64,000 nt of DNA from Asterionella formosa. Taxonomy: Eukaryota. Within the stretch, counting starts at the first letter, position 1; each line of letters begins with the position of its first letter. This document shows, one piece after another, positions 1 through 64,000 of this stretch. The notes below the pieces were generated by a model. It saw only the letters and a program-made list of their open reading frames with translations, did not search any database and had not been told where the DNA came from. Made by a program: the position numbers and the translations under genes. The stretch is taken from assembly GCA_002256025.1 (NCBI GenBank), contig NKIB01012547.1, positions 1 to 64,000 on the forward strand. The letters are read 5' to 3'.

Positions 1-3000
1 AGCATTATCATGAAAAAGTTGTCCCGTTCGATTTGATATCTTGAGACCATCTGGCATATTTTCCTGCACAGCAAGGGTTTGTACTTGATTCATGACTGCT
101 GGGGTAAGTGGTAGAGGAGTAATTGTTTGTCTAGTGATCAATGAATTTGTATAACAATTCCTGACCTCCTTGCACGTTGTCATTGTAGCGTAGATAAATA
201 CAATCTAGGCTGCGTGGTGCATTAGTGTTTGAAAACACAGGTTCTTCATGTCCTTGGACATAAGTGCCAAATGTATACTGGCAATGTTGAGCATAGTCCA
301 GGTTTCGTTGATGTAAAATCATACGAGGACTGTAATACGGGGATATCCCGTTCTTTGCCAGAAAGAAATTCAGTTTCCTTGCAGATTCTGTCACTAGAAT
401 CTTAATCATCAGTTGTGGCAAATGTTTGAAAGGTAATCGATGATAAGCTGTGCGCACGCGTTCTTTAATCACTCGATTATTTCGCTCCGCTTCAGGAGCA
501 TGTTCTTGTGGGTTTGCATAGTTCATAGTGACTTGAAATTCATTGGAAATTTGTTCCATCAAAGGTCGAAACTCGTTGTCACAGTGGATTGTTGTAATTT
601 TTAATCCCCCGGTATTATAAACACGGAATACCTGAATCAAAGCATCTCGATAGACTTCAGCTGTCTAATTCTTGACCCATTGGGCTGTCCTATACATAAT
701 GTTTCAAGAAATTGTTGTGAGAAATGAGTGTCCATTCACTTTCATTGCTTCCATCCATGCAAAGAGTCACTTCGCGTTGAGTTTGGATAAGCTCCTTAGG
801 AATCTCGATGTAGTCGTTCACGACTGGCAGTGGCTTGCGCCGAGTTGTCTTGTCTTTCAGTGTTCCGATGTCAGGTCCAAAAATTTTCTCTGCATCGGTA
901 GTCACTGGATTATTGTTGATCGTATTCATATGAATTATTGCCTTGAAATCATTAATTGATAACGTACCCAAGGCATGAAATAGATCACGAGCTCGCTTGG
1001 CTCTTTCAAATTGACGCTCAGTGTAAATTTTTTTGTTTTCTTCAACTGAATTAAACATTTGAGAATTCTCCGCTTAAATTGCTGTAGGAGGCTTGAAAAC
1101 ATAGAAGTTCATCCCATTTTTTTGAATCGAACTGCTTGTCAGGCAAATGAACAATGAATTCATCTTCTTTCTCAGAGTTGTAGGTAATTCTGTACCTATC
1201 TGCCATTTCGGCATAACTGAAGATGTTTGTGATTACCTTCTCATCAAACCATACTTCTCCCCATTGTGGAAGATCAGCCTTCATATTAGTGACCATGGAT
1301 CCGCCAATTGTGGCCAGGTGCATGCTTCCATTGGCTGGTTGGCATTTGAATGTTTTCAACCATTTTTGGATTGCAAAAGACTGTGACACTTGATTGATTA
1401 TCCAATAGTATCCAGTCACGCATCTCAGATGCTTGGTAAAATTGTAGTTTCATGTGAGCTCCCGCCCATCCAAATTGATTGACATTTGCTTGTTGTGAAG
1501 CTTGTGATGATGGCGGATTGTGTCCAATGTATTAGCCTGTGCCTGTGCATGGCTTTGGGCCTTGTTGATAGCCCATTCCTCTTTGGGTTTTTTCTATTCT
1601 CGGCACAAAGGAGATTTGTGACCTGCTCTTCCACAGCAGTAACATTTTCCTTCTAACTGTGCAAACAATAAGTTCACATCTTCATCTTCCTTCCCTGCAT
1701 CCTTTTGTTCTCTCTCTTTATTATGATCTTCTGGTTTCTTGTGACTGTTGGATTTATTTGTTACGTCAAACCGATGGTTGCTGAGAACGTTATTTGATTT
1801 AGTGATGGTCTTTGGGTATTGATCGTTGCGGAGTGATTGTTGAGTGTTGAGCCCGTCCTGGTCATAATAGATCCATATTTGCTTTTATCCGCATTATCGA
1901 GGTATAAATAGGCCATAAATTGACTGAAAGCTTGTTCGCGAAATTTATCTTGTAGCTTGTTGTCGGTCTCGTTGTATCCGTCCATGGCTTCAACAAAAAG
2001 GTGAGGATAATTGGTCCTCCCATGTGTGACTTGAGCACATCTTGTGCCACACAAATTCTTTTGGTGCAGTCTTGTAGACTTTCTCCTTCTTTTTGCTTTG
2101 TAAATAAAAGCATTCTCATCGCATCTAAAATGATCGACATTGAATATTGATTCTCTTGAAAATTTAATGCGTGTTCTTTAATTGCCATAAGCAATGTTAT
2201 TGGGTTATTTTCGATCCTATTGAAATCGGATCTCGCTTCGATCTTGTTCTTCATGGCTTTGTTGCATCTCTCCCAGAGCAACGCACATGCCTTGGTATTA
2301 TTATTTTCGTAGGCCTGTACCCTTTTACTGTAGGTGTCATAGTCAGCCTTGAACTCAATCTCATATTGTCGATTCTCTGCAGCGCAATCTTCTTCTGTTG
2401 TTGCAATGCTCACATGCATTCTTGGCTTCCATGCCGATGTGTTGATTGGTTCTAACAACTTGAGCGCAGTTCCTATGTCATTGCCATAGTCGAACACTTT
2501 CTTGATGTGATTGATGAGGTACTCAGTAGTAGTCTCATAATCAGATGCCTGCTTCACTGATCCGACGAGGTAGTAGTTATAGTCATTGACTGACTTCTTG
2601 ATTGTGTGAGAAGCAATGCTCCCTCCCTTGGCTTGAAACTTGCCCTTGGCCTGAGCCTTCTTGGTAAACTTTCCTTTGGCACTCATGATGCGCCTCGTGC
2701 GACTTCTTCAGACTCTGGATGGTCTGGTAACCTCAGATCTTGTCTCTGGACTCTCAACGGTCCTCCTGTTGTTGATTGTGATGTACAGCTCTCTCTGGCC
2801 AGCTAATTCTACTAAAACTGTTGAAATTGCATCCCGAAGCACTGTATGCTTTCTTGTATCCTGTAAGGACACGTCAGGGACCAAATAGGCTGTAGATATG
2901 AACAACGATGTTGCAGTAATTGATTGTAATTGTTCCTAAGAGTTTTAGTAGAATTATGGGTTTTACCGTTGATGTTGATTGTTTTCGAATTCTGAGTTTT

Positions 3001-3089
3001 CTCTGATTCCATACCTTTTTGATTCCTTCGATTCAATATGTTGTAGGTAATTTATACCGATTTTCTTTCCTAAAATAATTTCTCCAACA
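1..3089 (-). mobile_element. Ty1/copia LTR retrotransposon (diatom CoDi-like), 5' part, frameshifted; RT/RNaseH and 3' LTR would lie left of the window
   Basis: Minus-strand order is gag (2686-1862), zinc knuckle CYCCGRAGHKSPLC (~1645-1603), protease WILLDNQS (~1415-1390), pre-integrase region (1058-690), then integrase core (HCDNEF...EHAPEAERNNRVIKER, 640-131). Integrase directly after protease is the copia order. The reading frame is broken several times. Confidence 0.92.
2909..3089 (-). repeat. Putative 5' LTR (181 bp) of the copia element
   Basis: On the minus strand it starts TGTTGGAG and ends CTGCAACA (TG...CA, 7/8 terminal inverted repeat), upstream of the gag leader. The second LTR is not in the window to confirm. 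Confidence 0.65.
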
Positions 3090-3148
3090 CCTTTATCGTT
3101 GCCGCCGTTGTTTTGCCCATTCACATGCCATAGCCACAGACTGGATCC

Positions 3149-3838
3149 ATGACAGTTGTCGAAGTGCAAAAAAGACGAGCGTCTCCGACCGAGGTACGAC
3201 CTTACAGAAGCATGCAAGGATTGCTCGTTCATTACACATAGATCTATATATTGACTCACAATTACACCCCAAAATTCGGTGACTCCCTCCCGCGCCATTT
3301 GTTATTCGTTGACAGAACTGCGGCTTTGTGATTCATTTTCTTTCCTTCCCCATTGCAATACTTACTATTTTATGGGTCAGCATCCCAGACGACACATTGC
3401 ATGCATGGTAAGCTCATTATTGGAGGAGAAGACAACTTTCTCGGATTTGAACGAATCAATGTAGGTCTGTTTCGCTCACCCAAGATTTTATAGGGACATA
3501 TCCTATTATCCTCACAAGTCGTGGGCTATCTTCTTACCTATATTTGCAATGGGGGCCTTTTTCGCTACTCCGCTGTTGTATGCTGCTATTAATATCATGA
3601 TTTCTCCCAAAATTGAGTCGGTCATGTGGGATGACTTTTCAAGAATACCAAACGCTCATGTTGTCGTTGTTGCTGCCCCAAATTCTGCAGAGTAAGTCCA
3701 TGTTATCAAAAGTAACGCTGCGACAATTTTTATGGTTTGATAAAATCATCTCATCCAGGAAGCTTTAGGGCGACCTTGCCAGAGATTTGTGATATTGACA
3801 TTGCAGTCATTCATCGGGTTCACCGAGTGGTATCTTGA
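3149..3838 (+). CDS. PIGP: GPI-GlcNAc transferase subunit P (PIG-P); exons 3149-3193, 3316-3407, 3494-3691, 3769-3838
   Basis: Manual splicing at GT..AG sites gives MTVVEVQKRRASPTE-NCGFVIHFLSFPIAILTILWVSIPDDTLHAWDISYYPHKSWAIFLPIF...LPEICDIDIAVI. This matches the PIG-P signature (GF-TM-P-D-x-L-x-x-x-x-I-x-YYP-x-K-x-WA, plus C-terminal P-x-I-x-D). Confidence 0.85.
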
Positions 3839-4384
3839 TCGTGATACTAGTCGAAACAGAAGAAGAGATAGGACCGCCTGATAATCTGGAATACCACGAA
3901 TTTGCAAAGTATCCATTTTTGGCAGGATTCAGTACGACCAATGGGTGCTGCATTGAAGGAAATTTGAAAAATGGTTTGATTTTCATTCCAAGTGCGGGGA
4001 CCCACAGCCATACTTCAGAGACAGGGACGACGTCGTTTGGCGATCGCGACAGAGCTGTGGTAGAAAATGGTAATGATTTATGTATTGGTCGAAAATACGA
4101 ACATAACTAAGATCAAGCTCATCCCGACTCGGGATAGCACAAACAATGATCACAAGCTAGCAGTTAATACAAAGGGCCTCTGGTGTCTATCAAGTGATGA
4201 GTAGTTCGTTATGTATGACATTTTTCGCGCCTTGTCGCTACTATCAAGGTCTTTTGAGAAATAGGAACACAAATGCGCAAAAATATGAACCTATTACACA
4301 GGTTAGAATCGACTATTTGTTCCGGGGACATTGAATTCTGGTCAACAACGACTTCCATTTGCAGGTTATTAGCGCCTACGCTAG

Positions 4385-5212
4385 CTACTTGCTGCCGTAA
4401 TCGGTATCATCCAAAATAGACTTTCGACAATAGGCACAGCAGTCATTCAACCCTAGCCACTGATCGACGCACTCGGAGTGGAAGCAATGACCACAAGGTA
4501 ACGTCCTGATCGTTTCTTGACTTTCGTAATCGCATTGACATACCTGGCACTTACGTCTTGTGTCATTCTCCCCCAATCCATTGGCCATTTCTGACTTAAA
4601 TTTATAAGTTGGCAAATCTGAAATGTGGTGCTTCGCTACCATCTTCCATCTATCCGTCTTTACGTCTCCAATGGATTCACCTAAACGCAACATCATTTCA
4701 TAATTATCCGTGTCAGGTGCATCGTCTGTCGCCTCCTCTTCTTCTTCCGCCAAAAGGGCTTGAAGGGCTAGCATATCTTCCTGAGAGTACTGACCAGCAT
4801 TGTATCGCAAGTAGTCAGCAGATAACGCATAAGATTCCATGGCCTCTTGGGCCATGAGCATACGGGCCAAAGCGATCGAATCTTCGTCTTCTTGACGGAG
4901 CCTGGCCTCGTCGGAAAGTTGACGATAGTCCTCATTAAGTGCACGGAATTCTACTGCTGCTGCATCTCGCTGTGGTGTTGTGCTGCCAAGTGGAGTCGCA
5001 AGGTCCATTTCGTCAGTGCTCGGGGATCCAAGTTCTTCTTTGGTCACAACGAGAATTCTGCGTGCGATTGGTGAGTGGGATGCAAGCCCGTGGGATAGAC
5101 AGCTTCGGCTGCGCTCAGGGTCGTTGATTTTGTCAAGAACGGGAGTGCTGATTCTTAGCGATTCTTCGAAAGTTCGAATCGGGGTGTTGTTACTGTCGGC
5201 ACTGGTTGACAT
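4385..5212 (-). CDS. RING-H2 E3 ubiquitin ligase (BIG BROTHER/RNF-like)
   Basis: C-terminal CQVC...LPCGHCFHSECVDQWL...CAYC, preceded by YEMMLRLGESIG; UIM-like DSIALARML. First ATG at 5212. Confidence 0.88.
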   Translation of the reverse strand: MSTSADSNNTPIRTFEESLRISTPVLDKINDPERSRSCLSHGLASHSPIARRILVVTKEELGSPSTDEMDLATPLGSTTPQRDAAAVEFRALNEDYRQLSDEARLRQEDEDSIALARMLMAQEAMESYALSADYLRYNAGQYSQEDMLALQALLAEEEEEATDDAPDTDNYEMMLRLGESIGDVKTDRWKMVAKHHISDLPTYKFKSEMANGLGENDTRRKCQVCQCDYESQETIRTLPCGHCFHSECVDQWLGLNDCCAYCRKSILDDTDYGSK

Positions 5213-5696
5213 CTTCCGTTCGACTGCGTAAATGCTGCTTGAGGGAGGATCCAATTAAATTCAACAACGTTGAAATATTGTTTGCCGAAGTTGAAATGAG
5301 CGACCCAACTAACTACACACCCTTATAATTATGCTAAAATATAACTAATTATTACACAAAAGGACAACAATTGAAGTTTGGAATATGAACGGTTCTCAAT
5401 CTTACCAGGGTAGGGTCTACCTGGTACCATCATCCTTGTTACGGACAAGCAAAAGCGAGCAGCGGGAAAGTAACGGCTATCTCGTACCCACTACCATGGC
5501 AGGAACCACCGCCAGCGCGCCCAACGAACAGACAATGATCCATCACAAATTCTTCGTAATACATAGTATCAGAAGGGATGTACCGGTAGAGACGGACGTA
5601 CATAAAGTTACATGCTAGGTACCTGGTACCGAGTATATTTGCATATTGTTAGACAGGATGCATACTACCAGGTACTGGTACCTGGTGGGAGTACCA

Positions 5697-5744
5697 CCAT
5701 AACCGTAACCATAACTCTAATCGTAACCCAAACCCTAACCCTAA
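5697..5744 (+). repeat. Degenerate interstitial telomere-like array, 8 hexamers of CCCTAA type
   Basis: ccataa ccgtaa ccataa ctctaa tcgtaa cccaaa ccctaa ccctaa. Confidence 0.7.
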
Positions 5745-5909
5745 CAAGTCATGAAGAGGGCATGTTGTAGTAAGTAATGAAGAATCAAGTCATGTTAGGG
5801 CACGCGTTTGTGTGAATTTCATAAAACAGAAGAAGAAAAAGAATTTTCACTACCTGACTGCAAAGACTCATTCGTTGCAGAGAAGCACAAGCAAATATCG
5901 CAACAAAGC

Positions 5910-6088
5910 AAATATGAATTCTAATCCTAATGTGACTGATCACCCATTACTTGATGATGATTCCCTGACAAATGCGGTACTAGGAGAAGCAGAAATAGGG
6001 GGTAACAACCTGGCAAATATGACTGCTAATGTGACTAATGAACCACTGCCTGATCATGATTCTCTGGCAAATGCGGTAGGAGAAGCAG
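5910..6088 (+). repeat. Imperfect direct duplication (~75-80 bp units at ~5910 and ~6015)
   Basis: caaatatga..ctaatgtgact...tgat..tgattc.ctg.caaatgcggta...ggagaagcag occurs twice; translates as NVTDHPLLDDDSLTNAVLGEA and NVTNEPLPDHDSLANAVGEA. Confidence 0.75.
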
Positions 6089-7845
6089 GTACCAGGAGGT
6101 ACCCGAGACGGAACCAGGGGCACCAGGGTATCTTAGCTAGATTCCCTTGCACCAAGCAAAGTCTTTGCATTCTACTACCTGGTACCTGGAGTAACGATCT
6201 GCATAGTAACAGGTACAACACATTTCTATTCCCTCTGTTCAACTAAAGTTGCAACCAAAGTTTACGGCTTGGCTGATGATCATCAAGCGCAAGCTCTGAT
6301 AATGGAATCTAGCTATGGTCTGATGTGAAGAGGGCGACACATGCCAGGACAATCGATTGCTGGGTTGAAATTGACTAAATGATAGCTTTCTGTTAGAAGA
6401 TAAAATAATAGGATAAGAATGATTAGCTACTAATTACATGGTGTGTTGTGCATTATACTACTACTACTAAGTAGCTACTATGCTTGACATAATCATACTT
6501 ATAGTATGCATTTATCATAGATAAAACAGAATAATTATCATGTGCCAAAGAATTCTGTGCCAATTGCGGTATGATAATAGTACCCTTTATCTTACATTTA
6601 TGATTTTTTTATTTGTAGACATAAGATGATCACCCTTTGCAAACGATCAGTGGGAACTCACCTAAACTAACAACCTACTAGTATAAGTTCTTGTTGCCAG
6701 GCAGTCATAGTATGTAACTACAAGGTCTTTGGAAGCGCCTTAGATATGATTTTCAAATTTTATCCTACTAAACTTCTTAGCAGCTAATTTCTGTATCTTT
6801 GATCTTCATGTAATCTTAAGAAGCAAGTCAGCAGGCTCCTTTGGAGTATTGTTCAACAAGTGCAATAGTTTGAGCAACCCAATGTTTTGTTGACAAACCA
6901 GTAAGCATCTTATTGACCAGCCAGTACTCATCAATCACTTGTAGACTGAATCAGCAGGGTATCTGATAGCATTGTAAAGTTTCCGGTCGCTAGTAGTAGC
7001 TAGTCCAAGCATACTGGCACTAACCTTGTATGATCGAATCCAACAGCCAGATCCTCACCAGCATGCAGAGCAGCCGTTGCACACCATCCAAACAACTTGT
7101 TTTGATATGCCTAACTAGTACTAGGGGCAAGCGCTTTTTAGCAAATAGACATGGCGAACTGCCCAAAGAGGCACAAGCGCCTGTTAGAACTGCTGGCAAG
7201 CAACATGATGAGAATGAAGTTTACGGAAGTAACACTAGCTAATTCACGAGTTCAAAGCATGATCATTATTGGTTAGGACATAAATCGGTATAACATTGCT
7301 TGAATAATTATGGTTGTATCTAGCATATTTAGCCCAAAACGTGAATTTACTCGATTTAACGTTGACTCTAAGTTTTAGGTTGTACCTTTTCATTCGTACG
7401 ACCTGGTATGTAGGAGTAGATATTAGATGTTTCCTCGTACCAGTACCTACTAAGAAACTAATGGCAGTACAGAAAACTTGTTACAGGTACTACATGGCGC
7501 CTGCATACCACACGTTACGCACACTAGTAGCTGAAGTTCGGCGGAATCGGAATCAAGTCAAGATATTTCGAATGCATGGCTGGGCGGTCCCAAGAAAACG
7601 AGCGACACCGGACACGAGTGATGATAACGAAACGAAACTGTCAGAGAAATTACAGTTATTTTCTAGAGTCACTTTAGTATGAATTGAGCGATGCAGCTGA
7701 CTCTTTCGTCACCCTTTCATGGTTATCATCCGGAATCAAGGGTTCCCAAAATGCTGCTGCAGTTCTCGTTAGTAACAGATCAGTGTCTATTACCTACAGT
7801 TGTTTGCACCCCCTCCCAATCCACTAGACGACCTCCAAAAGCACA

Positions 7846-8512
7846 ATGTCGTCTGCTAACGGAAGATTAGTTAAAGAACTTCAAGAGGTCGGAAGGGATG
7901 ATAAATCGGGCGTCATGGCGGTTCCGGTTGCGCCAGGAAATCTCAAGCATTTGAAAGGAACAATAAAGGGACCGGAGGGGACTCCTTATGAAGGCGGAGT
8001 CTTTGCAGTCAATATTGAAATCCCAAAACAATACCCGTTTGAACCTCTCAAGATGAAGTTTGATACCAAGATTTGGCATCCAAATGTCTCTAGCCAAACT
8101 GGCGCTATTTGCTTGGTAAGTATGATTGATACCTTTGTTCAATTACTTCATCCTAAAAATTTACTCAACGACTCAACTGTTCATATTATTGTGAAAGGAC
8201 ATTCTCAAGGACCAATGGAGTCCCGCATTAACGATTAAAACAGCTCTATTGTCATTACAAGCTCTCCTTTGCTCTCCCGAACCAAATGACCCACAAGACG
8301 CGGAAGTGGCCAAGATGTACATCAACAAGCGAGACGAATTCGACCGAACTGCCAAGTTTTGGACCGAAACATATGCAAAGGAAACGTCTAAAGAAGACAA
8401 GATTACCGCCGTGTGTGCCATGGGATTCGATCGTCATCAAGCGAAAAAGGCGCTGGAAAGGCATGCATGGGATGAAAGTGCGGCTGTCAATGCGCTGTTG
8501 GGTGGAATATGA
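7846..8512 (+). CDS. UBE2K: Ubiquitin-conjugating enzyme E2 with C-terminal UBA (UBE2K/Ubc1 type); intron 8116-8197
   Basis: GPEGTPYEGG, WHPNVSSQTGAICL|DILKDQWSP, PEPNDPQDAEVA and UBA motif MGF. Confidence 0.93.
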
Positions 8513-8718
8513 CGGGTCGGAGGAAAGTATTCGCGAAAAAATTTGATTAGTAAGAATATTTTAGTCGGAAAAGAGAAATGTGTTGATGATAGTAGTCAAT
8601 GGACGTTTCAATTTGCTTGGTTGTACATGGTCCACACATTTGTGAAAAAGCATTTGCAACATCATCATATAATTGTCCATATATTAGGAATACAAAAGCA
8701 ATAAAATGTTCCACTTGC

Positions 8719-9718
8719 TCAATTGATTAGAATAAAACTGTCTTCAATTTCAATTTCATGCAGAGACTTTCCAATGAGAACAAAATCGTCTTGTGCTTGC
8801 CACGTTACTGCTCGATTTTCGCGCCGAGCCACCAAAAAGGATTGGACACGACTTTGCATGTTGGCAATGTCGGCTTCAACGTCCTTCCCTTCCAAAGATT
8901 CAAACTAAATCATTCAGAGAAATAGGCTGTATTAGATACATCTAACGCGGTTTCCGCCAAATACCGGTTCAATAGAATGATGTCGTTCTCACCTGCCACT
9001 GATTTCGTTCCATTCGCTTCTGATCAGGATATCGCTGTCGACAGAATGGACAATCCTGATGGACGTCAACCCACTTTTGAGCACACAAACGGCATAATCC
9101 ATGCATGCACGGCAGCACAATGTCTTCTTCATTGTCCATGCAGATGCGACATGTATGCTGTTGTATTTGGCAACGGAGTAGTCCATCAAGTTCAATGTTG
9201 GTCGCAATGAGAGTGTCTGGTATGTCGGCGTTTTCTTCCCCGAGCAACTTGACCAATTCCGTCAATCGTCGTAAGAATGCCAAGTATCGTGCAAAATCGG
9301 GTACCGAAAGTTCCAAACTTGGCTGAATGCTTTCCAATTCTGCATTGTCCAGCGGAAAAACAGCCACAAAAACATTCTGATCAAGAAAGGTGCCCAAGTC
9401 CAAAGCAAATTCGTATGGAAAGTCAGTGACGTCGCTCTGTGAGACGACCAGTTTCCCCCGCGACGCCATCTTCAGAGTGTCCTTGCGAAGATACGGAACA
9501 AAGCGTGCCAATTGACCATGCAAGGTCACGTCAATCCCGGTTTTGCAGAGAAACTGTTGGAGAACGAGAACGTCAACAGTCATGTCAAGCAGTTCATCCA
9601 ACGAAGTAGGTACTTGGATTGACGAGGCCAGCTTGCCGGCAACGGACAACATTACCACATCAACAATCTCCAGCCGATCTCCACGATGGAACGCATCAAT
9701 GAACATTTTCATTCCCAT
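8719..9718 (-). CDS. C3HC4 RING finger protein (RNF141-like); intron ~8906-8991; 5' end uncertain
   Basis: CRICMD...LPCMHGLCRLC..KW....DCPFC. A donor after ..NQWQ and a downstream exon FESLEGKD...FILIN* end at 8719. Confidence 0.75.
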
Positions 9719-10970
9719 TTTCAGTTACAGCCCGAACTTTCAGCCAGGCAACGAAATATATTTATAATACAGCTGCGATTTGAAGAGGTTGTTGTGCCTC
9801 GTCCTTTTGGTGTAAGTGAGACCTTACTTCTTATGTTGCCAGCAACTAGTACTCATGAGAGTCACGTTTTCTGCAATTCACATAACATTTAACTTGACAT
9901 CAACTCGTCAACTTTGTCGCTCGTTGATGATCCTATCAAACAACAGCACTCCCACGGCCTTTTTCCCTGTTCTTGTAGTCTGAAGACAATTTTGAGATTT
10001 CCGTGTATCGTCAACACGATTCGACTCATTCGACCATATGCGCATCCTAAAGAAATTCTTCGATTTGCTTTATCATCAATATTGAACTCATTTGCAGATG
10101 ATTCTGAAATCATCATTGGTATGATACGTAGAGATTCTATGTCAGTAGACATGTGATTACCGGTATTATCCAAACATTACATATACATGCCAGTATGCAA
10201 AACTATAAATGTGGCGAAACCTACTTTACACTTTGTTCAAAAGAAATAAAAAAAGGTTTTTCCAATATTTGTTTTGATTTCTGCGGCTTCTGCTTGGTTT
10301 GTTTTTCTGCTCAATTAAGGCGAACTTCACATAAACCTACCATTGTAACCTGCTATCCTGGTAGGTTTCGTGCCCTTTACCAGGTCCCGGGTCCTTATCA
10401 GTGAGGTATTACAGCTATTATGTGAATGATATGTTCCATCACGCAAGAGTTGGCTGTTTGGTGCATGCAGGAAGGGGCACAACCTTGTTGGCAGACCACA
10501 GTTAGCTATTATATGTGTATCCAAGACGCATATAGTAGTGTTGCTCGGCCGTCTGCCGGTACCTAGTAACAGGTAGTTTGCTGCTTGTAATAATGACTGC
10601 CTCCAGGAGCACGGAAATTCTCCGCGACTTGCTTCTTCCCTTTCAACGCCTGTCCGTCACTCACCTACATGGCGTCACAGCCAATAAATCTTCGTTCGGT
10701 ACCTGGTAATACGGTACTTTATTTTTACGGAGTGCAATAATAATTTCTCTAAAATAATACTCCTACCTGGCTAAATACATCCAATTGTACCGGCAAGTAC
10801 ATGATACCAGGTACCAGGTACCAGGAACCATCGTACGCCTGATAGTTGCACCTGGTTAACAACCAGCAGTTTCCGCTCGTAGCTAGATATCCCTAATAAC
10901 GGGACACGTTTTACACATTTGTTATTTACAATCCCGTACATGGATCGCAGATCATTTTGCAACAACGACC

Positions 10971-11897
10971 ATGGTCATGCAAACTCGACGAACGCCTAAA
11001 CGGCCCAATAAGCCCGAAGAAGAAAACCCTGAACCTTTGATGGAAGTACAGCAAGCGGAAAGTGAGGAACAAGTTAATACTGGCAGCTTGACGAAGGACT
11101 CAAAAGCAAAGACACGTGCTGAGGCGCGAAGAAAGACACGGGAAGACTTGAGATTGAAAAACTTGGGTCTTGGCCTTAAGATTGATGTAACCGAAGCTCA
11201 AACAAACAGAAAAATTAAATTTACTGATGACGTGTTGGATCAAGAGCCAGAGGACGACAAGGGGATGGATGAAAGCGGGGACGACGACGAGGACTCCGAT
11301 GACGATATTGAAGAAGTCAAGGGGAGCTCAGCACGAGAAAAGGCGCTGGAGCAGCGTGCCGTTGAACGCGAAAACGCCCAAGTCAAAATGCTAGAAAAGA
11401 AGCCGCAAAAGAAACGTGTCAAACAAGTTGAAGCAAGACGAACAGAAATCGATGATAGCGATGATGACTTCGACGAAGCTTTCTTTCAGGAGCTTGATAG
11501 CGAATTGGCAATTAAGCGTCAAGAGAAGAAAATTGCATTGAAAATAGAACCTAAAGGAAAGCACATTGCATTTGTGTCAGAAGATGGCGAAGTCAAGAAG
11601 CCTATTCAAGCTGATCACAATATTGAACTAGTGGTCCTTGAAAGGGATAATATCTCTGTTTCCAGAGCGGCTCATGCCGCACTGGGAACCGCTCCGTCAG
11701 AAGCTGCCATTATTTTTTCTCGTGGTAAACTTATGCATGGCAAGGATACGAAGCAGAGCATAAGCAAGAAGAGGCAAAAGAACAAAACAATTGTTACTAG
11801 TTGGAAACGTTCGACAAAGATGAATCGTATCATGTTTGCCAACAAAGGCAAGGTTGGTCGAGGTAGGCCAGCTGCACATTTTGCAGTTCATTCATAA
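10971..11897 (+). CDS. Highly charged hypothetical protein, possibly nucleolar (U3-associated-like)
   Basis: Uninterrupted 308-aa ORF with acidic and basic tracts and a DSDDDIEEV motif. The family assignment is weak. Confidence 0.6.
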   Translation: MVMQTRRTPKRPNKPEEENPEPLMEVQQAESEEQVNTGSLTKDSKAKTRAEARRKTREDLRLKNLGLGLKIDVTEAQTNRKIKFTDDVLDQEPEDDKGMDESGDDDEDSDDDIEEVKGSSAREKALEQRAVERENAQVKMLEKKPQKKRVKQVEARRTEIDDSDDDFDEAFFQELDSELAIKRQEKKIALKIEPKGKHIAFVSEDGEVKKPIQADHNIELVVLERDNISVSRAAHAALGTAPSEAAIIFSRGKLMHGKDTKQSISKKRQKNKTIVTSWKRSTKMNRIMFANKGKVGRGRPAAHFAVHS

Positions 11898-12032
11898 GGA
11901 ATAATTCAGCCTATTTTTTAGCTATAATTTAGCACACTTATAATTTTGCCAGCACTTTGCCCTTTCAAAAGTTCATCAAATACAATTGTTCTCCGATTTA
12001 TCACATCTAGTTGACCAGCTTGCTACATCCAT

Positions 12033-13181
12033 TTACGACGAGAGAGAGCGAACCTTGTCAGCAATTACCTTTTCTAGTTTTTCAGTCTCCCCAATAAAGG
12101 CGCGAATCCCTTCGGCCAATTTGTCATTGCCACAACCATCCATATTCATTTTGTATCGAAATTCTTTTTCCTCCATCATGCCACCACCCACCAACTCCAT
12201 TCCCGTTGACTTGGCACTCTCCACATCCAACTGTCGTAACAATGGTTCTTCAGAAGCAGCCAACTGTTCCAACAGCGTCGCTGGAATCGTCATACGGTCT
12301 GTCCCTGCCAAGGCTCGAATCTCGTCCAAATCGAAGCCTGCACCCCGCGACGGTCTCCACGACGCCGGCATACAAATGGTGTCATGGTTAAAGCATTTGT
12401 AATAATGATACATGTTTTTGACAGCGATGACACCTTCATCTTGCTCTGGAGGAACCCCCTCCGTTCTGCGCTGCGAGTTCTTGTTCCAATCCAAAATCCT
12501 TCCTGGGAATGGTGAAATGAGATGTGCCCCATGTTGGGCACACGCAATAGCTTGAACAACAGAAAAAATGAGTGTTAAGTTGCATTGTATACCAAGTTTC
12601 TCCAGTTGCTCGGCTGCTAAAATTCCTTCCCAGGTAGCCGCAAGTTTGATCAAGACTCGTTCTTTCGGAATACCCAGAGCGGCGTACATGTCAATAATTC
12701 GTTTCCCTCGTTCGACACTGGCAACAGTGTCAAATGACAAGCGTGGATCGACTTCGGTACTAATATACCCGGGTACAATGGTTGCAATCGCCGCCCCCAA
12801 ATTCACTGCCAGACCATCAATGGCCAAGGCCACAGTCGAGGCTTCGTTTCCCAGCTTGGCATCGACAGCAGCTTGAACGGCATCGTCGACCAATTTGGCG
12901 TAGACAGGGTCTCCCGACAAACCGGCTTGAGAAACAAAGAGAGGATTCGTCGTAGCGTCAGTAATGTATCCAGTCTTGGCGTATTCCTTGATCACTTCCA
13001 AGTCGCCACTGTCTATGGAAAGAGTTGTCATACTGGCCAATTGTGCGAGTTGGGATGTGGCGGAGGCAGTCACGGCATGGAGGGTTGTTAAGGTCGGCTT
13101 GTGATGGGATACCCCAGCAAAGGCATTAGTGGGGCATACCCAAGAAGCAAGGAGCAGGAGAGCAGCGGCTTGGATCTTCAT
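12033..13181 (-). CDS. TAL: Transaldolase, plastid-targeted
   Basis: DSGD, DATTNP, STEVDPRLSFD, LIKLAATWEG (Schiff-base Lys), CNLTLIFS, ISPFPGRILDW. Presequence MKIQAAALLLLASWVCPTNA-F. Confidence 0.93.
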   Translation of the reverse strand: MKIQAAALLLLASWVCPTNAFAGVSHHKPTLTTLHAVTASATSQLAQLASMTTLSIDSGDLEVIKEYAKTGYITDATTNPLFVSQAGLSGDPVYAKLVDDAVQAAVDAKLGNEASTVALAIDGLAVNLGAAIATIVPGYISTEVDPRLSFDTVASVERGKRIIDMYAALGIPKERVLIKLAATWEGILAAEQLEKLGIQCNLTLIFSVVQAIACAQHGAHLISPFPGRILDWNKNSQRRTEGVPPEQDEGVIAVKNMYHYYKCFNHDTICMPASWRPSRGAGFDLDEIRALAGTDRMTIPATLLEQLAASEEPLLRQLDVESAKSTGMELVGGGMMEEKEFRYKMNMDGCGNDKLAEGIRAFIGETEKLEKVIADKVRSLSS

Positions 13182-13651
13182 CTTGCTGAATGGCAACGAT
13201 GACAAATTGATTGTTTGTGATGTTAGATTTATTTCCATATATTGTTTTTTTAGGGGGGGATACATAATGTACTACCGGTATGTATGTGACCGTGTGTACC
13301 TTTACGAGGTAGTCTACGGGTATGAAAATAAAAATAAAAATAAAACAACTACCGGTAGTCGATCATAATCTGTGACGATGTTTAAAAATCTATCGAAGAT
13401 TCAGGACCTCCCAATAATTTACTCTGTAGTACGGTGGTACGGAGTCCATGAGTTTTGTTGTCTAATATCGGGAAAAATTGACGGCTCCTCTGTGAGCGGT
13501 TGGATATGAACATATCATAGTACGCACTGACATCATTATCATCATAATTTAAGTGTGACAATACTTTTTAACAACATACCGGTAGTCGATTTTACCTGAA
13601 CCCTTCTAATATCGTTCTCTGCATCTTCATTAATTACATCAGTGTAATCAC

Positions 13652-14890
13652 ATGAATGATCTCAAAATGATAAAATTTGCCATTGTCGCGGTCTCTGCAG
13701 CTGCTTTCTGCCTGCCCAGCCCTTGTTCTTCCTTTCAGATACCGCACGTGTCCCCTGAGCGAGCCCCTCCTCAGCTAGCTGCTTGGACCGATGAAGTTAG
13801 CCGGCGCGACGCTCTAACTGCTACAGTCGTCACGGCGTCGGGGTTGATGCTTCCTAGATCCGCCGTTGCGGACGAAGCATCGCCACGAGTTCCCACGGTT
13901 CCCCTTGGGTCGTCGAACCTTCGAGTCAGTCGCACTATTCAAGGTTATTGGCAACTGGCGGGTGGTCACGGACGGTACACGGAGGCCGATGCGATTTCCA
14001 ATATGGAAGCCCATGCGAAGGCAGGCATGACCACGCTGGACACTGCAGACATCTACGGGCCCTCGGAAATAATCATGGGAAAATTCATCCAAAAAAATCC
14101 AACGGCCATTCCTTGCACCAAGTTTTGCTGTTTTCGTTACCTCGAAGAGATTGATCGAGCCGAAGTGAAGCTTCGTGTTCAGAAAGCGTGTGAACGTCTC
14201 CAAGTGGCAAAATTGCCGTTGGTGGCGTTTTTCTGGTCGAACTATGACGTGAAAAGGTACGTAGATGTGGCATTGTACTTGGCAGAACTGAAAGAAGAAG
14301 GGCTCATCGGGGAGATTGGGGCCACCAACTTTGATTTGAAGCGCTTGAAGGAACTAAAAGCTGCTGGTGTGCCGTTGGTATCGCATCAAGTTCAGCTATC
14401 TGCACTGGATCGACGACCTGTGCAATCAGGAATGGCGGATTGGTGTGCATCTAATGATGTATCCTTAATTGCGTTTGGAACTGTGGGGAGTGGAATTCTC
14501 AGTGACAAATATTTAGGGAAGGGGGCGCCAACGCAAGAAGAAAAGAATACTGCCAGTATGAGAATGTATAGTTCGACCGCCGCTCGGTTTGGGGACTGGA
14601 AGTTGGTTCAAGAGCTACTAAAAACAATGAACGCGATAGCTCAGGATGTTCGTTCAGATGGAAGGTGTGCGGAAGCCAATATAAGTAATATTGCACAGAG
14701 ATATGTGCTCGATACTCCGTCGGTGGCGTCCGTTTTGATCGGCGTTCGCAATCAAGATCATATTGAAGAAAACGTGAGAACCCATTCTTTTGAGCTCACT
14801 CAAGCAGAGAGGGATGCGATTGACAAAGTTGTGGAAAAGCGAAGCGGGCCAAGAGGTGATGTTTGGGATATTGAACGAGGCATTGTTTGA
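13652..14890 (+). CDS. Aldo/keto reductase family protein with plastid presequence and twin-arginine signal
   Basis: GYWQLAGGHG, DTADIYG, TKF, IGATNF, HQVQLS, VLIGVR. N-terminal signal peptide, then SRRDAL...AVA. Confidence 0.88.
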   Translation: MNDLKMIKFAIVAVSAAAFCLPSPCSSFQIPHVSPERAPPQLAAWTDEVSRRDALTATVVTASGLMLPRSAVADEASPRVPTVPLGSSNLRVSRTIQGYWQLAGGHGRYTEADAISNMEAHAKAGMTTLDTADIYGPSEIIMGKFIQKNPTAIPCTKFCCFRYLEEIDRAEVKLRVQKACERLQVAKLPLVAFFWSNYDVKRYVDVALYLAELKEEGLIGEIGATNFDLKRLKELKAAGVPLVSHQVQLSALDRRPVQSGMADWCASNDVSLIAFGTVGSGILSDKYLGKGAPTQEEKNTASMRMYSSTAARFGDWKLVQELLKTMNAIAQDVRSDGRCAEANISNIAQRYVLDTPSVASVLIGVRNQDHIEENVRTHSFELTQAERDAIDKVVEKRSGPRGDVWDIERGIV

Positions 14891-14957
14891 TCACGTAAAC
14901 GAGGTATCACGCAACTTCATCATATGTTAGATTTTCCCAAGTGCTACTCCCTCTACT

Positions 14958-17227
14958 CTACAACCAATCTTCGTCGTCGTAGTCATCTTCTTTTCTCTTG
15001 TTCACTATTCGCCCTTCAACAAGTGCCAATTCGGAAACAGTCCTTTCTGGATTAGGTATCATCGTGCTGGCACAACTCATGCCCGAGTCCCATGAGTCAA
15101 TTGATCCTCTTCTGCTCTTCTTCACTATCTTTGTGGGGGTTATGTCAGTGATCACTTGAGTTAATTCCTGGGAATCGTTGCTTTCATTCTCATCTGAATC
15201 GGACTCACTCTCCTTATCACCTGAGTCCTTAACCTTTTTCCTCTGACGAGTTCCATTACCCCGACTCTTGATATGTGCCGATTGGATGCAAACAAGTCGA
15301 AGCCGGCGCTCCAAAGCTGGTCCCAACGAACCCACTCGTATTGCCAACTGAGAGTCTCCGTTCTCAATCGACTCATCTTCCTTTTCCCATTCTCTGGCGG
15401 CCACCGAAACGACATCTTGAAACGTTTTATTTTTCGACTTGCACGTGATGCCAGCTAACGCTGCAGCCACTGATGGAATGTATCGGGTATCACGGACTGT
15501 CGTTTTCAGCTGATGACATGTCAACAGCAGTGCTGGATTAGTAATTTGCAAACTTCGAAGGCAAGCCGTAATGCCGCGTTCAAGAGCTTTGTCAATACTC
15601 TCATTGTTGAGAGGAAGTCGACCTTTGGATAGAGTTGGTAAAGGCAAAGTGGTTGGATCAGCGTTGATTTGAACCAAGAGGAGAATGTTGCCAAGGCGTA
15701 TGTGGGCAGGAAGTAGAATAACTTTCCTCTTGCCTTTTTGTTTTCTTTTATTCCTCGAATGAATGTTTTCGGTATCGTCGCGCCCACCAGAATCGTCTTC
15801 GCTTTCACTTTCCATATCCGAGCCATCTTCGAACCGGGAATGAGTGCCTCGTTCAAAGAAAGGTGCGACATGATCACTGTCCTTGACAGTAAAATATGGT
15901 ACAAAAGATCTTCCTTTATGTAACGCTTCTTTCCTAGCACGTTCATTAGACTTCGTAACATTGAGCCCAAAAGCATTCCAGATCGAAGCTCTGGACGTGA
16001 TACCTTGAACCAATCCACATGCACTCGCTTCCGCACTATCCAAAAGCGGTACACGATTCACCATTCGAATGAGCGCCATTGTGGCCGTTCGACTCTCCAG
16101 AGGAATCCAGTTATCACTCTCTGATTCGGAATCGTCGTCATTCTGATCTTCGTTTGGGGCGAAGACTACCATGTCTACTTCAAGTATCGGGTATCGACCA
16201 TTTACAGCAGGATTTCGAATGTTCTGTTGAGAATGCGCCACATTTTTCAGCTCAATTGACTTTCTTAAATATTCAGATGCAGCGATCTGTATCTCTTTAC
16301 GAGTCTCTTCTTCCTCCTTTGATTTTTGGGATTGTTTTTTGGGTGACGAGATGTGAATTGATTCGTTGTCACTTGTAATATTTTCATTCCAAGGTCTTTC
16401 GTGTGTGATTGTGTTCCACTTGGAGCGTCGTTCTTGTTGAGATTTGACAAATAAAGGCATAGTGGCAAGAACTGGTGCCTTCACTTCCAAGCTGCATTGT
16501 AGACCAAGACTTAATTGAAATCGAGAAAAGTATTCTGCGAGTCTGGGCCATGCTTGTTCTGATACTGCTCCACCCTGACATGGTTACGAATAGAAGTTCT
16601 CATGAGGTTCACAAATTCTTAAAAAAAAAATTCCGAATCCAAAAAACTTACAGGAATGAGAAGTTTCACAGCCGTACCGCTCTCTTTTGAAGCATTCTTC
16701 GGCAGCTTCTCTCGTTTGACGCATTGCACTTTGTCACCTTCTGTATCTACCACATAACTGGCCTTGACAAAATGCCTTTGCTTGGCAGTCGCAGAGGTAA
16801 TGGTAGCATAGTGGTTGGGAACCAATCGCTGTGCATGAAGCAAGCACAATGTGAGACCTATGCCATACCGACCAGCGGTCTTTTCTTCGTCCTTGCCCTG
16901 GGCTTTGCTGGTTCGAAAGGCTTCGACACAATCTTGAATGCTCAGCATGCCACTGCCGTTGTCCGTAACTGTCACTTCCAGCAAATATGAGTCATCATCA
17001 TCTGATGTCTTGTCTTCATTGACCCTCTCAATGGTAACACGAACTCGCTTTGCTTCAGTAGAACTTGATCGGCTGGAACTCGCAGAACATGCATCCACTG
17101 CATTGTCAACCAGCTCCTTGACAATTTGGGCAAAAGCATCACAATCTTGCTCGTCAATGGCGACTGAGCTGCTTTCACCACCAAATCCACCGAGACCAGG
17201 GTTGGACCGAAAAGCTCGTAGTGCCAT
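14958..17227 (-). CDS. DNA topoisomerase VI subunit B-like (GHKL + transducer); intron ~16575-16651
   Basis: GHKL motifs KELVDNAVDA, VTDNGSGM, TAGRYGIGL. Transducer-like LIRMVNRVPLL..ACGL. Exon 2 (GGAVSEQAWPRL...) joins ORF 16490-14958. Confidence 0.8.
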
Positions 17228-17924
17228 AATGGAATGAAAGTAAATGACGGCAAAAGGAAGATATCGGGGAGGCAATGTTGATGAATAAAAAGAATCACGT
17301 GAGGAAGGAAACGTGGTTCTTTGTGATTGTATCTCAAATAAATGTAGATCAGAGGAAGAAGTGACGGTAAAAGACGGTTCTTACTATGATAAAAAATCAG
17401 CTAAATGTCTACCGTATGCGGGTTTATCTCAACTGGCAGTACGGTACTGTACTGGCAGACGACATTCTTCTCCCTTTGCTTGGTGCAGATTTCTTTCTCC
17501 TTTCTTGTTTTGTTGTGCTGAGAGTCGAGTACGATTTTGGATTCGCTCGACCTAAAGTGAACTGTCGACCCGCCATCATCAGCCAGCAGCCAACATAAAA
17601 TACGACTCAAACAAACCAGTAAGAAGAATTGTTGCCACAAAAGCACACCGTCCCTCGCCTCGGTCACGAGGAAGATCTGTTCAAACGATGAATTACATCA
17701 TACTACATCCAGGTTACCAGTTACTCAGCTGGTGGTACTCAGGTTTTTGGTAGACTACTGGTACCCAGTTTCTGAAACCCAGTGGAGTACCAGGGTACCT
17801 GCGGTATTATGTCTACGAATACCCGTATGTATATTTCACCTATGGAATCATTTGTTTGCCGAATTTTATGACCACATTCTTAATAGGATTGTGTGCCAGT
17901 CGTTCAAACTACGATTCATTCGTT

Positions 17925-18936
17925 ATGAATATGGACGATCCAAACTCGAACTCAGATCCACTTTGTGGGGAGGAGGTAGAACGACAGTTGCAAGATCATG
18001 AAGCACCAGAGCGTACGAATTACTTCAAGTCTCGTGATTTTCTTGAGCTCGTGTACTGCGTGGTGTTTTTTGCGTTGTGTGTCAGTGTGAGCTCAGTGAA
18101 CACTGTTCATCAGCGTCCTATTCCCTTCCAGCTACTAGCCGATGGATCGTATGTCGAAAATCAGGTGAACTCACAGGATTTTACAGGCGAGACTATTCCT
18201 GGTAAGAGTCTACTTATAGGGTAATTGTTGTCGATCGGAAAAACGCTCGTGTTCTAATCACATTGTCCACGGGGCCACTCAGATTGGCTACTGATCCTCC
18301 TCGCGATCATTTTACCCCTTCTTTTACAGCTAGGCCTGAGTAAATTCTATGGATGTGTCGGTGACATGCATTCTACTGCGTGTGTTTATTTGATTGCATT
18401 AGGACTAACACTTCTGACCGTAGAGGTCGTGAAGCTCTATGTTGGCTACTTACGACCAATCTTCTACTCCTTGTGCGAGCCTTCAGCCGATTATTCAGCG
18501 TGCACGGCAGAAGGTAGTGATTCCGGGAGAAAATCGTTTCCATCTGGTCATGCTAGCACTGCTTTTTGTGGACTCTCGCTCTTGACCTTTTTCGTTCAAC
18601 ATCGATTTGGTGTACCATCGCAGCCTACCGTGATTGTTCAATATCCAGATGGTCGTTTTGTGTTGAAATATACGAATGGCCCACCACGAAAAGCCCGTGT
18701 TTACTCAATTCTTTCTCTGGCTCCAATGGCACTGGCAACCTTTATTGCTGCCTCTCGAGTATACGACAATAAGCACTTTCCAGCAGATGTCGTTGGTGGA
18801 GCAGTCTTGGGAACGGCATTGTCAGTCTTTTCTCATTCACTCTGGTACGTAAACGTTCAGTCCTGGCGATTCAAATTCGTTTTACTGTTATCTCACTTCT
18901 TACTTTCTTCTTAGGTTTCCATCTTTGCCGATGTAG
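17925..18936 (+). CDS. PAP2 lipid phosphate phosphatase, 3 exons
   Basis: Catalytic motifs KLYVGYLRP, SFPSGH, SRVYDNKHFPADV; introns ~18202-18282 and ~18846-18914. Confidence 0.9.
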
Positions 18937-19616
18937 GGCATTGATAATAATCTGTGTCTGTTGTGTTAACGAAGGTTTACCAGGAATTGCGCTATGGTCG
19001 GTCTACTGAGTGTTTCCAAGTCTTGTATCTCGCTGATGATTCGAGAGAAAAAGAAAGGAGCGTGAAGGAAGACTGCCGGTAGAGTACTGGTAGATCTATA
19101 GTCATACATGCTCATTTATTATAGTTCACCACTTGCAGGTATCTTTGCTAGAGTGAGAGTGACTGTTGTACTGGTACAAGGTAGAACCTGGGAAAAGAGT
19201 AACGGTACTCAAGTACAGTTTTTGGTACCTGGTACTATCAGGTTTTACTAAATAACTGTGTGAGTACCTGTGACCCTGTCTATTGAAGCCCCTCAAGTCT
19301 CGAAAAGATCCCTGCATTTTTTATGTAGATACTACGCACTGATGATGAACAGATGAAGCATACCATTATATTAGACTTGTCGCTACCGGTTGTCAAGTGG
19401 GAATTGATTTAAAAGCAAAATATCCCTTTTTGGAATACAGAATAATGGTGCATGGCGTCGATTTCACAATGTATACTCTATTGCCACATCTATACAGGAC
19501 ACATGTGAAGTGAGTGCCCTGCAGTGAAGAAATGACAAGCAAACTTTATGCAATAAGCAAATTTAAAACAAGATTCTAGAAGGTTTACAAAACAATCGGC
19601 ATGTAGGAGATATCAC

Positions 19617-20630
19617 CTACTGGATCAAAGCTTCAGCTCTTAACAAATCATCAGCAGTTCCATAGAATGCCAACTGTGAAACACCAGGGCGGGTTCCTTT
19701 CTCCATGCTTGTTAGTTCGTCAAAAAGTGTGGTAGATCGAATCGTTGGCTGCAATGGTAAACGGGTACTGGCGCCGCTGGCCTCACGGAGTCGATTATAG
19801 CTTGTCATAGCATCAGCCTTTTCCAGAAACAAGGGGAGTTGCACTCCCTTCGATCCTTGAAACGCCAGCTTGTCAGCCACAAACAGGGGTATATCACCAT
19901 CAAGAACCTCCATTTTCATTTCAGCTGCATCCTTCATTGCTTGTTTCGATGGAATGAGCCTATATTGTTTACTGTTGCCGGCCCCTTGACCTTGCCTATT
20001 AATTTCGTCCTCGGCCTGCTGAACTTCAAAAGGCGGTGGAGACATTCGCATGCGACCACGTTTCAGTACTAATGGGTAAGTGACTTGATCCAAGGTGGTT
20101 GCCTTCACAGCACCACGTTCCGCGGCGGCCGCTTGAGCGTCATCATACGTCATGAACAAATCTGTTTTCATTGATCCATCGTCGTTGGTGAGGTAAAATA
20201 CTGGAATTGAATTGAGCTTCTCTTGAATAGACCCTCTCGATAGGCGATACTTGTCACTCTCAAAGTTAGCAAACTTTCCTGGAGTATCTTGCCTGGTCAC
20301 CACAGAGTCTGCGAGTCCCATTGGTGCTTCCTTTCCTCCCAAGAAAGGGAAGAAGGACGTCGACACAAACAGTACAACAATGAAAAGTCCAGCAATGGAT
20401 GCCAATATCCCAGAGCCTTCGCCTTCCCGAGACATGCAGAGAATAAGGGGACGCGCGGTTGGCAACTTGTTGACGTCCGAAGATCCAAAATGCCGATTGT
20501 TTGCAAATCGTTTTCGAGAATTGGGTGCCATGAACGTCGGAGTGAAGCTATCAGCACTCCGCGTAACTAGCGCGAGAGCCACAAAAAGGGAGAGCACGAT
20601 GACATGATTGCAGCAGCAGGGGCGCACCAT
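19617..20630 (-). CDS. Tic22-like plastid protein with an N-terminal hydrophobic helix
   Basis: Signal peptide ending ADS-F, then IQEKLNSIPVFYLTN..G, IPLF and LPLFLEKAD, resembling Tic22 family motifs. Confidence 0.6.
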   Translation of the reverse strand: MVRPCCCNHVIVLSLFVALALVTRSADSFTPTFMAPNSRKRFANNRHFGSSDVNKLPTARPLILCMSREGEGSGILASIAGLFIVVLFVSTSFFPFLGGKEAPMGLADSVVTRQDTPGKFANFESDKYRLSRGSIQEKLNSIPVFYLTNDDGSMKTDLFMTYDDAQAAAAERGAVKATTLDQVTYPLVLKRGRMRMSPPPFEVQQAEDEINRQGQGAGNSKQYRLIPSKQAMKDAAEMKMEVLDGDIPLFVADKLAFQGSKGVQLPLFLEKADAMTSYNRLREASGASTRLPLQPTIRSTTLFDELTSMEKGTRPGVSQLAFYGTADDLLRAEALIQ

Positions 20631-21263
20631 GGTCAATAACTTTGCCAAGAATGTGCGCTTCTATGATATCAACACGGTAGATATTCATAAACTACCGGTT
20701 AACATACCGGGAGACTACCGGTATGTAATCTAGCGGTAGTCAAAATTCTAAGTTGAGATGATCCACATACTTTGTCGTTCATAGGTACCTGGTACTTAAA
20801 TATGTATGTATGATCATGATACCATCAGTATTTCATTTCATGTCCAAGATGATGGCCACAATGCTGGACCTTCTGTACGTACAAAATAAATATACACACA
20901 TATAATAGGTATAGTACCTGGTACCAATACTACCGGTATATAATTATCATCGATGATTCCCTGAGGTACTGACTGGTAGCTGGAATAGTACCTGGTATCT
21001 ATATCAGGGGGTACCTGGTACCCTGGCAGGGTTTACCGGGGGGGGGACCACCTATTCATACTGGAAAATGTTTATTGAAAATAGACCCTATGTTGAACTC
21101 CAAAATGATCCAGGAAAGACCCCAGACACACATCGCTTCGGGCTCCTTCCTTCTTGTTGCTTTCATGACACCTGCGTGCATGGTGGCTGTTTGATTCAAA
21201 TGGTTGACGTCATACTGTCAAGCTACGGGAGAAGACCAGACTACCTGGTACCAGAAATCGATA

Positions 21264-21363
21264 CCAGCAAGTTGCGGTACATAATAGTGCTGGAACTAAA
21301 AGTTTAGTTTTCTTTATCCCATATTAAATTATTTGTTTAAGCAAAATGACCGCAACTTACAGG
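21264..21363 (+). mobile_element. MITE copy 1 (Tc1/mariner-like, TA target)
   Basis: TA|CCAGCAAGTTGCGGTAC...GCAAAATGACCGCAACTTACAGG|TTA; terminal inverted repeats; homologous to the copies at 44664 and 44863. Confidence 0.75.
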
Positions 21364-21693
21364 TTACCACAGCGTGGATACGTAGTATATAATTTTAGCG
21401 GTGGTTTCCAATGGTGTACCGGTATATGAAGTACAACGCCGCGCATTAGGAAGTATTGGAATGCACTATGGCTACCGGTATGTGGCTGAGTTCAAACGGT
21501 CGCTAACCGCATCTGACAATACTTCGGGGTAACAAAAAACGCGTGAGGTCCATCGTCTGTCTATCCGTCCACCCAAACTTACCTCTTACCTGTTTTCCAT
21601 CAAAATCCACTCTCCTGCTCTCGTATCCCGACAATCAAATCCACCGCAAGTGTGCATTCTCCTTGTCCATCCAAGCTAATCCTATTTATCAAG

Positions 21694-22481
21694 ATGAGCA
21701 CTCAGAAGATCCGAAAAGCTAGTGGTGTGAGTAGAGTGTAATTCTGTTAACTAACTGCACGGTTTTGTGGGAAAAGAGCAAGCGGAATGAGTTTATCAAT
21801 GTGAAAGCGTCCATACCTTTGCGCCTTTTTTGTTGCCACTCCCTTGTGGGTTGTGAGACAGCCACGACAACCCTCTACACCGATATTGATCAACGTGCGA
21901 AGATGATTAAAAAAGTGGTGCTGACACCCTTTTCTCTTTGCCCATGACAGGAACCCGATGAGTTTGAGGCCTCGGTTGCCCAGGAGCTCCTCAACCTTGA
22001 GATGACGTCAACGGAACTCAAGGCATCCCTTCGTGATTTGTACATAACTGCGGCCAAGGATGTTGACTGTGGTAACGGCAAGAAGGCTATCATTATCTAC
22101 GTTCCATTTAAACTGTTGACGTCGTTCAACAAGATTCAAATGAGACTTGTTCGCGAATTGGAAAAGAAGTTTTCTGGACGTCACGTCATTATTGTTGCAC
22201 AAAGAACTATCTTGGGCAAGACTTATGCTCGCGACCAAAAGACGAAAGGACCCCGTCCTCGTTCCCGCACTCTTACTGCCGTGCAGGATGCCATCTTGGA
22301 CGACATTGTTTACCCTACCGAGATTGTTGGAAAGCGCACCCGCGTAAAGGTTGATGGCAAGAGAATCATGAAGGTGTTTCTTGACAGCAAGGACCAGGCC
22401 AATGTCGAAGGAAAACTCGAGACCTTTGCCGCTGTGTATGGAAAGCTGACCAACAAGCAAGTTTCATTCTCCTTCCAGTAA
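21694..22481 (+). CDS. RPS7: 40S ribosomal protein S7 (eS7); intron 21727-21950
   Basis: [28 protein letters not shown]...[12 protein letters not shown]...[10 protein letters not shown]...VYGKLTNK. Confidence 0.97.
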
Positions 22482-22572
22482 GCGGATAAGTAATTAAGCA
22501 AAGCGACCAAACCATCAGCGACGACGTTTTACATTTGTTTACACCCCTATTGTATATTTACTATTCTGTACA

Positions 22573-24357
22573 CTATGCTCTCAGTTCGAGAATACCGGTA
22601 CTGTTGTGCCTTGACATGGAATCTGTAGAACCATACAGACTGTCTGATTTATCCAACATTTTCTTAGTTCCCCGAGACGATGGTCGATGCTTGTCGGAGT
22701 ACAGCTCAAATGCTGGTACACCCAATAAAAATACAAGAACCACGAATTGAACAAAATGTAAATGTCTCCAGAACCCGTGCGTACACGTTACATCGTCCTG
22801 AGAAAGGTGACAAGTCCCGTTCACTGCAAGCACAATGTCGGCAATGTAGAACTGGGCGATTCCCGATAATGTAAAGCCAATGCCGATCAAAATCCCATTG
22901 TATTTAAAGCCCATTTTGGAAGTCAGACATGCGATGTAGACAGGGAAAAGGAACTGGCGAAATAAAGAGTATAGGAAGAATCCAACGATCAGCATGTTGG
23001 GTTGTTTGCTGAAAACTAGCAAAACCAGAATTTGCAAGATACCGGTCACCAGCGTCAATGCTGTACAAGTTTCGAGACCGATAATGTCCATTAGAAATCC
23101 AATGACGATGCTACCTAGGATGCCAAAGGAGCAGATGATGCTGCAAAATGGACGGCATGAAGGAACAGTGAGTAAAGGCGACAAATACGTACATGTTGAA
23201 CGGTCTCGAATAGTTGGTTTTAACAGCCGAATAATGGGATCATACAACGCATTCATGGAAACTTACGTAAAAATCTTTGCAAGTTGGTGTTGGTAATCGG
23301 TTGAGAAGTAATTCTGGTCGCCCAGTTCTGTTGTAAGGGAAGCAACATAAAAGTTTGCCATGAATGAGGTGCTAATAAAGACTAAAAGAATGCGTAGATA
23401 TATCCAAGAAAATAGTTGTCGAAGAAATGGTAAATCTTTGACACTGACTCGTTGCAAGTTTCCAGACTCTATCGCCTCCCTGGAAAGGATAAATGATTCG
23501 TGTCTGTCTAGCTGGTGATGTGAATTGGATCGAAGAAAGGAACTCATCGGGGCCTCCACCAAGTGCTTGGCGAATCGAAGTAAGGGTTCTCTCCTGTCTT
23601 GCTGGGTAGGTGAATTCGATTGAAGAAAGTAATTCCTCGGGACCTCAACCTGTTGATGAATGGCGAACCGAACCCTTTCTTCTTCTGATACAGCGTGGCA
23701 TGGAGAATTGGAGTTTTGTATTCTACTAGGCTTGTCATCCATGTCCTCTACAAGCTCGAACGGCGTATCTGGCCACAGCAGCAGTGCCCCTATCGCACAT
23801 AGTACAAGCACGTATACGTATGAGCTAAACATGGCCCGCAATCCCATTCCGTAGTTATTCCAAAGAAAATCGAAAATGGGCAAAATCACAAATGATAGTG
23901 TGATACTCCCACTCAAACAACTAATCACCAAAAACCGACTGTCGGGAAAGAGATTAGCAATATGAATGACTGCATTCGAAACCCCAGGGCTTCCAAATGA
24001 CATCATGCAAGCCCCGATAGCAAAATACCGGTACGTTTGTGAGACAGCAAAAACTTGGCAGCCAATAGCAATGATAATGTTGCTAACGACGGAACACAAT
24101 CGGGGCCCGCCGACATATAGAACATATCCTAACAGCAGTGATGAGAAGAAACCTGTACTCATTGCTAAGCCGAATATTTTTGTAGTCTCATCCATTGTCA
24201 ATCCAGCGCCTCCTTCGTCGAGGGGTGCGATCAGTAACGTTGTCGCTACAGAAGCCCATCCAAAGAGGATTCCTGCCACTAATGTGGTCTGCATGCACCC
24301 AAAGGCGAACAGTAGTACGCGTCGCTTCGTCGGAGGCCGATCTGGTGGTTCTATCAT
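22573..24357 (-). CDS. MFS transporter, SLC43/LAT3-like; intron 23141-23266
   Basis: AGILFGWAS, GPR, about 12 TM helices in two halves with a long central loop, FRQFLF. Confidence 0.78.
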
Positions 24358-25537
24358 GGCGAAATGGATAGAGACAGTAAAAATCAGGAAAGACGCAACC
24401 GAGGGTATGGGCTGAGGCGAGAAAGGAACTAATTGAGAGGCAACGACGGTTCAGAAAAGAGTTTTGATATCTTTTGCCGGTATTAGTGTTCTACAAAGCA
24501 ATTCTGACTACCGGTACCGGTATGATATTTAGAAAATATTTTTACAAAAATGATATCAACCGGTACGTAGTATTTTACATACGACTCAAAGCAGTATCGC
24601 TCGGCGAATTTCATGTCCGCTCGTGGGTGGACGAGGATGTTCTGCTTGGCTAGTGATCCATTTTACCCCCAGCAGGATTTCAAAATTACCGGTATGCATC
24701 TTCTTTGTTCACTTGCTTGGCTGTCGTTTTGGGTCCACGGCGGCGTTACATAACAGTTAGAACTGCGGTCTCCCTTGGCACACGGGTCATATGCACAGTG
24801 TCTCAAAATTGTAAAATAATTCATACTAGGTACAAGGAATGCAGGAATACCGGTACGGACTAATGCATCTATAAATCTTTGGTCACTCGACTATCACAAT
24901 TGTTTACTGGCATTATTAACAATATAAAAATTACTGAATGTTGTTTCAAAGATAAGACATAGGGAGGGGTCTACTGTTCTGTGTAAACAAAGTTGTTAGG
25001 TACTCACCTGGCTACATAATCTGTTATTAGTTACTCCACCGTTACACTGGTATACCTTGCAGCCCCTGGTACCAGGGTACCTGCTACCAGGTACCAGGTA
25101 CCATGGCTAAAGGACCTGTTGTGCCTCCAGGAAACTGCTTCCTTCCGTATTGTGTCTCCACCACATACATTTAATTACATGGAAGTAGACAGTCTTCCAA
25201 TAATGATGACTCTAAGTTGCACACACATATAATGAGGGTACCAAATCATGTATTAGACAGACATTTAGACATTTGAAGAACTAGAACGGCGATAAATCAT
25301 AACAACAAGATCAATACACAGATTTGCCGACGCGGGTCTGGTCTCTCTTGTATTCTTTTCTTTTGTTGCGGTGGACCCATTTCTGTTGCTCTCTTCTTAT
25401 TCATTTCCAAAGCACCCTAAGTTGCAAACATTTGTCCCATCGTGAGCACAGAAATCGCTTGACATTTGATACAAGGTATCTGGGATCCTTCGAAACGCGA
25501 AAGACTAGGAGGCCCAGTGGAATCGAGTCGCCAAACA

Positions 25538-27487
25538 ATGCCTCTTAAGAGAGGCCCAAACGCCACTACTGTGGCAGATGGGTTTTCCTTGACTGATCAA
25601 CGCGAACCGGTATTTAGTTCCAATCTTGACTTCAACTATGAAGAGGACAGCGACGATGAGGATATTGGTCAATATCCTAGCACTCGTTACTTGTCAGGAC
25701 TGGATCACCATTTACCGAACCCAGATGCACCAAAAATGACGAAATCTCACGAAGGAGAGCATCGAGGTGACTTTGGATCGGTAGCAATCAACGTTACGAA
25801 ATACACCAAGGTCATGGCTTTCTTTGCTGCCATTAACTCCTGCAATTTGGGATACGACATTGGTGTCAATACCAGCGCAGGTCCAATGTTGCAAACGTAC
25901 ATGAACCTAAGCGATACTCAGCTGGAAATTTTTTTTGGGTCGTTGAATCTATTTGCCATGGCGGGAGCTATTTGTGCGCATTTCATTAGTGACAGACATG
26001 GACGTCGATGGGCATTTATTGTTGCGGCTGTCTTTTTCGTTTGCGGCTGTGCTGTCCTTGTCAGTGCAACTGATTTCTCCTCGTTAATGGTCGGGCGAAC
26101 CTTTATTGGACTCGGTGTCGGCTTTGGTCTGGCGGTGCGTATCAATGTTTATATGGTTCACCTACTTGTTTGCTTGGTATGACTTAAAAACTCAAATATG
26201 TGAATTCTTTGTTGTTCAGATTGATCCTATTTACATTTCTGAAATTTCCCCAGCCGCACATCGAGGAGAATTGGTCACGTGGTCAGAGATTTCCACCAAC
26301 GTAGGAATACTGCTAGGATTTTGTTCTGGCCTTGTGTTTGCCTCCTTTCCCGATTCTTCTTCGTGGCGATACATGTTTGGGGTGGGTGCTTTTTTGCCCT
26401 TGGTAGTGATTTTCTTGGCCAAATGTGTAATGCCCGAATCACCCCGGTGGTTGTTACAGAAAGGAAGGGTCAATGACGCTAGAAATGTGCTTGAGAAAAT
26501 ATATCCACCGGGTGAGTACATTTTTAGTGAGATGAGTGATATATTGTCGTGCATTTTTCAATTCAAAACTCTCATTTGTACGATACAATGCCCACCTTCG
26601 AAGGCTACGACATTGGTCCGATCATATTGGACATGCATGAATCTCTGGAACGAGAGAATCTAATGGGAAAGAAGTTTGGCTGGGATTTGATCCTCTTTCC
26701 CACTCCAGCATTGAAACGAATGCTTCTAGTCGGTGTAGGCACTGCCATGGCTCAACAGGCGGTTGGTATCGATGCCATTCAATATTTCTTGTTGTTTATT
26801 ATTCAAGAGTCAGGAATCAAGGGGCGGGGTGCTCAGACAGGCGTTCTCATCTTTCTTGGTTTCTTGAAATTGATATTTATTGTTATTGGAGGGAAGATGT
26901 TTGATCGACGCGGTCGACGTCCTCTCTTTTTCATTTCGTTGTGCGGTATGTCGGCTGCTCTACTGATGCTCTCTATAAATTTCTTCGGTACTACACAGAG
27001 TTCAACATTTGGTATCTTTGGGTTAGCAATCTACCTTTCCTTTTTCAGTTTGGGCATGGGTCCTGGTTCGTGGTTGATCCCTTCTGAAGTATTTTCGACA
27101 AGCATTCGTGCCAAAGCGATGAGTCTAGCAACCTTTATGAACAGATTGATTGCGACCATAATGGCTTCTTCATTCCTGTCAGTTGCCAACGCCATGTCGT
27201 GGTCAGCCTTCTTTTTCTTACTATCAATGATTTGTTTATTGGTCCTTGTTTTTTTATATCTCTACTTACCAGAGACAAATGGTCGATCTCTGGAAGACAT
27301 GTCAATGTACTTTGCTGAAATCACGCAAGATAGGTCAATGTTGGATGCCGAGGCAAAAATTACACGTGAACGAGAGGCTAGAGAGTACGCCGCCAAGACT
27401 GAACGCCGATTCGAGCCCCTCAATATTTCGACTGGACGATCCCAGGTCTTGAAAGATGCCAAAGTAATTGGAACAATGGCTGATTAA
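25538..27487 (+). CDS. MFS sugar porter (polyol/inositol transporter-like), 2 introns
   Basis: GYDIG, SDRHGRR, YISEISPAAHRG, PESPRWL, QQAVGID, DRRGRRPL, PSEVF, PETNGRSLE. Confidence 0.93.
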
Positions 27488-27675
27488 TAAAGAGCCAAGT
27501 TGTCTGCCTTGCCGGTGCAGGAAACTATATGGTATATAGTATGTTGCTTACATCATGGGATTGATGATTTTGGAGTATTAAATGTGTGGTTCGTTTTGAG
27601 GGCGTAGCTAGTATGTATGTGTACAAGCGTGTGTGTGTGTGTAGGCTAATATGTATAGGAAGTGGACAAGTCAAG

Positions 27676-28110
27676 CTACTCGTTGAGTCCCTCTCGCTTC
27701 TCAAGAACTGGACCAGTACCTGGTAGTCTATAAAATTCCACCACAAATTCCACCATGTCCGTCAGAGGTGCGACTTCGTGTCTTACTTGTGGCTCGATCA
27801 CACCATTGTTTTCGCTATCAAGGATATGGACGCTATTCGATGGTTCGTTAATCTGGTACCGAAGCTTGCCCGACGACACCTTGATAACACCCCAAGTTCC
27901 CGCTTTTGTTGTATGCTCCTTTAGGAGACCGCGTGGGATGTTGCAATTGGTAAACGACCCCTTTCCTGGAACTTGACTGTATTTGACCAAACCTGAAGGA
28001 AGTTGGCGCATGCCTCCGCTGGATAACATTCTCATCGGGGTCATGAACGGGGATACACCAGTGTTACAGATGAGTAGTAGAAAGCAGGTGGAGACCCGCC
28101 GTGACGCCAT
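27676..28110 (-). CDS. TehB/YeaR-like cupin (DUF1971) protein with predicted presequence
   Basis: IPRGLLKEHTTKAGTWGVIKVSSGKLRY...IEPQVRHEV...FVVEFYR; hydrophobic N-terminus ending VSP-F. Confidence 0.8.
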   Translation of the reverse strand: MASRRVSTCFLLLICNTGVSPFMTPMRMLSSGGMRQLPSGLVKYSQVPGKGSFTNCNIPRGLLKEHTTKAGTWGVIKVSSGKLRYQINEPSNSVHILDSENNGVIEPQVRHEVAPLTDMVEFVVEFYRLPGTGPVLEKREGLNE

Positions 28111-28593
28111 GGCGTAATTGTCAAGTCCTTGCGCTTATTCTATATATTTATTAAATTTCAGAAGCCAGCAAAATGATTGCCTGTGTTACCGGTAGCAGGT
28201 ACCGGTACGTTATTTGTCATGCCGGTAAACACGTTATGACTGCACTTAATTCTTGTCTGTATGAAATAGTACATACGGTAATGGGGGCGGCGCTCGTCTG
28301 AAAATCTGAATTAAATTTTGCTTGTGCCAAAAAACTTAAACTTCAACACTCCTTCTATTTTTGGGGTGGTGATTTGATATGATATATACAGCAACTAATT
28401 ATAATAAGAACATTGTTGTGCTCTTGCTGATCATAGACTAAAATTTTAAAAATAAATTTAACTTAAAATTTTATACCTAGTATGACTACCGGTAATCATC
28501 TTCTCGATTGTGTACAGGCAGAGCAGTTTACTTGTTATGCCTCCTGTTGTTAATGATAAATATTTTTATTGTAGTGTATCAAATTATCCAAGA

Positions 28594-29100
28594 ATGAGGC
28601 AAAGAACCAATCCTAATTGTGACACTGTTGATTCCGAGTTTATCGATGAAGACGAACAAGAGCAGGTCGTTGGTAAACTACAAGAGGAGGTTTCCAGTCA
28701 AATACAAGCATCGAATAGATCCGCAGCGATAATTGGGGTGCTTTCTGTGGCCTTGAATACCGTATTAACGATTATGAATCCTATCACTGAGATAACTGCT
28801 GCACTCTTCCTTCATTTGACACTATCTTCAGGTTGTCATTTATTCGCATTGCTTAATCACGCCAAAGGTATATCCAAGGGCAACCGCCACGATTTATACT
28901 TACTTTCTGCGGCAACGATTCCGTGTTTGATGCTGGCCTTGATTGACGCAGATGATCCGACCTTTGAGTTGCACAGGGTAATGTTTGTGGGAAATATGTT
29001 AACGACTTGCTTCGCAGTCTGGCTCCGACGAGATTCTTCGGCAACCCTGCAGCATTTTCAAGAATTAGTTGCGGCGAAGTACAAATACAAAAGTTTATGA
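28594..29100 (+). CDS. Conserved hypothetical membrane protein
   Basis: FIDEDEQEQVV N-terminal motif, about 4 hydrophobic segments, C-terminal KYKYKSL. Confidence 0.65.
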   Translation: MRQRTNPNCDTVDSEFIDEDEQEQVVGKLQEEVSSQIQASNRSAAIIGVLSVALNTVLTIMNPITEITAALFLHLTLSSGCHLFALLNHAKGISKGNRHDLYLLSAATIPCLMLALIDADDPTFELHRVMFVGNMLTTCFAVWLRRDSSATLQHFQELVAAKYKYKSL

Positions 29101-29312
29101 TTGTTCACCTTTCTGGGTATTGCGAAAAATTGTACAAGGGTATATCTAGTACTGTATATAGAACTCACCAACAAACCCGTACTATAATACCTTCAATATA
29201 TTCGATAGATATTCCCGGTATAATTATTAGATTTATTCACTCCGTGCAAGAGTTATTCTGGCCAAAATCCAACATGAGGAAGAAAAAAATCGATGAAGGA
29301 AATATGCGATCC

Positions 29313-30680
29313 TCAATTTAGGTACCACTCTCGAACGTAGGAATCAATATCGATTCTTGGCATCTGTTCTTCATATCCACTGCCAGCATGTTCTAACTTA
29401 CTGAGCCATTTCTGCAAGTGAGAAAGTATCGCAAAACATGTTTTAAGGTTGAGATTGACCATGTCCAAATCAATTTCATCCATATACATGTTTAGATGAC
29501 GAGTTCGTTTCATATCAGCATCTGTTGGTGTCTCCGCACCCGTGTCACCTAGAAAAGTGAAATTTCTCCACTTTAAACCATCAAAGTCCAAAGATGTCCC
29601 CTTGAATCCAGAGAAGATTACATACCGTTCAGCTGAAGCCGGTCGACTGCTGATTGGCTTTACCGCTACCATGTGGTCAAATGCTTGCATGATGTTTCGC
29701 ATCAAAATCCGAACTTGCGTGGTTTGGAACCCAAACATTTTCATCACAAACGTACCTCCCTTCTTCAAAAGGGCGAGAGCAGCTGACGCTTGGCAAATGC
29801 AAATCTTTTGTGCTAGTTCTTCTTGACATTCAGAGTCTCGCTGCGCATCAAAGCCGCCATCCGCCATTACAAGGTGTACCTTCCCAACTTCCATGAGTTC
29901 ATTTGGGTGGTCACAGTCACTTTGAATCATAGCTTGCAAGGCCAATACATTATTCCAATTATAAATGTCCCCAGTCCCATCAGCTCCATAGCATATTCGA
30001 TAGTTGCCTGTGTTTTGTATTTTCCAGTCACTCCCTCGTCCTTGCTCATTGCACCCAATCAAAGACATGCCATATCCTCTGCATTGCTGTCGACAAAACT
30101 GCAGAATGTATTCACTAAATCCCCCAGGGGCCCCACATAGATCAACAAATATAAAATCCCCTTTTCTATCATGCTGTGTCAACGTAAAATCTAACATTGC
30201 ATTCAAATTCGCCAACTTGATGGCAGACCGATTCATAAAGAAACTATTCATACCACCTTGTCTGCCTTCACCCAAGACTTCGAATGGGTTGCAAGCACGT
30301 CGAGCTTTTTCGAAATGAACATGTGGGTTTTGAGAGTCAAAACGACTGAAATCTTGGGCAGCTGGCCACAAGCGTCGCTTGATTTGACACAATTGGAGTG
30401 AAAGAGAACGAATGGTAGTGGACCTGCCGACTTGAGACGAATCCATGCCATCAAGCATACCGTCAACTGAAAGCCACTTGACGTGGTTCAGCCAACTAGA
30501 TCTAACTGATCCATTGACGTTTAGCGTATATCCCTTCATGATTTCGTCGAAGCAATCCCCTGTCGTTTCAATTTGACGCCTCGGTATGTTGTAATTCGTT
30601 CCATTCATCATTCGTGATCGCTTTGATCGGTCGCTCTCTTCCTCGGTTTCCATTTCTCGATCATGCTTGTCGCTTTCCAT
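29313..30680 (-). CDS. CMTR1: Cap-specific mRNA (nucleoside-2'-O)-methyltransferase 1-like (FtsJ fold)
   Basis: ARRACNPFE, FMNRSAIKLAN, DLCGAPGGFSEY, GADGTGDI, ADGGFD, FVMKMF, KPISSRPASAERY (K-D-K-E tetrad). Confidence 0.9.
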   Translation of the reverse strand: MESDKHDREMETEEESDRSKRSRMMNGTNYNIPRRQIETTGDCFDEIMKGYTLNVNGSVRSSWLNHVKWLSVDGMLDGMDSSQVGRSTTIRSLSLQLCQIKRRLWPAAQDFSRFDSQNPHVHFEKARRACNPFEVLGEGRQGGMNSFFMNRSAIKLANLNAMLDFTLTQHDRKGDFIFVDLCGAPGGFSEYILQFCRQQCRGYGMSLIGCNEQGRGSDWKIQNTGNYRICYGADGTGDIYNWNNVLALQAMIQSDCDHPNELMEVGKVHLVMADGGFDAQRDSECQEELAQKICICQASAALALLKKGGTFVMKMFGFQTTQVRILMRNIMQAFDHMVAVKPISSRPASAERYVIFSGFKGTSLDFDGLKWRNFTFLGDTGAETPTDADMKRTRHLNMYMDEIDLDMVNLNLKTCFAILSHLQKWLSKLEHAGSGYEEQMPRIDIDSYVREWYLN

Positions 30681-31814
30681 TTTGGAATAAACCGGTATTC
30701 TTGCTTATGGAGTCTGATGGTGTGTTTGCTGGACGGATTGATGCAATTTCGATTGCGAATAGCGAAGCAATACCCAAATATCACAGGTATGTTGGTGCAG
30801 CAGCTCGAATGGTAGACGAATGTAACAGACGATTTCTGTCATCCCCTGGACTGTCCTAGGTACAAATAGTACGATATATGGATACTTCTACCTTCTACCT
30901 ACTACTCCTGCTACCAGGTACATACTATCAAAGCAATAATATTTTACTTGATCATACAAACGTACCGGGGGGACTATGTAGACAGACCTATGTACCGACA
31001 CAGTTTTTAAACAAGCAGGATGATACTCAAGGGATGTCAGCTTTAAAAAAAAATCTACCGGTATGTATTGCCGGTAATGCCGGTACCAGGTAATGGTAGT
31101 CCATTGCCGTTCTTTACCAGGTATACCGGTAGTCCGTGAAAGAAGGTTACCTGTTTGTCTGTACCGGTGTATGATACCAGCACACATCAAACTATCTGCT
31201 TGTATGTACGTCTGTACCTGGTACCGTATGATCATTTGTATGTACCGGTAATTAGCATCTTTTATACTGACTGGTTTGGGTTAGGTAGGGGTACACTATC
31301 AGGTACTGCTCGGTTGCTTTCCAGTTGCACGGAAACAATTGAATAGAGGAGGTAAACCGGTACTCTTACATGTCAAAATACACAGAGTGAAGAAAGGATA
31401 AAATGAGATGAGAGATGTGGAGAGAGAAAGGCAACAGATGTGTGAATGTAGACATGTATATTTCAAGCATGTCAGGCAGTTCATACGGGTTTCCCTATGA
31501 AACAGTGTTATGTCTTCTTCATTGGTCACACAACAGATCTAGTAAGATTGGATAATTTGTAATAACATGAACTATAAGGACAATGTCTCATGAAACTTTC
31601 CTTTATTGCCCTCCTCATCAGCTTTTGCAAACCCAACATGCAGATATCACCTGTGCATGTGACTACGTTTACAATTCACATAGATTAGCGTATTGAATAC
31701 TTTCCTCCCTTGTCTGCATACCAATCTGCCTAAAGGCGTACTTCTATCTACTCGTCGCACAAATACACAGATTGCAGTCCAGCTGCAACTACAGTGCGTA
31801 CCAGCTAGCTCATG

Positions 31815-32822
31815 CTATCTCCCTCTGAACCTATCCTCCTTCAATCCAATAAAGTCCAATTTGACAGCATACAATCCTCCAGCATTTGGTTCTACTGTTG
31901 CATCTCTCGACACTGCAGCAGTTGTAATGAACAACACATTTAGATCCTTGCCTCCAAAGCAGCAGCATGACACTTGTGACGTTGTGTCTGGCATATGGAC
32001 AACAAACACAACATCTCCTGACATTGGGTCAATACGTTGTACAAAGGAGGGCCCGTCTCCACCCCTCCAAACGGCATTCCAGAGATATCCCTGTGCATCG
32101 ATGCATGAACCATCAGGGTCTGCCATTGAAGGGTTTGCATGCAGAAGAGTTTTGTTCGAAAGGCTTCCAGTGGCCGTGTCATACGAGTAGGAGTGAATTT
32201 GTTGAGTGGATGAATCAGCGAGATACATGGTGTTCCCATCCAATGAGAAGCAGATGCTGTTGGTGATTTCAATCTCATCTACTATAGGCTGGTGTGTGAG
32301 CTGATCCCCATCTGTTTGGTATTCACACTTGTATACCTTCATTTTGTTGCCACTAACATCTCCATAGTATCCTCCACAAATAAACCTCCTGCCTGGTCTA
32401 TCGCATCTTCCGTCATTGAGCCGGGTGGGTAGGTTGTATGGATTGACCTTTTCACCTTGACTCATTTCACTAATCGCTTTGCCATGTTCAATATCATATA
32501 TCTGAAATCCATCTTCCCAGGCACATAAATATCCATCTTGTTCCTGTGGGAGCAATGCAAATGCTGCGAGCATTTTGGGCAGTTGAAATGTGTCCATTGA
32601 TGCAGGGGAGAGATGGAGTCTATGAAATTTCTTGCCAAGGATATCCGTAAAGAGAATAGTATCTTTGATATAGTCGTAGAGGATGCATTCGCCCAACTCG
32701 CAATGAAGATCAGCGACCAGTGTCGCAGTGACCGAGGGCGAAGGCGCTCTCCTCGTTGTTGTTGGTACTGATGGTGGTCCATCCAGCACTTGCTTGAGAT
32801 TCATCAAATTCATTGTTGTCAT
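31815..32822 (-). CDS. SMP-30/gluconolactonase/regucalcin family protein
   Basis: LGEC, FTDI, RLNDGRCD, ITNSICFSLDG, PDGSCIDAQG, CCFGGKDL..LFITTA. Confidence 0.92.
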   Translation of the reverse strand: MTTMNLMNLKQVLDGPPSVPTTTRRAPSPSVTATLVADLHCELGECILYDYIKDTILFTDILGKKFHRLHLSPASMDTFQLPKMLAAFALLPQEQDGYLCAWEDGFQIYDIEHGKAISEMSQGEKVNPYNLPTRLNDGRCDRPGRRFICGGYYGDVSGNKMKVYKCEYQTDGDQLTHQPIVDEIEITNSICFSLDGNTMYLADSSTQQIHSYSYDTATGSLSNKTLLHANPSMADPDGSCIDAQGYLWNAVWRGGDGPSFVQRIDPMSGDVVFVVHMPDTTSQVSCCCFGGKDLNVLFITTAAVSRDATVEPNAGGLYAVKLDFIGLKEDRFRGR

Positions 32823-33758
32823 TGTGCTTGTTGGGACGTGTAGCTTACTGAGAGGGACAAATGGCGTTTAGGTGCTGCTGCTACTGGTACTGGTACCGGT
32901 ACTTCGACTGTTGTTGTTGCCTTTTGTACGAACGAGTTTGAAAAAGGTAATAAATCAAGTTGTATACCGGTACCGGCATACGCAAACAAAATTGTTCTTG
33001 GGCGGATTCCGCCGTATCATGCGTGATCGCTCATCATTGTGTCACCACAAAGAGTAGGCGTGGTACCAGTACCTGGTACCCCATCATTTACCAGGTATAT
33101 TGGTGTGTTTCCTAATGGTTACTCCTACTACATACAAATTCATAGCTACTTCATTTGGGCTTGACTTGTTCTCAACTGGCTGTGCGTAGTATCAAATGTC
33201 CTGTGACTACCGGTACCGCTACGTACCTGGTTCCGAAAAACATACATTCCAATTTGTATAATATATATTGCATTGTACACAAAAAAGAAGCATAAGAAAA
33301 ATTTGTATGACAATCATAAACAATTATGGCTGACGATGCTGCGCGCAACTATGGCGTCATTCTCGGTCTTACGTACGTTTTCATGAAGGAAGGATATAAA
33401 CAACCATCTAAAATAAAGTGTAAAAATGGAATGACCATCTTTCCATCTTCTGCTGCTGCTGTTCGATTGCAAGAGAACAGGTACCGGGTAACTTACTCTA
33501 CTTGTCCACCGTCCCAGGCGTCAGACGTCTAGTTGTACTGTAAGAGAAGCCCTGTTTTACAAAAACAACAAGACAAAACCGCTGGAGGTTTCATATAAAC
33601 ATAATTCCTGCCTGCAAAAGTTAGACGTTACTTTTCTCAGTGCACTGCGCAGCATTGGCCCACTGCTCTATAGTATGAGGACTGTGTTTCGATGCCATTA
33701 TATCCAATAAATATTACACATTTAATAATACAAGGAAATCGATGAGGAAAAGCTGATA

Positions 33759-35390
33759 ATGACGGGACGGATCACCACATTGGCACTTTCAATCCTCTTT
33801 GTTTCATTGGGTTGTCGAGTGCAAGGCTTCCCGTTTACATTTCTTTTGTCACCATCCAGATCACAACAAAATTTGAATCAGGACACTATCAACACCATCA
33901 TGTACTCAGACTACAAGAAAAGTTCTTCTCCAAGACCCAACTATCAAACGTTCCTGCTATCGGCACCAGAAAATGACAGTATCGAGCCGCCGACGAAACC
34001 ATCGACAGGAGCTGCTATTTTAGCACTTGCCATCCCGGCATTGGGGGCAGAATTGATTGACCCCTTAATGACATTAGCAGACACAGCATTTGTTGGTCGA
34101 TTCTCCGAAACGGATGCACTGGCTGGGATGGGATCGTCTGTGGCATTGTTGGGATTTTCCTTTTACATTTTTAACTTCTTTTGTACTGCCACAACCCCCT
34201 TGGTAGCATCGCAACGAGCTGCGGGGAATGAAGCAGGTGCCATTGCCGTTGGCGGACAAGCTCTTTCGTTTGCTCTGTTTCTTGGAAGTCTCATGACTAT
34301 AGTGATCCTCGCTTTCGAACAGCCCTTACTAGAATTGATGGGGACTGGCATCACGGGTGCCACTGCCAATGAATATGCTCTTTCCTTTTTGGGAATTCGA
34401 GCCTTTGCAGCTCCTGCCGTCCTATGCATATCTGCGTCCACTGGTATACTCAGAGGGTATTTGGATACAAAAACGCCCATTTATATTTTGGTCATGGCAA
34501 ATATCATCAATTTAATTTTGGACCTTATTCTCATTCCTGGCATGGGATTAGGTCCCACTGGTGCTGCCATTGCAACTACGACTGCGGAGTGGATTAGTGC
34601 GCTGTTATTTCTTGGTGTGTTGGCTGGAACTCTACCCTCTGCTGATGGAGCGCTGGGTAGCAACCGACGTGCTGCTTCGGATGGTGCAGCACAAATGTTG
34701 GTAGTAGTACCATCCTTTTCGATTCCTCCCTTGTCGGAAGTACAGCCATTGCTACTTGCATCCGGGTCTGTGTTTCTTCGATCGTTGGTACTTCAGCTTT
34801 CACTTGCATCTGCTGCTGCCATGGCTGCGAGAGCAGGAGAAGCATCGGCAAGTGTTGCCGCACATCAAATCGCTATGCAGCTTTGGATCTTGTCTTCGTA
34901 TACAGCAGATTCATTGGCAGCGGCGGCTCAGGGACTAATTGCAGATGCTCTTGGACGGAAGGACCAAGACAAGGCAAGAGATGTGACAAGGACAGTGGCT
35001 GTATATAGTGTTGTGCTTGGGACGTTGCTAGGTCTTGGTCTTGGGGTTGGAAGTGCCACTAGTTTCCTCGAGACTTTCTTTACTTCCGATAGTAGCGTTC
35101 AGCATGAGTTGAGCAAAATCCTTGCGTTGATAGTCATTGCTCAACCGTTGAACTCGGTGGTGTTTGCATCCGACGGTATAGTGCAGGGGGCATCGGCATT
35201 TGTGTTTCAAGCCAAGGGCATGGCAGTCAGTGGTTCAACTGCCTTTGGCTCGTTCCTTGCATTGCAGTACTTCGGAGATGGCTCTGAAACACTCCTACAT
35301 GTTTGGACTGCATTGATAGTTCTGCAAATCATGCGAGGCGTTACAAATTGCTGGAAAGTGAATGATATTGGTCTGCTAAAGAGTTTATAA
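33759..35390 (+). CDS. MATE family transporter (DinF/DTX-like), probably plastid-targeted
   Basis: ALAIPAL..LIDPLMTLADTAFVG, GILRGYLDTKTP, AAHQIA, QPLNSVVFASDG; signal peptide ending VQG-F. Confidence 0.92.
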   Translation: MTGRITTLALSILFVSLGCRVQGFPFTFLLSPSRSQQNLNQDTINTIMYSDYKKSSSPRPNYQTFLLSAPENDSIEPPTKPSTGAAILALAIPALGAELIDPLMTLADTAFVGRFSETDALAGMGSSVALLGFSFYIFNFFCTATTPLVASQRAAGNEAGAIAVGGQALSFALFLGSLMTIVILAFEQPLLELMGTGITGATANEYALSFLGIRAFAAPAVLCISASTGILRGYLDTKTPIYILVMANIINLILDLILIPGMGLGPTGAAIATTTAEWISALLFLGVLAGTLPSADGALGSNRRAASDGAAQMLVVVPSFSIPPLSEVQPLLLASGSVFLRSLVLQLSLASAAAMAARAGEASASVAAHQIAMQLWILSSYTADSLAAAAQGLIADALGRKDQDKARDVTRTVAVYSVVLGTLLGLGLGVGSATSFLETFFTSDSSVQHELSKILALIVIAQPLNSVVFASDGIVQGASAFVFQAKGMAVSGSTAFGSFLALQYFGDGSETLLHVWTALIVLQIMRGVTNCWKVNDIGLLKSL

Positions 35391-35419
35391 AAGAAGTAGG
35401 CGCACTATAGCCTATTGCA

Positions 35420-36054
35420 TCATACCATAATATCTGTTTCGTCTACAGCACGCTTCGCCTTTTTCGTCCCCAAGGCCTTCATGTCACGTTCAAGTGCAGC
35501 GATAGCATTTGCCACCACAACGGAAATCTCGCGATTCTGGAGAGCTCCTGCACGTTCGTGCCATAGCTGTTGTTGTATGTGCATTAGAAACATGAATGCT
35601 TTCTATAGCTTTGTGTCGATTCCCCGAGCCAAGCACGTACCTGCTTTTCCTCGTCGTTCGTTCGCGCCCAATGCCGAGCAATCGCCGCAACAACATCCTT
35701 GTGCTTCAAGGTGGGATTGCTCGTCATGGTGGCCTGGAAGTTTTCCTGCACAAAGAGAGAATAGGCCGTAACCTGGGAGGGTGCTGCCTCTCGCTTGACT
35801 CGCTTGGGCGGCTTGCCTTTGTTATAAATGTTGTTTTGAGATGGAATGACGGAACGAAGTAATGTGAGAATTGTTACTACTGTGGAATAATTATGCAGCT
35901 TAGCTACGCGGCAACGGGCCACACAGGGTGCTTGCTACTTACCATCAGGGCCGGCTTCAATGCTGGCAATCAACGATCGAAGCGCATCCGCCCTTTCTTG
36001 TTGTTGCTCAGCTTCCACCCGAAGGTAGGCGATAAAGGCGTGATGGGCGCTCAT
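35420..36054 (-). CDS. HMG-box protein, 3 exons
   Basis: Exon 1 MSAHHAF...AGPDG; exon 2 KREAAPSQVTAYSLFVQENF...KDVVAAIARHW...EEKQ; exon 3 LWHERA...DIMV*. Confidence 0.78.
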
Positions 36055-36510
36055 GCTGGTTTGAAATGGACTAAGATGAAAGGTACTTGTGTTTTCCTAT
36101 TCAAAGCTAAATATATAACCTGTCTGTGGGGTTGTAATTATCATATCATATTTTTGTTTGTGTGGTGCCGTTCTTGCTGTGATGATCATGAAGAATGCTG
36201 GCTTTTAGTACATACCCATACCGATATTCTACATGTAGCTACCGGTATTCACTGCGTGATCATTCCATTCAGACATTTCTCACACTTCGTGTAGAGTTCG
36301 GACACCTGTCGACATCAACAGCCTAGCAGACACACTCTAACAATTTCTTCTGACTGCTTTGTTTTGCTTGACTTTCATGCATCAATGATAAGGTTCCGTA
36401 GAATGATGGTCAACATTCTGACAATGATAAGAAGAAGAAGTACCGGGGAAGTAACCAAGGGAATATACCTGTATACACACCAACTCGCTCCCCTCCATGG
36501 ATTTCCCAAG

Positions 36511-37368
36511 ATGAACAGACACTCATCGTTATCGTTCTATAGAACTGGCATTCGACGAAGCTCATTGACGACCTGTGCAAGTCAAAACATGGATGCATGG
36601 TTTGCTTCAATCATCAAGCCAGCGCCCTTTTATGAAGCAGCTCGGATGAAAAAGTGCTATTTCTACTCCATCGATTTACAGGGTCGAGTCTTCCTAGGTG
36701 CGTTTGTGTAGTTGACCAGCAAATATACTCTCTCCACTTGCCAGTGCTTGTGCCACATTCTCGATTCACTATGGAAGATTTTACTGACTTGCGGATTTTG
36801 ATTGTCCACAACCATTTTTTTAGAAGACGTGCACCCAAAGAACATGGCCTCGTCGATCAAAGATACAGCCTTTCTCGACTTTTTCTTTCGAAGGATACGA
36901 CGAGTAGGTCCCAAACAAGCTGCTTTGTTACAAGGTGCTGTGGGATCCTATCCATTTTATTCCCCATGTGGAGTTGAACTCAACTTTATTAGACCTGCAG
37001 ACTCGGTAATTGTATTTCATGACTTGGATGGAGACGAACTTGTATTCGCAGGAACACTGAGACAACCGTTCCATCCAGCATCGTTAGCAATATCAGCAAA
37101 AACAGGACGTTTGTACCATGAATTGTTCAATGGCATGGGAGGATTTGGTTTGATACGATCGGCTCTTGCTGTCACACTGTCGCAGCAGATTCTTGCTGCT
37201 GAACGTGATGAGGACCAAAATAAATATCCTGAAAATAATCGTTCATCAGGTATGTTATATATAGATCAACAAACTGATGGAAAATTTCAGATCCCATGGT
37301 TGCCAGAGGAAGCAGAACCAGGCTTGTGGGCCATGCCTACTAATGCTATTACCAACTCGAGTTCATGA
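36511..37368 (+). CDS. UPF0598/C8orf82-like (DUF4505) protein; intron 36698-36823
   Basis: YFYSIDLQGRVFL|EDVHPKN...KDTAFLDFFF, YPFYSPCGVELNFIR, TGRLYH, GLIRS. Confidence 0.85.
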
Positions 37369-37600
37369 AGAATTCACTAGGCATTAGTACAACTTAAACT
37401 AGCATGATTTTGGAGATAGGAATAGATTTATTGCAAGGGAGATTTTTTTCTTTTCCTGCTCCCCAAAAAGAAGCTTGAATTCAGAATACTATGGTCCTCA
37501 TGGTGGTCTCAATATGTAGAATACGCTTCCACTATAGGCAATTTACGCAATGACTGTGTTGTATCCGCACAAGATATTTAATTATATAGAACGTGTCATT

Positions 37601-39571
37601 TCATTGCATGTTATCGCTATTCCGAGCATTCTCCATACAGTACTGATCTCTCATCGTTACTTCTTCTACAGCATCCTTGAGTTCACTGTCAGTGACTGGC
37701 TCACCATCAATATCGTCAATGTCGGAACGGTAATCCCCAACTTTTGCATCAGGAATTATGAAATAATCTTCGTCTAGCAGTCGAAGCGTTTCTTCGTCAA
37801 GCTCGTCAACTGCAAGTGATTCGCCATCAATATCATCGTCATGTTCAATTTCAATTTCTCCTTGAGTCGCAGGTGAGCGTTTCTTGGTTTCAGTGCTCTT
37901 ATTGCTTTCAATATCTCCAGCTGGAATTGGAGGTTGATCTACCAATAGCTCAACTTCTGGTTCATCTGAGACTTCAGTAAACTCTCCTCGAGGGCGATCG
38001 AAAATTATTGGAGTCGTCTCTTCGAATTCTTCTACCTTATCCTCAACTAGCACTTCCTCAATCACAGAACTTTTGACAACTTCGCGCCCTTCAAATCGAG
38101 CCTCAAGCTCGTCTATAAAATTATGATCAAAAACGCTCCAATTTGTCCATGCACTCAACACACCATTCACTGCTGTTTTGAGCTTGTTCAATCGCATGCG
38201 CCCCAAGTTGCTGTGTTCCCCGTGCTTGCCAAGACTGGCGAAAATTTCAGGAGACATTCGTTCCACAGCATCTCTGTATCGAAATGCGTTTTTAATACCA
38301 GGCTGTTGGGAATTGAACAATACATCAGATAATAGATAAAGCCGAGCCACACGCGTGTCGATACTGCAATCGGATTCCAGCAATATTTCCTTGAGTTTGA
38401 ATGCAATACGTTCAGCAGCTCCACTCTTTTCAAAGCAAAAGGCAGTAGCTTCGCAGATACTTTTTCGAGAGGCAGTCAGTTTAATTCTCACTAGAGTTTG
38501 GAACATGATCTCATCATCCGGCCGTAATTGTTTTTGTCCTTCCCTTCGTTCCAACTGGCGACCAGTAACAAATTCTTTGTTGAATGATTCGTCGCTTTGA
38601 CCTTTTGGAGCTTCTTCAATTATAATAGATGTATGGTTATCTTGTGGAGGTGGTATCCAGGTTCTACCGTCGTCAATCATAACAAAAGGTTCTGTTTTCC
38701 AAACATCCGGCGAGTCTCCTTGGCCTAGTGAATAGACTTTCCACCGGTAGTAAATGCTCTCTACTTTCTCGGTTTCAGATCCGTCAGGGTTGAACCTGAG
38801 AAAATTGAACTCCGAGTTATGCAGTTCCTTATCCAAAATCTGGTTTTCAATATGGGGCCCATTTTTGGCGACGACTGATGCAACTCTTGTGATGAACTGC
38901 CGTCGTCGTGGATCATTCGGTGAAACGACCACAACGGAATGCGCATCAATGTGTTCCATTTTAGGACGCTTTATAAGGAATTCGCTGTTGTTTCGGTCCA
39001 CTTGTTCTTTCTCTGTCTTGACATTTTTACCCCACCGCATCATGAGCCGACGACCAACTCTAAAGGGATCCTTATCCGAACAAGCGTCCATGGCGGCATC
39101 GGCGTCGGCTCGATGCACGAAACTAACAAATCCAGTATTTCGATTCCTGGCTCGTTCTTCTGGCGTCCGCGGCCACATAATTTTTAGAGAATATAGCGGT
39201 CCAAATTGTGAAAACATGTCCATCACTTGCTTCTCGGTCAAGGAGGGGCAGAGATTGGAGAGGAAAATATTCGTAGTCAGGTGCTCCTCGCCAGGCTGTA
39301 CGAAAGATCCTTTTGGAGCTACCGATGGCTTTCTGACTGCAAAATCCGTCTCAATTTCCAGATCTTGAATAATCGCGTCCATCTTAGCCTTTCGGGTATC
39401 GCTCATCATGATGTGATGGCGCTTCATGGACGACGTTGTCGCCGGAACAATCGGCAACGCTTTGGCAACATTCGTCTTAATGTTGCCCTTGTTGGAAAGT
39501 GCGGAAAAGGCGTCCTCGTCGTCAGAGGATGAAGACTCCTCGTTTGGGGCTCCGCCACGTCGGATCACCAT
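37601..39571 (-). CDS. U2SURP: U2 snRNP-associated SURP motif-containing protein (SR140)
   Basis: RRM (TTNIFLSNL, KIMWPR, GFVSF, WGK), SURP (YYRWKVYSL), CID (ARLYLLSDVLFNS), acidic DIDG repeats. Confidence 0.92.
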   Translation of the reverse strand: MVIRRGGAPNEESSSSDDEDAFSALSNKGNIKTNVAKALPIVPATTSSMKRHHIMMSDTRKAKMDAIIQDLEIETDFAVRKPSVAPKGSFVQPGEEHLTTNIFLSNLCPSLTEKQVMDMFSQFGPLYSLKIMWPRTPEERARNRNTGFVSFVHRADADAAMDACSDKDPFRVGRRLMMRWGKNVKTEKEQVDRNNSEFLIKRPKMEHIDAHSVVVVSPNDPRRRQFITRVASVVAKNGPHIENQILDKELHNSEFNFLRFNPDGSETEKVESIYYRWKVYSLGQGDSPDVWKTEPFVMIDDGRTWIPPPQDNHTSIIIEEAPKGQSDESFNKEFVTGRQLERREGQKQLRPDDEIMFQTLVRIKLTASRKSICEATAFCFEKSGAAERIAFKLKEILLESDCSIDTRVARLYLLSDVLFNSQQPGIKNAFRYRDAVERMSPEIFASLGKHGEHSNLGRMRLNKLKTAVNGVLSAWTNWSVFDHNFIDELEARFEGREVVKSSVIEEVLVEDKVEEFEETTPIIFDRPRGEFTEVSDEPEVELLVDQPPIPAGDIESNKSTETKKRSPATQGEIEIEHDDDIDGESLAVDELDEETLRLLDEDYFIIPDAKVGDYRSDIDDIDGEPVTDSELKDAVEEVTMRDQYCMENARNSDNMQ

Positions 39572-39890
39572 TGTGCGAGGTTCAATCTCAAAGACAAGGC
39601 ACTCTCGACGCTTCTACGACCATGTGTTGCCGTAATATATGGCATGCAAACCAAAAAGTGAGGTTTGACTACATACCGTACACTAATGCACAATCCGAAT
39701 ATTGGACTCGGAGGACATACTGGTAGTTTGTAGACAACCTGTTGCTGGTACCTGGTACCTGGTACAGGTACTATTAGGTACGCGCTCCCATCAGGGGGAA
39801 TCAGCGAGGTGAGTCCATTCTAAGGTTCCGGTACCAGGTACCAGGTACTAGGTACATGGAGTACCAGGTACCGTAACGGGTATTGGTACA

Positions 39891-40494
39891 NNNNNNNNNN
39901 NNNNNNNNNNNNNNNNNNNNNNNNNNNNNNNNNNNNNNNNNNNNNNNNNNNNNNNNNNNNNNNNNNNNNNNNNNNNNNNNNNNNNNNNNNNNNNNNNNNN
40001 NNNNNNNNNNNNNNNNNNNNNNNNNNNNNNNNNNNNNNNNNNNNNNNNNNNNNNNNNNNNNNNNNNNNNNNNNNNNNNNNNNNNNNNNNNNNNNNNNNNN
40101 NNNNNNNNNNNNNNNNNNNNNNNNNNNNNNNNNNNNNNNNNNNNNNNNNNNNNNNNNNNNNNNNNNNNNNNNNNNNNNNNNNNNNNNNNNNNNNNNNNNN
40201 NNNNNNNNNNNNNNNNNNNNNNNNNNNNNNNNNNNNNNNNNNNNNNNNNNNNNNNNNNNNNNNNNNNNNNNNNNNNNNNNNNNNNNNNNNNNNNNNNNNN
40301 NNNNNNNNNNNNNNNNNNNNNNNNNNNNNNNNNNNNNNNNNNNNNNNNNNNNNNNNNNNNNNNNNNNNNNNNNNNNNNNNNNNNNNNNNNNNNNNNNNNN
40401 NNNNNNNNNNNNNNNNNNNNNNNNNNNNNNNNNNNNNNNNNNNNNNNNNNNNNNNNNNNNNNNNNNNNNNNNNNNNNNNNNNNNNNNNNNNNNN
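39891..40494. other. Assembly gap
   Basis: Run of N. Confidence 1.
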
Positions 40495-40725
40495 TACATG
40501 GGTTGTACCTGATACCGGTGGTACCCAAGAAGAGATTCAATCTTGCCTTTTGTTTCTGATTTTCGGTGCATATAGTTTATACAGGTATTAGTAAAAGTAT
40601 GCATTGCTTTATCCAGGATCTGATTGACATCTGGCTCATCATCGCTTCGCGAAACTCGTCAAAACTATATCACAAACAACAACAAAGGAACAAATTCATC
40701 ATTCCGCAAAGCCTCCTTTCTTACC

Positions 40726-42543
40726 ATGTCTACTGCCGAAGATGTGAGTTACTATTCAATGAAACTTATTGTGTGATGTGATTGCCGAAAAAGGGTAACG
40801 ATGAATCTGACGCTGCCATTGTTTGTGCTTCTTGTTGGACTGGGCTGACCGCAGTTAAAAGCTCTAGGAAATGCTGCCTTTAAGGAGAACAAAATGGACG
40901 AAGCTATCGAAGCATACTCCAAGGCCATTGCGCTGGAAGAAAACCACATATTCTACTCCAACAGATCGGCTGCTTACCTCACAAAGGGTGACGCCGAAAA
41001 GGCGCTCGCAGACGCCATTACTTGCCTCGAGTTGAACCCAGACTTTGTCAAGGGCTATTCCCGCAAAGGAGCAGCACTCCAGGGCCTTAAGCAATACGCC
41101 GCCGCCGTTCAAGCATTGGAAGATGGCCTCGCCAAGTTTCCAGAGAACCCCGACCTTACCACTGAACTCACCAAGTGTCGGAATGCCATGGCCTTTACTG
41201 GCGAGAACCAAGTCAAGGCTCGTCAGTCTGTTGCCGCCAAGCGCGCTTCTGTGTCGCTCTCGGGAAAGGCAGGATCCTCGGAAACCATGACAGACTTTGT
41301 CAAGGTATCCAAAATGGCGCTAGAGATGCAGATATTCGCCTTGCAGGCGCAGCTTCAGATGATTGACTCATTAAGCGAAATGTCTGACGAGGAAAAGTTG
41401 ACCATGCTCTTCGGGCTGATCGATACGGATCGTGATGGACGTATTGATGCTCGTGAGCTTGCCGATGCTCTTCGTAAGCGCAATGCAGACTTGGCATTTG
41501 CGGATTCCATTGAACGTGCCATCTCTTTTGTAGCAGCCTTTGATACAGACAAGGACGCCAAGTTGGACTTGAATGAATTCAAGGAATTTTTGGATGCGAT
41601 TCTCAAAGCGATGGGTGTGACCTTTCATGAGTTGTCTGAGTTTTTGATTCTCCAAAACATTTTCTCGGAATCAGGCAACGACTTTGTTGAAGATTTGGCT
41701 GGCGCCTTGGTCAGCGAGGATATCAATGAAGCTGTCTTGGCTAAGGAAGAGTTTTTTGATGCCTCCACTGATCCTCGCATGATGGTTCTCTTTAATTTGT
41801 TTGACCTTGATGGTGATGGATCCGTTGATTTCAAAGAGGTTGCCATTGGACTCTATCGTTTGACTGATGACATGGAGGACGCGGCGCGCATGGCTGTAGT
41901 TGTCTTGTTGATGTTTGATAAAGATGACAAGCGCACATTGAATTTTGAAGAATTCGCCAAACTTATGCTCCACGTGGTCACTGCCGCGGAAACGAAGTTT
42001 GACGATATGGCCGACAAGATGACACTAGCCATGGTTTCCAAGAAAGAAGTGACCGACGACGACGTTGTCAACTTGATCAGCGGTGAAGTTCTCTACAACT
42101 TGGCGAAGGACGAGCAAGAGGATCAGATGGAGCTCTTGGCTACGATTGATGCTCTTCAATATGGCCGTATGCAAAAGCTGTTTGATCTTTGGGACACTGA
42201 CAAGAACGGCGTGATTTCCTTCGCAGAACTTTTAACTGGCATGCGCAAGTTCAACGGAGCTATTGATATGGAAGAATCTGTCGCGCGAGCTGCAATCGCC
42301 ATGATTGGATTTGACGATAATGACACCCAAACATTGGATCGAGTGGAATTCGCCCGGGCGTTGGTCAACTTCGCGAAGGCATCGGAGGTTGACGTTCGTG
42401 ACCTGATTGATTTCATGGTCGTCGCCACCGTAGTTGAAGACGATAGCCCCGAGGAGGTGGCATACATTAAAGCGATTGCTAGTCAGGCTACTTCTGAAAT
42501 CAAGGCCATCCAGGGTGCTTTGGATGCCTATGAGATCGAATAA
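40726..42543 (+). CDS. TPR (HOP/STI1 TPR1-like) plus six EF-hand protein; intron 40744-40854
   Basis: MSTAED|LKALGNAAF...YSNRSAAY...KGYSRKGAA. EF loops DTDRDGRIDARE, DTDKDAKLDLNE, DLDGDGSVDFKE, DKDDKRTLNFEE, DTDKNGVISFAE, DDNDTQTLDRVE. Confidence 0.9.
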
Positions 42544-43224
42544 GGAACTTGAGACGTGTTCGGGGGACAGCTCGGCCAATTTACGCCCGTAAGTTAGTTA
42601 ATTGTTAGCAGAGTTATAGTTGTGATGCATCAACGCAAGCATAATATTGGTGGTATTATCAGTAATGGCATGTTACTTGATTTTAAATGCGAAGCGCAAT
42701 TAATGTGTTATGATAACGTCCATGCCAACCTAGTAGAGTAGCATAATTTTTTCCTCCTATGATAGGCATGCGCAGCTAGTGTTCCTTTGGAACGACTACA
42801 TGCTTTGCATTCCGAAGCTTGCTTCATTCCCTTGACATAGCAATGTTAGCACTTCACATTTGTAACTTACAGGTATTATTTGTCAACGTCTCAGTCCGTA
42901 TTCAGTTTGTGCATGAGGAAAAGGAAGTAAAAAACTAAACATCATCATCTATATAATAGATAATGATTGAAAACCATAACCAAAAGGAAAGAGAAATTGT
43001 GGACAAGGAGAAGGTTTCAATTACCTTTATTGATATGATATGATATTCCTTGAATTTATACAAACCAATTTCTCTCTGCCAATTTTTGTCTTCGCCACGT
43101 TCTCGAGATCAAAGTTGAATTCTTCCAGCTTCAATTTTGTTTCAAAGAGTTCTTCACGACGACTACTATTTAGCAACTAGTTTGTTCCGTACATCTGCTC
43201 CTTTGTCATCGTCGTCGGGAGAAG

Positions 43225-44442
43225 TCAGAGAGCGGCAGTCGTAGTGCTCTTCTTCTCTAACTCTAGGTCAGCGGCATCCTGAATGGACTGCTGTACATTC
43301 ATTTGTACGAGTAGGCAAAATCCACCCATGTTAAGATGATTTGGACGATCTTCTCGAAAAGGAGCTTCGCATTCTGCAGCAGCACCGTCTAATCCAAGAA
43401 GTGCAAAAGCGGTAACAACTGATAGAGGAATGGTCGCCCAGCCCCAAGCGTGCTCCCATATATAGGGCAGAGCCATCAAGAAAAAAAGCAGGAAGGTCCT
43501 CAAGTGTGTTACATATACTAAAGGTAGTGGTGATGATCTGATTCGCTCCATGGCACCTTCTTGGTCCATGATTCGGTTCAAAGATTGTTCCAGGAGACTC
43601 ATTTGTTGTGTCCAGGCATAAGCAAGCGAAAGTGGGGTTTCGGCAGAGACTAGGAAGATCTTGTTCAAAGCATCTCGTAATTGGTGTGCGGCATACATGG
43701 GTGGATGAACCGAATTTTGCATCTTGATAATGCTATCCTCTGTCAAAATACCATCCAGTGACTCTGGGGGTATGTACTCTGAGGATCGAATGTATTGCAT
43801 AGAAGCAATAGCAAAGGCACAAATCCATCTAAGTGCCCTTTCCCTTTCTACCGGACGATGAGATCCATGCACCAATATCCCACTCGACAGATAACGGGAA
43901 ACTCCAATAATTGTACCCCAGTTCTCTCTCGCCAACCAATAACGTTCCGCTGCCCTATTCAGTCGAAAGACAAGCAAAAACGATAGCGATGTATTCAGAA
44001 CAATACCAAAGAAGAATTCCCATGAGCTGGTTGATTCACTGCTTCTCACAACGTGGAATCTGTCGGCATAAATAGTCCATACAATTGCATTCACTGTGCA
44101 AAGTGCCCATGGTAAAGCTATGTTATCCAGGGCCCTACCTTGGATTGTCATCATGGTCTTGAACCATCCATCCGTCGATTTGGTATAATTTCGTTGCTTG
44201 GAACCATTCTTGTCCAGCAGAATTCTCCGAGTTTCTTCTTGTCGCATCATGGATTGTAACAGGGGATAGCCTTCGTACTTTTCAGGCAGGAGAACATCCT
44301 TGACGAAAACAGTCGGCGCACGTTGATTTTTTGTCCAAGCGTCTCGTAAACTAAACCGTGATGATTCTCTTCGAACTAAACGATTGGGATCCTTTTGTAG
44401 TGATTCCTGTTGCGCCGCGGGGCTTGAAGGAGACGACGTCAT
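43225..44442 (-). CDS. Bestrophin-like (UPF0187/RFP-TM) anion channel
   Basis: SFLLVFRLNRAAERYWLARENWG, MERIRSSPLPLVYVTHLRTFL, ECEAPF. Confidence 0.9.
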   Translation of the reverse strand: MTSSPSSPAAQQESLQKDPNRLVRRESSRFSLRDAWTKNQRAPTVFVKDVLLPEKYEGYPLLQSMMRQEETRRILLDKNGSKQRNYTKSTDGWFKTMMTIQGRALDNIALPWALCTVNAIVWTIYADRFHVVRSSESTSSWEFFFGIVLNTSLSFLLVFRLNRAAERYWLARENWGTIIGVSRYLSSGILVHGSHRPVERERALRWICAFAIASMQYIRSSEYIPPESLDGILTEDSIIKMQNSVHPPMYAAHQLRDALNKIFLVSAETPLSLAYAWTQQMSLLEQSLNRIMDQEGAMERIRSSPLPLVYVTHLRTFLLFFLMALPYIWEHAWGWATIPLSVVTAFALLGLDGAAAECEAPFREDRPNHLNMGGFCLLVQMNVQQSIQDAADLELEKKSTTTAAL

Positions 44443-44663
44443 TGTTCACAACAACTATGCTATAGTTGGTGACTTGGAAACAAAGCAGAGTAAAAATGGT
44501 TTCGAGCCTTATTTACACCTTTCATAAATAAAATAAAATGTTTTGACATGATTGGCAAAAGCAAAGTGTAAGCTCTGCATACCGAATTCGACCACGAGGA
44601 CAGCATCACTGTTACTACCGGTAAACAAGATGATATAAACCTTGGATGATATTCTCCCAGGTA

Positions 44664-44776
44664 CTTGCAAGTTGTACCGGTAGTCATTTTGCTTTATGCA
44701 GTTTCTCATGTCTGTGGCAACAAGGGATTAAAAAGGCTAATTATTTAGCTTCAGCACAAGTACCGCAACTTGCTGG
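44664..44776 (-). mobile_element. MITE copy 2 (inverted relative to copy 1), TA on both sides
   Basis: The reverse complement of its right end, CCAGCAAGTTGCGGTACTTGTGCTGAAGCTAAA...TAATCCC, aligns to the copy 1 left end. TA at 44662-63 and 44777-78. Confidence 0.75.
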
Positions 44777-44862
44777 TACCTGGTACCATGTACATGGTAC
44801 CCACCCTTTACCGATAGTATGAACAAGATGTCTACCCGCCAGGTACTGCAGGACCGGGGGTA

Positions 44863-44959
44863 CCTGTGCAAGTTGCGGTAATTTTGCTGAAACTAAAGAT
44901 TTGGCTATCTTTGTCCAAGATTATGTTAGTTTCAGCAAAATGACCGCAACTTGCTCTGA
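44863..44959. mobile_element. MITE copy 3 with 29-bp inverted repeats
   Basis: GCAAGTTGCGGTAATTTTGCTGAAACTAA (from 44868) versus TTAGTTTCAGCAAAATGACCGCAACTTGC (to 44954): 28/29 complementary. Confidence 0.8.
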
Positions 44960-45408
44960 TACGGTACCAGGTAGTGCAGTATTCTGTAACCATTATGCAT
45001 GGCGGATGGTATTTATTACCAGGTACCTGGTACCACGTACTGTGTCTAGAGGTTGCTGTGTTTACCCCTAGCTCGAGGTAGGGTTTTAAAAATATATTGA
45101 GTCAGACTAATCAAACGCGTACTCTTCAGGTATTAAAATGCTTTCACCATTACCGGTAGACACCCTTTTCTATTTAAGCAAAGACTATGCTAAATATCTC
45201 AATTATCGGACCTTCAGGGCAACCTAGGTAGCGGTATATTGCATGGACCGGGGAGTACAAGCAAGATTAGCCGTAACTCTATGCTCCTTGTACATCAGCC
45301 ATGTTGATGTTGAAAAGATTTGCCCACGTCGTTGCTTGCTTTGCTACTAAATTCATATAGAGGTTTCTCGCCCCGTGCTTGCCCAAGATCCATTCTGTCG
45401 ATTCGACC

Positions 45409-46155
45409 ATGATGAAGTTCTCTGCTGTTGTCGCCGCTATGATGGCCTCCTCGGCCATGGCTTTTGCTCCTGCTGCCAACCAATGCCCTTCCACTGAATT
45501 GAAGGCCATGCCTGACCGCATGTGGAACAAAATGGTAGACAAGACCCAGCGCTCCAAGGCCCTTCCTTTCTTGCCTCGCCCTGCTGCCCTCGACGGATCC
45601 ATGGTCGGTGATGTTGGCTTCGACCCTTTTTACCTCTCCTCCATCCCCAAGAATTTCGCTGGATTCATCCAGCCACCTTCTTGGGAGGCAACTGAGGGCA
45701 TCCCTACTCTGTACTGGATGCGAGAGGCCGAGCTCAAGCACAGCCGTGTGTGCATGTTGGCTTGGTTCGGATGGCTTGCGACCGATGGTGCCTTCGGGAT
45801 CACTCTCCGTTTCCCTGGAGATATCTATTCGGTTGATGCTATCCCTAATGCCTATAATGCTCACAATATTCTTGTTGAGCAGGGTTCCATGACTTTTCTT
45901 CTCTTAGCTGTTGGCTTTATTGAATTCTGCTCCGGTGCAGTTCTTGTGGAAGTTTCCAAGGGAGAGTCGGACCGCGAGGCTGGGGATTTCACGCTCGACC
46001 CTCTTCAGTTCTTGAAGGGCAAGTCGACTGAGGAAGTCAACCGTATGAAAACCCGCGAACTTTTGAACGGACGTCTTGCCATGCTTGCCTTCGGAGGTGT
46101 TTCTACGCAAGCTGCCTTGTTGGATGGTGCTCACCAAAACTTCCCTTACTTTTAA
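45409..46155 (+). CDS. Fucoxanthin-chlorophyll a/c light-harvesting protein (Lhcr/Lhcz-type)
   Basis: AMA-FAP presequence, SKALPFL, GDVGFDP, REAELKHSRVCMLA, ELLNGRLAMLA. Confidence 0.95.
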   Translation: MMKFSAVVAAMMASSAMAFAPAANQCPSTELKAMPDRMWNKMVDKTQRSKALPFLPRPAALDGSMVGDVGFDPFYLSSIPKNFAGFIQPPSWEATEGIPTLYWMREAELKHSRVCMLAWFGWLATDGAFGITLRFPGDIYSVDAIPNAYNAHNILVEQGSMTFLLLAVGFIEFCSGAVLVEVSKGESDREAGDFTLDPLQFLKGKSTEEVNRMKTRELLNGRLAMLAFGGVSTQAALLDGAHQNFPYF

Positions 46156-46452
46156 TTATTATCACGAATGCTCATACATACTCAAAATGAGAATAGGTTG
46201 GAAGCGTGGATTGATTTCAGCAGGTTGGTGGTGGCCAACCGAATCAAGATACTATGACAAGGCACCGCTATTCCTTGGTTAGCAGCAAGAAAGGATAGGT
46301 ATGCAGTCTTTTGAGTTTACCTAATATGCTAACAAAATACATCCATGTTGTTCATGGATCATCACAGTTATACTCGTTATAGCACCACCTGTACCTAGGT
46401 TTCATTAGTGGGAAGGCAGTTGCATCCAGTCTGTTTGCGCTGGACACAGTGA

Positions 46453-47176
46453 NNNNNNNNNNNNNNNNNNNNNNNNNNNNNNNNNNNNNNNNNNNNNNNN
46501 NNNNNNNNNNNNNNNNNNNNNNNNNNNNNNNNNNNNNNNNNNNNNNNNNNNNNNNNNNNNNNNNNNNNNNNNNNNNNNNNNNNNNNNNNNNNNNNNNNNN
46601 NNNNNNNNNNNNNNNNNNNNNNNNNNNNNNNNNNNNNNNNNNNNNNNNNNNNNNNNNNNNNNNNNNNNNNNNNNNNNNNNNNNNNNNNNNNNNNNNNNNN
46701 NNNNNNNNNNNNNNNNNNNNNNNNNNNNNNNNNNNNNNNNNNNNNNNNNNNNNNNNNNNNNNNNNNNNNNNNNNNNNNNNNNNNNNNNNNNNNNNNNNNN
46801 NNNNNNNNNNNNNNNNNNNNNNNNNNNNNNNNNNNNNNNNNNNNNNNNNNNNNNNNNNNNNNNNNNNNNNNNNNNNNNNNNNNNNNNNNNNNNNNNNNNN
46901 NNNNNNNNNNNNNNNNNNNNNNNNNNNNNNNNNNNNNNNNNNNNNNNNNNNNNNNNNNNNNNNNNNNNNNNNNNNNNNNNNNNNNNNNNNNNNNNNNNNN
47001 NNNNNNNNNNNNNNNNNNNNNNNNNNNNNNNNNNNNNNNNNNNNNNNNNNNNNNNNNNNNNNNNNNNNNNNNNNNNNNNNNNNNNNNNNNNNNNNNNNNN
47101 NNNNNNNNNNNNNNNNNNNNNNNNNNNNNNNNNNNNNNNNNNNNNNNNNNNNNNNNNNNNNNNNNNNNNNNNNNNN
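46453..47176. other. Assembly gap
   Basis: Run of N. Confidence 1.
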
Positions 47177-47423
47177 TGGTACCAGGTACTGTGTCAACCG
47201 GTTCCATCGACAACCGTAGCGCGCTAGCAGGCAGCTGCAAAGTGCTAGCGAACCCGGAAGTTGACATATTCTTTGAAAAGATCGCAACTGTAGTGTCTAC
47301 GAGGGACTTGTACGAGGAGTACCGACGGACAAACAGTACCGAGCAATACGCACTTTGACGTCTTCTCTTGCTGCCCCTTCTGAGACAATGGCATACTCGA
47401 GTTGAAAAGAAAAGATTGCTACC

Positions 47424-47975
47424 ATGAAGTCCGTTATCGCCACCCTCTTCTGCATCCTTGCCTCCGCCGCGGCATTTGTCCCCCAGCAGGTCTCCAAGGG
47501 TATGTCTAATGGAACGCTCTTGCGTTGAGGTACTCAGATAACGTCGGACCCTTGCCAGCCTCGTTCCCGCATGTTGCAGTATGCATGCATCAATTGTCAC
47601 ACATCACGGAGGTTAAATCCACGAAGCTATGCATCGCGACTATCTTGTCAACAGATCTTCTTGTATTATTATTCTTATGCGAATGCATTGTGTACTCTGC
47701 GCATATTTTGCTAATAGTTTTTCTCTTTTTTTCTCGCAGTTGCCCTCAAGGCCGCCACTGCTTCGCTTCCGGTCGCTGCCTTTTCAGCCCCAGCTTTTGC
47801 CCTTGACTCCATCGTCGAGGCGCTTCCTACTCAGACTGTTGCCCTTGAGGTTCAGTTCGGCGCCTACCTTGCCATTCTTCTCGGAACCTTCCTCCCTGCT
47901 CTTTTCTTGATCAACCTTTTTGTCCAGACCGAATCTCGTAAGGCAGGAAAGGCTGGTGGACAGGACTCCGAGTAA
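47424..47975 (+). CDS. psbM: Nucleus-encoded photosystem II subunit PsbM; exons 47424-47499 and 47740-47975
   Basis: MKSVIATLFCILASAAA-FVP...PAFA...LEVQFGAYLAILLGTFLPALFLINLFVQTESRKAG. The mature part matches the PsbM pattern EV...A..L....P..FL..L.VQT. Confidence 0.88.
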
Positions 47976-48574
47976 ATAGGAGTTTCAACTAAAATCCATG
48001 CTAGAAAGTAATAGAGTTTGACTTGGGACTTCCGATTGACATTATTCGAATTGCTGGCCGCTCTGATAGGCGAATCTTGCAACCACATTTCACGGCAATA
48101 GGATTTCAATTACACAACGTAATGTAAGGTTCTATATTATCGCCAAAACTAGTTGATTGTGGACCCTGACGGGATGTAGAAGATTCATTTACTTTCGTGA
48201 CAAGTACAAACAACGTTAGCCAAGGCATTGACATTGTCATTAGCTAAAGTTCTACCGGTAGTTTGCTCTCATGGGACAACCCAAGGGATCGAAAGCAACG
48301 ACATTCTTGCTTGTACTGGCTACAATGTCCTACGAGTGAGAAAGTAGTCCTTGTAAGTACAGGAAGTATACAAACGAGAATTGAAGTGCTACATTTTCGG
48401 ATTATTCGGTAGTTTCTCACGACGTTGCTTTCACTTTGGTTGAATGAAATGACTACCGGTATTCAGGGCACGGAAAAAGCGATATTTTCCCCACGTGGTT
48501 CCTCTCCATTTTCGATTACCCAACGTACGCACAGCTCAAGGCCAAGAATAAATGTAAAAGTTAAACAATCTATC

Positions 48575-50922
48575 TCAGTTTCTACCGACTCCTGATCTTC
48601 TCTTGCCTGATTTCGACTTGCTGCTCTTCCGGACAGCACGTCCACCTGTGTATCTTGCAGTAGTCTCCCAGATATCAAAGGGCATCAATGGAGGACGGAT
48701 AGAAATTCCAATGCCTTTAGGCACCATTATTCTAAGCTTAGCCTTTCCTGAACCAGTTACAGCCACCCAACCAAGACCACGGAGGGTAATGTCTGCTGCG
48801 GCTTCCTTCCATCCAATTCCGTCAATTTCTACAATGTGTTCCTCGAACTCTCCAATTTGAGCCATTCGCTCGGGACCGGGTTCTAGAGGTGGAGTGAGCA
48901 TTTTCCCAGCATGAGCTTCAATGAACGATTCCGCACGAGAAGAGTCTGTTGGATGAAGCTTGATCCCATTGGCGACGTAAAATGTGAAGAGAAAAGGCAA
49001 GGTGTCCCCAATTACTTCAATCCTAGCAAGTCCACCAACCAGCACACATTTTCCAGCGCCAAAGCGGAAAGTAATCGGCTCTACTTTTCTGTAAATAAAG
49101 GGAAGATTTGAGTCAGGAATCAGGTACACGCGTCGAATACCATAATTGAATTTTCCATATTGCCTTACTTCTTTGGCACAACGATTTTTAGTTCTTCCGG
49201 GGTCAGCAGCTGTGTCAACGTTCCTGGAATCAAGAGACCGGGTGTATCATACATTACTTGTCCATCTCCCAACTTGATTTTGATAAACTTTAGTGTAGTT
49301 CCTGGAAGAGGACTTGTTGTTAACATGCCCTTGCGTGCTGTCTCGTTTCCTGGACGTTTCTTGCTCAATTCTTCCTTCTTTTCTGGAGTCATATCATTTC
49401 TTTCCAGAACATGATTGATGAAAGAGCTCTTGCCGGCATTTGCTGCACCGACGACGTAGATTTCGCATTGCATCTCGTCTGCTAATGTTCTTGCCCTGCG
49501 TAGTAGATCAGCTATTCCAAATCCTGTCTTGCAACTTATGAGTCGAACAGATCCACCGATATTGGCGATCGATTGGACGCGCAAGTATTCCAGTTCTCGT
49601 CGAACCCAGTTCTGCGCACGATTTGGGCCCAGTTTATCAGGCAAGAGATCAGCCTTATTCGCGGCAAGCAGAACGGGGTTGTTTCCAGCTATACTATCAA
49701 GCTCGGGAAGTACTGATCCGCTGAAATCGAATAGGTCCACGATAGCGATGATGACTGCTGGCTTTTCTTTGAGAGGCAAGAGCAAGTCTCTAAATTGCTT
49801 TTGTGAAAGCAATGGTTCGTCCGTCCAACCTGGACGAAGAGCTTCCTCTACCTTGCCAAAGTTCTGAAGTCCATGGCATCGTTTGCAAATAACTTTCTTC
49901 TTTGAAAGCTCTACAAGGTCAAGGCCCATTTGCTCTGCTGCCGAATCGATATCAAGCATGGCAAAGTCATCAAATTCGCCAGATGTCGACTTCCCGTCAC
50001 TGGCTTTGAGAAGGTAATCGACTTCATCTTCGGACGACCATTCCACGCTATTCTCGGCCTTTTCTTGCAATTTTTGCATTTGTTCTATCTTGGCTAGTTT
50101 TCTCTGTATTTCATGCTTTTCTGGAGGAAGGTATCCAGGTTTAGTCTCGCGTTGTGATTGAAAATCCGATCCACAGGCAGAACAAGTGAGAGCATTTGCA
50201 GTGAGTTTGAACTGCTCTTTACGAGGAGTTTCGTCGTTTCCGAATGGATTCACTTCCCGTTTGTATCCGAGCTTCTTCAATTGATCGAAGGTGGCTACAT
50301 CAGAAAATTTGTCAAGTCCTTTTGGCACTGAAATGGTACCAAGGTCCATGTCGCGTTGAGCGGCAGCGATTCGCTCTTCCATTGTTTGTCCAGGTTCGCT
50401 AAAATCGAGGAAATCATCGTCGTCGTCGTCGTCATGATCAAATGACATGTCCTGGTCCAAATCTTCATCATCGTCCGCTTCAAGATCACCATTGAGATCA
50501 TCACCGTCGCCAATTTCGAAGTCATCCTCAAATGTAGCATCGTCGGCATAAATTGCTGTTGAGGCGTCGAAGCCATCCTTTGTGGCCAGCTCATCAAAGG
50601 CAGCTGATAGCCGGTCTGCATTTTCTTGAGTTATGTTAGGGTTGAGCTTCCACTTGGTTATCTTCTTCTGCTTTGGTTTCGTCTTCGGTTTGCCCTTGCT
50701 TCTCTCACCATCAAAATTCGATGCAAATAGCCGCCCTTGGAAAGGCGTTGTTGATCCAAGAAAACTTGGCCCAGGAGAGGATAGAACCCTCAATCGATGA
50801 TGCGCGAAAGCGGCTGCAAATCTGGATCTTAGCATGGTTGCACAAATTATAAATAGAGCAATCTTTAAGTTGTTGTTTTGAACACCAAATCGCCCTGTCT
50901 TATCGTTGTTAATATGCTGCAT
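48575..50922 (-). CDS. YqeH/NOA1/BPG2-like circularly permuted GTPase, organellar; intron ~49088-49167
   Basis: CSACG..CKRC zinc motif, VDLFDF, NKAD (G4), SCK (G5), GAANAGKS (G1), PGTT (G2), DTPG (G3), GGLARI, GLGWV. Confidence 0.92.
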
Positions 50923-52330
50923 CTAGCGACAATTGTTCGTTGGAAAGCAAAATGTAGCACACTGATGCCTGCTCTTATTGATGAGAGCAAAGTCCAGTAC
51001 AGATGATCAGGCAAGGAAGAAGTATTGGGAATGATGATAACCCTGCATTAGTGGATAGAGGCGACTTCGAGTAGGAACGATAAGAGGGTGGCTGATAACA
51101 AAAGCTCGATTGATATTGCTCCCCCGGGAGAACTTCTGCCAGGCAAGAAATGTTTGTCCTCCTCCCCTTAACAATTTCTATTTGGTCCTCTTCTTTCCCG
51201 CTCATCATTTCAATCATTTCAACAACGACTCATTTCTAAATTGATGGCTGGTTCTTTCTTGCATTCAAGCCTGAAGCTCAGAACCTATTATCTCCGCGTG
51301 AGCGAACGTCAAGCAAGCAACCACGAAAGAATTCTGCCCTTGTTACTAATTTCTACTGCGTACCCGTACCGGTAGCTATCATACCGGTATGTGGTACCGG
51401 TATTTACTTTGCTTGTTATGTAGTATTCATGGCTGTTGGTATCATTCCTCACCTTTTCTTCTACTGTACGGAAAATTCTACCCGTAGTGGAAGCTAGTGC
51501 ATTAGCAATTAACTACCGGTAGCACCGTGTACAAAGCTAGTAAGGGAAAAGTACCCGTCGGTTCATCACCAGTCATGCATTGCGTAGGAATACCGATACA
51601 TACATGTATGCTGACAATGGTTAATCATAGATACTCCGTATATGAAATAGAGCTTTCAAGGTGAAAATATTCTGAGGATATGTTTACTGGTGATGGTTAT
51701 GATAAGTCTTTAGGCATCTTTACAAGTGCAAGAACATGTAGGCCACCACAACTGTTTAACAAAACAATATATAGTGCAGCTTCAAGTTTGGATGAAAAAC
51801 TATTTGCTGATAGGCAATATTGCATGTCAAACTGGGTCACATAAAATGGCTATGATCTCCATGACTGTGTGTTCTACTCCGGATTACCAGGTACTTGAAA
51901 ACTGATTACCAGTACATCGTATCTATCCCTTTTTATCATTTACAATAAAGTTCGTATTGCTGCCTTAGTTCAAATTTTATCTTTTAAGAAACTTTGATAA
52001 TTTTAATCATAAGATGGGGTGATAAAACAATGGCTCTGTTTTTAGGTGGTACCCTGGTATCTTGATTTAGCTACCCACTATATCTTACAGCAAATTTATC
52101 CTGCTTGTTCGCTTTTATAGGGTACATCTTCTTTATTTGGTTTTTCTGTTGGTTCCTGCCATGTAGTAGTTGATGATTGACACTGAGTATATGAGTCACC
52201 TCCTTATTATTAAACCATTGGCAATGAAGCTTGTAGAATTATGGCGTCTATGGTACATGGTACACTTTGTCCGCCTCCCAACATGATAAATATGCTCAAT
52301 ATTTAACATCGTCAACGTTGTTGCCCAAAC

Positions 52331-54175
52331 TTATCTAGTTATTGACCGAACGATTGATGCTCGTTTGAGCTCCACACTTTTACCGTTCATATCATCAGTT
52401 TCTGGTCCCCAGCCACCATTGTTGCCGACACTGTGGTGGACCCCATGGATGCAATAATAAAGGGTTGCTAAAAGCAACACAAGAAGAAACCCGACAAGCC
52501 CAATAATCTCCAGTTGAGAGGTAAGGTAGTAATTGATCAAGATCCCAGCGCATGGCCAAAATGGGACAAACGGAGTTCGAAAGTACCCTTCATCGAATCG
52601 AATGTATCCTTTGGGGCGGTTGCGATGACCACCAAAGATATCCGATTTTGGACACCACCAGTACAGACCCATCATGGAAACAATCATGATCAATGGGGCA
52701 GTGCACGATATCATTGCGCCAACGTAGGTGTGCGCAAAATGAGTAAAAGCAATGCAAGCTACGAGAGCAGCAAGGTGAAACACCATCATCAAGCTCTCTG
52801 CTAACAAAGGAGAGTCGTCTGGTGATTCATGCCAGAGAAGAATCAATGCCGTGTCTGTCATACTTAAGGCCATTAATACTGCAGCCGATATCATGTCATT
52901 GAGGTGATCGAAAGGCACACAAGTAGCGGTAAGTACCATTAAAGCCCCAGCAACAACAGTGCCCTTGAACAGATTCCCGCCAGAGTCCACGTCAGCAAAA
53001 AAAGCAGGAAGTAGCCCATCTTGAGCAAGGGCATACTGTAATCGAGGCTGGCCAATAATAGTTAAAGGGACAACGACTGGAAGAGTGATGAGTTCTCCCC
53101 ACGCACTGATTTGAGCGGCCCAAGCTGCACCAACATTCTGAAACGCTGCAGGGAATCCCGACACTGAGGATATGTCATCGTAGGACTGCATACCTGTCAA
53201 GGAGAATGTAGCGATAATGTATAGTACTGTAACACTGCCAAGTGTGATCATGATGGCTAGGGGTAGGTTTCGTTTCGGATTGAGAGCCTCGCCTGCTAGA
53301 CAACAGACTTCGTCGTACCCCAGATAGCCAAAGAAAGTTGCTGTTGACCCTCGAAGAACACCAGCAACGCCATAGCCAGGAGGAATGAAAGGTTTGTAGT
53401 TCGTTGTGTCAAGGAAGAAGAAACCAGCGATAACCATGAATGCAACAATTGCACACTTCGTGAAAGTAAAAAAGTTCGTGACAGCTTTGCTCTCCTTGAC
53501 TCCATTCATGAGCAACAACGTCGATGCCAGAGTAATGATAAACGCGAGTGGGCTGATTGGGTCCAGGTCAAGGTACTTGTTAACCCAGTGTCCTTGTTGC
53601 ACCTCTTGTGACAAATAAAGAACTACCTTGTCTGCCCACGATCGAGCCACGGCCGAAGCTGCCATGACATATTCAAGCGTAAGGCACGTTGCTGCGAGAA
53701 CAGCGGGAAGCTCTCCCATGCTAACGAAACAATAAGCATAGGCTGATCCAGCAGCAGGGACACGCGATGCCATTTCGGCGTAGCAGCATCCACTGACACA
53801 AGCCGCTAGTCCGGAAAGTGCCCAACTAATTGCACTTGATGGCCCTGCATAGTCATGTGCCACCAACCCGCACAGAACAAATAGACCAGAGCCGACGGTG
53901 CCCCCAATTCCTATCGATACCAAGTCAAGAAGCGATAGATGGCGTTCTAATGTGCTCTTCTTTGTTGTTTCCACGGCTCCACCTGGTTCGATGTTTTGAT
54001 ACGAATGCGAGGATTGAGAAGGATTGATCAGCCGCGTCCTCTCATCTGACTCTTTGTGTTGAACCGTGTGAAGCGGTTTTCTGATCCAAGGGCTAGTCGG
54101 CATTGAAGGATTATTTTCGGAGAATGTATCTAGTGTGATTAATGATGATTTATGCTTTAAAGAAAGAATTGGCAT
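52331..54175 (-). CDS. Cationic amino acid transporter (APC family)
   Basis: LERHLSLLDLVSIGIGGTVGSG, CYAEMASRVPAAGSAY, FFGYLGYD, EALNPKRNLP, FRTPFVPFWP. Confidence 0.93.
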   Translation of the reverse strand: MPILSLKHKSSLITLDTFSENNPSMPTSPWIRKPLHTVQHKESDERTRLINPSQSSHSYQNIEPGGAVETTKKSTLERHLSLLDLVSIGIGGTVGSGLFVLCGLVAHDYAGPSSAISWALSGLAACVSGCCYAEMASRVPAAGSAYAYCFVSMGELPAVLAATCLTLEYVMAASAVARSWADKVVLYLSQEVQQGHWVNKYLDLDPISPLAFIITLASTLLLMNGVKESKAVTNFFTFTKCAIVAFMVIAGFFFLDTTNYKPFIPPGYGVAGVLRGSTATFFGYLGYDEVCCLAGEALNPKRNLPLAIMITLGSVTVLYIIATFSLTGMQSYDDISSVSGFPAAFQNVGAAWAAQISAWGELITLPVVVPLTIIGQPRLQYALAQDGLLPAFFADVDSGGNLFKGTVVAGALMVLTATCVPFDHLNDMISAAVLMALSMTDTALILLWHESPDDSPLLAESLMMVFHLAALVACIAFTHFAHTYVGAMISCTAPLIMIVSMMGLYWWCPKSDIFGGHRNRPKGYIRFDEGYFRTPFVPFWPCAGILINYYLTSQLEIIGLVGFLLVLLLATLYYCIHGVHHSVGNNGGWGPETDDMNGKSVELKRASIVRSITR

Positions 54176-55207
54176 GGTGTTGGTGCAACGAGAAGCCACT
54201 CTGTGATACACTGATCTGAGCACACCGGTATAGTACGGGATAAATAATATTCATGTGAACAAAATGCAATCATGCATTGGCCTTGTTGTATTTGCTTTGT
54301 TGCCATTACCAGGTACCGTATTTCATACTTGTGTGGTCATTAGCTCGAGTCACGAGGATTGTGGACTCGATTGTAATCCAACGAGTCGAATCTTGCATTG
54401 CCACTTCAATCAGCTATCTAACAAGATCAAAGATTGAAAATGGAAATGGAAAAATGAAGTGGAAATTCGAAGAGAGACTTAGAACGACGTTGCGGGAAGC
54501 AAATATGCACAGAAAGGAAACATTTAGTTTAGCTTATAATTTTAGATCATCAATTGAGGAAAAAGTGTGTTAATTGACAGAAAGGTTAATTAGTTTATCT
54601 AGCAGGAAGGCTAGAAGCAGAGGAGAGAGAAAATTAAGTGGTACTCCATACTAGGTAGTACTACTAGCATCTAAGAGTCTACATTTTAAAAAAAACCAGC
54701 CTGCAGGAAGGAGTATGGACCTTTTTAACCTACAGTACGGAGTAAGTATTAGTCAATGGTCTATGATAGCTAAATTCTCTTTGTCCTGAATATGTTGGGT
54801 TGACCCTATGCACAGCAGCGTTCTACTAGTAAATGGATTGGGTCCCAATGTATCCAAAAGCCTCCTATCACACCTCCATTCCAACTCCCACCAATCAATT
54901 CTAGTACCTGGTACTGGTTCTGGTTCTAACAGCTCAACCTTGACAGCATGCTCATTAAAATAAAGCCTTCATCTGGAGGAGAAGGTCAAGTTTAGACATA
55001 ACAGTTCAGGTCAAACCTAACACAGCAAGCGAGTGGTTTCATGCTTTACAGCTTTCTTTGAAGAAATAACGAGGTACATACATTACTATGAGATAAAAAT
55101 TTAAAAATGAATGCATTGTTTACTAATTATTTTATACAGTCCGTAGAAACTGATTCATCTCCCAACGGTGAAACTAAAGAGTACATCCCTGCTACTTAAT
55201 GGAGCGC

Positions 55208-56864
55208 TTATATCATTTCGATATAGTTTCCTCCTGCAGACGATTTCTTCCCCGTTTCAGTCCATGGTTTAATGTTGCTTTCGGCCTCCTCCTCCTCCTG
55301 GATGCTCAACATTGTGCTGACTGGATTGGCATTGTCCAAACTTGAAATCGTCTCCGGCATGCAAAACAGGTAGAGAAAAGCTGGCAACATCGATAGGAAC
55401 ATAAGAATGAAGAAGGCCTCCTTATAGCCAATATCTTGGGCCAGAGCTTCGCCCAAGTACCCAGAAACTGTTCCACCAATGGAGAGTGCTGCTGTTGTGA
55501 GTCCCAATGTGAAACTGAAACGTCCAGTGCCCCCGCTGATGTCGCTCGTTACCAAAATGTACATAGTTCCAAAGGTTCCAGCACCAATGCCATCCAAGAT
55601 TTGCGTGGAAAGAATAAGAATTTGCATAAAGTGTGAAGCATCACCACCTTCAACCATACCGACAAGTGTCGTCAGAATAAGGCAACGCACTGGGACGGAG
55701 AAAAGGCCAATCAGGAAAAGTAGTTTTCTTCCATAAACACCCGAGTATTGGCCGCAGATCTTCGCACTCATGACCATAAAGATCTGAGCGACTATGATAC
55801 ACAGGCCACTCATCAGAATGCCACTTCGACCATGGCCAATTGCAAGGCTCTGCATGACCAAGGGTAGGACTGTTCCATTGGCGACTTGAAAGAGAAAGAC
55901 AATCAGTATAAAGGTCATCAGCGTTGGGTCACGAAGGACTTGAAGAGGGGATTCAGCATGCAAGCCGTCTCCCTGCTCTGTCTGGGCTCCGAAACCGAAA
56001 TTGAAACTTGGTGTAGTTTGAACGCCCTTCCCAATGCTATTTGCGGAGTTCAGTGGTGACTGGAGTTTGCCCTTACTCGAACTATTTCCATCAGAGTTGG
56101 AATTTGTCAAGGGAGGAAGGTCAACGGGCTTCTTTTGCAAGATAAGACCACGGGCAGCTTCGTGATCGATATCTTCTGCCTTTATCTGGTTCAAGAACCA
56201 AACAAAACCGATAAAAGCGATGGGGCTGACAATAAATAGTGCTCCGATATTTGGGAACAGGCAGAACGCAATGAGCGAAGCAGACAAAACAATAATCGCA
56301 GTACCCAAATGATTCATCATTTCATTCATAGAAACTTGAGCCGTCATGCCAACAGCGCCGACGATTCCTTGAGTGATACTGTTCAAACCTGGTGGGATAA
56401 GAGATGTCACCGCACCCTGCAAAAACTTGACAAACACCATGAGCCAGAGGTTCCCACCCCCGTATTCTGCAAACACAGCAGTAAATATAGTCAAGGCAGT
56501 TGTAGCAAAACCAGCAAGGGAGAGCCACAAAGTCTTTCTCGCGGTGTAATCCATCAAATAGCCTGCAGGTGTTTGGAAAAGGAATTGCGACATCCCGAAA
56601 ACAAAGAAGAGTATTCCTACTTGCTTTTCACTGTATCCTTTAGACACAATCAGAAAGGCGCTTTGCATATTGATCTGCGAAAAGAAGTACGAGTGTATCA
56701 GATGAAGTGCATGGACCAGCATTGCCTTCCTTCCATACACGATTGAGTGCTCGTTGCCGTACCATTGTTAAGCCATCGCGCAGTTCTCCAAGAAACAAAG
56801 CCGCCCATCGCAGAGCGCCTTTGGCATCATCTGCCTTCGGTCGAAGTTTTGGTAAAATTGCCAT
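55208..56864 (-). CDS. MFS transporter (MFS_1); intron ~56677-56761
   Basis: Exon 1 MAILPK...ALFLGELRDGLTM; exon 2 QTPAGYLMD, FLFQVANGTVLP, YGRK, QILDGIGAG, GTGRFS, MPET. Confidence 0.87.
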
Positions 56865-58325
56865 GGTTCTCAATGCAATCAACTTTGAGGTCGACTTCGA
56901 TAAAGTGAGAAGCGGCAATCGTCCAATTGAAGACTTTAATGACTAGACTACCCAGCGTCTTGGACCCATTATTTGTACCACCTGCTACCACTGGTTTATT
57001 TAGAGATGAATCCAATAACCGCTATGCCCGTACATAGATTTGGTCTCGACAACTGGCCAGCGTGGACTTGACTGCCCGGCTGGGGATGACGTTGAGTTTT
57101 CCGTTGAGATCATTGAATGTCAATGGCGATGTATACTGTAGTTACAAAGCAGGCCAGCAAGGAGGGGCCTCTGAATATCCTGCCAGTTCGTGCAGCTCGT
57201 ACACGTTCATTCAACCGTTGGAATCTGAAGCACGTGTAGTTAACTGCCATACGTAAGAGTGTTTCCTGGTACCAGGTACCTGGTACCAGTAGGTAACGGG
57301 AGTGTTCCACAAACAGATAATGTTACGGGGGGGACATACCGGTACTCTATGATACCAAGGTACCCAGTACCAGTACCTGACAGTATCAGGTCGGAATTAT
57401 CACATGTCGCATGCCACATACCGGTAGTCCCTATATTTTAGTCAATGCTATCTGTGAAAAATAGACGCTGTGTGCCTGCATGTTACTATTCGTTAACCAC
57501 ACAGCCATGCCCTTTATGAGCATGGCGCAGATTCCTTCTTGAGTTGCTGAGACTTCCCGTTAAGCTATCGTTCAAGATGATATCACTGTCAGTTCATCCA
57601 TGCTCGAAATAAAAACATATCTTAAGTACGGCATTGATATAGCATATAAACATGGTCAAGCTTTCATTGCATTCATCAATTGTCGCTCCCATTTTCCCAA
57701 TCCGTATCATATCTACAAAATAGGGGAGATGTGTGTAAATCTCCATCGGGTGAACAGAAATGGGATATGTTCAATTATATAGCACCCTTGTCTCCTCAGT
57801 AACGGTGGCAGTTTATTTTGAAATATACCCGTGGGGATTGATTTTATTGGTTGCTTGGGCATGAAATAACGGTCGTAGTCGTCAGGGTGTTACCATTCCC
57901 CAGCACATGATTGCAGCTCTAGAGCAAGCGAGACTAGACTGGATTTGCAGAGATTGAATATCATGTCTAAACGATAGGTGATGCAGGTGATAGCGATCTA
58001 CGACAGCAGCTACCGAAACTAATTGTCCCTGGTACCAGATACGGTATAGTATAGGTTACATGTATAGCAGGAATATCGAGTACAACAACTGAAGTTTGGG
58101 AAATAGTGCAGTATATAAGAAAACGCTCCAATTTTATCGCGTTTTTATGTATTCAAATATGATCAATGAATGACAATCAAGTCTAAATGTTGCCCAAATA
58201 ACGTTCACGGCGACCTCATTTTTGCTCGATAGTACCCGGTTCACGAGCAATGTATGCAATCAACAAGAAAAAGCATTTTATCTGAACTAAATAGAACTAG
58301 AATAGCATTTGGACAAACTGTTTCC

Positions 58326-60062
58326 CTAGACAACCAAACTTGATCGCGCTCGCGCCAACTGCTTGAGAGCAGGAATAATGTAAACACAAACAAGCCAACT
58401 GTAGGGTGCAGTCCATATGAAACCATCTACTCGATCCTATGAGGTGCAGTATAGGAGGATAAGAAATTAGAAACAAATGAATCAAACAAGGTTGGAAATA
58501 TACGCACAACAAATCCAACTTACCAGGATTCCGCCGTGTTCAGGAATGAGATCACCAAAATCCTTCAATCCTGCATCTCTTTTTAACATCGAAGCTGTCA
58601 AATCACCAGTGAGACCGATGAATCCAAGAAGAATGCCATGTACAGCGCCAGTCAAGGCCCAATATGGCCACTTTTGAACCCACGCGCCTATTACGCCAAG
58701 TAAGGCACTTATGGCAAATCCACCGAGCATTCCCTCAACAGATTTGTTCGGGCTCGTTGCTCCAGCAGCTGGAGCGATTACGCCAAGCTTCGTCTTGCCA
58801 TATTTTCTCCCAACAAAATAAGCTCCGACATCATTGAACGCCAAGCACAACCATGACCAAAAGATAAAAATGGCTCCTGTAGTGATTGGAAGATGTACTG
58901 CTGAGGGAATCCAACTAGGGAGGCTTGATGCTTTCCGACCGAGCATCTCCAAAATTGGCTTAGCAATGGGCGCCAAACGAGTAGGCTCCCGTCCCGCTCC
59001 AACGAGTCTAATTCGTACCCAAAACGAGGGAACGAAGCCAAGGTAAAACATACCAGTAAATGTCGTCGCGATCTCTGGAATCGACGACACTTTTCTTCGC
59101 ATTGTCAGAAACCAAATCATGGACCATAAACCAAACATTGGCAAGCAAATCTGATGAAATTCGGGAGCAAACAAAGCCTAGAATATCATGATGAAAAAAG
59201 TGAGGACGAAAAAAGTAAATTGAACATAGCTTCCGTGGCCAGAGTATTGCAAACAAGTATAGGAACGCACCGTCAAAAACATGGAACTTGCTCCAATCAG
59301 CGAAATTCTTCTTGCTGGATAGATTCCAGTATTCATTACCATTCGGTAATATTCCAGCTGTCCAAGGATGGTCATGAGAGTGAAGACGCCAGTAAAGATC
59401 CAATTTCCAGAGAAGACCCAACAAGCTACAACCAACCCCATGGCGGCACCGAATAGGACCGATCTCGAAGCGCTTTTTACGACAGGTTTAGATTCGATCT
59501 GTTCTACTGAACCATGAGCAACTGATGCTGTGTCTTTTTTTGCCAGGAGCGCCCTTTGTTTCTCCGCCCGCTGTAAAACGTTCAACATGTCGTGACAAGC
59601 GCCCAGCAATTTTTGACGGGCACATTGTGTCTCATCATCTTCTGCGAAATCCATGTATTCTTCCCTTTGCATAATATTCTTCACCGTTCGAATGGCGGTC
59701 GTTGCCTTGTCCTTGGCTATCAACTCGCGAGCATCCGCACTGGTTTCTTGCCACAGTCGTTGAGCGTAATCCGTGTAAATTTTGGCCGCTTGTTTCGGGA
59801 GGGATGCAATTTTTTTGGCAAGCCTTCGCTTTCGATGATATTCTTTATCCGATTCGATTTCTTCTTTAGTTGCTGTCATACGTCGTGATGTTTGCATCAT
59901 CTTGCATGGTTTTCGCAGAGAGGTTGACACCATCGAGAATGCATCCACAGATGTTGTTGTACCGGCGAGATAAAGTATAGCGATCATCACTATGGGAACA
60001 AAATAGTGCTTTCCTCGTGTTAGTGGTGATCTCCTCCATCGACGGTGCAACCTTTCGACCAT
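58326..60062 (-). CDS. CDS: Phosphatidate cytidylyltransferase (CDP-DAG synthase), plastid-type, 3 exons
   Basis: EYYRMV, DVGAYFVG, SPNKSVEG, GDLTASMLKRDAGLKDFGDLIPEHGGIL|DRVDG; signal peptide ending VDA-F. Confidence 0.92.
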
Positions 60063-60739
60063 TTCAGCAGCAATTGGATCAAAGCAGGAATGCCAAAATA
60101 AGAATATTATTGTTTATTTCTAATGATATTATGCAGCAAACGAACGAAATGATGAACGTGAAATTTCCAAACGCTTTTTGTGGTCGAGGAAAGCAATAGC
60201 TAATAAATATGGATACCGGTACTGCAGCTAAATAAGGATGCAGACGTGCATCATGTTGATGTCTTCAGCATGCTGTACGTGTCGGTATGTCAGTACCTCA
60301 TACTAATTATTTAAGTGAGCTCTTTCATTCGATTTAGTCAGTAGTCCCGCCCACGACTTCAGCTGCCTGCCCTGCTGTGTGGTGTTCCATAGTGCCATGT
60401 TAACACGGTACTTGTATCAGGAGCGGTAACCAAGTGGTATCAATATAGTATCATTGACACCAAAATGATACCTTTTTGACTCCCTCTTAAAATGGTATCA
60501 GTGATACTGTTGAATTATGGTGCGTGCTATTTCCATTCTTACTGATAATATAACCGAAAGTATGCAGGCAGGGCACTAATTTTAATGTCCATGTATTCCA
60601 TTTATATATGGTTTGTACAACAAAACAACACCATCATGCTAATCATTACTGTGGCAGTCTTAGCTATGCAGTCACAACACCAAACAGAGTCTAGAATTGA
60701 ACAGATTTAGTGATGTACATAGATTAATGTACCACTGGC

Positions 60740-61291
60740 NNNNNNNNNNNNNNNNNNNNNNNNNNNNNNNNNNNNNNNNNNNNNNNNNNNNNNNNNNNNN
60801 NNNNNNNNNNNNNNNNNNNNNNNNNNNNNNNNNNNNNNNNNNNNNNNNNNNNNNNNNNNNNNNNNNNNNNNNNNNNNNNNNNNNNNNNNNNNNNNNNNNN
60901 NNNNNNNNNNNNNNNNNNNNNNNNNNNNNNNNNNNNNNNNNNNNNNNNNNNNNNNNNNNNNNNNNNNNNNNNNNNNNNNNNNNNNNNNNNNNNNNNNNNN
61001 NNNNNNNNNNNNNNNNNNNNNNNNNNNNNNNNNNNNNNNNNNNNNNNNNNNNNNNNNNNNNNNNNNNNNNNNNNNNNNNNNNNNNNNNNNNNNNNNNNNN
61101 NNNNNNNNNNNNNNNNNNNNNNNNNNNNNNNNNNNNNNNNNNNNNNNNNNNNNNNNNNNNNNNNNNNNNNNNNNNNNNNNNNNNNNNNNNNNNNNNNNNN
61201 NNNNNNNNNNNNNNNNNNNNNNNNNNNNNNNNNNNNNNNNNNNNNNNNNNNNNNNNNNNNNNNNNNNNNNNNNNNNNNNNNNNNNNNNNNN
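60740..61291. other. Assembly gap
   Basis: Run of N. Confidence 1.
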
Positions 61292-62184
61292 TGTAGGTCA
61301 TATTACGGAGACAATATCCATTTTTCTGCATGAGGATGATTGGCTTACTCGAAAAATTTGTTTCTTTACATAAACTTGAGCATAAGAACTCTGTTTCTGT
61401 AATTAAATAAATTAATCGAAACCATTTGAAAATGATTTTAAACATAAAGTGTACATGCATTTTATCACACAATGCTGTTTTACATCGGCCAGTAACTTAA
61501 ATATTTGCGGAAAACCGAATAAAAATTGTCACTACTATCATGCTTATAACATGAATAGCAGAACAACTGGCTGTTGTTCCATAAACTTTCTATGGTTGTC
61601 ACATTGGCATTGACAATACTGCCCAATATTTATTGGTTCCAATCCTCAAAATGAGCATTCCATCATTTTCTTCCTTCCCATCATCACCACTTTTGCGCAG
61701 TTGATAATCAAAGGCAAGTTGCTGTAGTTCCATTGTTACATCCAATTTTGTATGTATGTTGAGAACAGATGGTTCGAAAAAATGGGTCCTCATGCACCTC
61801 CATTTTGCTTGCAATATAGCCGAAAGGGAAAATCGTAAATGCCCAAAAATGTTTTTTACATGTAGTTGGCAATTTTAAACTTTCTACATATTATATAGAT
61901 ATATCTGTTTCTTTACTTAAAGCAAAGTGCACAATACATATGGCAATTGAGCCATGGAAAATCAGAGCAGTCAAAATGGCTCTGGAGAATTTTAAGAATC
62001 TCACAATTGTTTTCGCCCTGAGGGAGTACCAATTTAATAGTTCTGGCAATGTTTTACTCCAAACCAGGTTTAGGCTGGGGCCACAACCTTTAGTATACAG
62101 CAATACACAACTGGGGAACCTTTATATGCTAGACTCTATTATTTCATTAGTACCCAATTTTTCTTCACAAGGAGCGTGACCAGG

Positions 62185-63778
62185 TTACACAAAGTATTCA
62201 CCATCCACATTTCTAGCGTACCCAGCACCAGGTGTACCAAAGAGAATTCTACTACTCAGGACACCATCCAAAGTGGTGACCGCTCTTTGTAGTGATTGAA
62301 GGTTTGCAGTGCTTCCATCAGCAATGACTGGATCGATATCCAGCACATTGTAGGCAATCTCTCCCCTCGACTGGTTGATTTGCTGAACAATATTCAGATG
62401 GGCCTTGGCGAAAGTGTCAGTAATCTGAGCAAGCATACCAGGCTTATTCTTGTTCACAACAGTCATACGAATAGTCCTTGTTGGGCGATCAGGCAGAGAG
62501 GTCGAAGGGAAGTTGACGGAGTTTCGAATGGTTCCACTTTCCAGGTAATCTCTAATAGTATCTGCAGCCATGGAAGCCTGTAGGGAATTATGGTGTGGAC
62601 GTGTTAGATAAAGTAATGCTTCTAGAATCGTACGCCAGAATCAACCCAAATGAATCGTTGCACTTACAGCCTGATCTTCGGCTTCCTCCGTAGATGCTCC
62701 CAAATGAGGAAGAATGATAGAATTCTTGTGATCCCAGAGAAGATCATCAGGAAAATCAGAAATATAACGACCATCTCCAGAATCAAGGAATTCTTTCATG
62801 GTAGCAGAATCGACAAGCTCGCCACGGGCAAAGTTGAGAAGCACAGCATCACTTTTGAAATGAGCAATCACATCCTTTCCAATAATGCCATGTGTACCCC
62901 CTTCACCCTTGATGTACGGTATATTAATGGAGATGTAGTCGGCATTCGCGCATGCAGATGCAATCGAATCGACAAGGTCAATTTGACGGGGTAGCTTAAG
63001 AGCGGACGCGATCGAGAGTCCAGGGTCGTATCCGACGACTTTCATTCCAAGGCGATTAGCATCTCGGGCAGTGGCGGCTCCAATATGTCCTAATCCAATA
63101 ATAGCAATGGTCTTGCCAGCAAGTTCTCGTCCCCCAAACATGGCCTTGTCCTTCTCCACTCGTTCCTTGGCCAATCCCTGCTTTCCGAGATCCTTCATGT
63201 GGTTGATTCCATCAATCACACGTCGACTTCCGAGGAACAAACCACACAGGATCAGTTCCTTGACAGCATTTGCGTTGGCTCCAGGTGTGTTGAATACTGG
63301 GATACCGAGTTCGGTCATGCGGGAAACGGGGATGTTGTTGGTTCCTGCACCGCAACGAGCAATGGCGCGAACAGTAACTTCGACTTCCTCTTCTTTGAGT
63401 TGGTATGAACGCACTAGGAGAGCATGAGCCGGTTGTGGAGTATCGGCGGCAGCATCCACTTGATAAATATCCGATGGGAATCTGGCAAGTCCCTGTGTTT
63501 CGCCAAGATGAGAGGTTAGATTCAGCGACGAGGGCATTGAATGTCTTTCGACTTGGTGTTACGAAGAAGAAACGTATTCTTACAGTTGGCGAAATCTTGT
63601 TGTATGTCTGCACGTGATACTTGCCCGACTTGGTAAAGTCCTTGATGTCGTCAATGTTCCAACCGGACGTGTAATGATCGACATCGATGGGGATTGGGCC
63701 CCCGCCGGTCAGAAGCCGGATGGACCCAGCTCCAAAGCGAGAACTGGTGTTGGTCAGGATTCGTCTGGACAACAGCAT
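62185..63778 (-). CDS. serA: D-3-phosphoglycerate dehydrogenase with ACT domain, mitochondrial-type presequence, 3 exons
   Basis: ARCGAGTNN, NTPGANANAVKE, GLGHIG, NFARG, PHLGASTEEA, NSVNFP, ACT-like NKNKPGMLAQI; N-terminus MLLSRRILTNTSSRF. Confidence 0.93.
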
Positions 63779-64000
63779 GGTGTATGTGGTGATATGATGT
63801 GATGGGAAGGGAAGGGAAGCTAGGAGGTACCTGGTAGCAGGATTGGTCGTCTAGATTCATGCAAGCAAATCGAATACTCCAGTTATTGTCGGAGACATGT
63901 CGAACCTGCGCAGCTGCTCGGAGGTTTGGCGGAGCGCGTCGATCGGATGGTGAAGGATGATAGTTCGCGTCGAGTACCGGTAGGACCCATCAAAATACCA

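Follow-up and report, generated by a model that had tools for sequence, protein, structure and literature searches.

TA-bounded palindromic words on the 5' sides of diatom genes as candidate transposon excision scars

Two short palindromic words, TA-CCGG-TA and TA-CC(A/T)GG-TA, are highly over-represented in the window, the whole 64,000-nucleotide stretch of DNA analysed here, which reads as the compact genome of a pennate-type diatom. They are associated with the 5' sides of genes and with a repeated MITE family of matching end letters, and whole words are gained or lost between natural populations, which fits transposon scars better than ordinary repeats. We give about an even chance to the idea that the words are excision scars of TA-targeting cut-and-paste transposons.

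Abundance and location of the two words

The window contains 38 exact copies of the nine-mer TACCWGGTA, compared with 0.31 expected (mean of dinucleotide-preserving shuffles; maximum 3, with none of 100 attaining 38), so that the excess claimed by the first-pass annotation is real. The eight-mer sister word TACCGGTA, which that annotation did not contain, is just as abundant (38 matches, 0.31 expected, 0 of 100 shuffles attaining 38). The central base of the nine-mer is A in 18 and T in 20 cases, with C at 0 and G at 1, and TACCSGGTA occurs only once. When sequences found between two TAs in non-coding DNA are ranked, CCGG (35), CCTGG (19) and CCAGG (18) lead, followed by CTGG (7) and CCAG (5), while CCATGG, the full 3+3 product, occurs fewer than three times. 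One-mismatch neighbours are each rarer than the exact word (0-5 versus 38 for the nine-mer, 1-13 versus 38 for the eight-mer) and the outer TA is fixed to the same degree as the core. Flanks differ between the two words: G immediately precedes the word on 54 of 74 nine-mer sides versus 20 of 76 eight-mer sides, the eight-mer preferring AC...GT, or GTC on one side. Literal string searches of the literature returned no paper giving these words as a motif.

Spacers were classified using our own gene map of the window, in which genic DNA amounts to 37,566 bp. Divergent spacers contain 47 words in 10.3 kb (about 4.5 per kb), tandem spacers 19 in 9.2 kb, convergent spacers 4 in 4.5 kb (about 15 expected) and genes 4 in 37.6 kb. 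Within tandem spacers, 17 of the 19 words are found in the ATG-proximal half. Distances to the ATG are broad, ranging from 88 to 967 bp for the nine-mer and from 11 to 682 bp for the eight-mer. The words had been described as occupying most intergenic spacers; for the nine-mer this holds in divergent spacers (7 of 10) but not in tandem (4 of 8) or convergent ones (2 of 10), and the words go with the 5' sides of genes rather than with intergenic DNA at large. Their described rarity in coding sequence is borne out, a single nine-mer of the 38 being genic (27717, in the tail of a DUF1971 gene). Two eight-mers in an MFS transporter coding sequence (22593 and 24026; 22593..24033, minus strand) are treated as chance occurrences, neither being a two-residue insertion relative to homologues. 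The following clusters were identified:

5418..6184, upstream of a RING-finger gene (ATG ~5254, minus strand): nine-mers 5418, 5620, 5666, 6176; eight-mer 5581
10158..10830, upstream of a gene that starts at 10971: eight-mer 10158, nine-mer 10700, (TACCAGG)x3 array 10805-10827
13273..13584, 386-bp divergent transaldolase/aldo-keto reductase spacer: eight-mers 13273, 13350, 13577, two in the longer form TACCGGTAGTCGAT
20716..21480, divergent spacer on the 5' side of the ribosomal protein S7e gene: nine-mers 20786, 20915, 20989, 21012, 21242; eight-mers 20716, 20931, 21417, 21473
24509..25103, eight-mers and array: eight-mers 24509/24515 (chained at 6 bp), 24687, 24848; mixed 7-bp array 25065-25103 with nine-mers 25085/25092
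28187..28494, 426-bp divergent spacer: eight-mers 28187, 28200, 28487
30912..31250, polymorphic cluster: nine-mers 30912, 31084, 31115, 31215; eight-mers 31056, 31124, 31243; variable at 31094 and 31124
32878..33231, polymorphic cluster: eight-mers 32894, 32965, 33208; nine-mers 33070, 33089; variable at 33146, 33222 and 33092/33093
39745..39872, two inverted arrays ending at an N run: 39745-39771 of CCTGG type, 39825-39872 of CCAGG type
44616..45158, upstream of bestrophin-like and chlorophyll-binding protein genes: nine-mers 44777, 44965, 45017, 45024; eight-mers 44616, 44675, 45151
51367..51893, ATG-proximal part of a tandem spacer: eight-mers 51367, 51382, 51395, 51514; nine-mer 51885
54307..54913, tandem spacer: nine-mers 54307, 54905
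57258..57426, mixed-centre array (T, A, T, A) and eight-mers: array 57258-57289; eight-mers 57337, 57419
63828..63982, upstream of the last gene (ATG ~63537, minus strand): nine-mer 63828, eight-mer 63975

In contigs of other diatoms the nine-mer occurs once in 245,058 bp, about chance level, and its abundance is thus lineage-specific. TACCGGTA is found 10 times in the same 245 kb, about 3-fold over chance, and is followed by G in 7 cases; one other species carries two tandem copies of CTACCGGTAGTCAAGG upstream of a gene. These occurrences suggest a motif of greater age that may have a function.

Population indels and a matching MITE family

The window was compared with contigs (not reads) from one RNA and three DNA runs of other studies, representing independent lake populations and labelled X4, X6, X7 and X8. 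Among the 12 of 37 indels listed, 6 are whole-word indels at word sites. A single TA alternates with TA-CCGG-TA at three sites without a pre-existing repeat (33146, 31124 and 31094). At 33146, a plain GC-TA-CT site has an extra CCGGTA (+TACCGG) in X7 only; insertion is the parsimonious direction because X6 shares the neighbouring SNPs of X7 but not the insertion. Events of the same kind, adjoining TAGTCC, are seen at 31094 and 31124; the former is a +6 in X4, the latter a -6 that affects X6, X8 and part of X4. Formally, deletion between TA or TAC microhomologies could also account for all three +6 events. Other events are a +7 tandem unit at 33222 in X6 and X7, a tandem duplication for which slippage is an alternative account, and a complex +4 at 33092/33093 in X8. 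All clean de novo events among the indels listed are of the 6-bp CCGG kind and none of the CCWGG kind. The proposed haplotype comparison for TA versus TA plus word plus TA, made here on a small scale, yielded positive cases in the three CCGG gains or losses at non-repeat TAs, while the sole +7 event is compatible with slippage.

A TA-flanked MITE of about 100 bp with CCAG...CTGG ends is present in the window in three copies (A, B and C) with the terminal inverted repeat CCAGCAAGTTGCGG..., TA being found at 4 of the 6 ends. The ends had been given as CCA...AGG; on one strand they in fact read CCA...TGG.

21262..21365, MITE copy A: TA at 21262-21263, element 21264-21363, terminal inverted repeats CCAGCAAGTTGCGG / CCTGTAAGTTGCGG; right flank TT, not TA
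44657..44778, MITE copy B: right end ...CCGCAACTTGCTGG (to 44776), directly followed by TA-CCTGG-TA-CC; left end irregular, containing eight-mer 44675
44861..44961, MITE copy C: TA on both sides, degenerate termini

Copy B contains word-like insertions where the MITE consensus has no TA. The family is highly repeated: the bin of copy A is the top depth spike in all runs, with summed contig depth climbing to 119,981 in X4 (from about 900), to 369 in X6 (from about 5.5) and to 262 in X7. Of the 15 joints listed, 7 join array sequence to the right end of the MITE (21355-21364), indicating that other genomic MITE copies abut arrays, and at several other genomic loci MITE ends lie 0-20 bp from arrays.

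Excision scars and alternative explanations

Insertion of such an element would duplicate its target TA, and excision by staggered cuts would leave 2-3 terminal bases per end, that is, CC or CCA at one flank and GG or TGG at the other. Joining of these ends would then give TA-CC-GG-TA, or TA-CC-W-GG-TA where two 3-base tails overlap at a mismatched final base, with the mismatch resolving to A or T about equally; the observed central bases match this expected coin flip. Open DNA on the upstream side of genes would receive most insertions, selection would purge scars from coding sequence, and every scar would add a TA next to CC/GG, so that repeated hits, possibly together with slippage, could build 7-bp and 6-bp chains. 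We infer that the source is the MITE family or an autonomous partner, and the cut offsets, target preference and self-seeding are deduced in the same way. Mariner/Stowaway excision retains both target-site copies plus bases derived from the terminal repeats, according to PMC4561436, and Sleeping Beauty and mariner place their nicks 3 nt within the element, with end-joining footprints equal to the overhangs, according to PMC7827188. Several observations weigh against scars. CCA/CCA tails would share no base-pairing overlap, and the dominant nine-mer product is probably not one that simple microhomology predicts. Two exact words dominate, unlike natural excision products: in PMC4423477, only 8 of 94 natural rice excisions were clean and the others carried deletions or filler, and mariner footprints are described as frequently non-canonical in PMC3770610. 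The different flanks of the two words are unexplained by one element with one target preference. The confinement to gene 5' sides and the word-like insertions in MITE copy B where its consensus lacks a TA count on the same side. No transposase was found among 77 ORF translations of the window and no pair of element-present and scar alleles among the population contigs compared. Overall, the excision-scar interpretation of the first-pass annotation is partly supported, by the whole-word indels, the matching MITE and the mixed array centres.

A serious rival is that the words are cis-regulatory palindromes for a dimeric DNA-binding protein that accepts half-sites spaced by either 0 or 1 (W), kept exact by selection, which we consider rather unlikely. 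Clusters and chains would then stem from slippage and local duplication, and the MITE association from a preference of the element for open promoter DNA or GG-TA-CC. Both words are perfect palindromes with a sharp consensus and have extended forms (GGTACCWGGTACC and TACCGGTAGTC, ten times each), confinement to gene 5' sides is equally expected of a cis-regulatory site, discordant centres would likewise result from a selected but degenerate W, and the mild enrichment of TACCGGTA(G) in other diatoms, upstream of a gene in one of them, points the same way. However, new sites would be expected to arise by point mutation and three exact CCGGTA insertions at a plain TA were seen instead. The three listed non-coding SNPs in or beside words (28187, 31093 and 33219), of which T>C at 28187 in X4 disrupts the first word of its spacer, give no sign of constraint, albeit in a small sample. 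The chance-level nine-mer in other diatoms, the broad ATG distances, the invariant outermost TA and the lack of a matching motif in literal searches of the literature likewise speak against regulation.

It is improbable that the words are 6-bp/7-bp micro- or minisatellites seeded from GGTACC-like sequence, which slippage expands, contracts and lets decay with no transposon involved. Tandem Repeats Finder does report 7-bp arrays at 10805, 25068, 39745, 39830, 44773, 45017 and 57268, plus one 6-bp array (32878), nine-mer flanks carry partial adjacent units and the polymorphism at 33222 is a tandem one, but only 12 of the 38 nine-mers lie in exact shared-TA chains, 26 standing alone, nearly all eight-mers are outside such chains and the three +6 polymorphisms had no repeat to slip on. 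Slippage also leaves unexplained why one exact word recurs at dozens of unrelated places and why the words are restricted to promoters. In neighbouring array units the central base is discordant in 9 of 17 pairs, compared with 9 of 102 (~9%) at the six other positions, as expected of independent events and not of fresh slippage. This supports the earlier argument that mixed centres fit excision better than slippage alone, and all six chained examples named with it are present (10805/10812, 25085/25092, 39749/39756, 39832/39839/39862, 45017/45024 and 57270/57277). We likewise see little probability in the words being pieces of transposons, derived from a larger family whose terminal or subterminal repeats, perhaps bound by transposase, would persist in promoters as decayed fragments. 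The inverted array pair at 39749-39847, with 32-nt arms that are 84% complementary and 53 nt apart, may be one such small element, a TA-flanked terminal-repeat scan selecting this interval, and the proximity of MITE ends to arrays elsewhere is in keeping with this. Most words are nevertheless solitary with unrelated flanks, decaying fragments would not keep 8-9 bp exact amid differing surroundings, and 6-bp whole-word gains at a plain TA are not fragment decay.

Comparison with known systems

The canonical Sleeping Beauty scar has either of two complementary letters as its central base, and the words described here also have two complementary central letters. They further resemble footprints of Tc1/mariner elements and Stowaway-type MITEs (Sleeping Beauty, mariner, Osmar/14T32) in having a duplicated TA on both sides with 2-3 terminal bases per end in between, as described in PMC7827188 and PMC4561436, and in co-occurring with a TA-flanked MITE with matching end letters. 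Unlike the natural scars reported as heterogeneous in PMC4423477 and PMC3770610, they are uniform. They also differ in their density in divergent promoter spacers, in being about 25 times as numerous as the elements resident in the window, in chaining into 6-7-bp arrays and in comprising two types with different flanks. Homotypic clusters of palindromic transcription-factor sites are similarly upstream, clustered and tolerant of one degenerate central position; the words here differ in their TA-duplicating population indels, invariant outer TA and lineage-restricted abundance. HIP1 of cyanobacteria is a highly iterated short palindrome of prokaryotes and shares with our words the property of being an exact 8-9-bp palindrome that is by far the most over-represented genome word, whereas the words here are found in a eukaryotic nucleus, excluded from coding DNA, TA-bounded, MITE-linked and indel-polymorphic. 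Microsatellites with 6-7-bp units share the head-to-tail chains and unit-length polymorphism, as at 33222, but the copies described here are mostly single, are gained at non-repeat sites and have adjacent centres that are discordant about half the time.

Word excess and placement relative to genes

The ORFs of the window are long, nearly free of introns, and encode ordinary eukaryotic and plastid-type proteins, including a transaldolase, an aldo-keto reductase, a chlorophyll a/c-type antenna protein, ribosomal protein S7e and MFS, MatE and amino-acid transporters. The best named relatives of the transaldolase are all from diatoms, namely Seminavis and Fistulifera (75-77%) and Chaetoceros (70%), and that of an MFS protein is from Fragilaria crotonensis. 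The stretch is present in 20 of the 24 sequencing runs listed, which belong to 13 studies, chiefly of metagenomes from lakes or fresh water. The host is thus a pennate-type diatom of fresh water, known from metagenomes. Across the stretch Rfam gave zero family matches. The 5' part of the ribosomal protein S7e gene contains an intron: 224 bases bounded by GT..AG (21727-21950, upstream of the ORF) are missing from an RNA contig.

The nine-mer TACCWGGTA occurs 38 times in the window against a mean of 0.31 and a maximum of 3 in dinucleotide-preserving shuffles. A second word absent from the first-pass annotation, the eight-mer TACCGGTA, is likewise found 38 times (0.31 expected), and the two top an unbiased k-mer ranking of the window. 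The centre of the nine-mer is A in 18 copies and T in 20, with C never and G once found in its place. Among all TA-X-TA forms in non-coding DNA, CCGG (35), CCTGG (19) and CCAGG (18) lie far above the rest, followed by CTGG (7), CCAG (5) and CAGG (4), with CCATGG below 3. One-mismatch neighbours number 0-5 each for the nine-mer and 1-13 each for the eight-mer versus 38 exact copies, and by these counts the outer TA of both words is as fixed as the core. G occupies position -1 of the nine-mer on 54 of 74 sides, GG/CC flanks isolated nine-mers on about 40% of sides, and a one-sided extension of the eight-mer, TACCGGTAGTC, occurs 10 times. A further word, TATGATA, is found 15 times in the window (e.g. 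at 6570, 10120, 24521, 43034/43039 and 57348); counted among TA-X-TA forms of non-coding DNA, it reaches 14 versus 2.9 expected. It may represent a GATA-type site or a scar left by some other TA-targeting element.

To score placement, genes were mapped by their ORFs and Pfam hits.

Distribution of both words together over the window
Divergent spacers (n = 10): 10,333 bp, 47 words
Tandem spacers (n = 8): 9,163 bp, 19 words
Convergent spacers (n = 10): 4,465 bp, 4 words
Genes: 37,566 bp, 4 words
Terminal spacer upstream of the last gene: 2 words

At the density of promoter-bearing spacers, convergent spacers would be expected to hold about 15 words by arithmetic estimate, versus the 4 observed. 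In tandem spacers, 17 of the 19 words lie in the half adjoining the ATG of the downstream gene (one-sided binomial about 4e-4, again an arithmetic estimate). From the spacer-class counts and this ATG-proximal bias it follows that the words mark the 5' sides of genes. The earlier description of the words as intergenic and rare in coding sequence thus stands with regard to their scarcity in genes, but intergenic DNA in general is too broad a term. By the spacer-class counts, the words have the upstream location of a transcription-factor binding site. Distances to the ATG are broad, at 88-967 bp for the nine-mer and 11-682 bp for the eight-mer. One RNA contig covers the words at 33070 and 33089, so a part of the words may belong to transcribed leaders. 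The two eight-mers at 24026 and 22593 within the MFS gene were considered as two-residue footprint insertions and rejected: alignment to homologues is gapless (e.g. QTYRYF vs QTYPYF), so they are chance words and no test of the scar idea.

Neither word is present in 1-5400, though spacers of 147 and 1,677 bp are found there. This part of the window has an AT skew of -0.17 to -0.18 and ORFs without Pfam match, and could represent a single long gene with several exons or else a distinct chromatin domain. At 5696-5745, directly next to the word-rich stretch 5666-5690, about eight imperfect ACCCTA/ACCGTA/ACCATA units form an interstitial telomere-like repeat. Three runs of N interrupt the window.

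39891-40494: N run, with an array stopping at its left edge
46453-47176: N run, with a nine-mer beginning three bases past it
60740-61291: N run

An array or nine-mer at the edge of two of the three suggests that repeated words break assembly; alternatively, the N stretches were masked for another reason.

Whole-word indels and arrays

Assembled contigs, rather than reads, from one DNA run in each of three other studies (X4, X6 and X7) and from a metatranscriptome run (X8) were aligned to 19881-39880. For X6, 147 places of substitution relative to the window are listed in this region, and 6 of the 12 indel rows listed (of 37) are at words. The following differences touch words.

33146: plain GC-TA-CT in the window, X4, X6 and X8; additional CCGGTA in X7 only
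31124: TA-CCGG-TA adjoining GTCC in the window and X7; single TA in X6, X8 and part of X4
31094: additional CCGGTA in one X4 haplotype at a TA adjoining GTCC; single TA in the others
33222: 7-bp unit doubled in X6 and X7, creating a new nine-mer
33092/33093: complex +4 in X8
28187: SNP disrupting a word
33219: SNP by which an exact word differs from a decayed one

At 33146, 31124 and 31094, all among the 12 of 37 indel rows listed, a single TA alternates with TA-CCGG-TA, so that TA bounds the extra letters on both sides as in a transposon footprint, and at none of the three is a repeat available for slippage. A gain in the X7 lineage is the parsimonious reading of 33146, because X6 has the neighbouring SNPs of X7 without CCGGTA. 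Each +6 event could formally equal a deletion between microhomologies of 2-3 bp; yet the same six letters are involved at unrelated sites. Haplotype comparison for TA-duplicating gains of the CCWGG type had been proposed in the first-pass annotation. Contigs do return TA versus TA-word-TA three times, but these three are of the CCGG type, and the single +7 event (33222) is a tandem copy. A microsatellite would change length only within tandem copies, which fits this one of the four clean events, the other three being located at non-repeat TA. Separately, X4, X6 and X7 share a 21-bp insertion relative to the window at 28174, so the source of the window has either lost these bases or been misassembled here.

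Every chained example listed in the first-pass annotation was found in the window. Exact shared-TA chains hold 12 of the 38 nine-mers and the other 26 are single. When adjacent array units were paired regardless of their centre, the centre differed in 9 of 17 pairs, and the six non-central positions showed 9 differences in 102 comparisons. Since fresh slippage copies would share their centre, this discordance disfavours fresh slippage, as had been argued from the mixed A/T centres alone, and fits better with independent coin-flip events or with long selection that ignores W.

The resident MITE and its joints with arrays

The window holds three copies of a nearly palindromic element of about 100 bp with CCAG...CTGG ends and the common consensus TIR CCAGCAAGTTGCGGTAATTTTGCTGAAACTAA.

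21262-21365: MITE copy A, right flank TT
about 44657-44778: MITE copy B, left end irregular
44861-44961: MITE copy C

With a TIR of about 30 nt, copies of 100-120 bp and high copy number, the element resembles a Stowaway-like (mariner-mobilised) MITE in its terminal repeats, size and abundance. TA is present at 4 of the 6 ends of the three copies, and no empty site was among the data seen. The terminal letters combine as CC+GG, CCA+GG and CC+TGG into exactly the three dominant words; the extra letters of the words thus equal terminal bases of a resident TIR element, a match of just 2-3 letters per side that could also arise by chance.

Summed contig depth in the bin of copy A rises from about 900 to 119,981 in X4 and from about 5.5 to 369 in X6, and is 262 in X7, corresponding to 50-130 times baseline in the three DNA runs; array bins spike as well. 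X4 places 4,667 contigs on 19881-39880, 2,679 of them at just 90-95% likeness. These depth spikes and diverged contigs indicate that both MITE and arrays are repeated many times in the genome. In 7 of the 15 joints listed, the MITE right end (21355-21364) is joined to arrays at 25076 or 39742-39832, and the letters between joints place a MITE end 0-20 bp from an array at several loci. In the window, the right end of copy B directly abuts TA-CCTGG-TA-CC, and the same copy contains word-like insertions at places where the consensus has no TA. None of the 15 joints listed (of 96) lacks the MITE at 21264-21363 with a scar in its place.

No transposase domain was detected in 77 window ORF translations (12 plus 65 of the 147 stop-to-stop ORFs of at least 90 aa), the other 82 being mostly alternative frames over identified genes. 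A generic scan of the window for TA-flanked TIRs returned just 2804-2956 and the inverted arrays at 39749, and no second MITE with CCGG ends. The former, a TA-flanked 153-bp element with 16-nt TIRs (one mismatch) and ends unlike those of the CCAG MITE, lies in the word-free first 5.4 kb and is a second MITE candidate. Another stretch of very high summed contig depth, 36297-36342 (about 46 bp; 64,339 vs about 900 in X4 DNA and 22,211 in X8 RNA), has copies elsewhere that extend to the left with fairly consistent sequence (agreement 0.85) and no Rfam match; it is a transcribed dispersed repeat unrelated to the words.

Origin of the words and occurrence in other genomes

Insertion of Mariner and Stowaway elements is described as duplicating TA, with excision leaving both TAs plus short TIR-derived tails (PMC4561436), and SB and mariner transposases as nicking three bases inside the element, so that end joining yields scars equal to the overhangs (PMC7827188). 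An element ending in CCA...TGG would, with two-base tails, leave TA-CC-GG-TA, while three-base tails overlapping by their last, mismatched base would leave TA-CC-W-GG-TA with A or T at random. A preference for open promoter DNA as landing site, combined with purifying selection in genes, could produce the observed location. Every scar would make a TA adjoining CC or GG and, if GG-TA-CC were the preferred target, with which the flanks of the nine-mer fit, each event would duplicate that site. Arrays would then be self-seeding, as the first-pass annotation had already supposed. The identity of the three dominant words, a centre split 18:20, the strictness of the TA, the TA-duplicating whole-word polymorphisms and the MITE ends all agree with this scar mechanism.

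A metagenome scan returned 80 loci, the closest of which (L001, 85% identity) is a transcript-sized contig of 1.4 kb; the remainder are 48-74% identical and their spacers not alignable, so only word counts were compared. Twenty-nine genomic-size loci of other diatoms (245,058 bp, reached through transaldolase, 48-74% identical) contain the nine-mer once, which is chance level; the conserved enrichment in related species that a transcription-factor site would have was not found in these 29 loci. The eight-mer is found 10 times versus about 3.5 expected (our own composition estimate, counting both L016 and L017, the same sequence from two samples), with G following in 7 of the 10, and in L016 two tandem copies of CTACCGGTAGTCAAGG lie about 330 bp ahead of a gene. 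Based on these counts, word abundance is lineage-specific, and the history of the eight-mer may reach further back. At L016 3228-3265, identically in L017, non-coding DNA holds two tandem copies of an 18-bp unit that contains CTACCGGTAGTC and shows the same one-sided GTC extension as 10 eight-mers of the window.

The chained-word pattern matched three viral loci (L081, L082 and L083), of which L081 and L082 were discarded as phage-like by their ORFs, with words in coding DNA; ten viral matches to the MITE TIR pattern were likewise dismissed as one chance match each, at different G+C. Genome contigs yielded no usable diatom contig with a chained word among at least 103 stretches, all prokaryotic records, three of which (L141, L163 and L178) may be eukaryotic contaminants but, at 0.6-1.1 kb, are of insufficient length for use. 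Arrays with GGTACCWGG units occur in six prokaryotic, mostly metagenome-assembled records (L185, L137, L133, L160, L161 and L169), including a complete Cellulomonas chromosome (L160) and a record with 11 nine-mers within 639 bp (L185); many of the other matches listed are from Acidimicrobiia and Gemmatimonadaceae. A repeat protein, repeats of another kind or contaminating DNA could account for these arrays.

Several observations weigh against scars. Clean natural excisions made up 8 of 94 in rice, most being messy (PMC4423477), and Mariner scars are reported as frequently non-canonical and cell-type dependent (PMC3770610); here two exact products dominate, whereas natural scars elsewhere are messy. 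CCA tails cannot pair mutually, so the nine-mer is no obvious microhomology product, and the flanks of the eight-mer differ from those of the nine-mer, which argues for two elements or two processes. Promoter restriction and palindromy are exactly how a binding site behaves, and the eight-mer has a weak cross-species signal. The negative transposase result, the lack of an element/scar allele pair among the joints listed and the word-like insertions of MITE copy B count on the same side, as does an indel comparison that rests on contigs and on 12 of 37 rows. A cis-regulatory palindrome would account for location, palindromy and sharpness; it leaves the six-letter gains at plain TA and the lineage restriction of the nine-mer unexplained, and we regard it as improbable, if well short of negligible. 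Both readings would be reconciled if scars were later co-opted as promoter elements.

Two further explanations each appear very unlikely to us. Pure replication slippage accounts for chains and for nothing else, while transposon fragments or subterminal repeats account for the inverted arrays at 39745-39872 and not for isolated exact words. Rejected outright were hAT-type hairpin (P-nucleotide) footprints, which would give palindromes of the flank and not a fixed word, ectopic gene conversion, unlikely with a common homology of just 8-11 bp, and methylation or very-short-patch-type repair bias on CG/CWG, which is incapable of 6-bp indels.

Extending the excision-scar reading, a still-active TA-targeting family might write stereotyped scars into promoters, where they top the words of the genome, outnumber elements by about 25:1, turn over between lakes, build arrays autocatalytically and possibly serve as promoter elements. 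Taken as a whole, this is a rather unlikely proposition; were it true including promoter use, excision scars and not the elements would be a mass source of new cis-regulatory DNA. If two exact scars do fill promoters and turn over between populations, the regulatory DNA of diatoms would be under a major mutational force, sequence-specific in nature, from cut-and-paste transposition, and scars would provide a natural record of transposon activity for which k-mer counts alone suffice. Should the words instead be binding sites, they would constitute a dominant promoter element, so far undescribed, in a lineage of ecologically important freshwater diatoms, and their turnover would follow an unexplained indel mode. 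On either reading, the words matter to promoter construction and annotation for these genomes.

When the words and their longer forms were looked for in the literature as literal strings, nothing but primers and unrelated sequences came back, and the titles and abstracts listed for diatom promoter motifs and diatom MITEs contain nothing on these words. Excision scars, MITEs and promoter palindromes are each already known, and excision scars are usually seen as rare, messy by-products. As far as these literature searches went, what would be new is a genome topped by two stereotyped TA-bounded scars that occur several per kb in promoters, are chained, and are polymorphic between wild populations.
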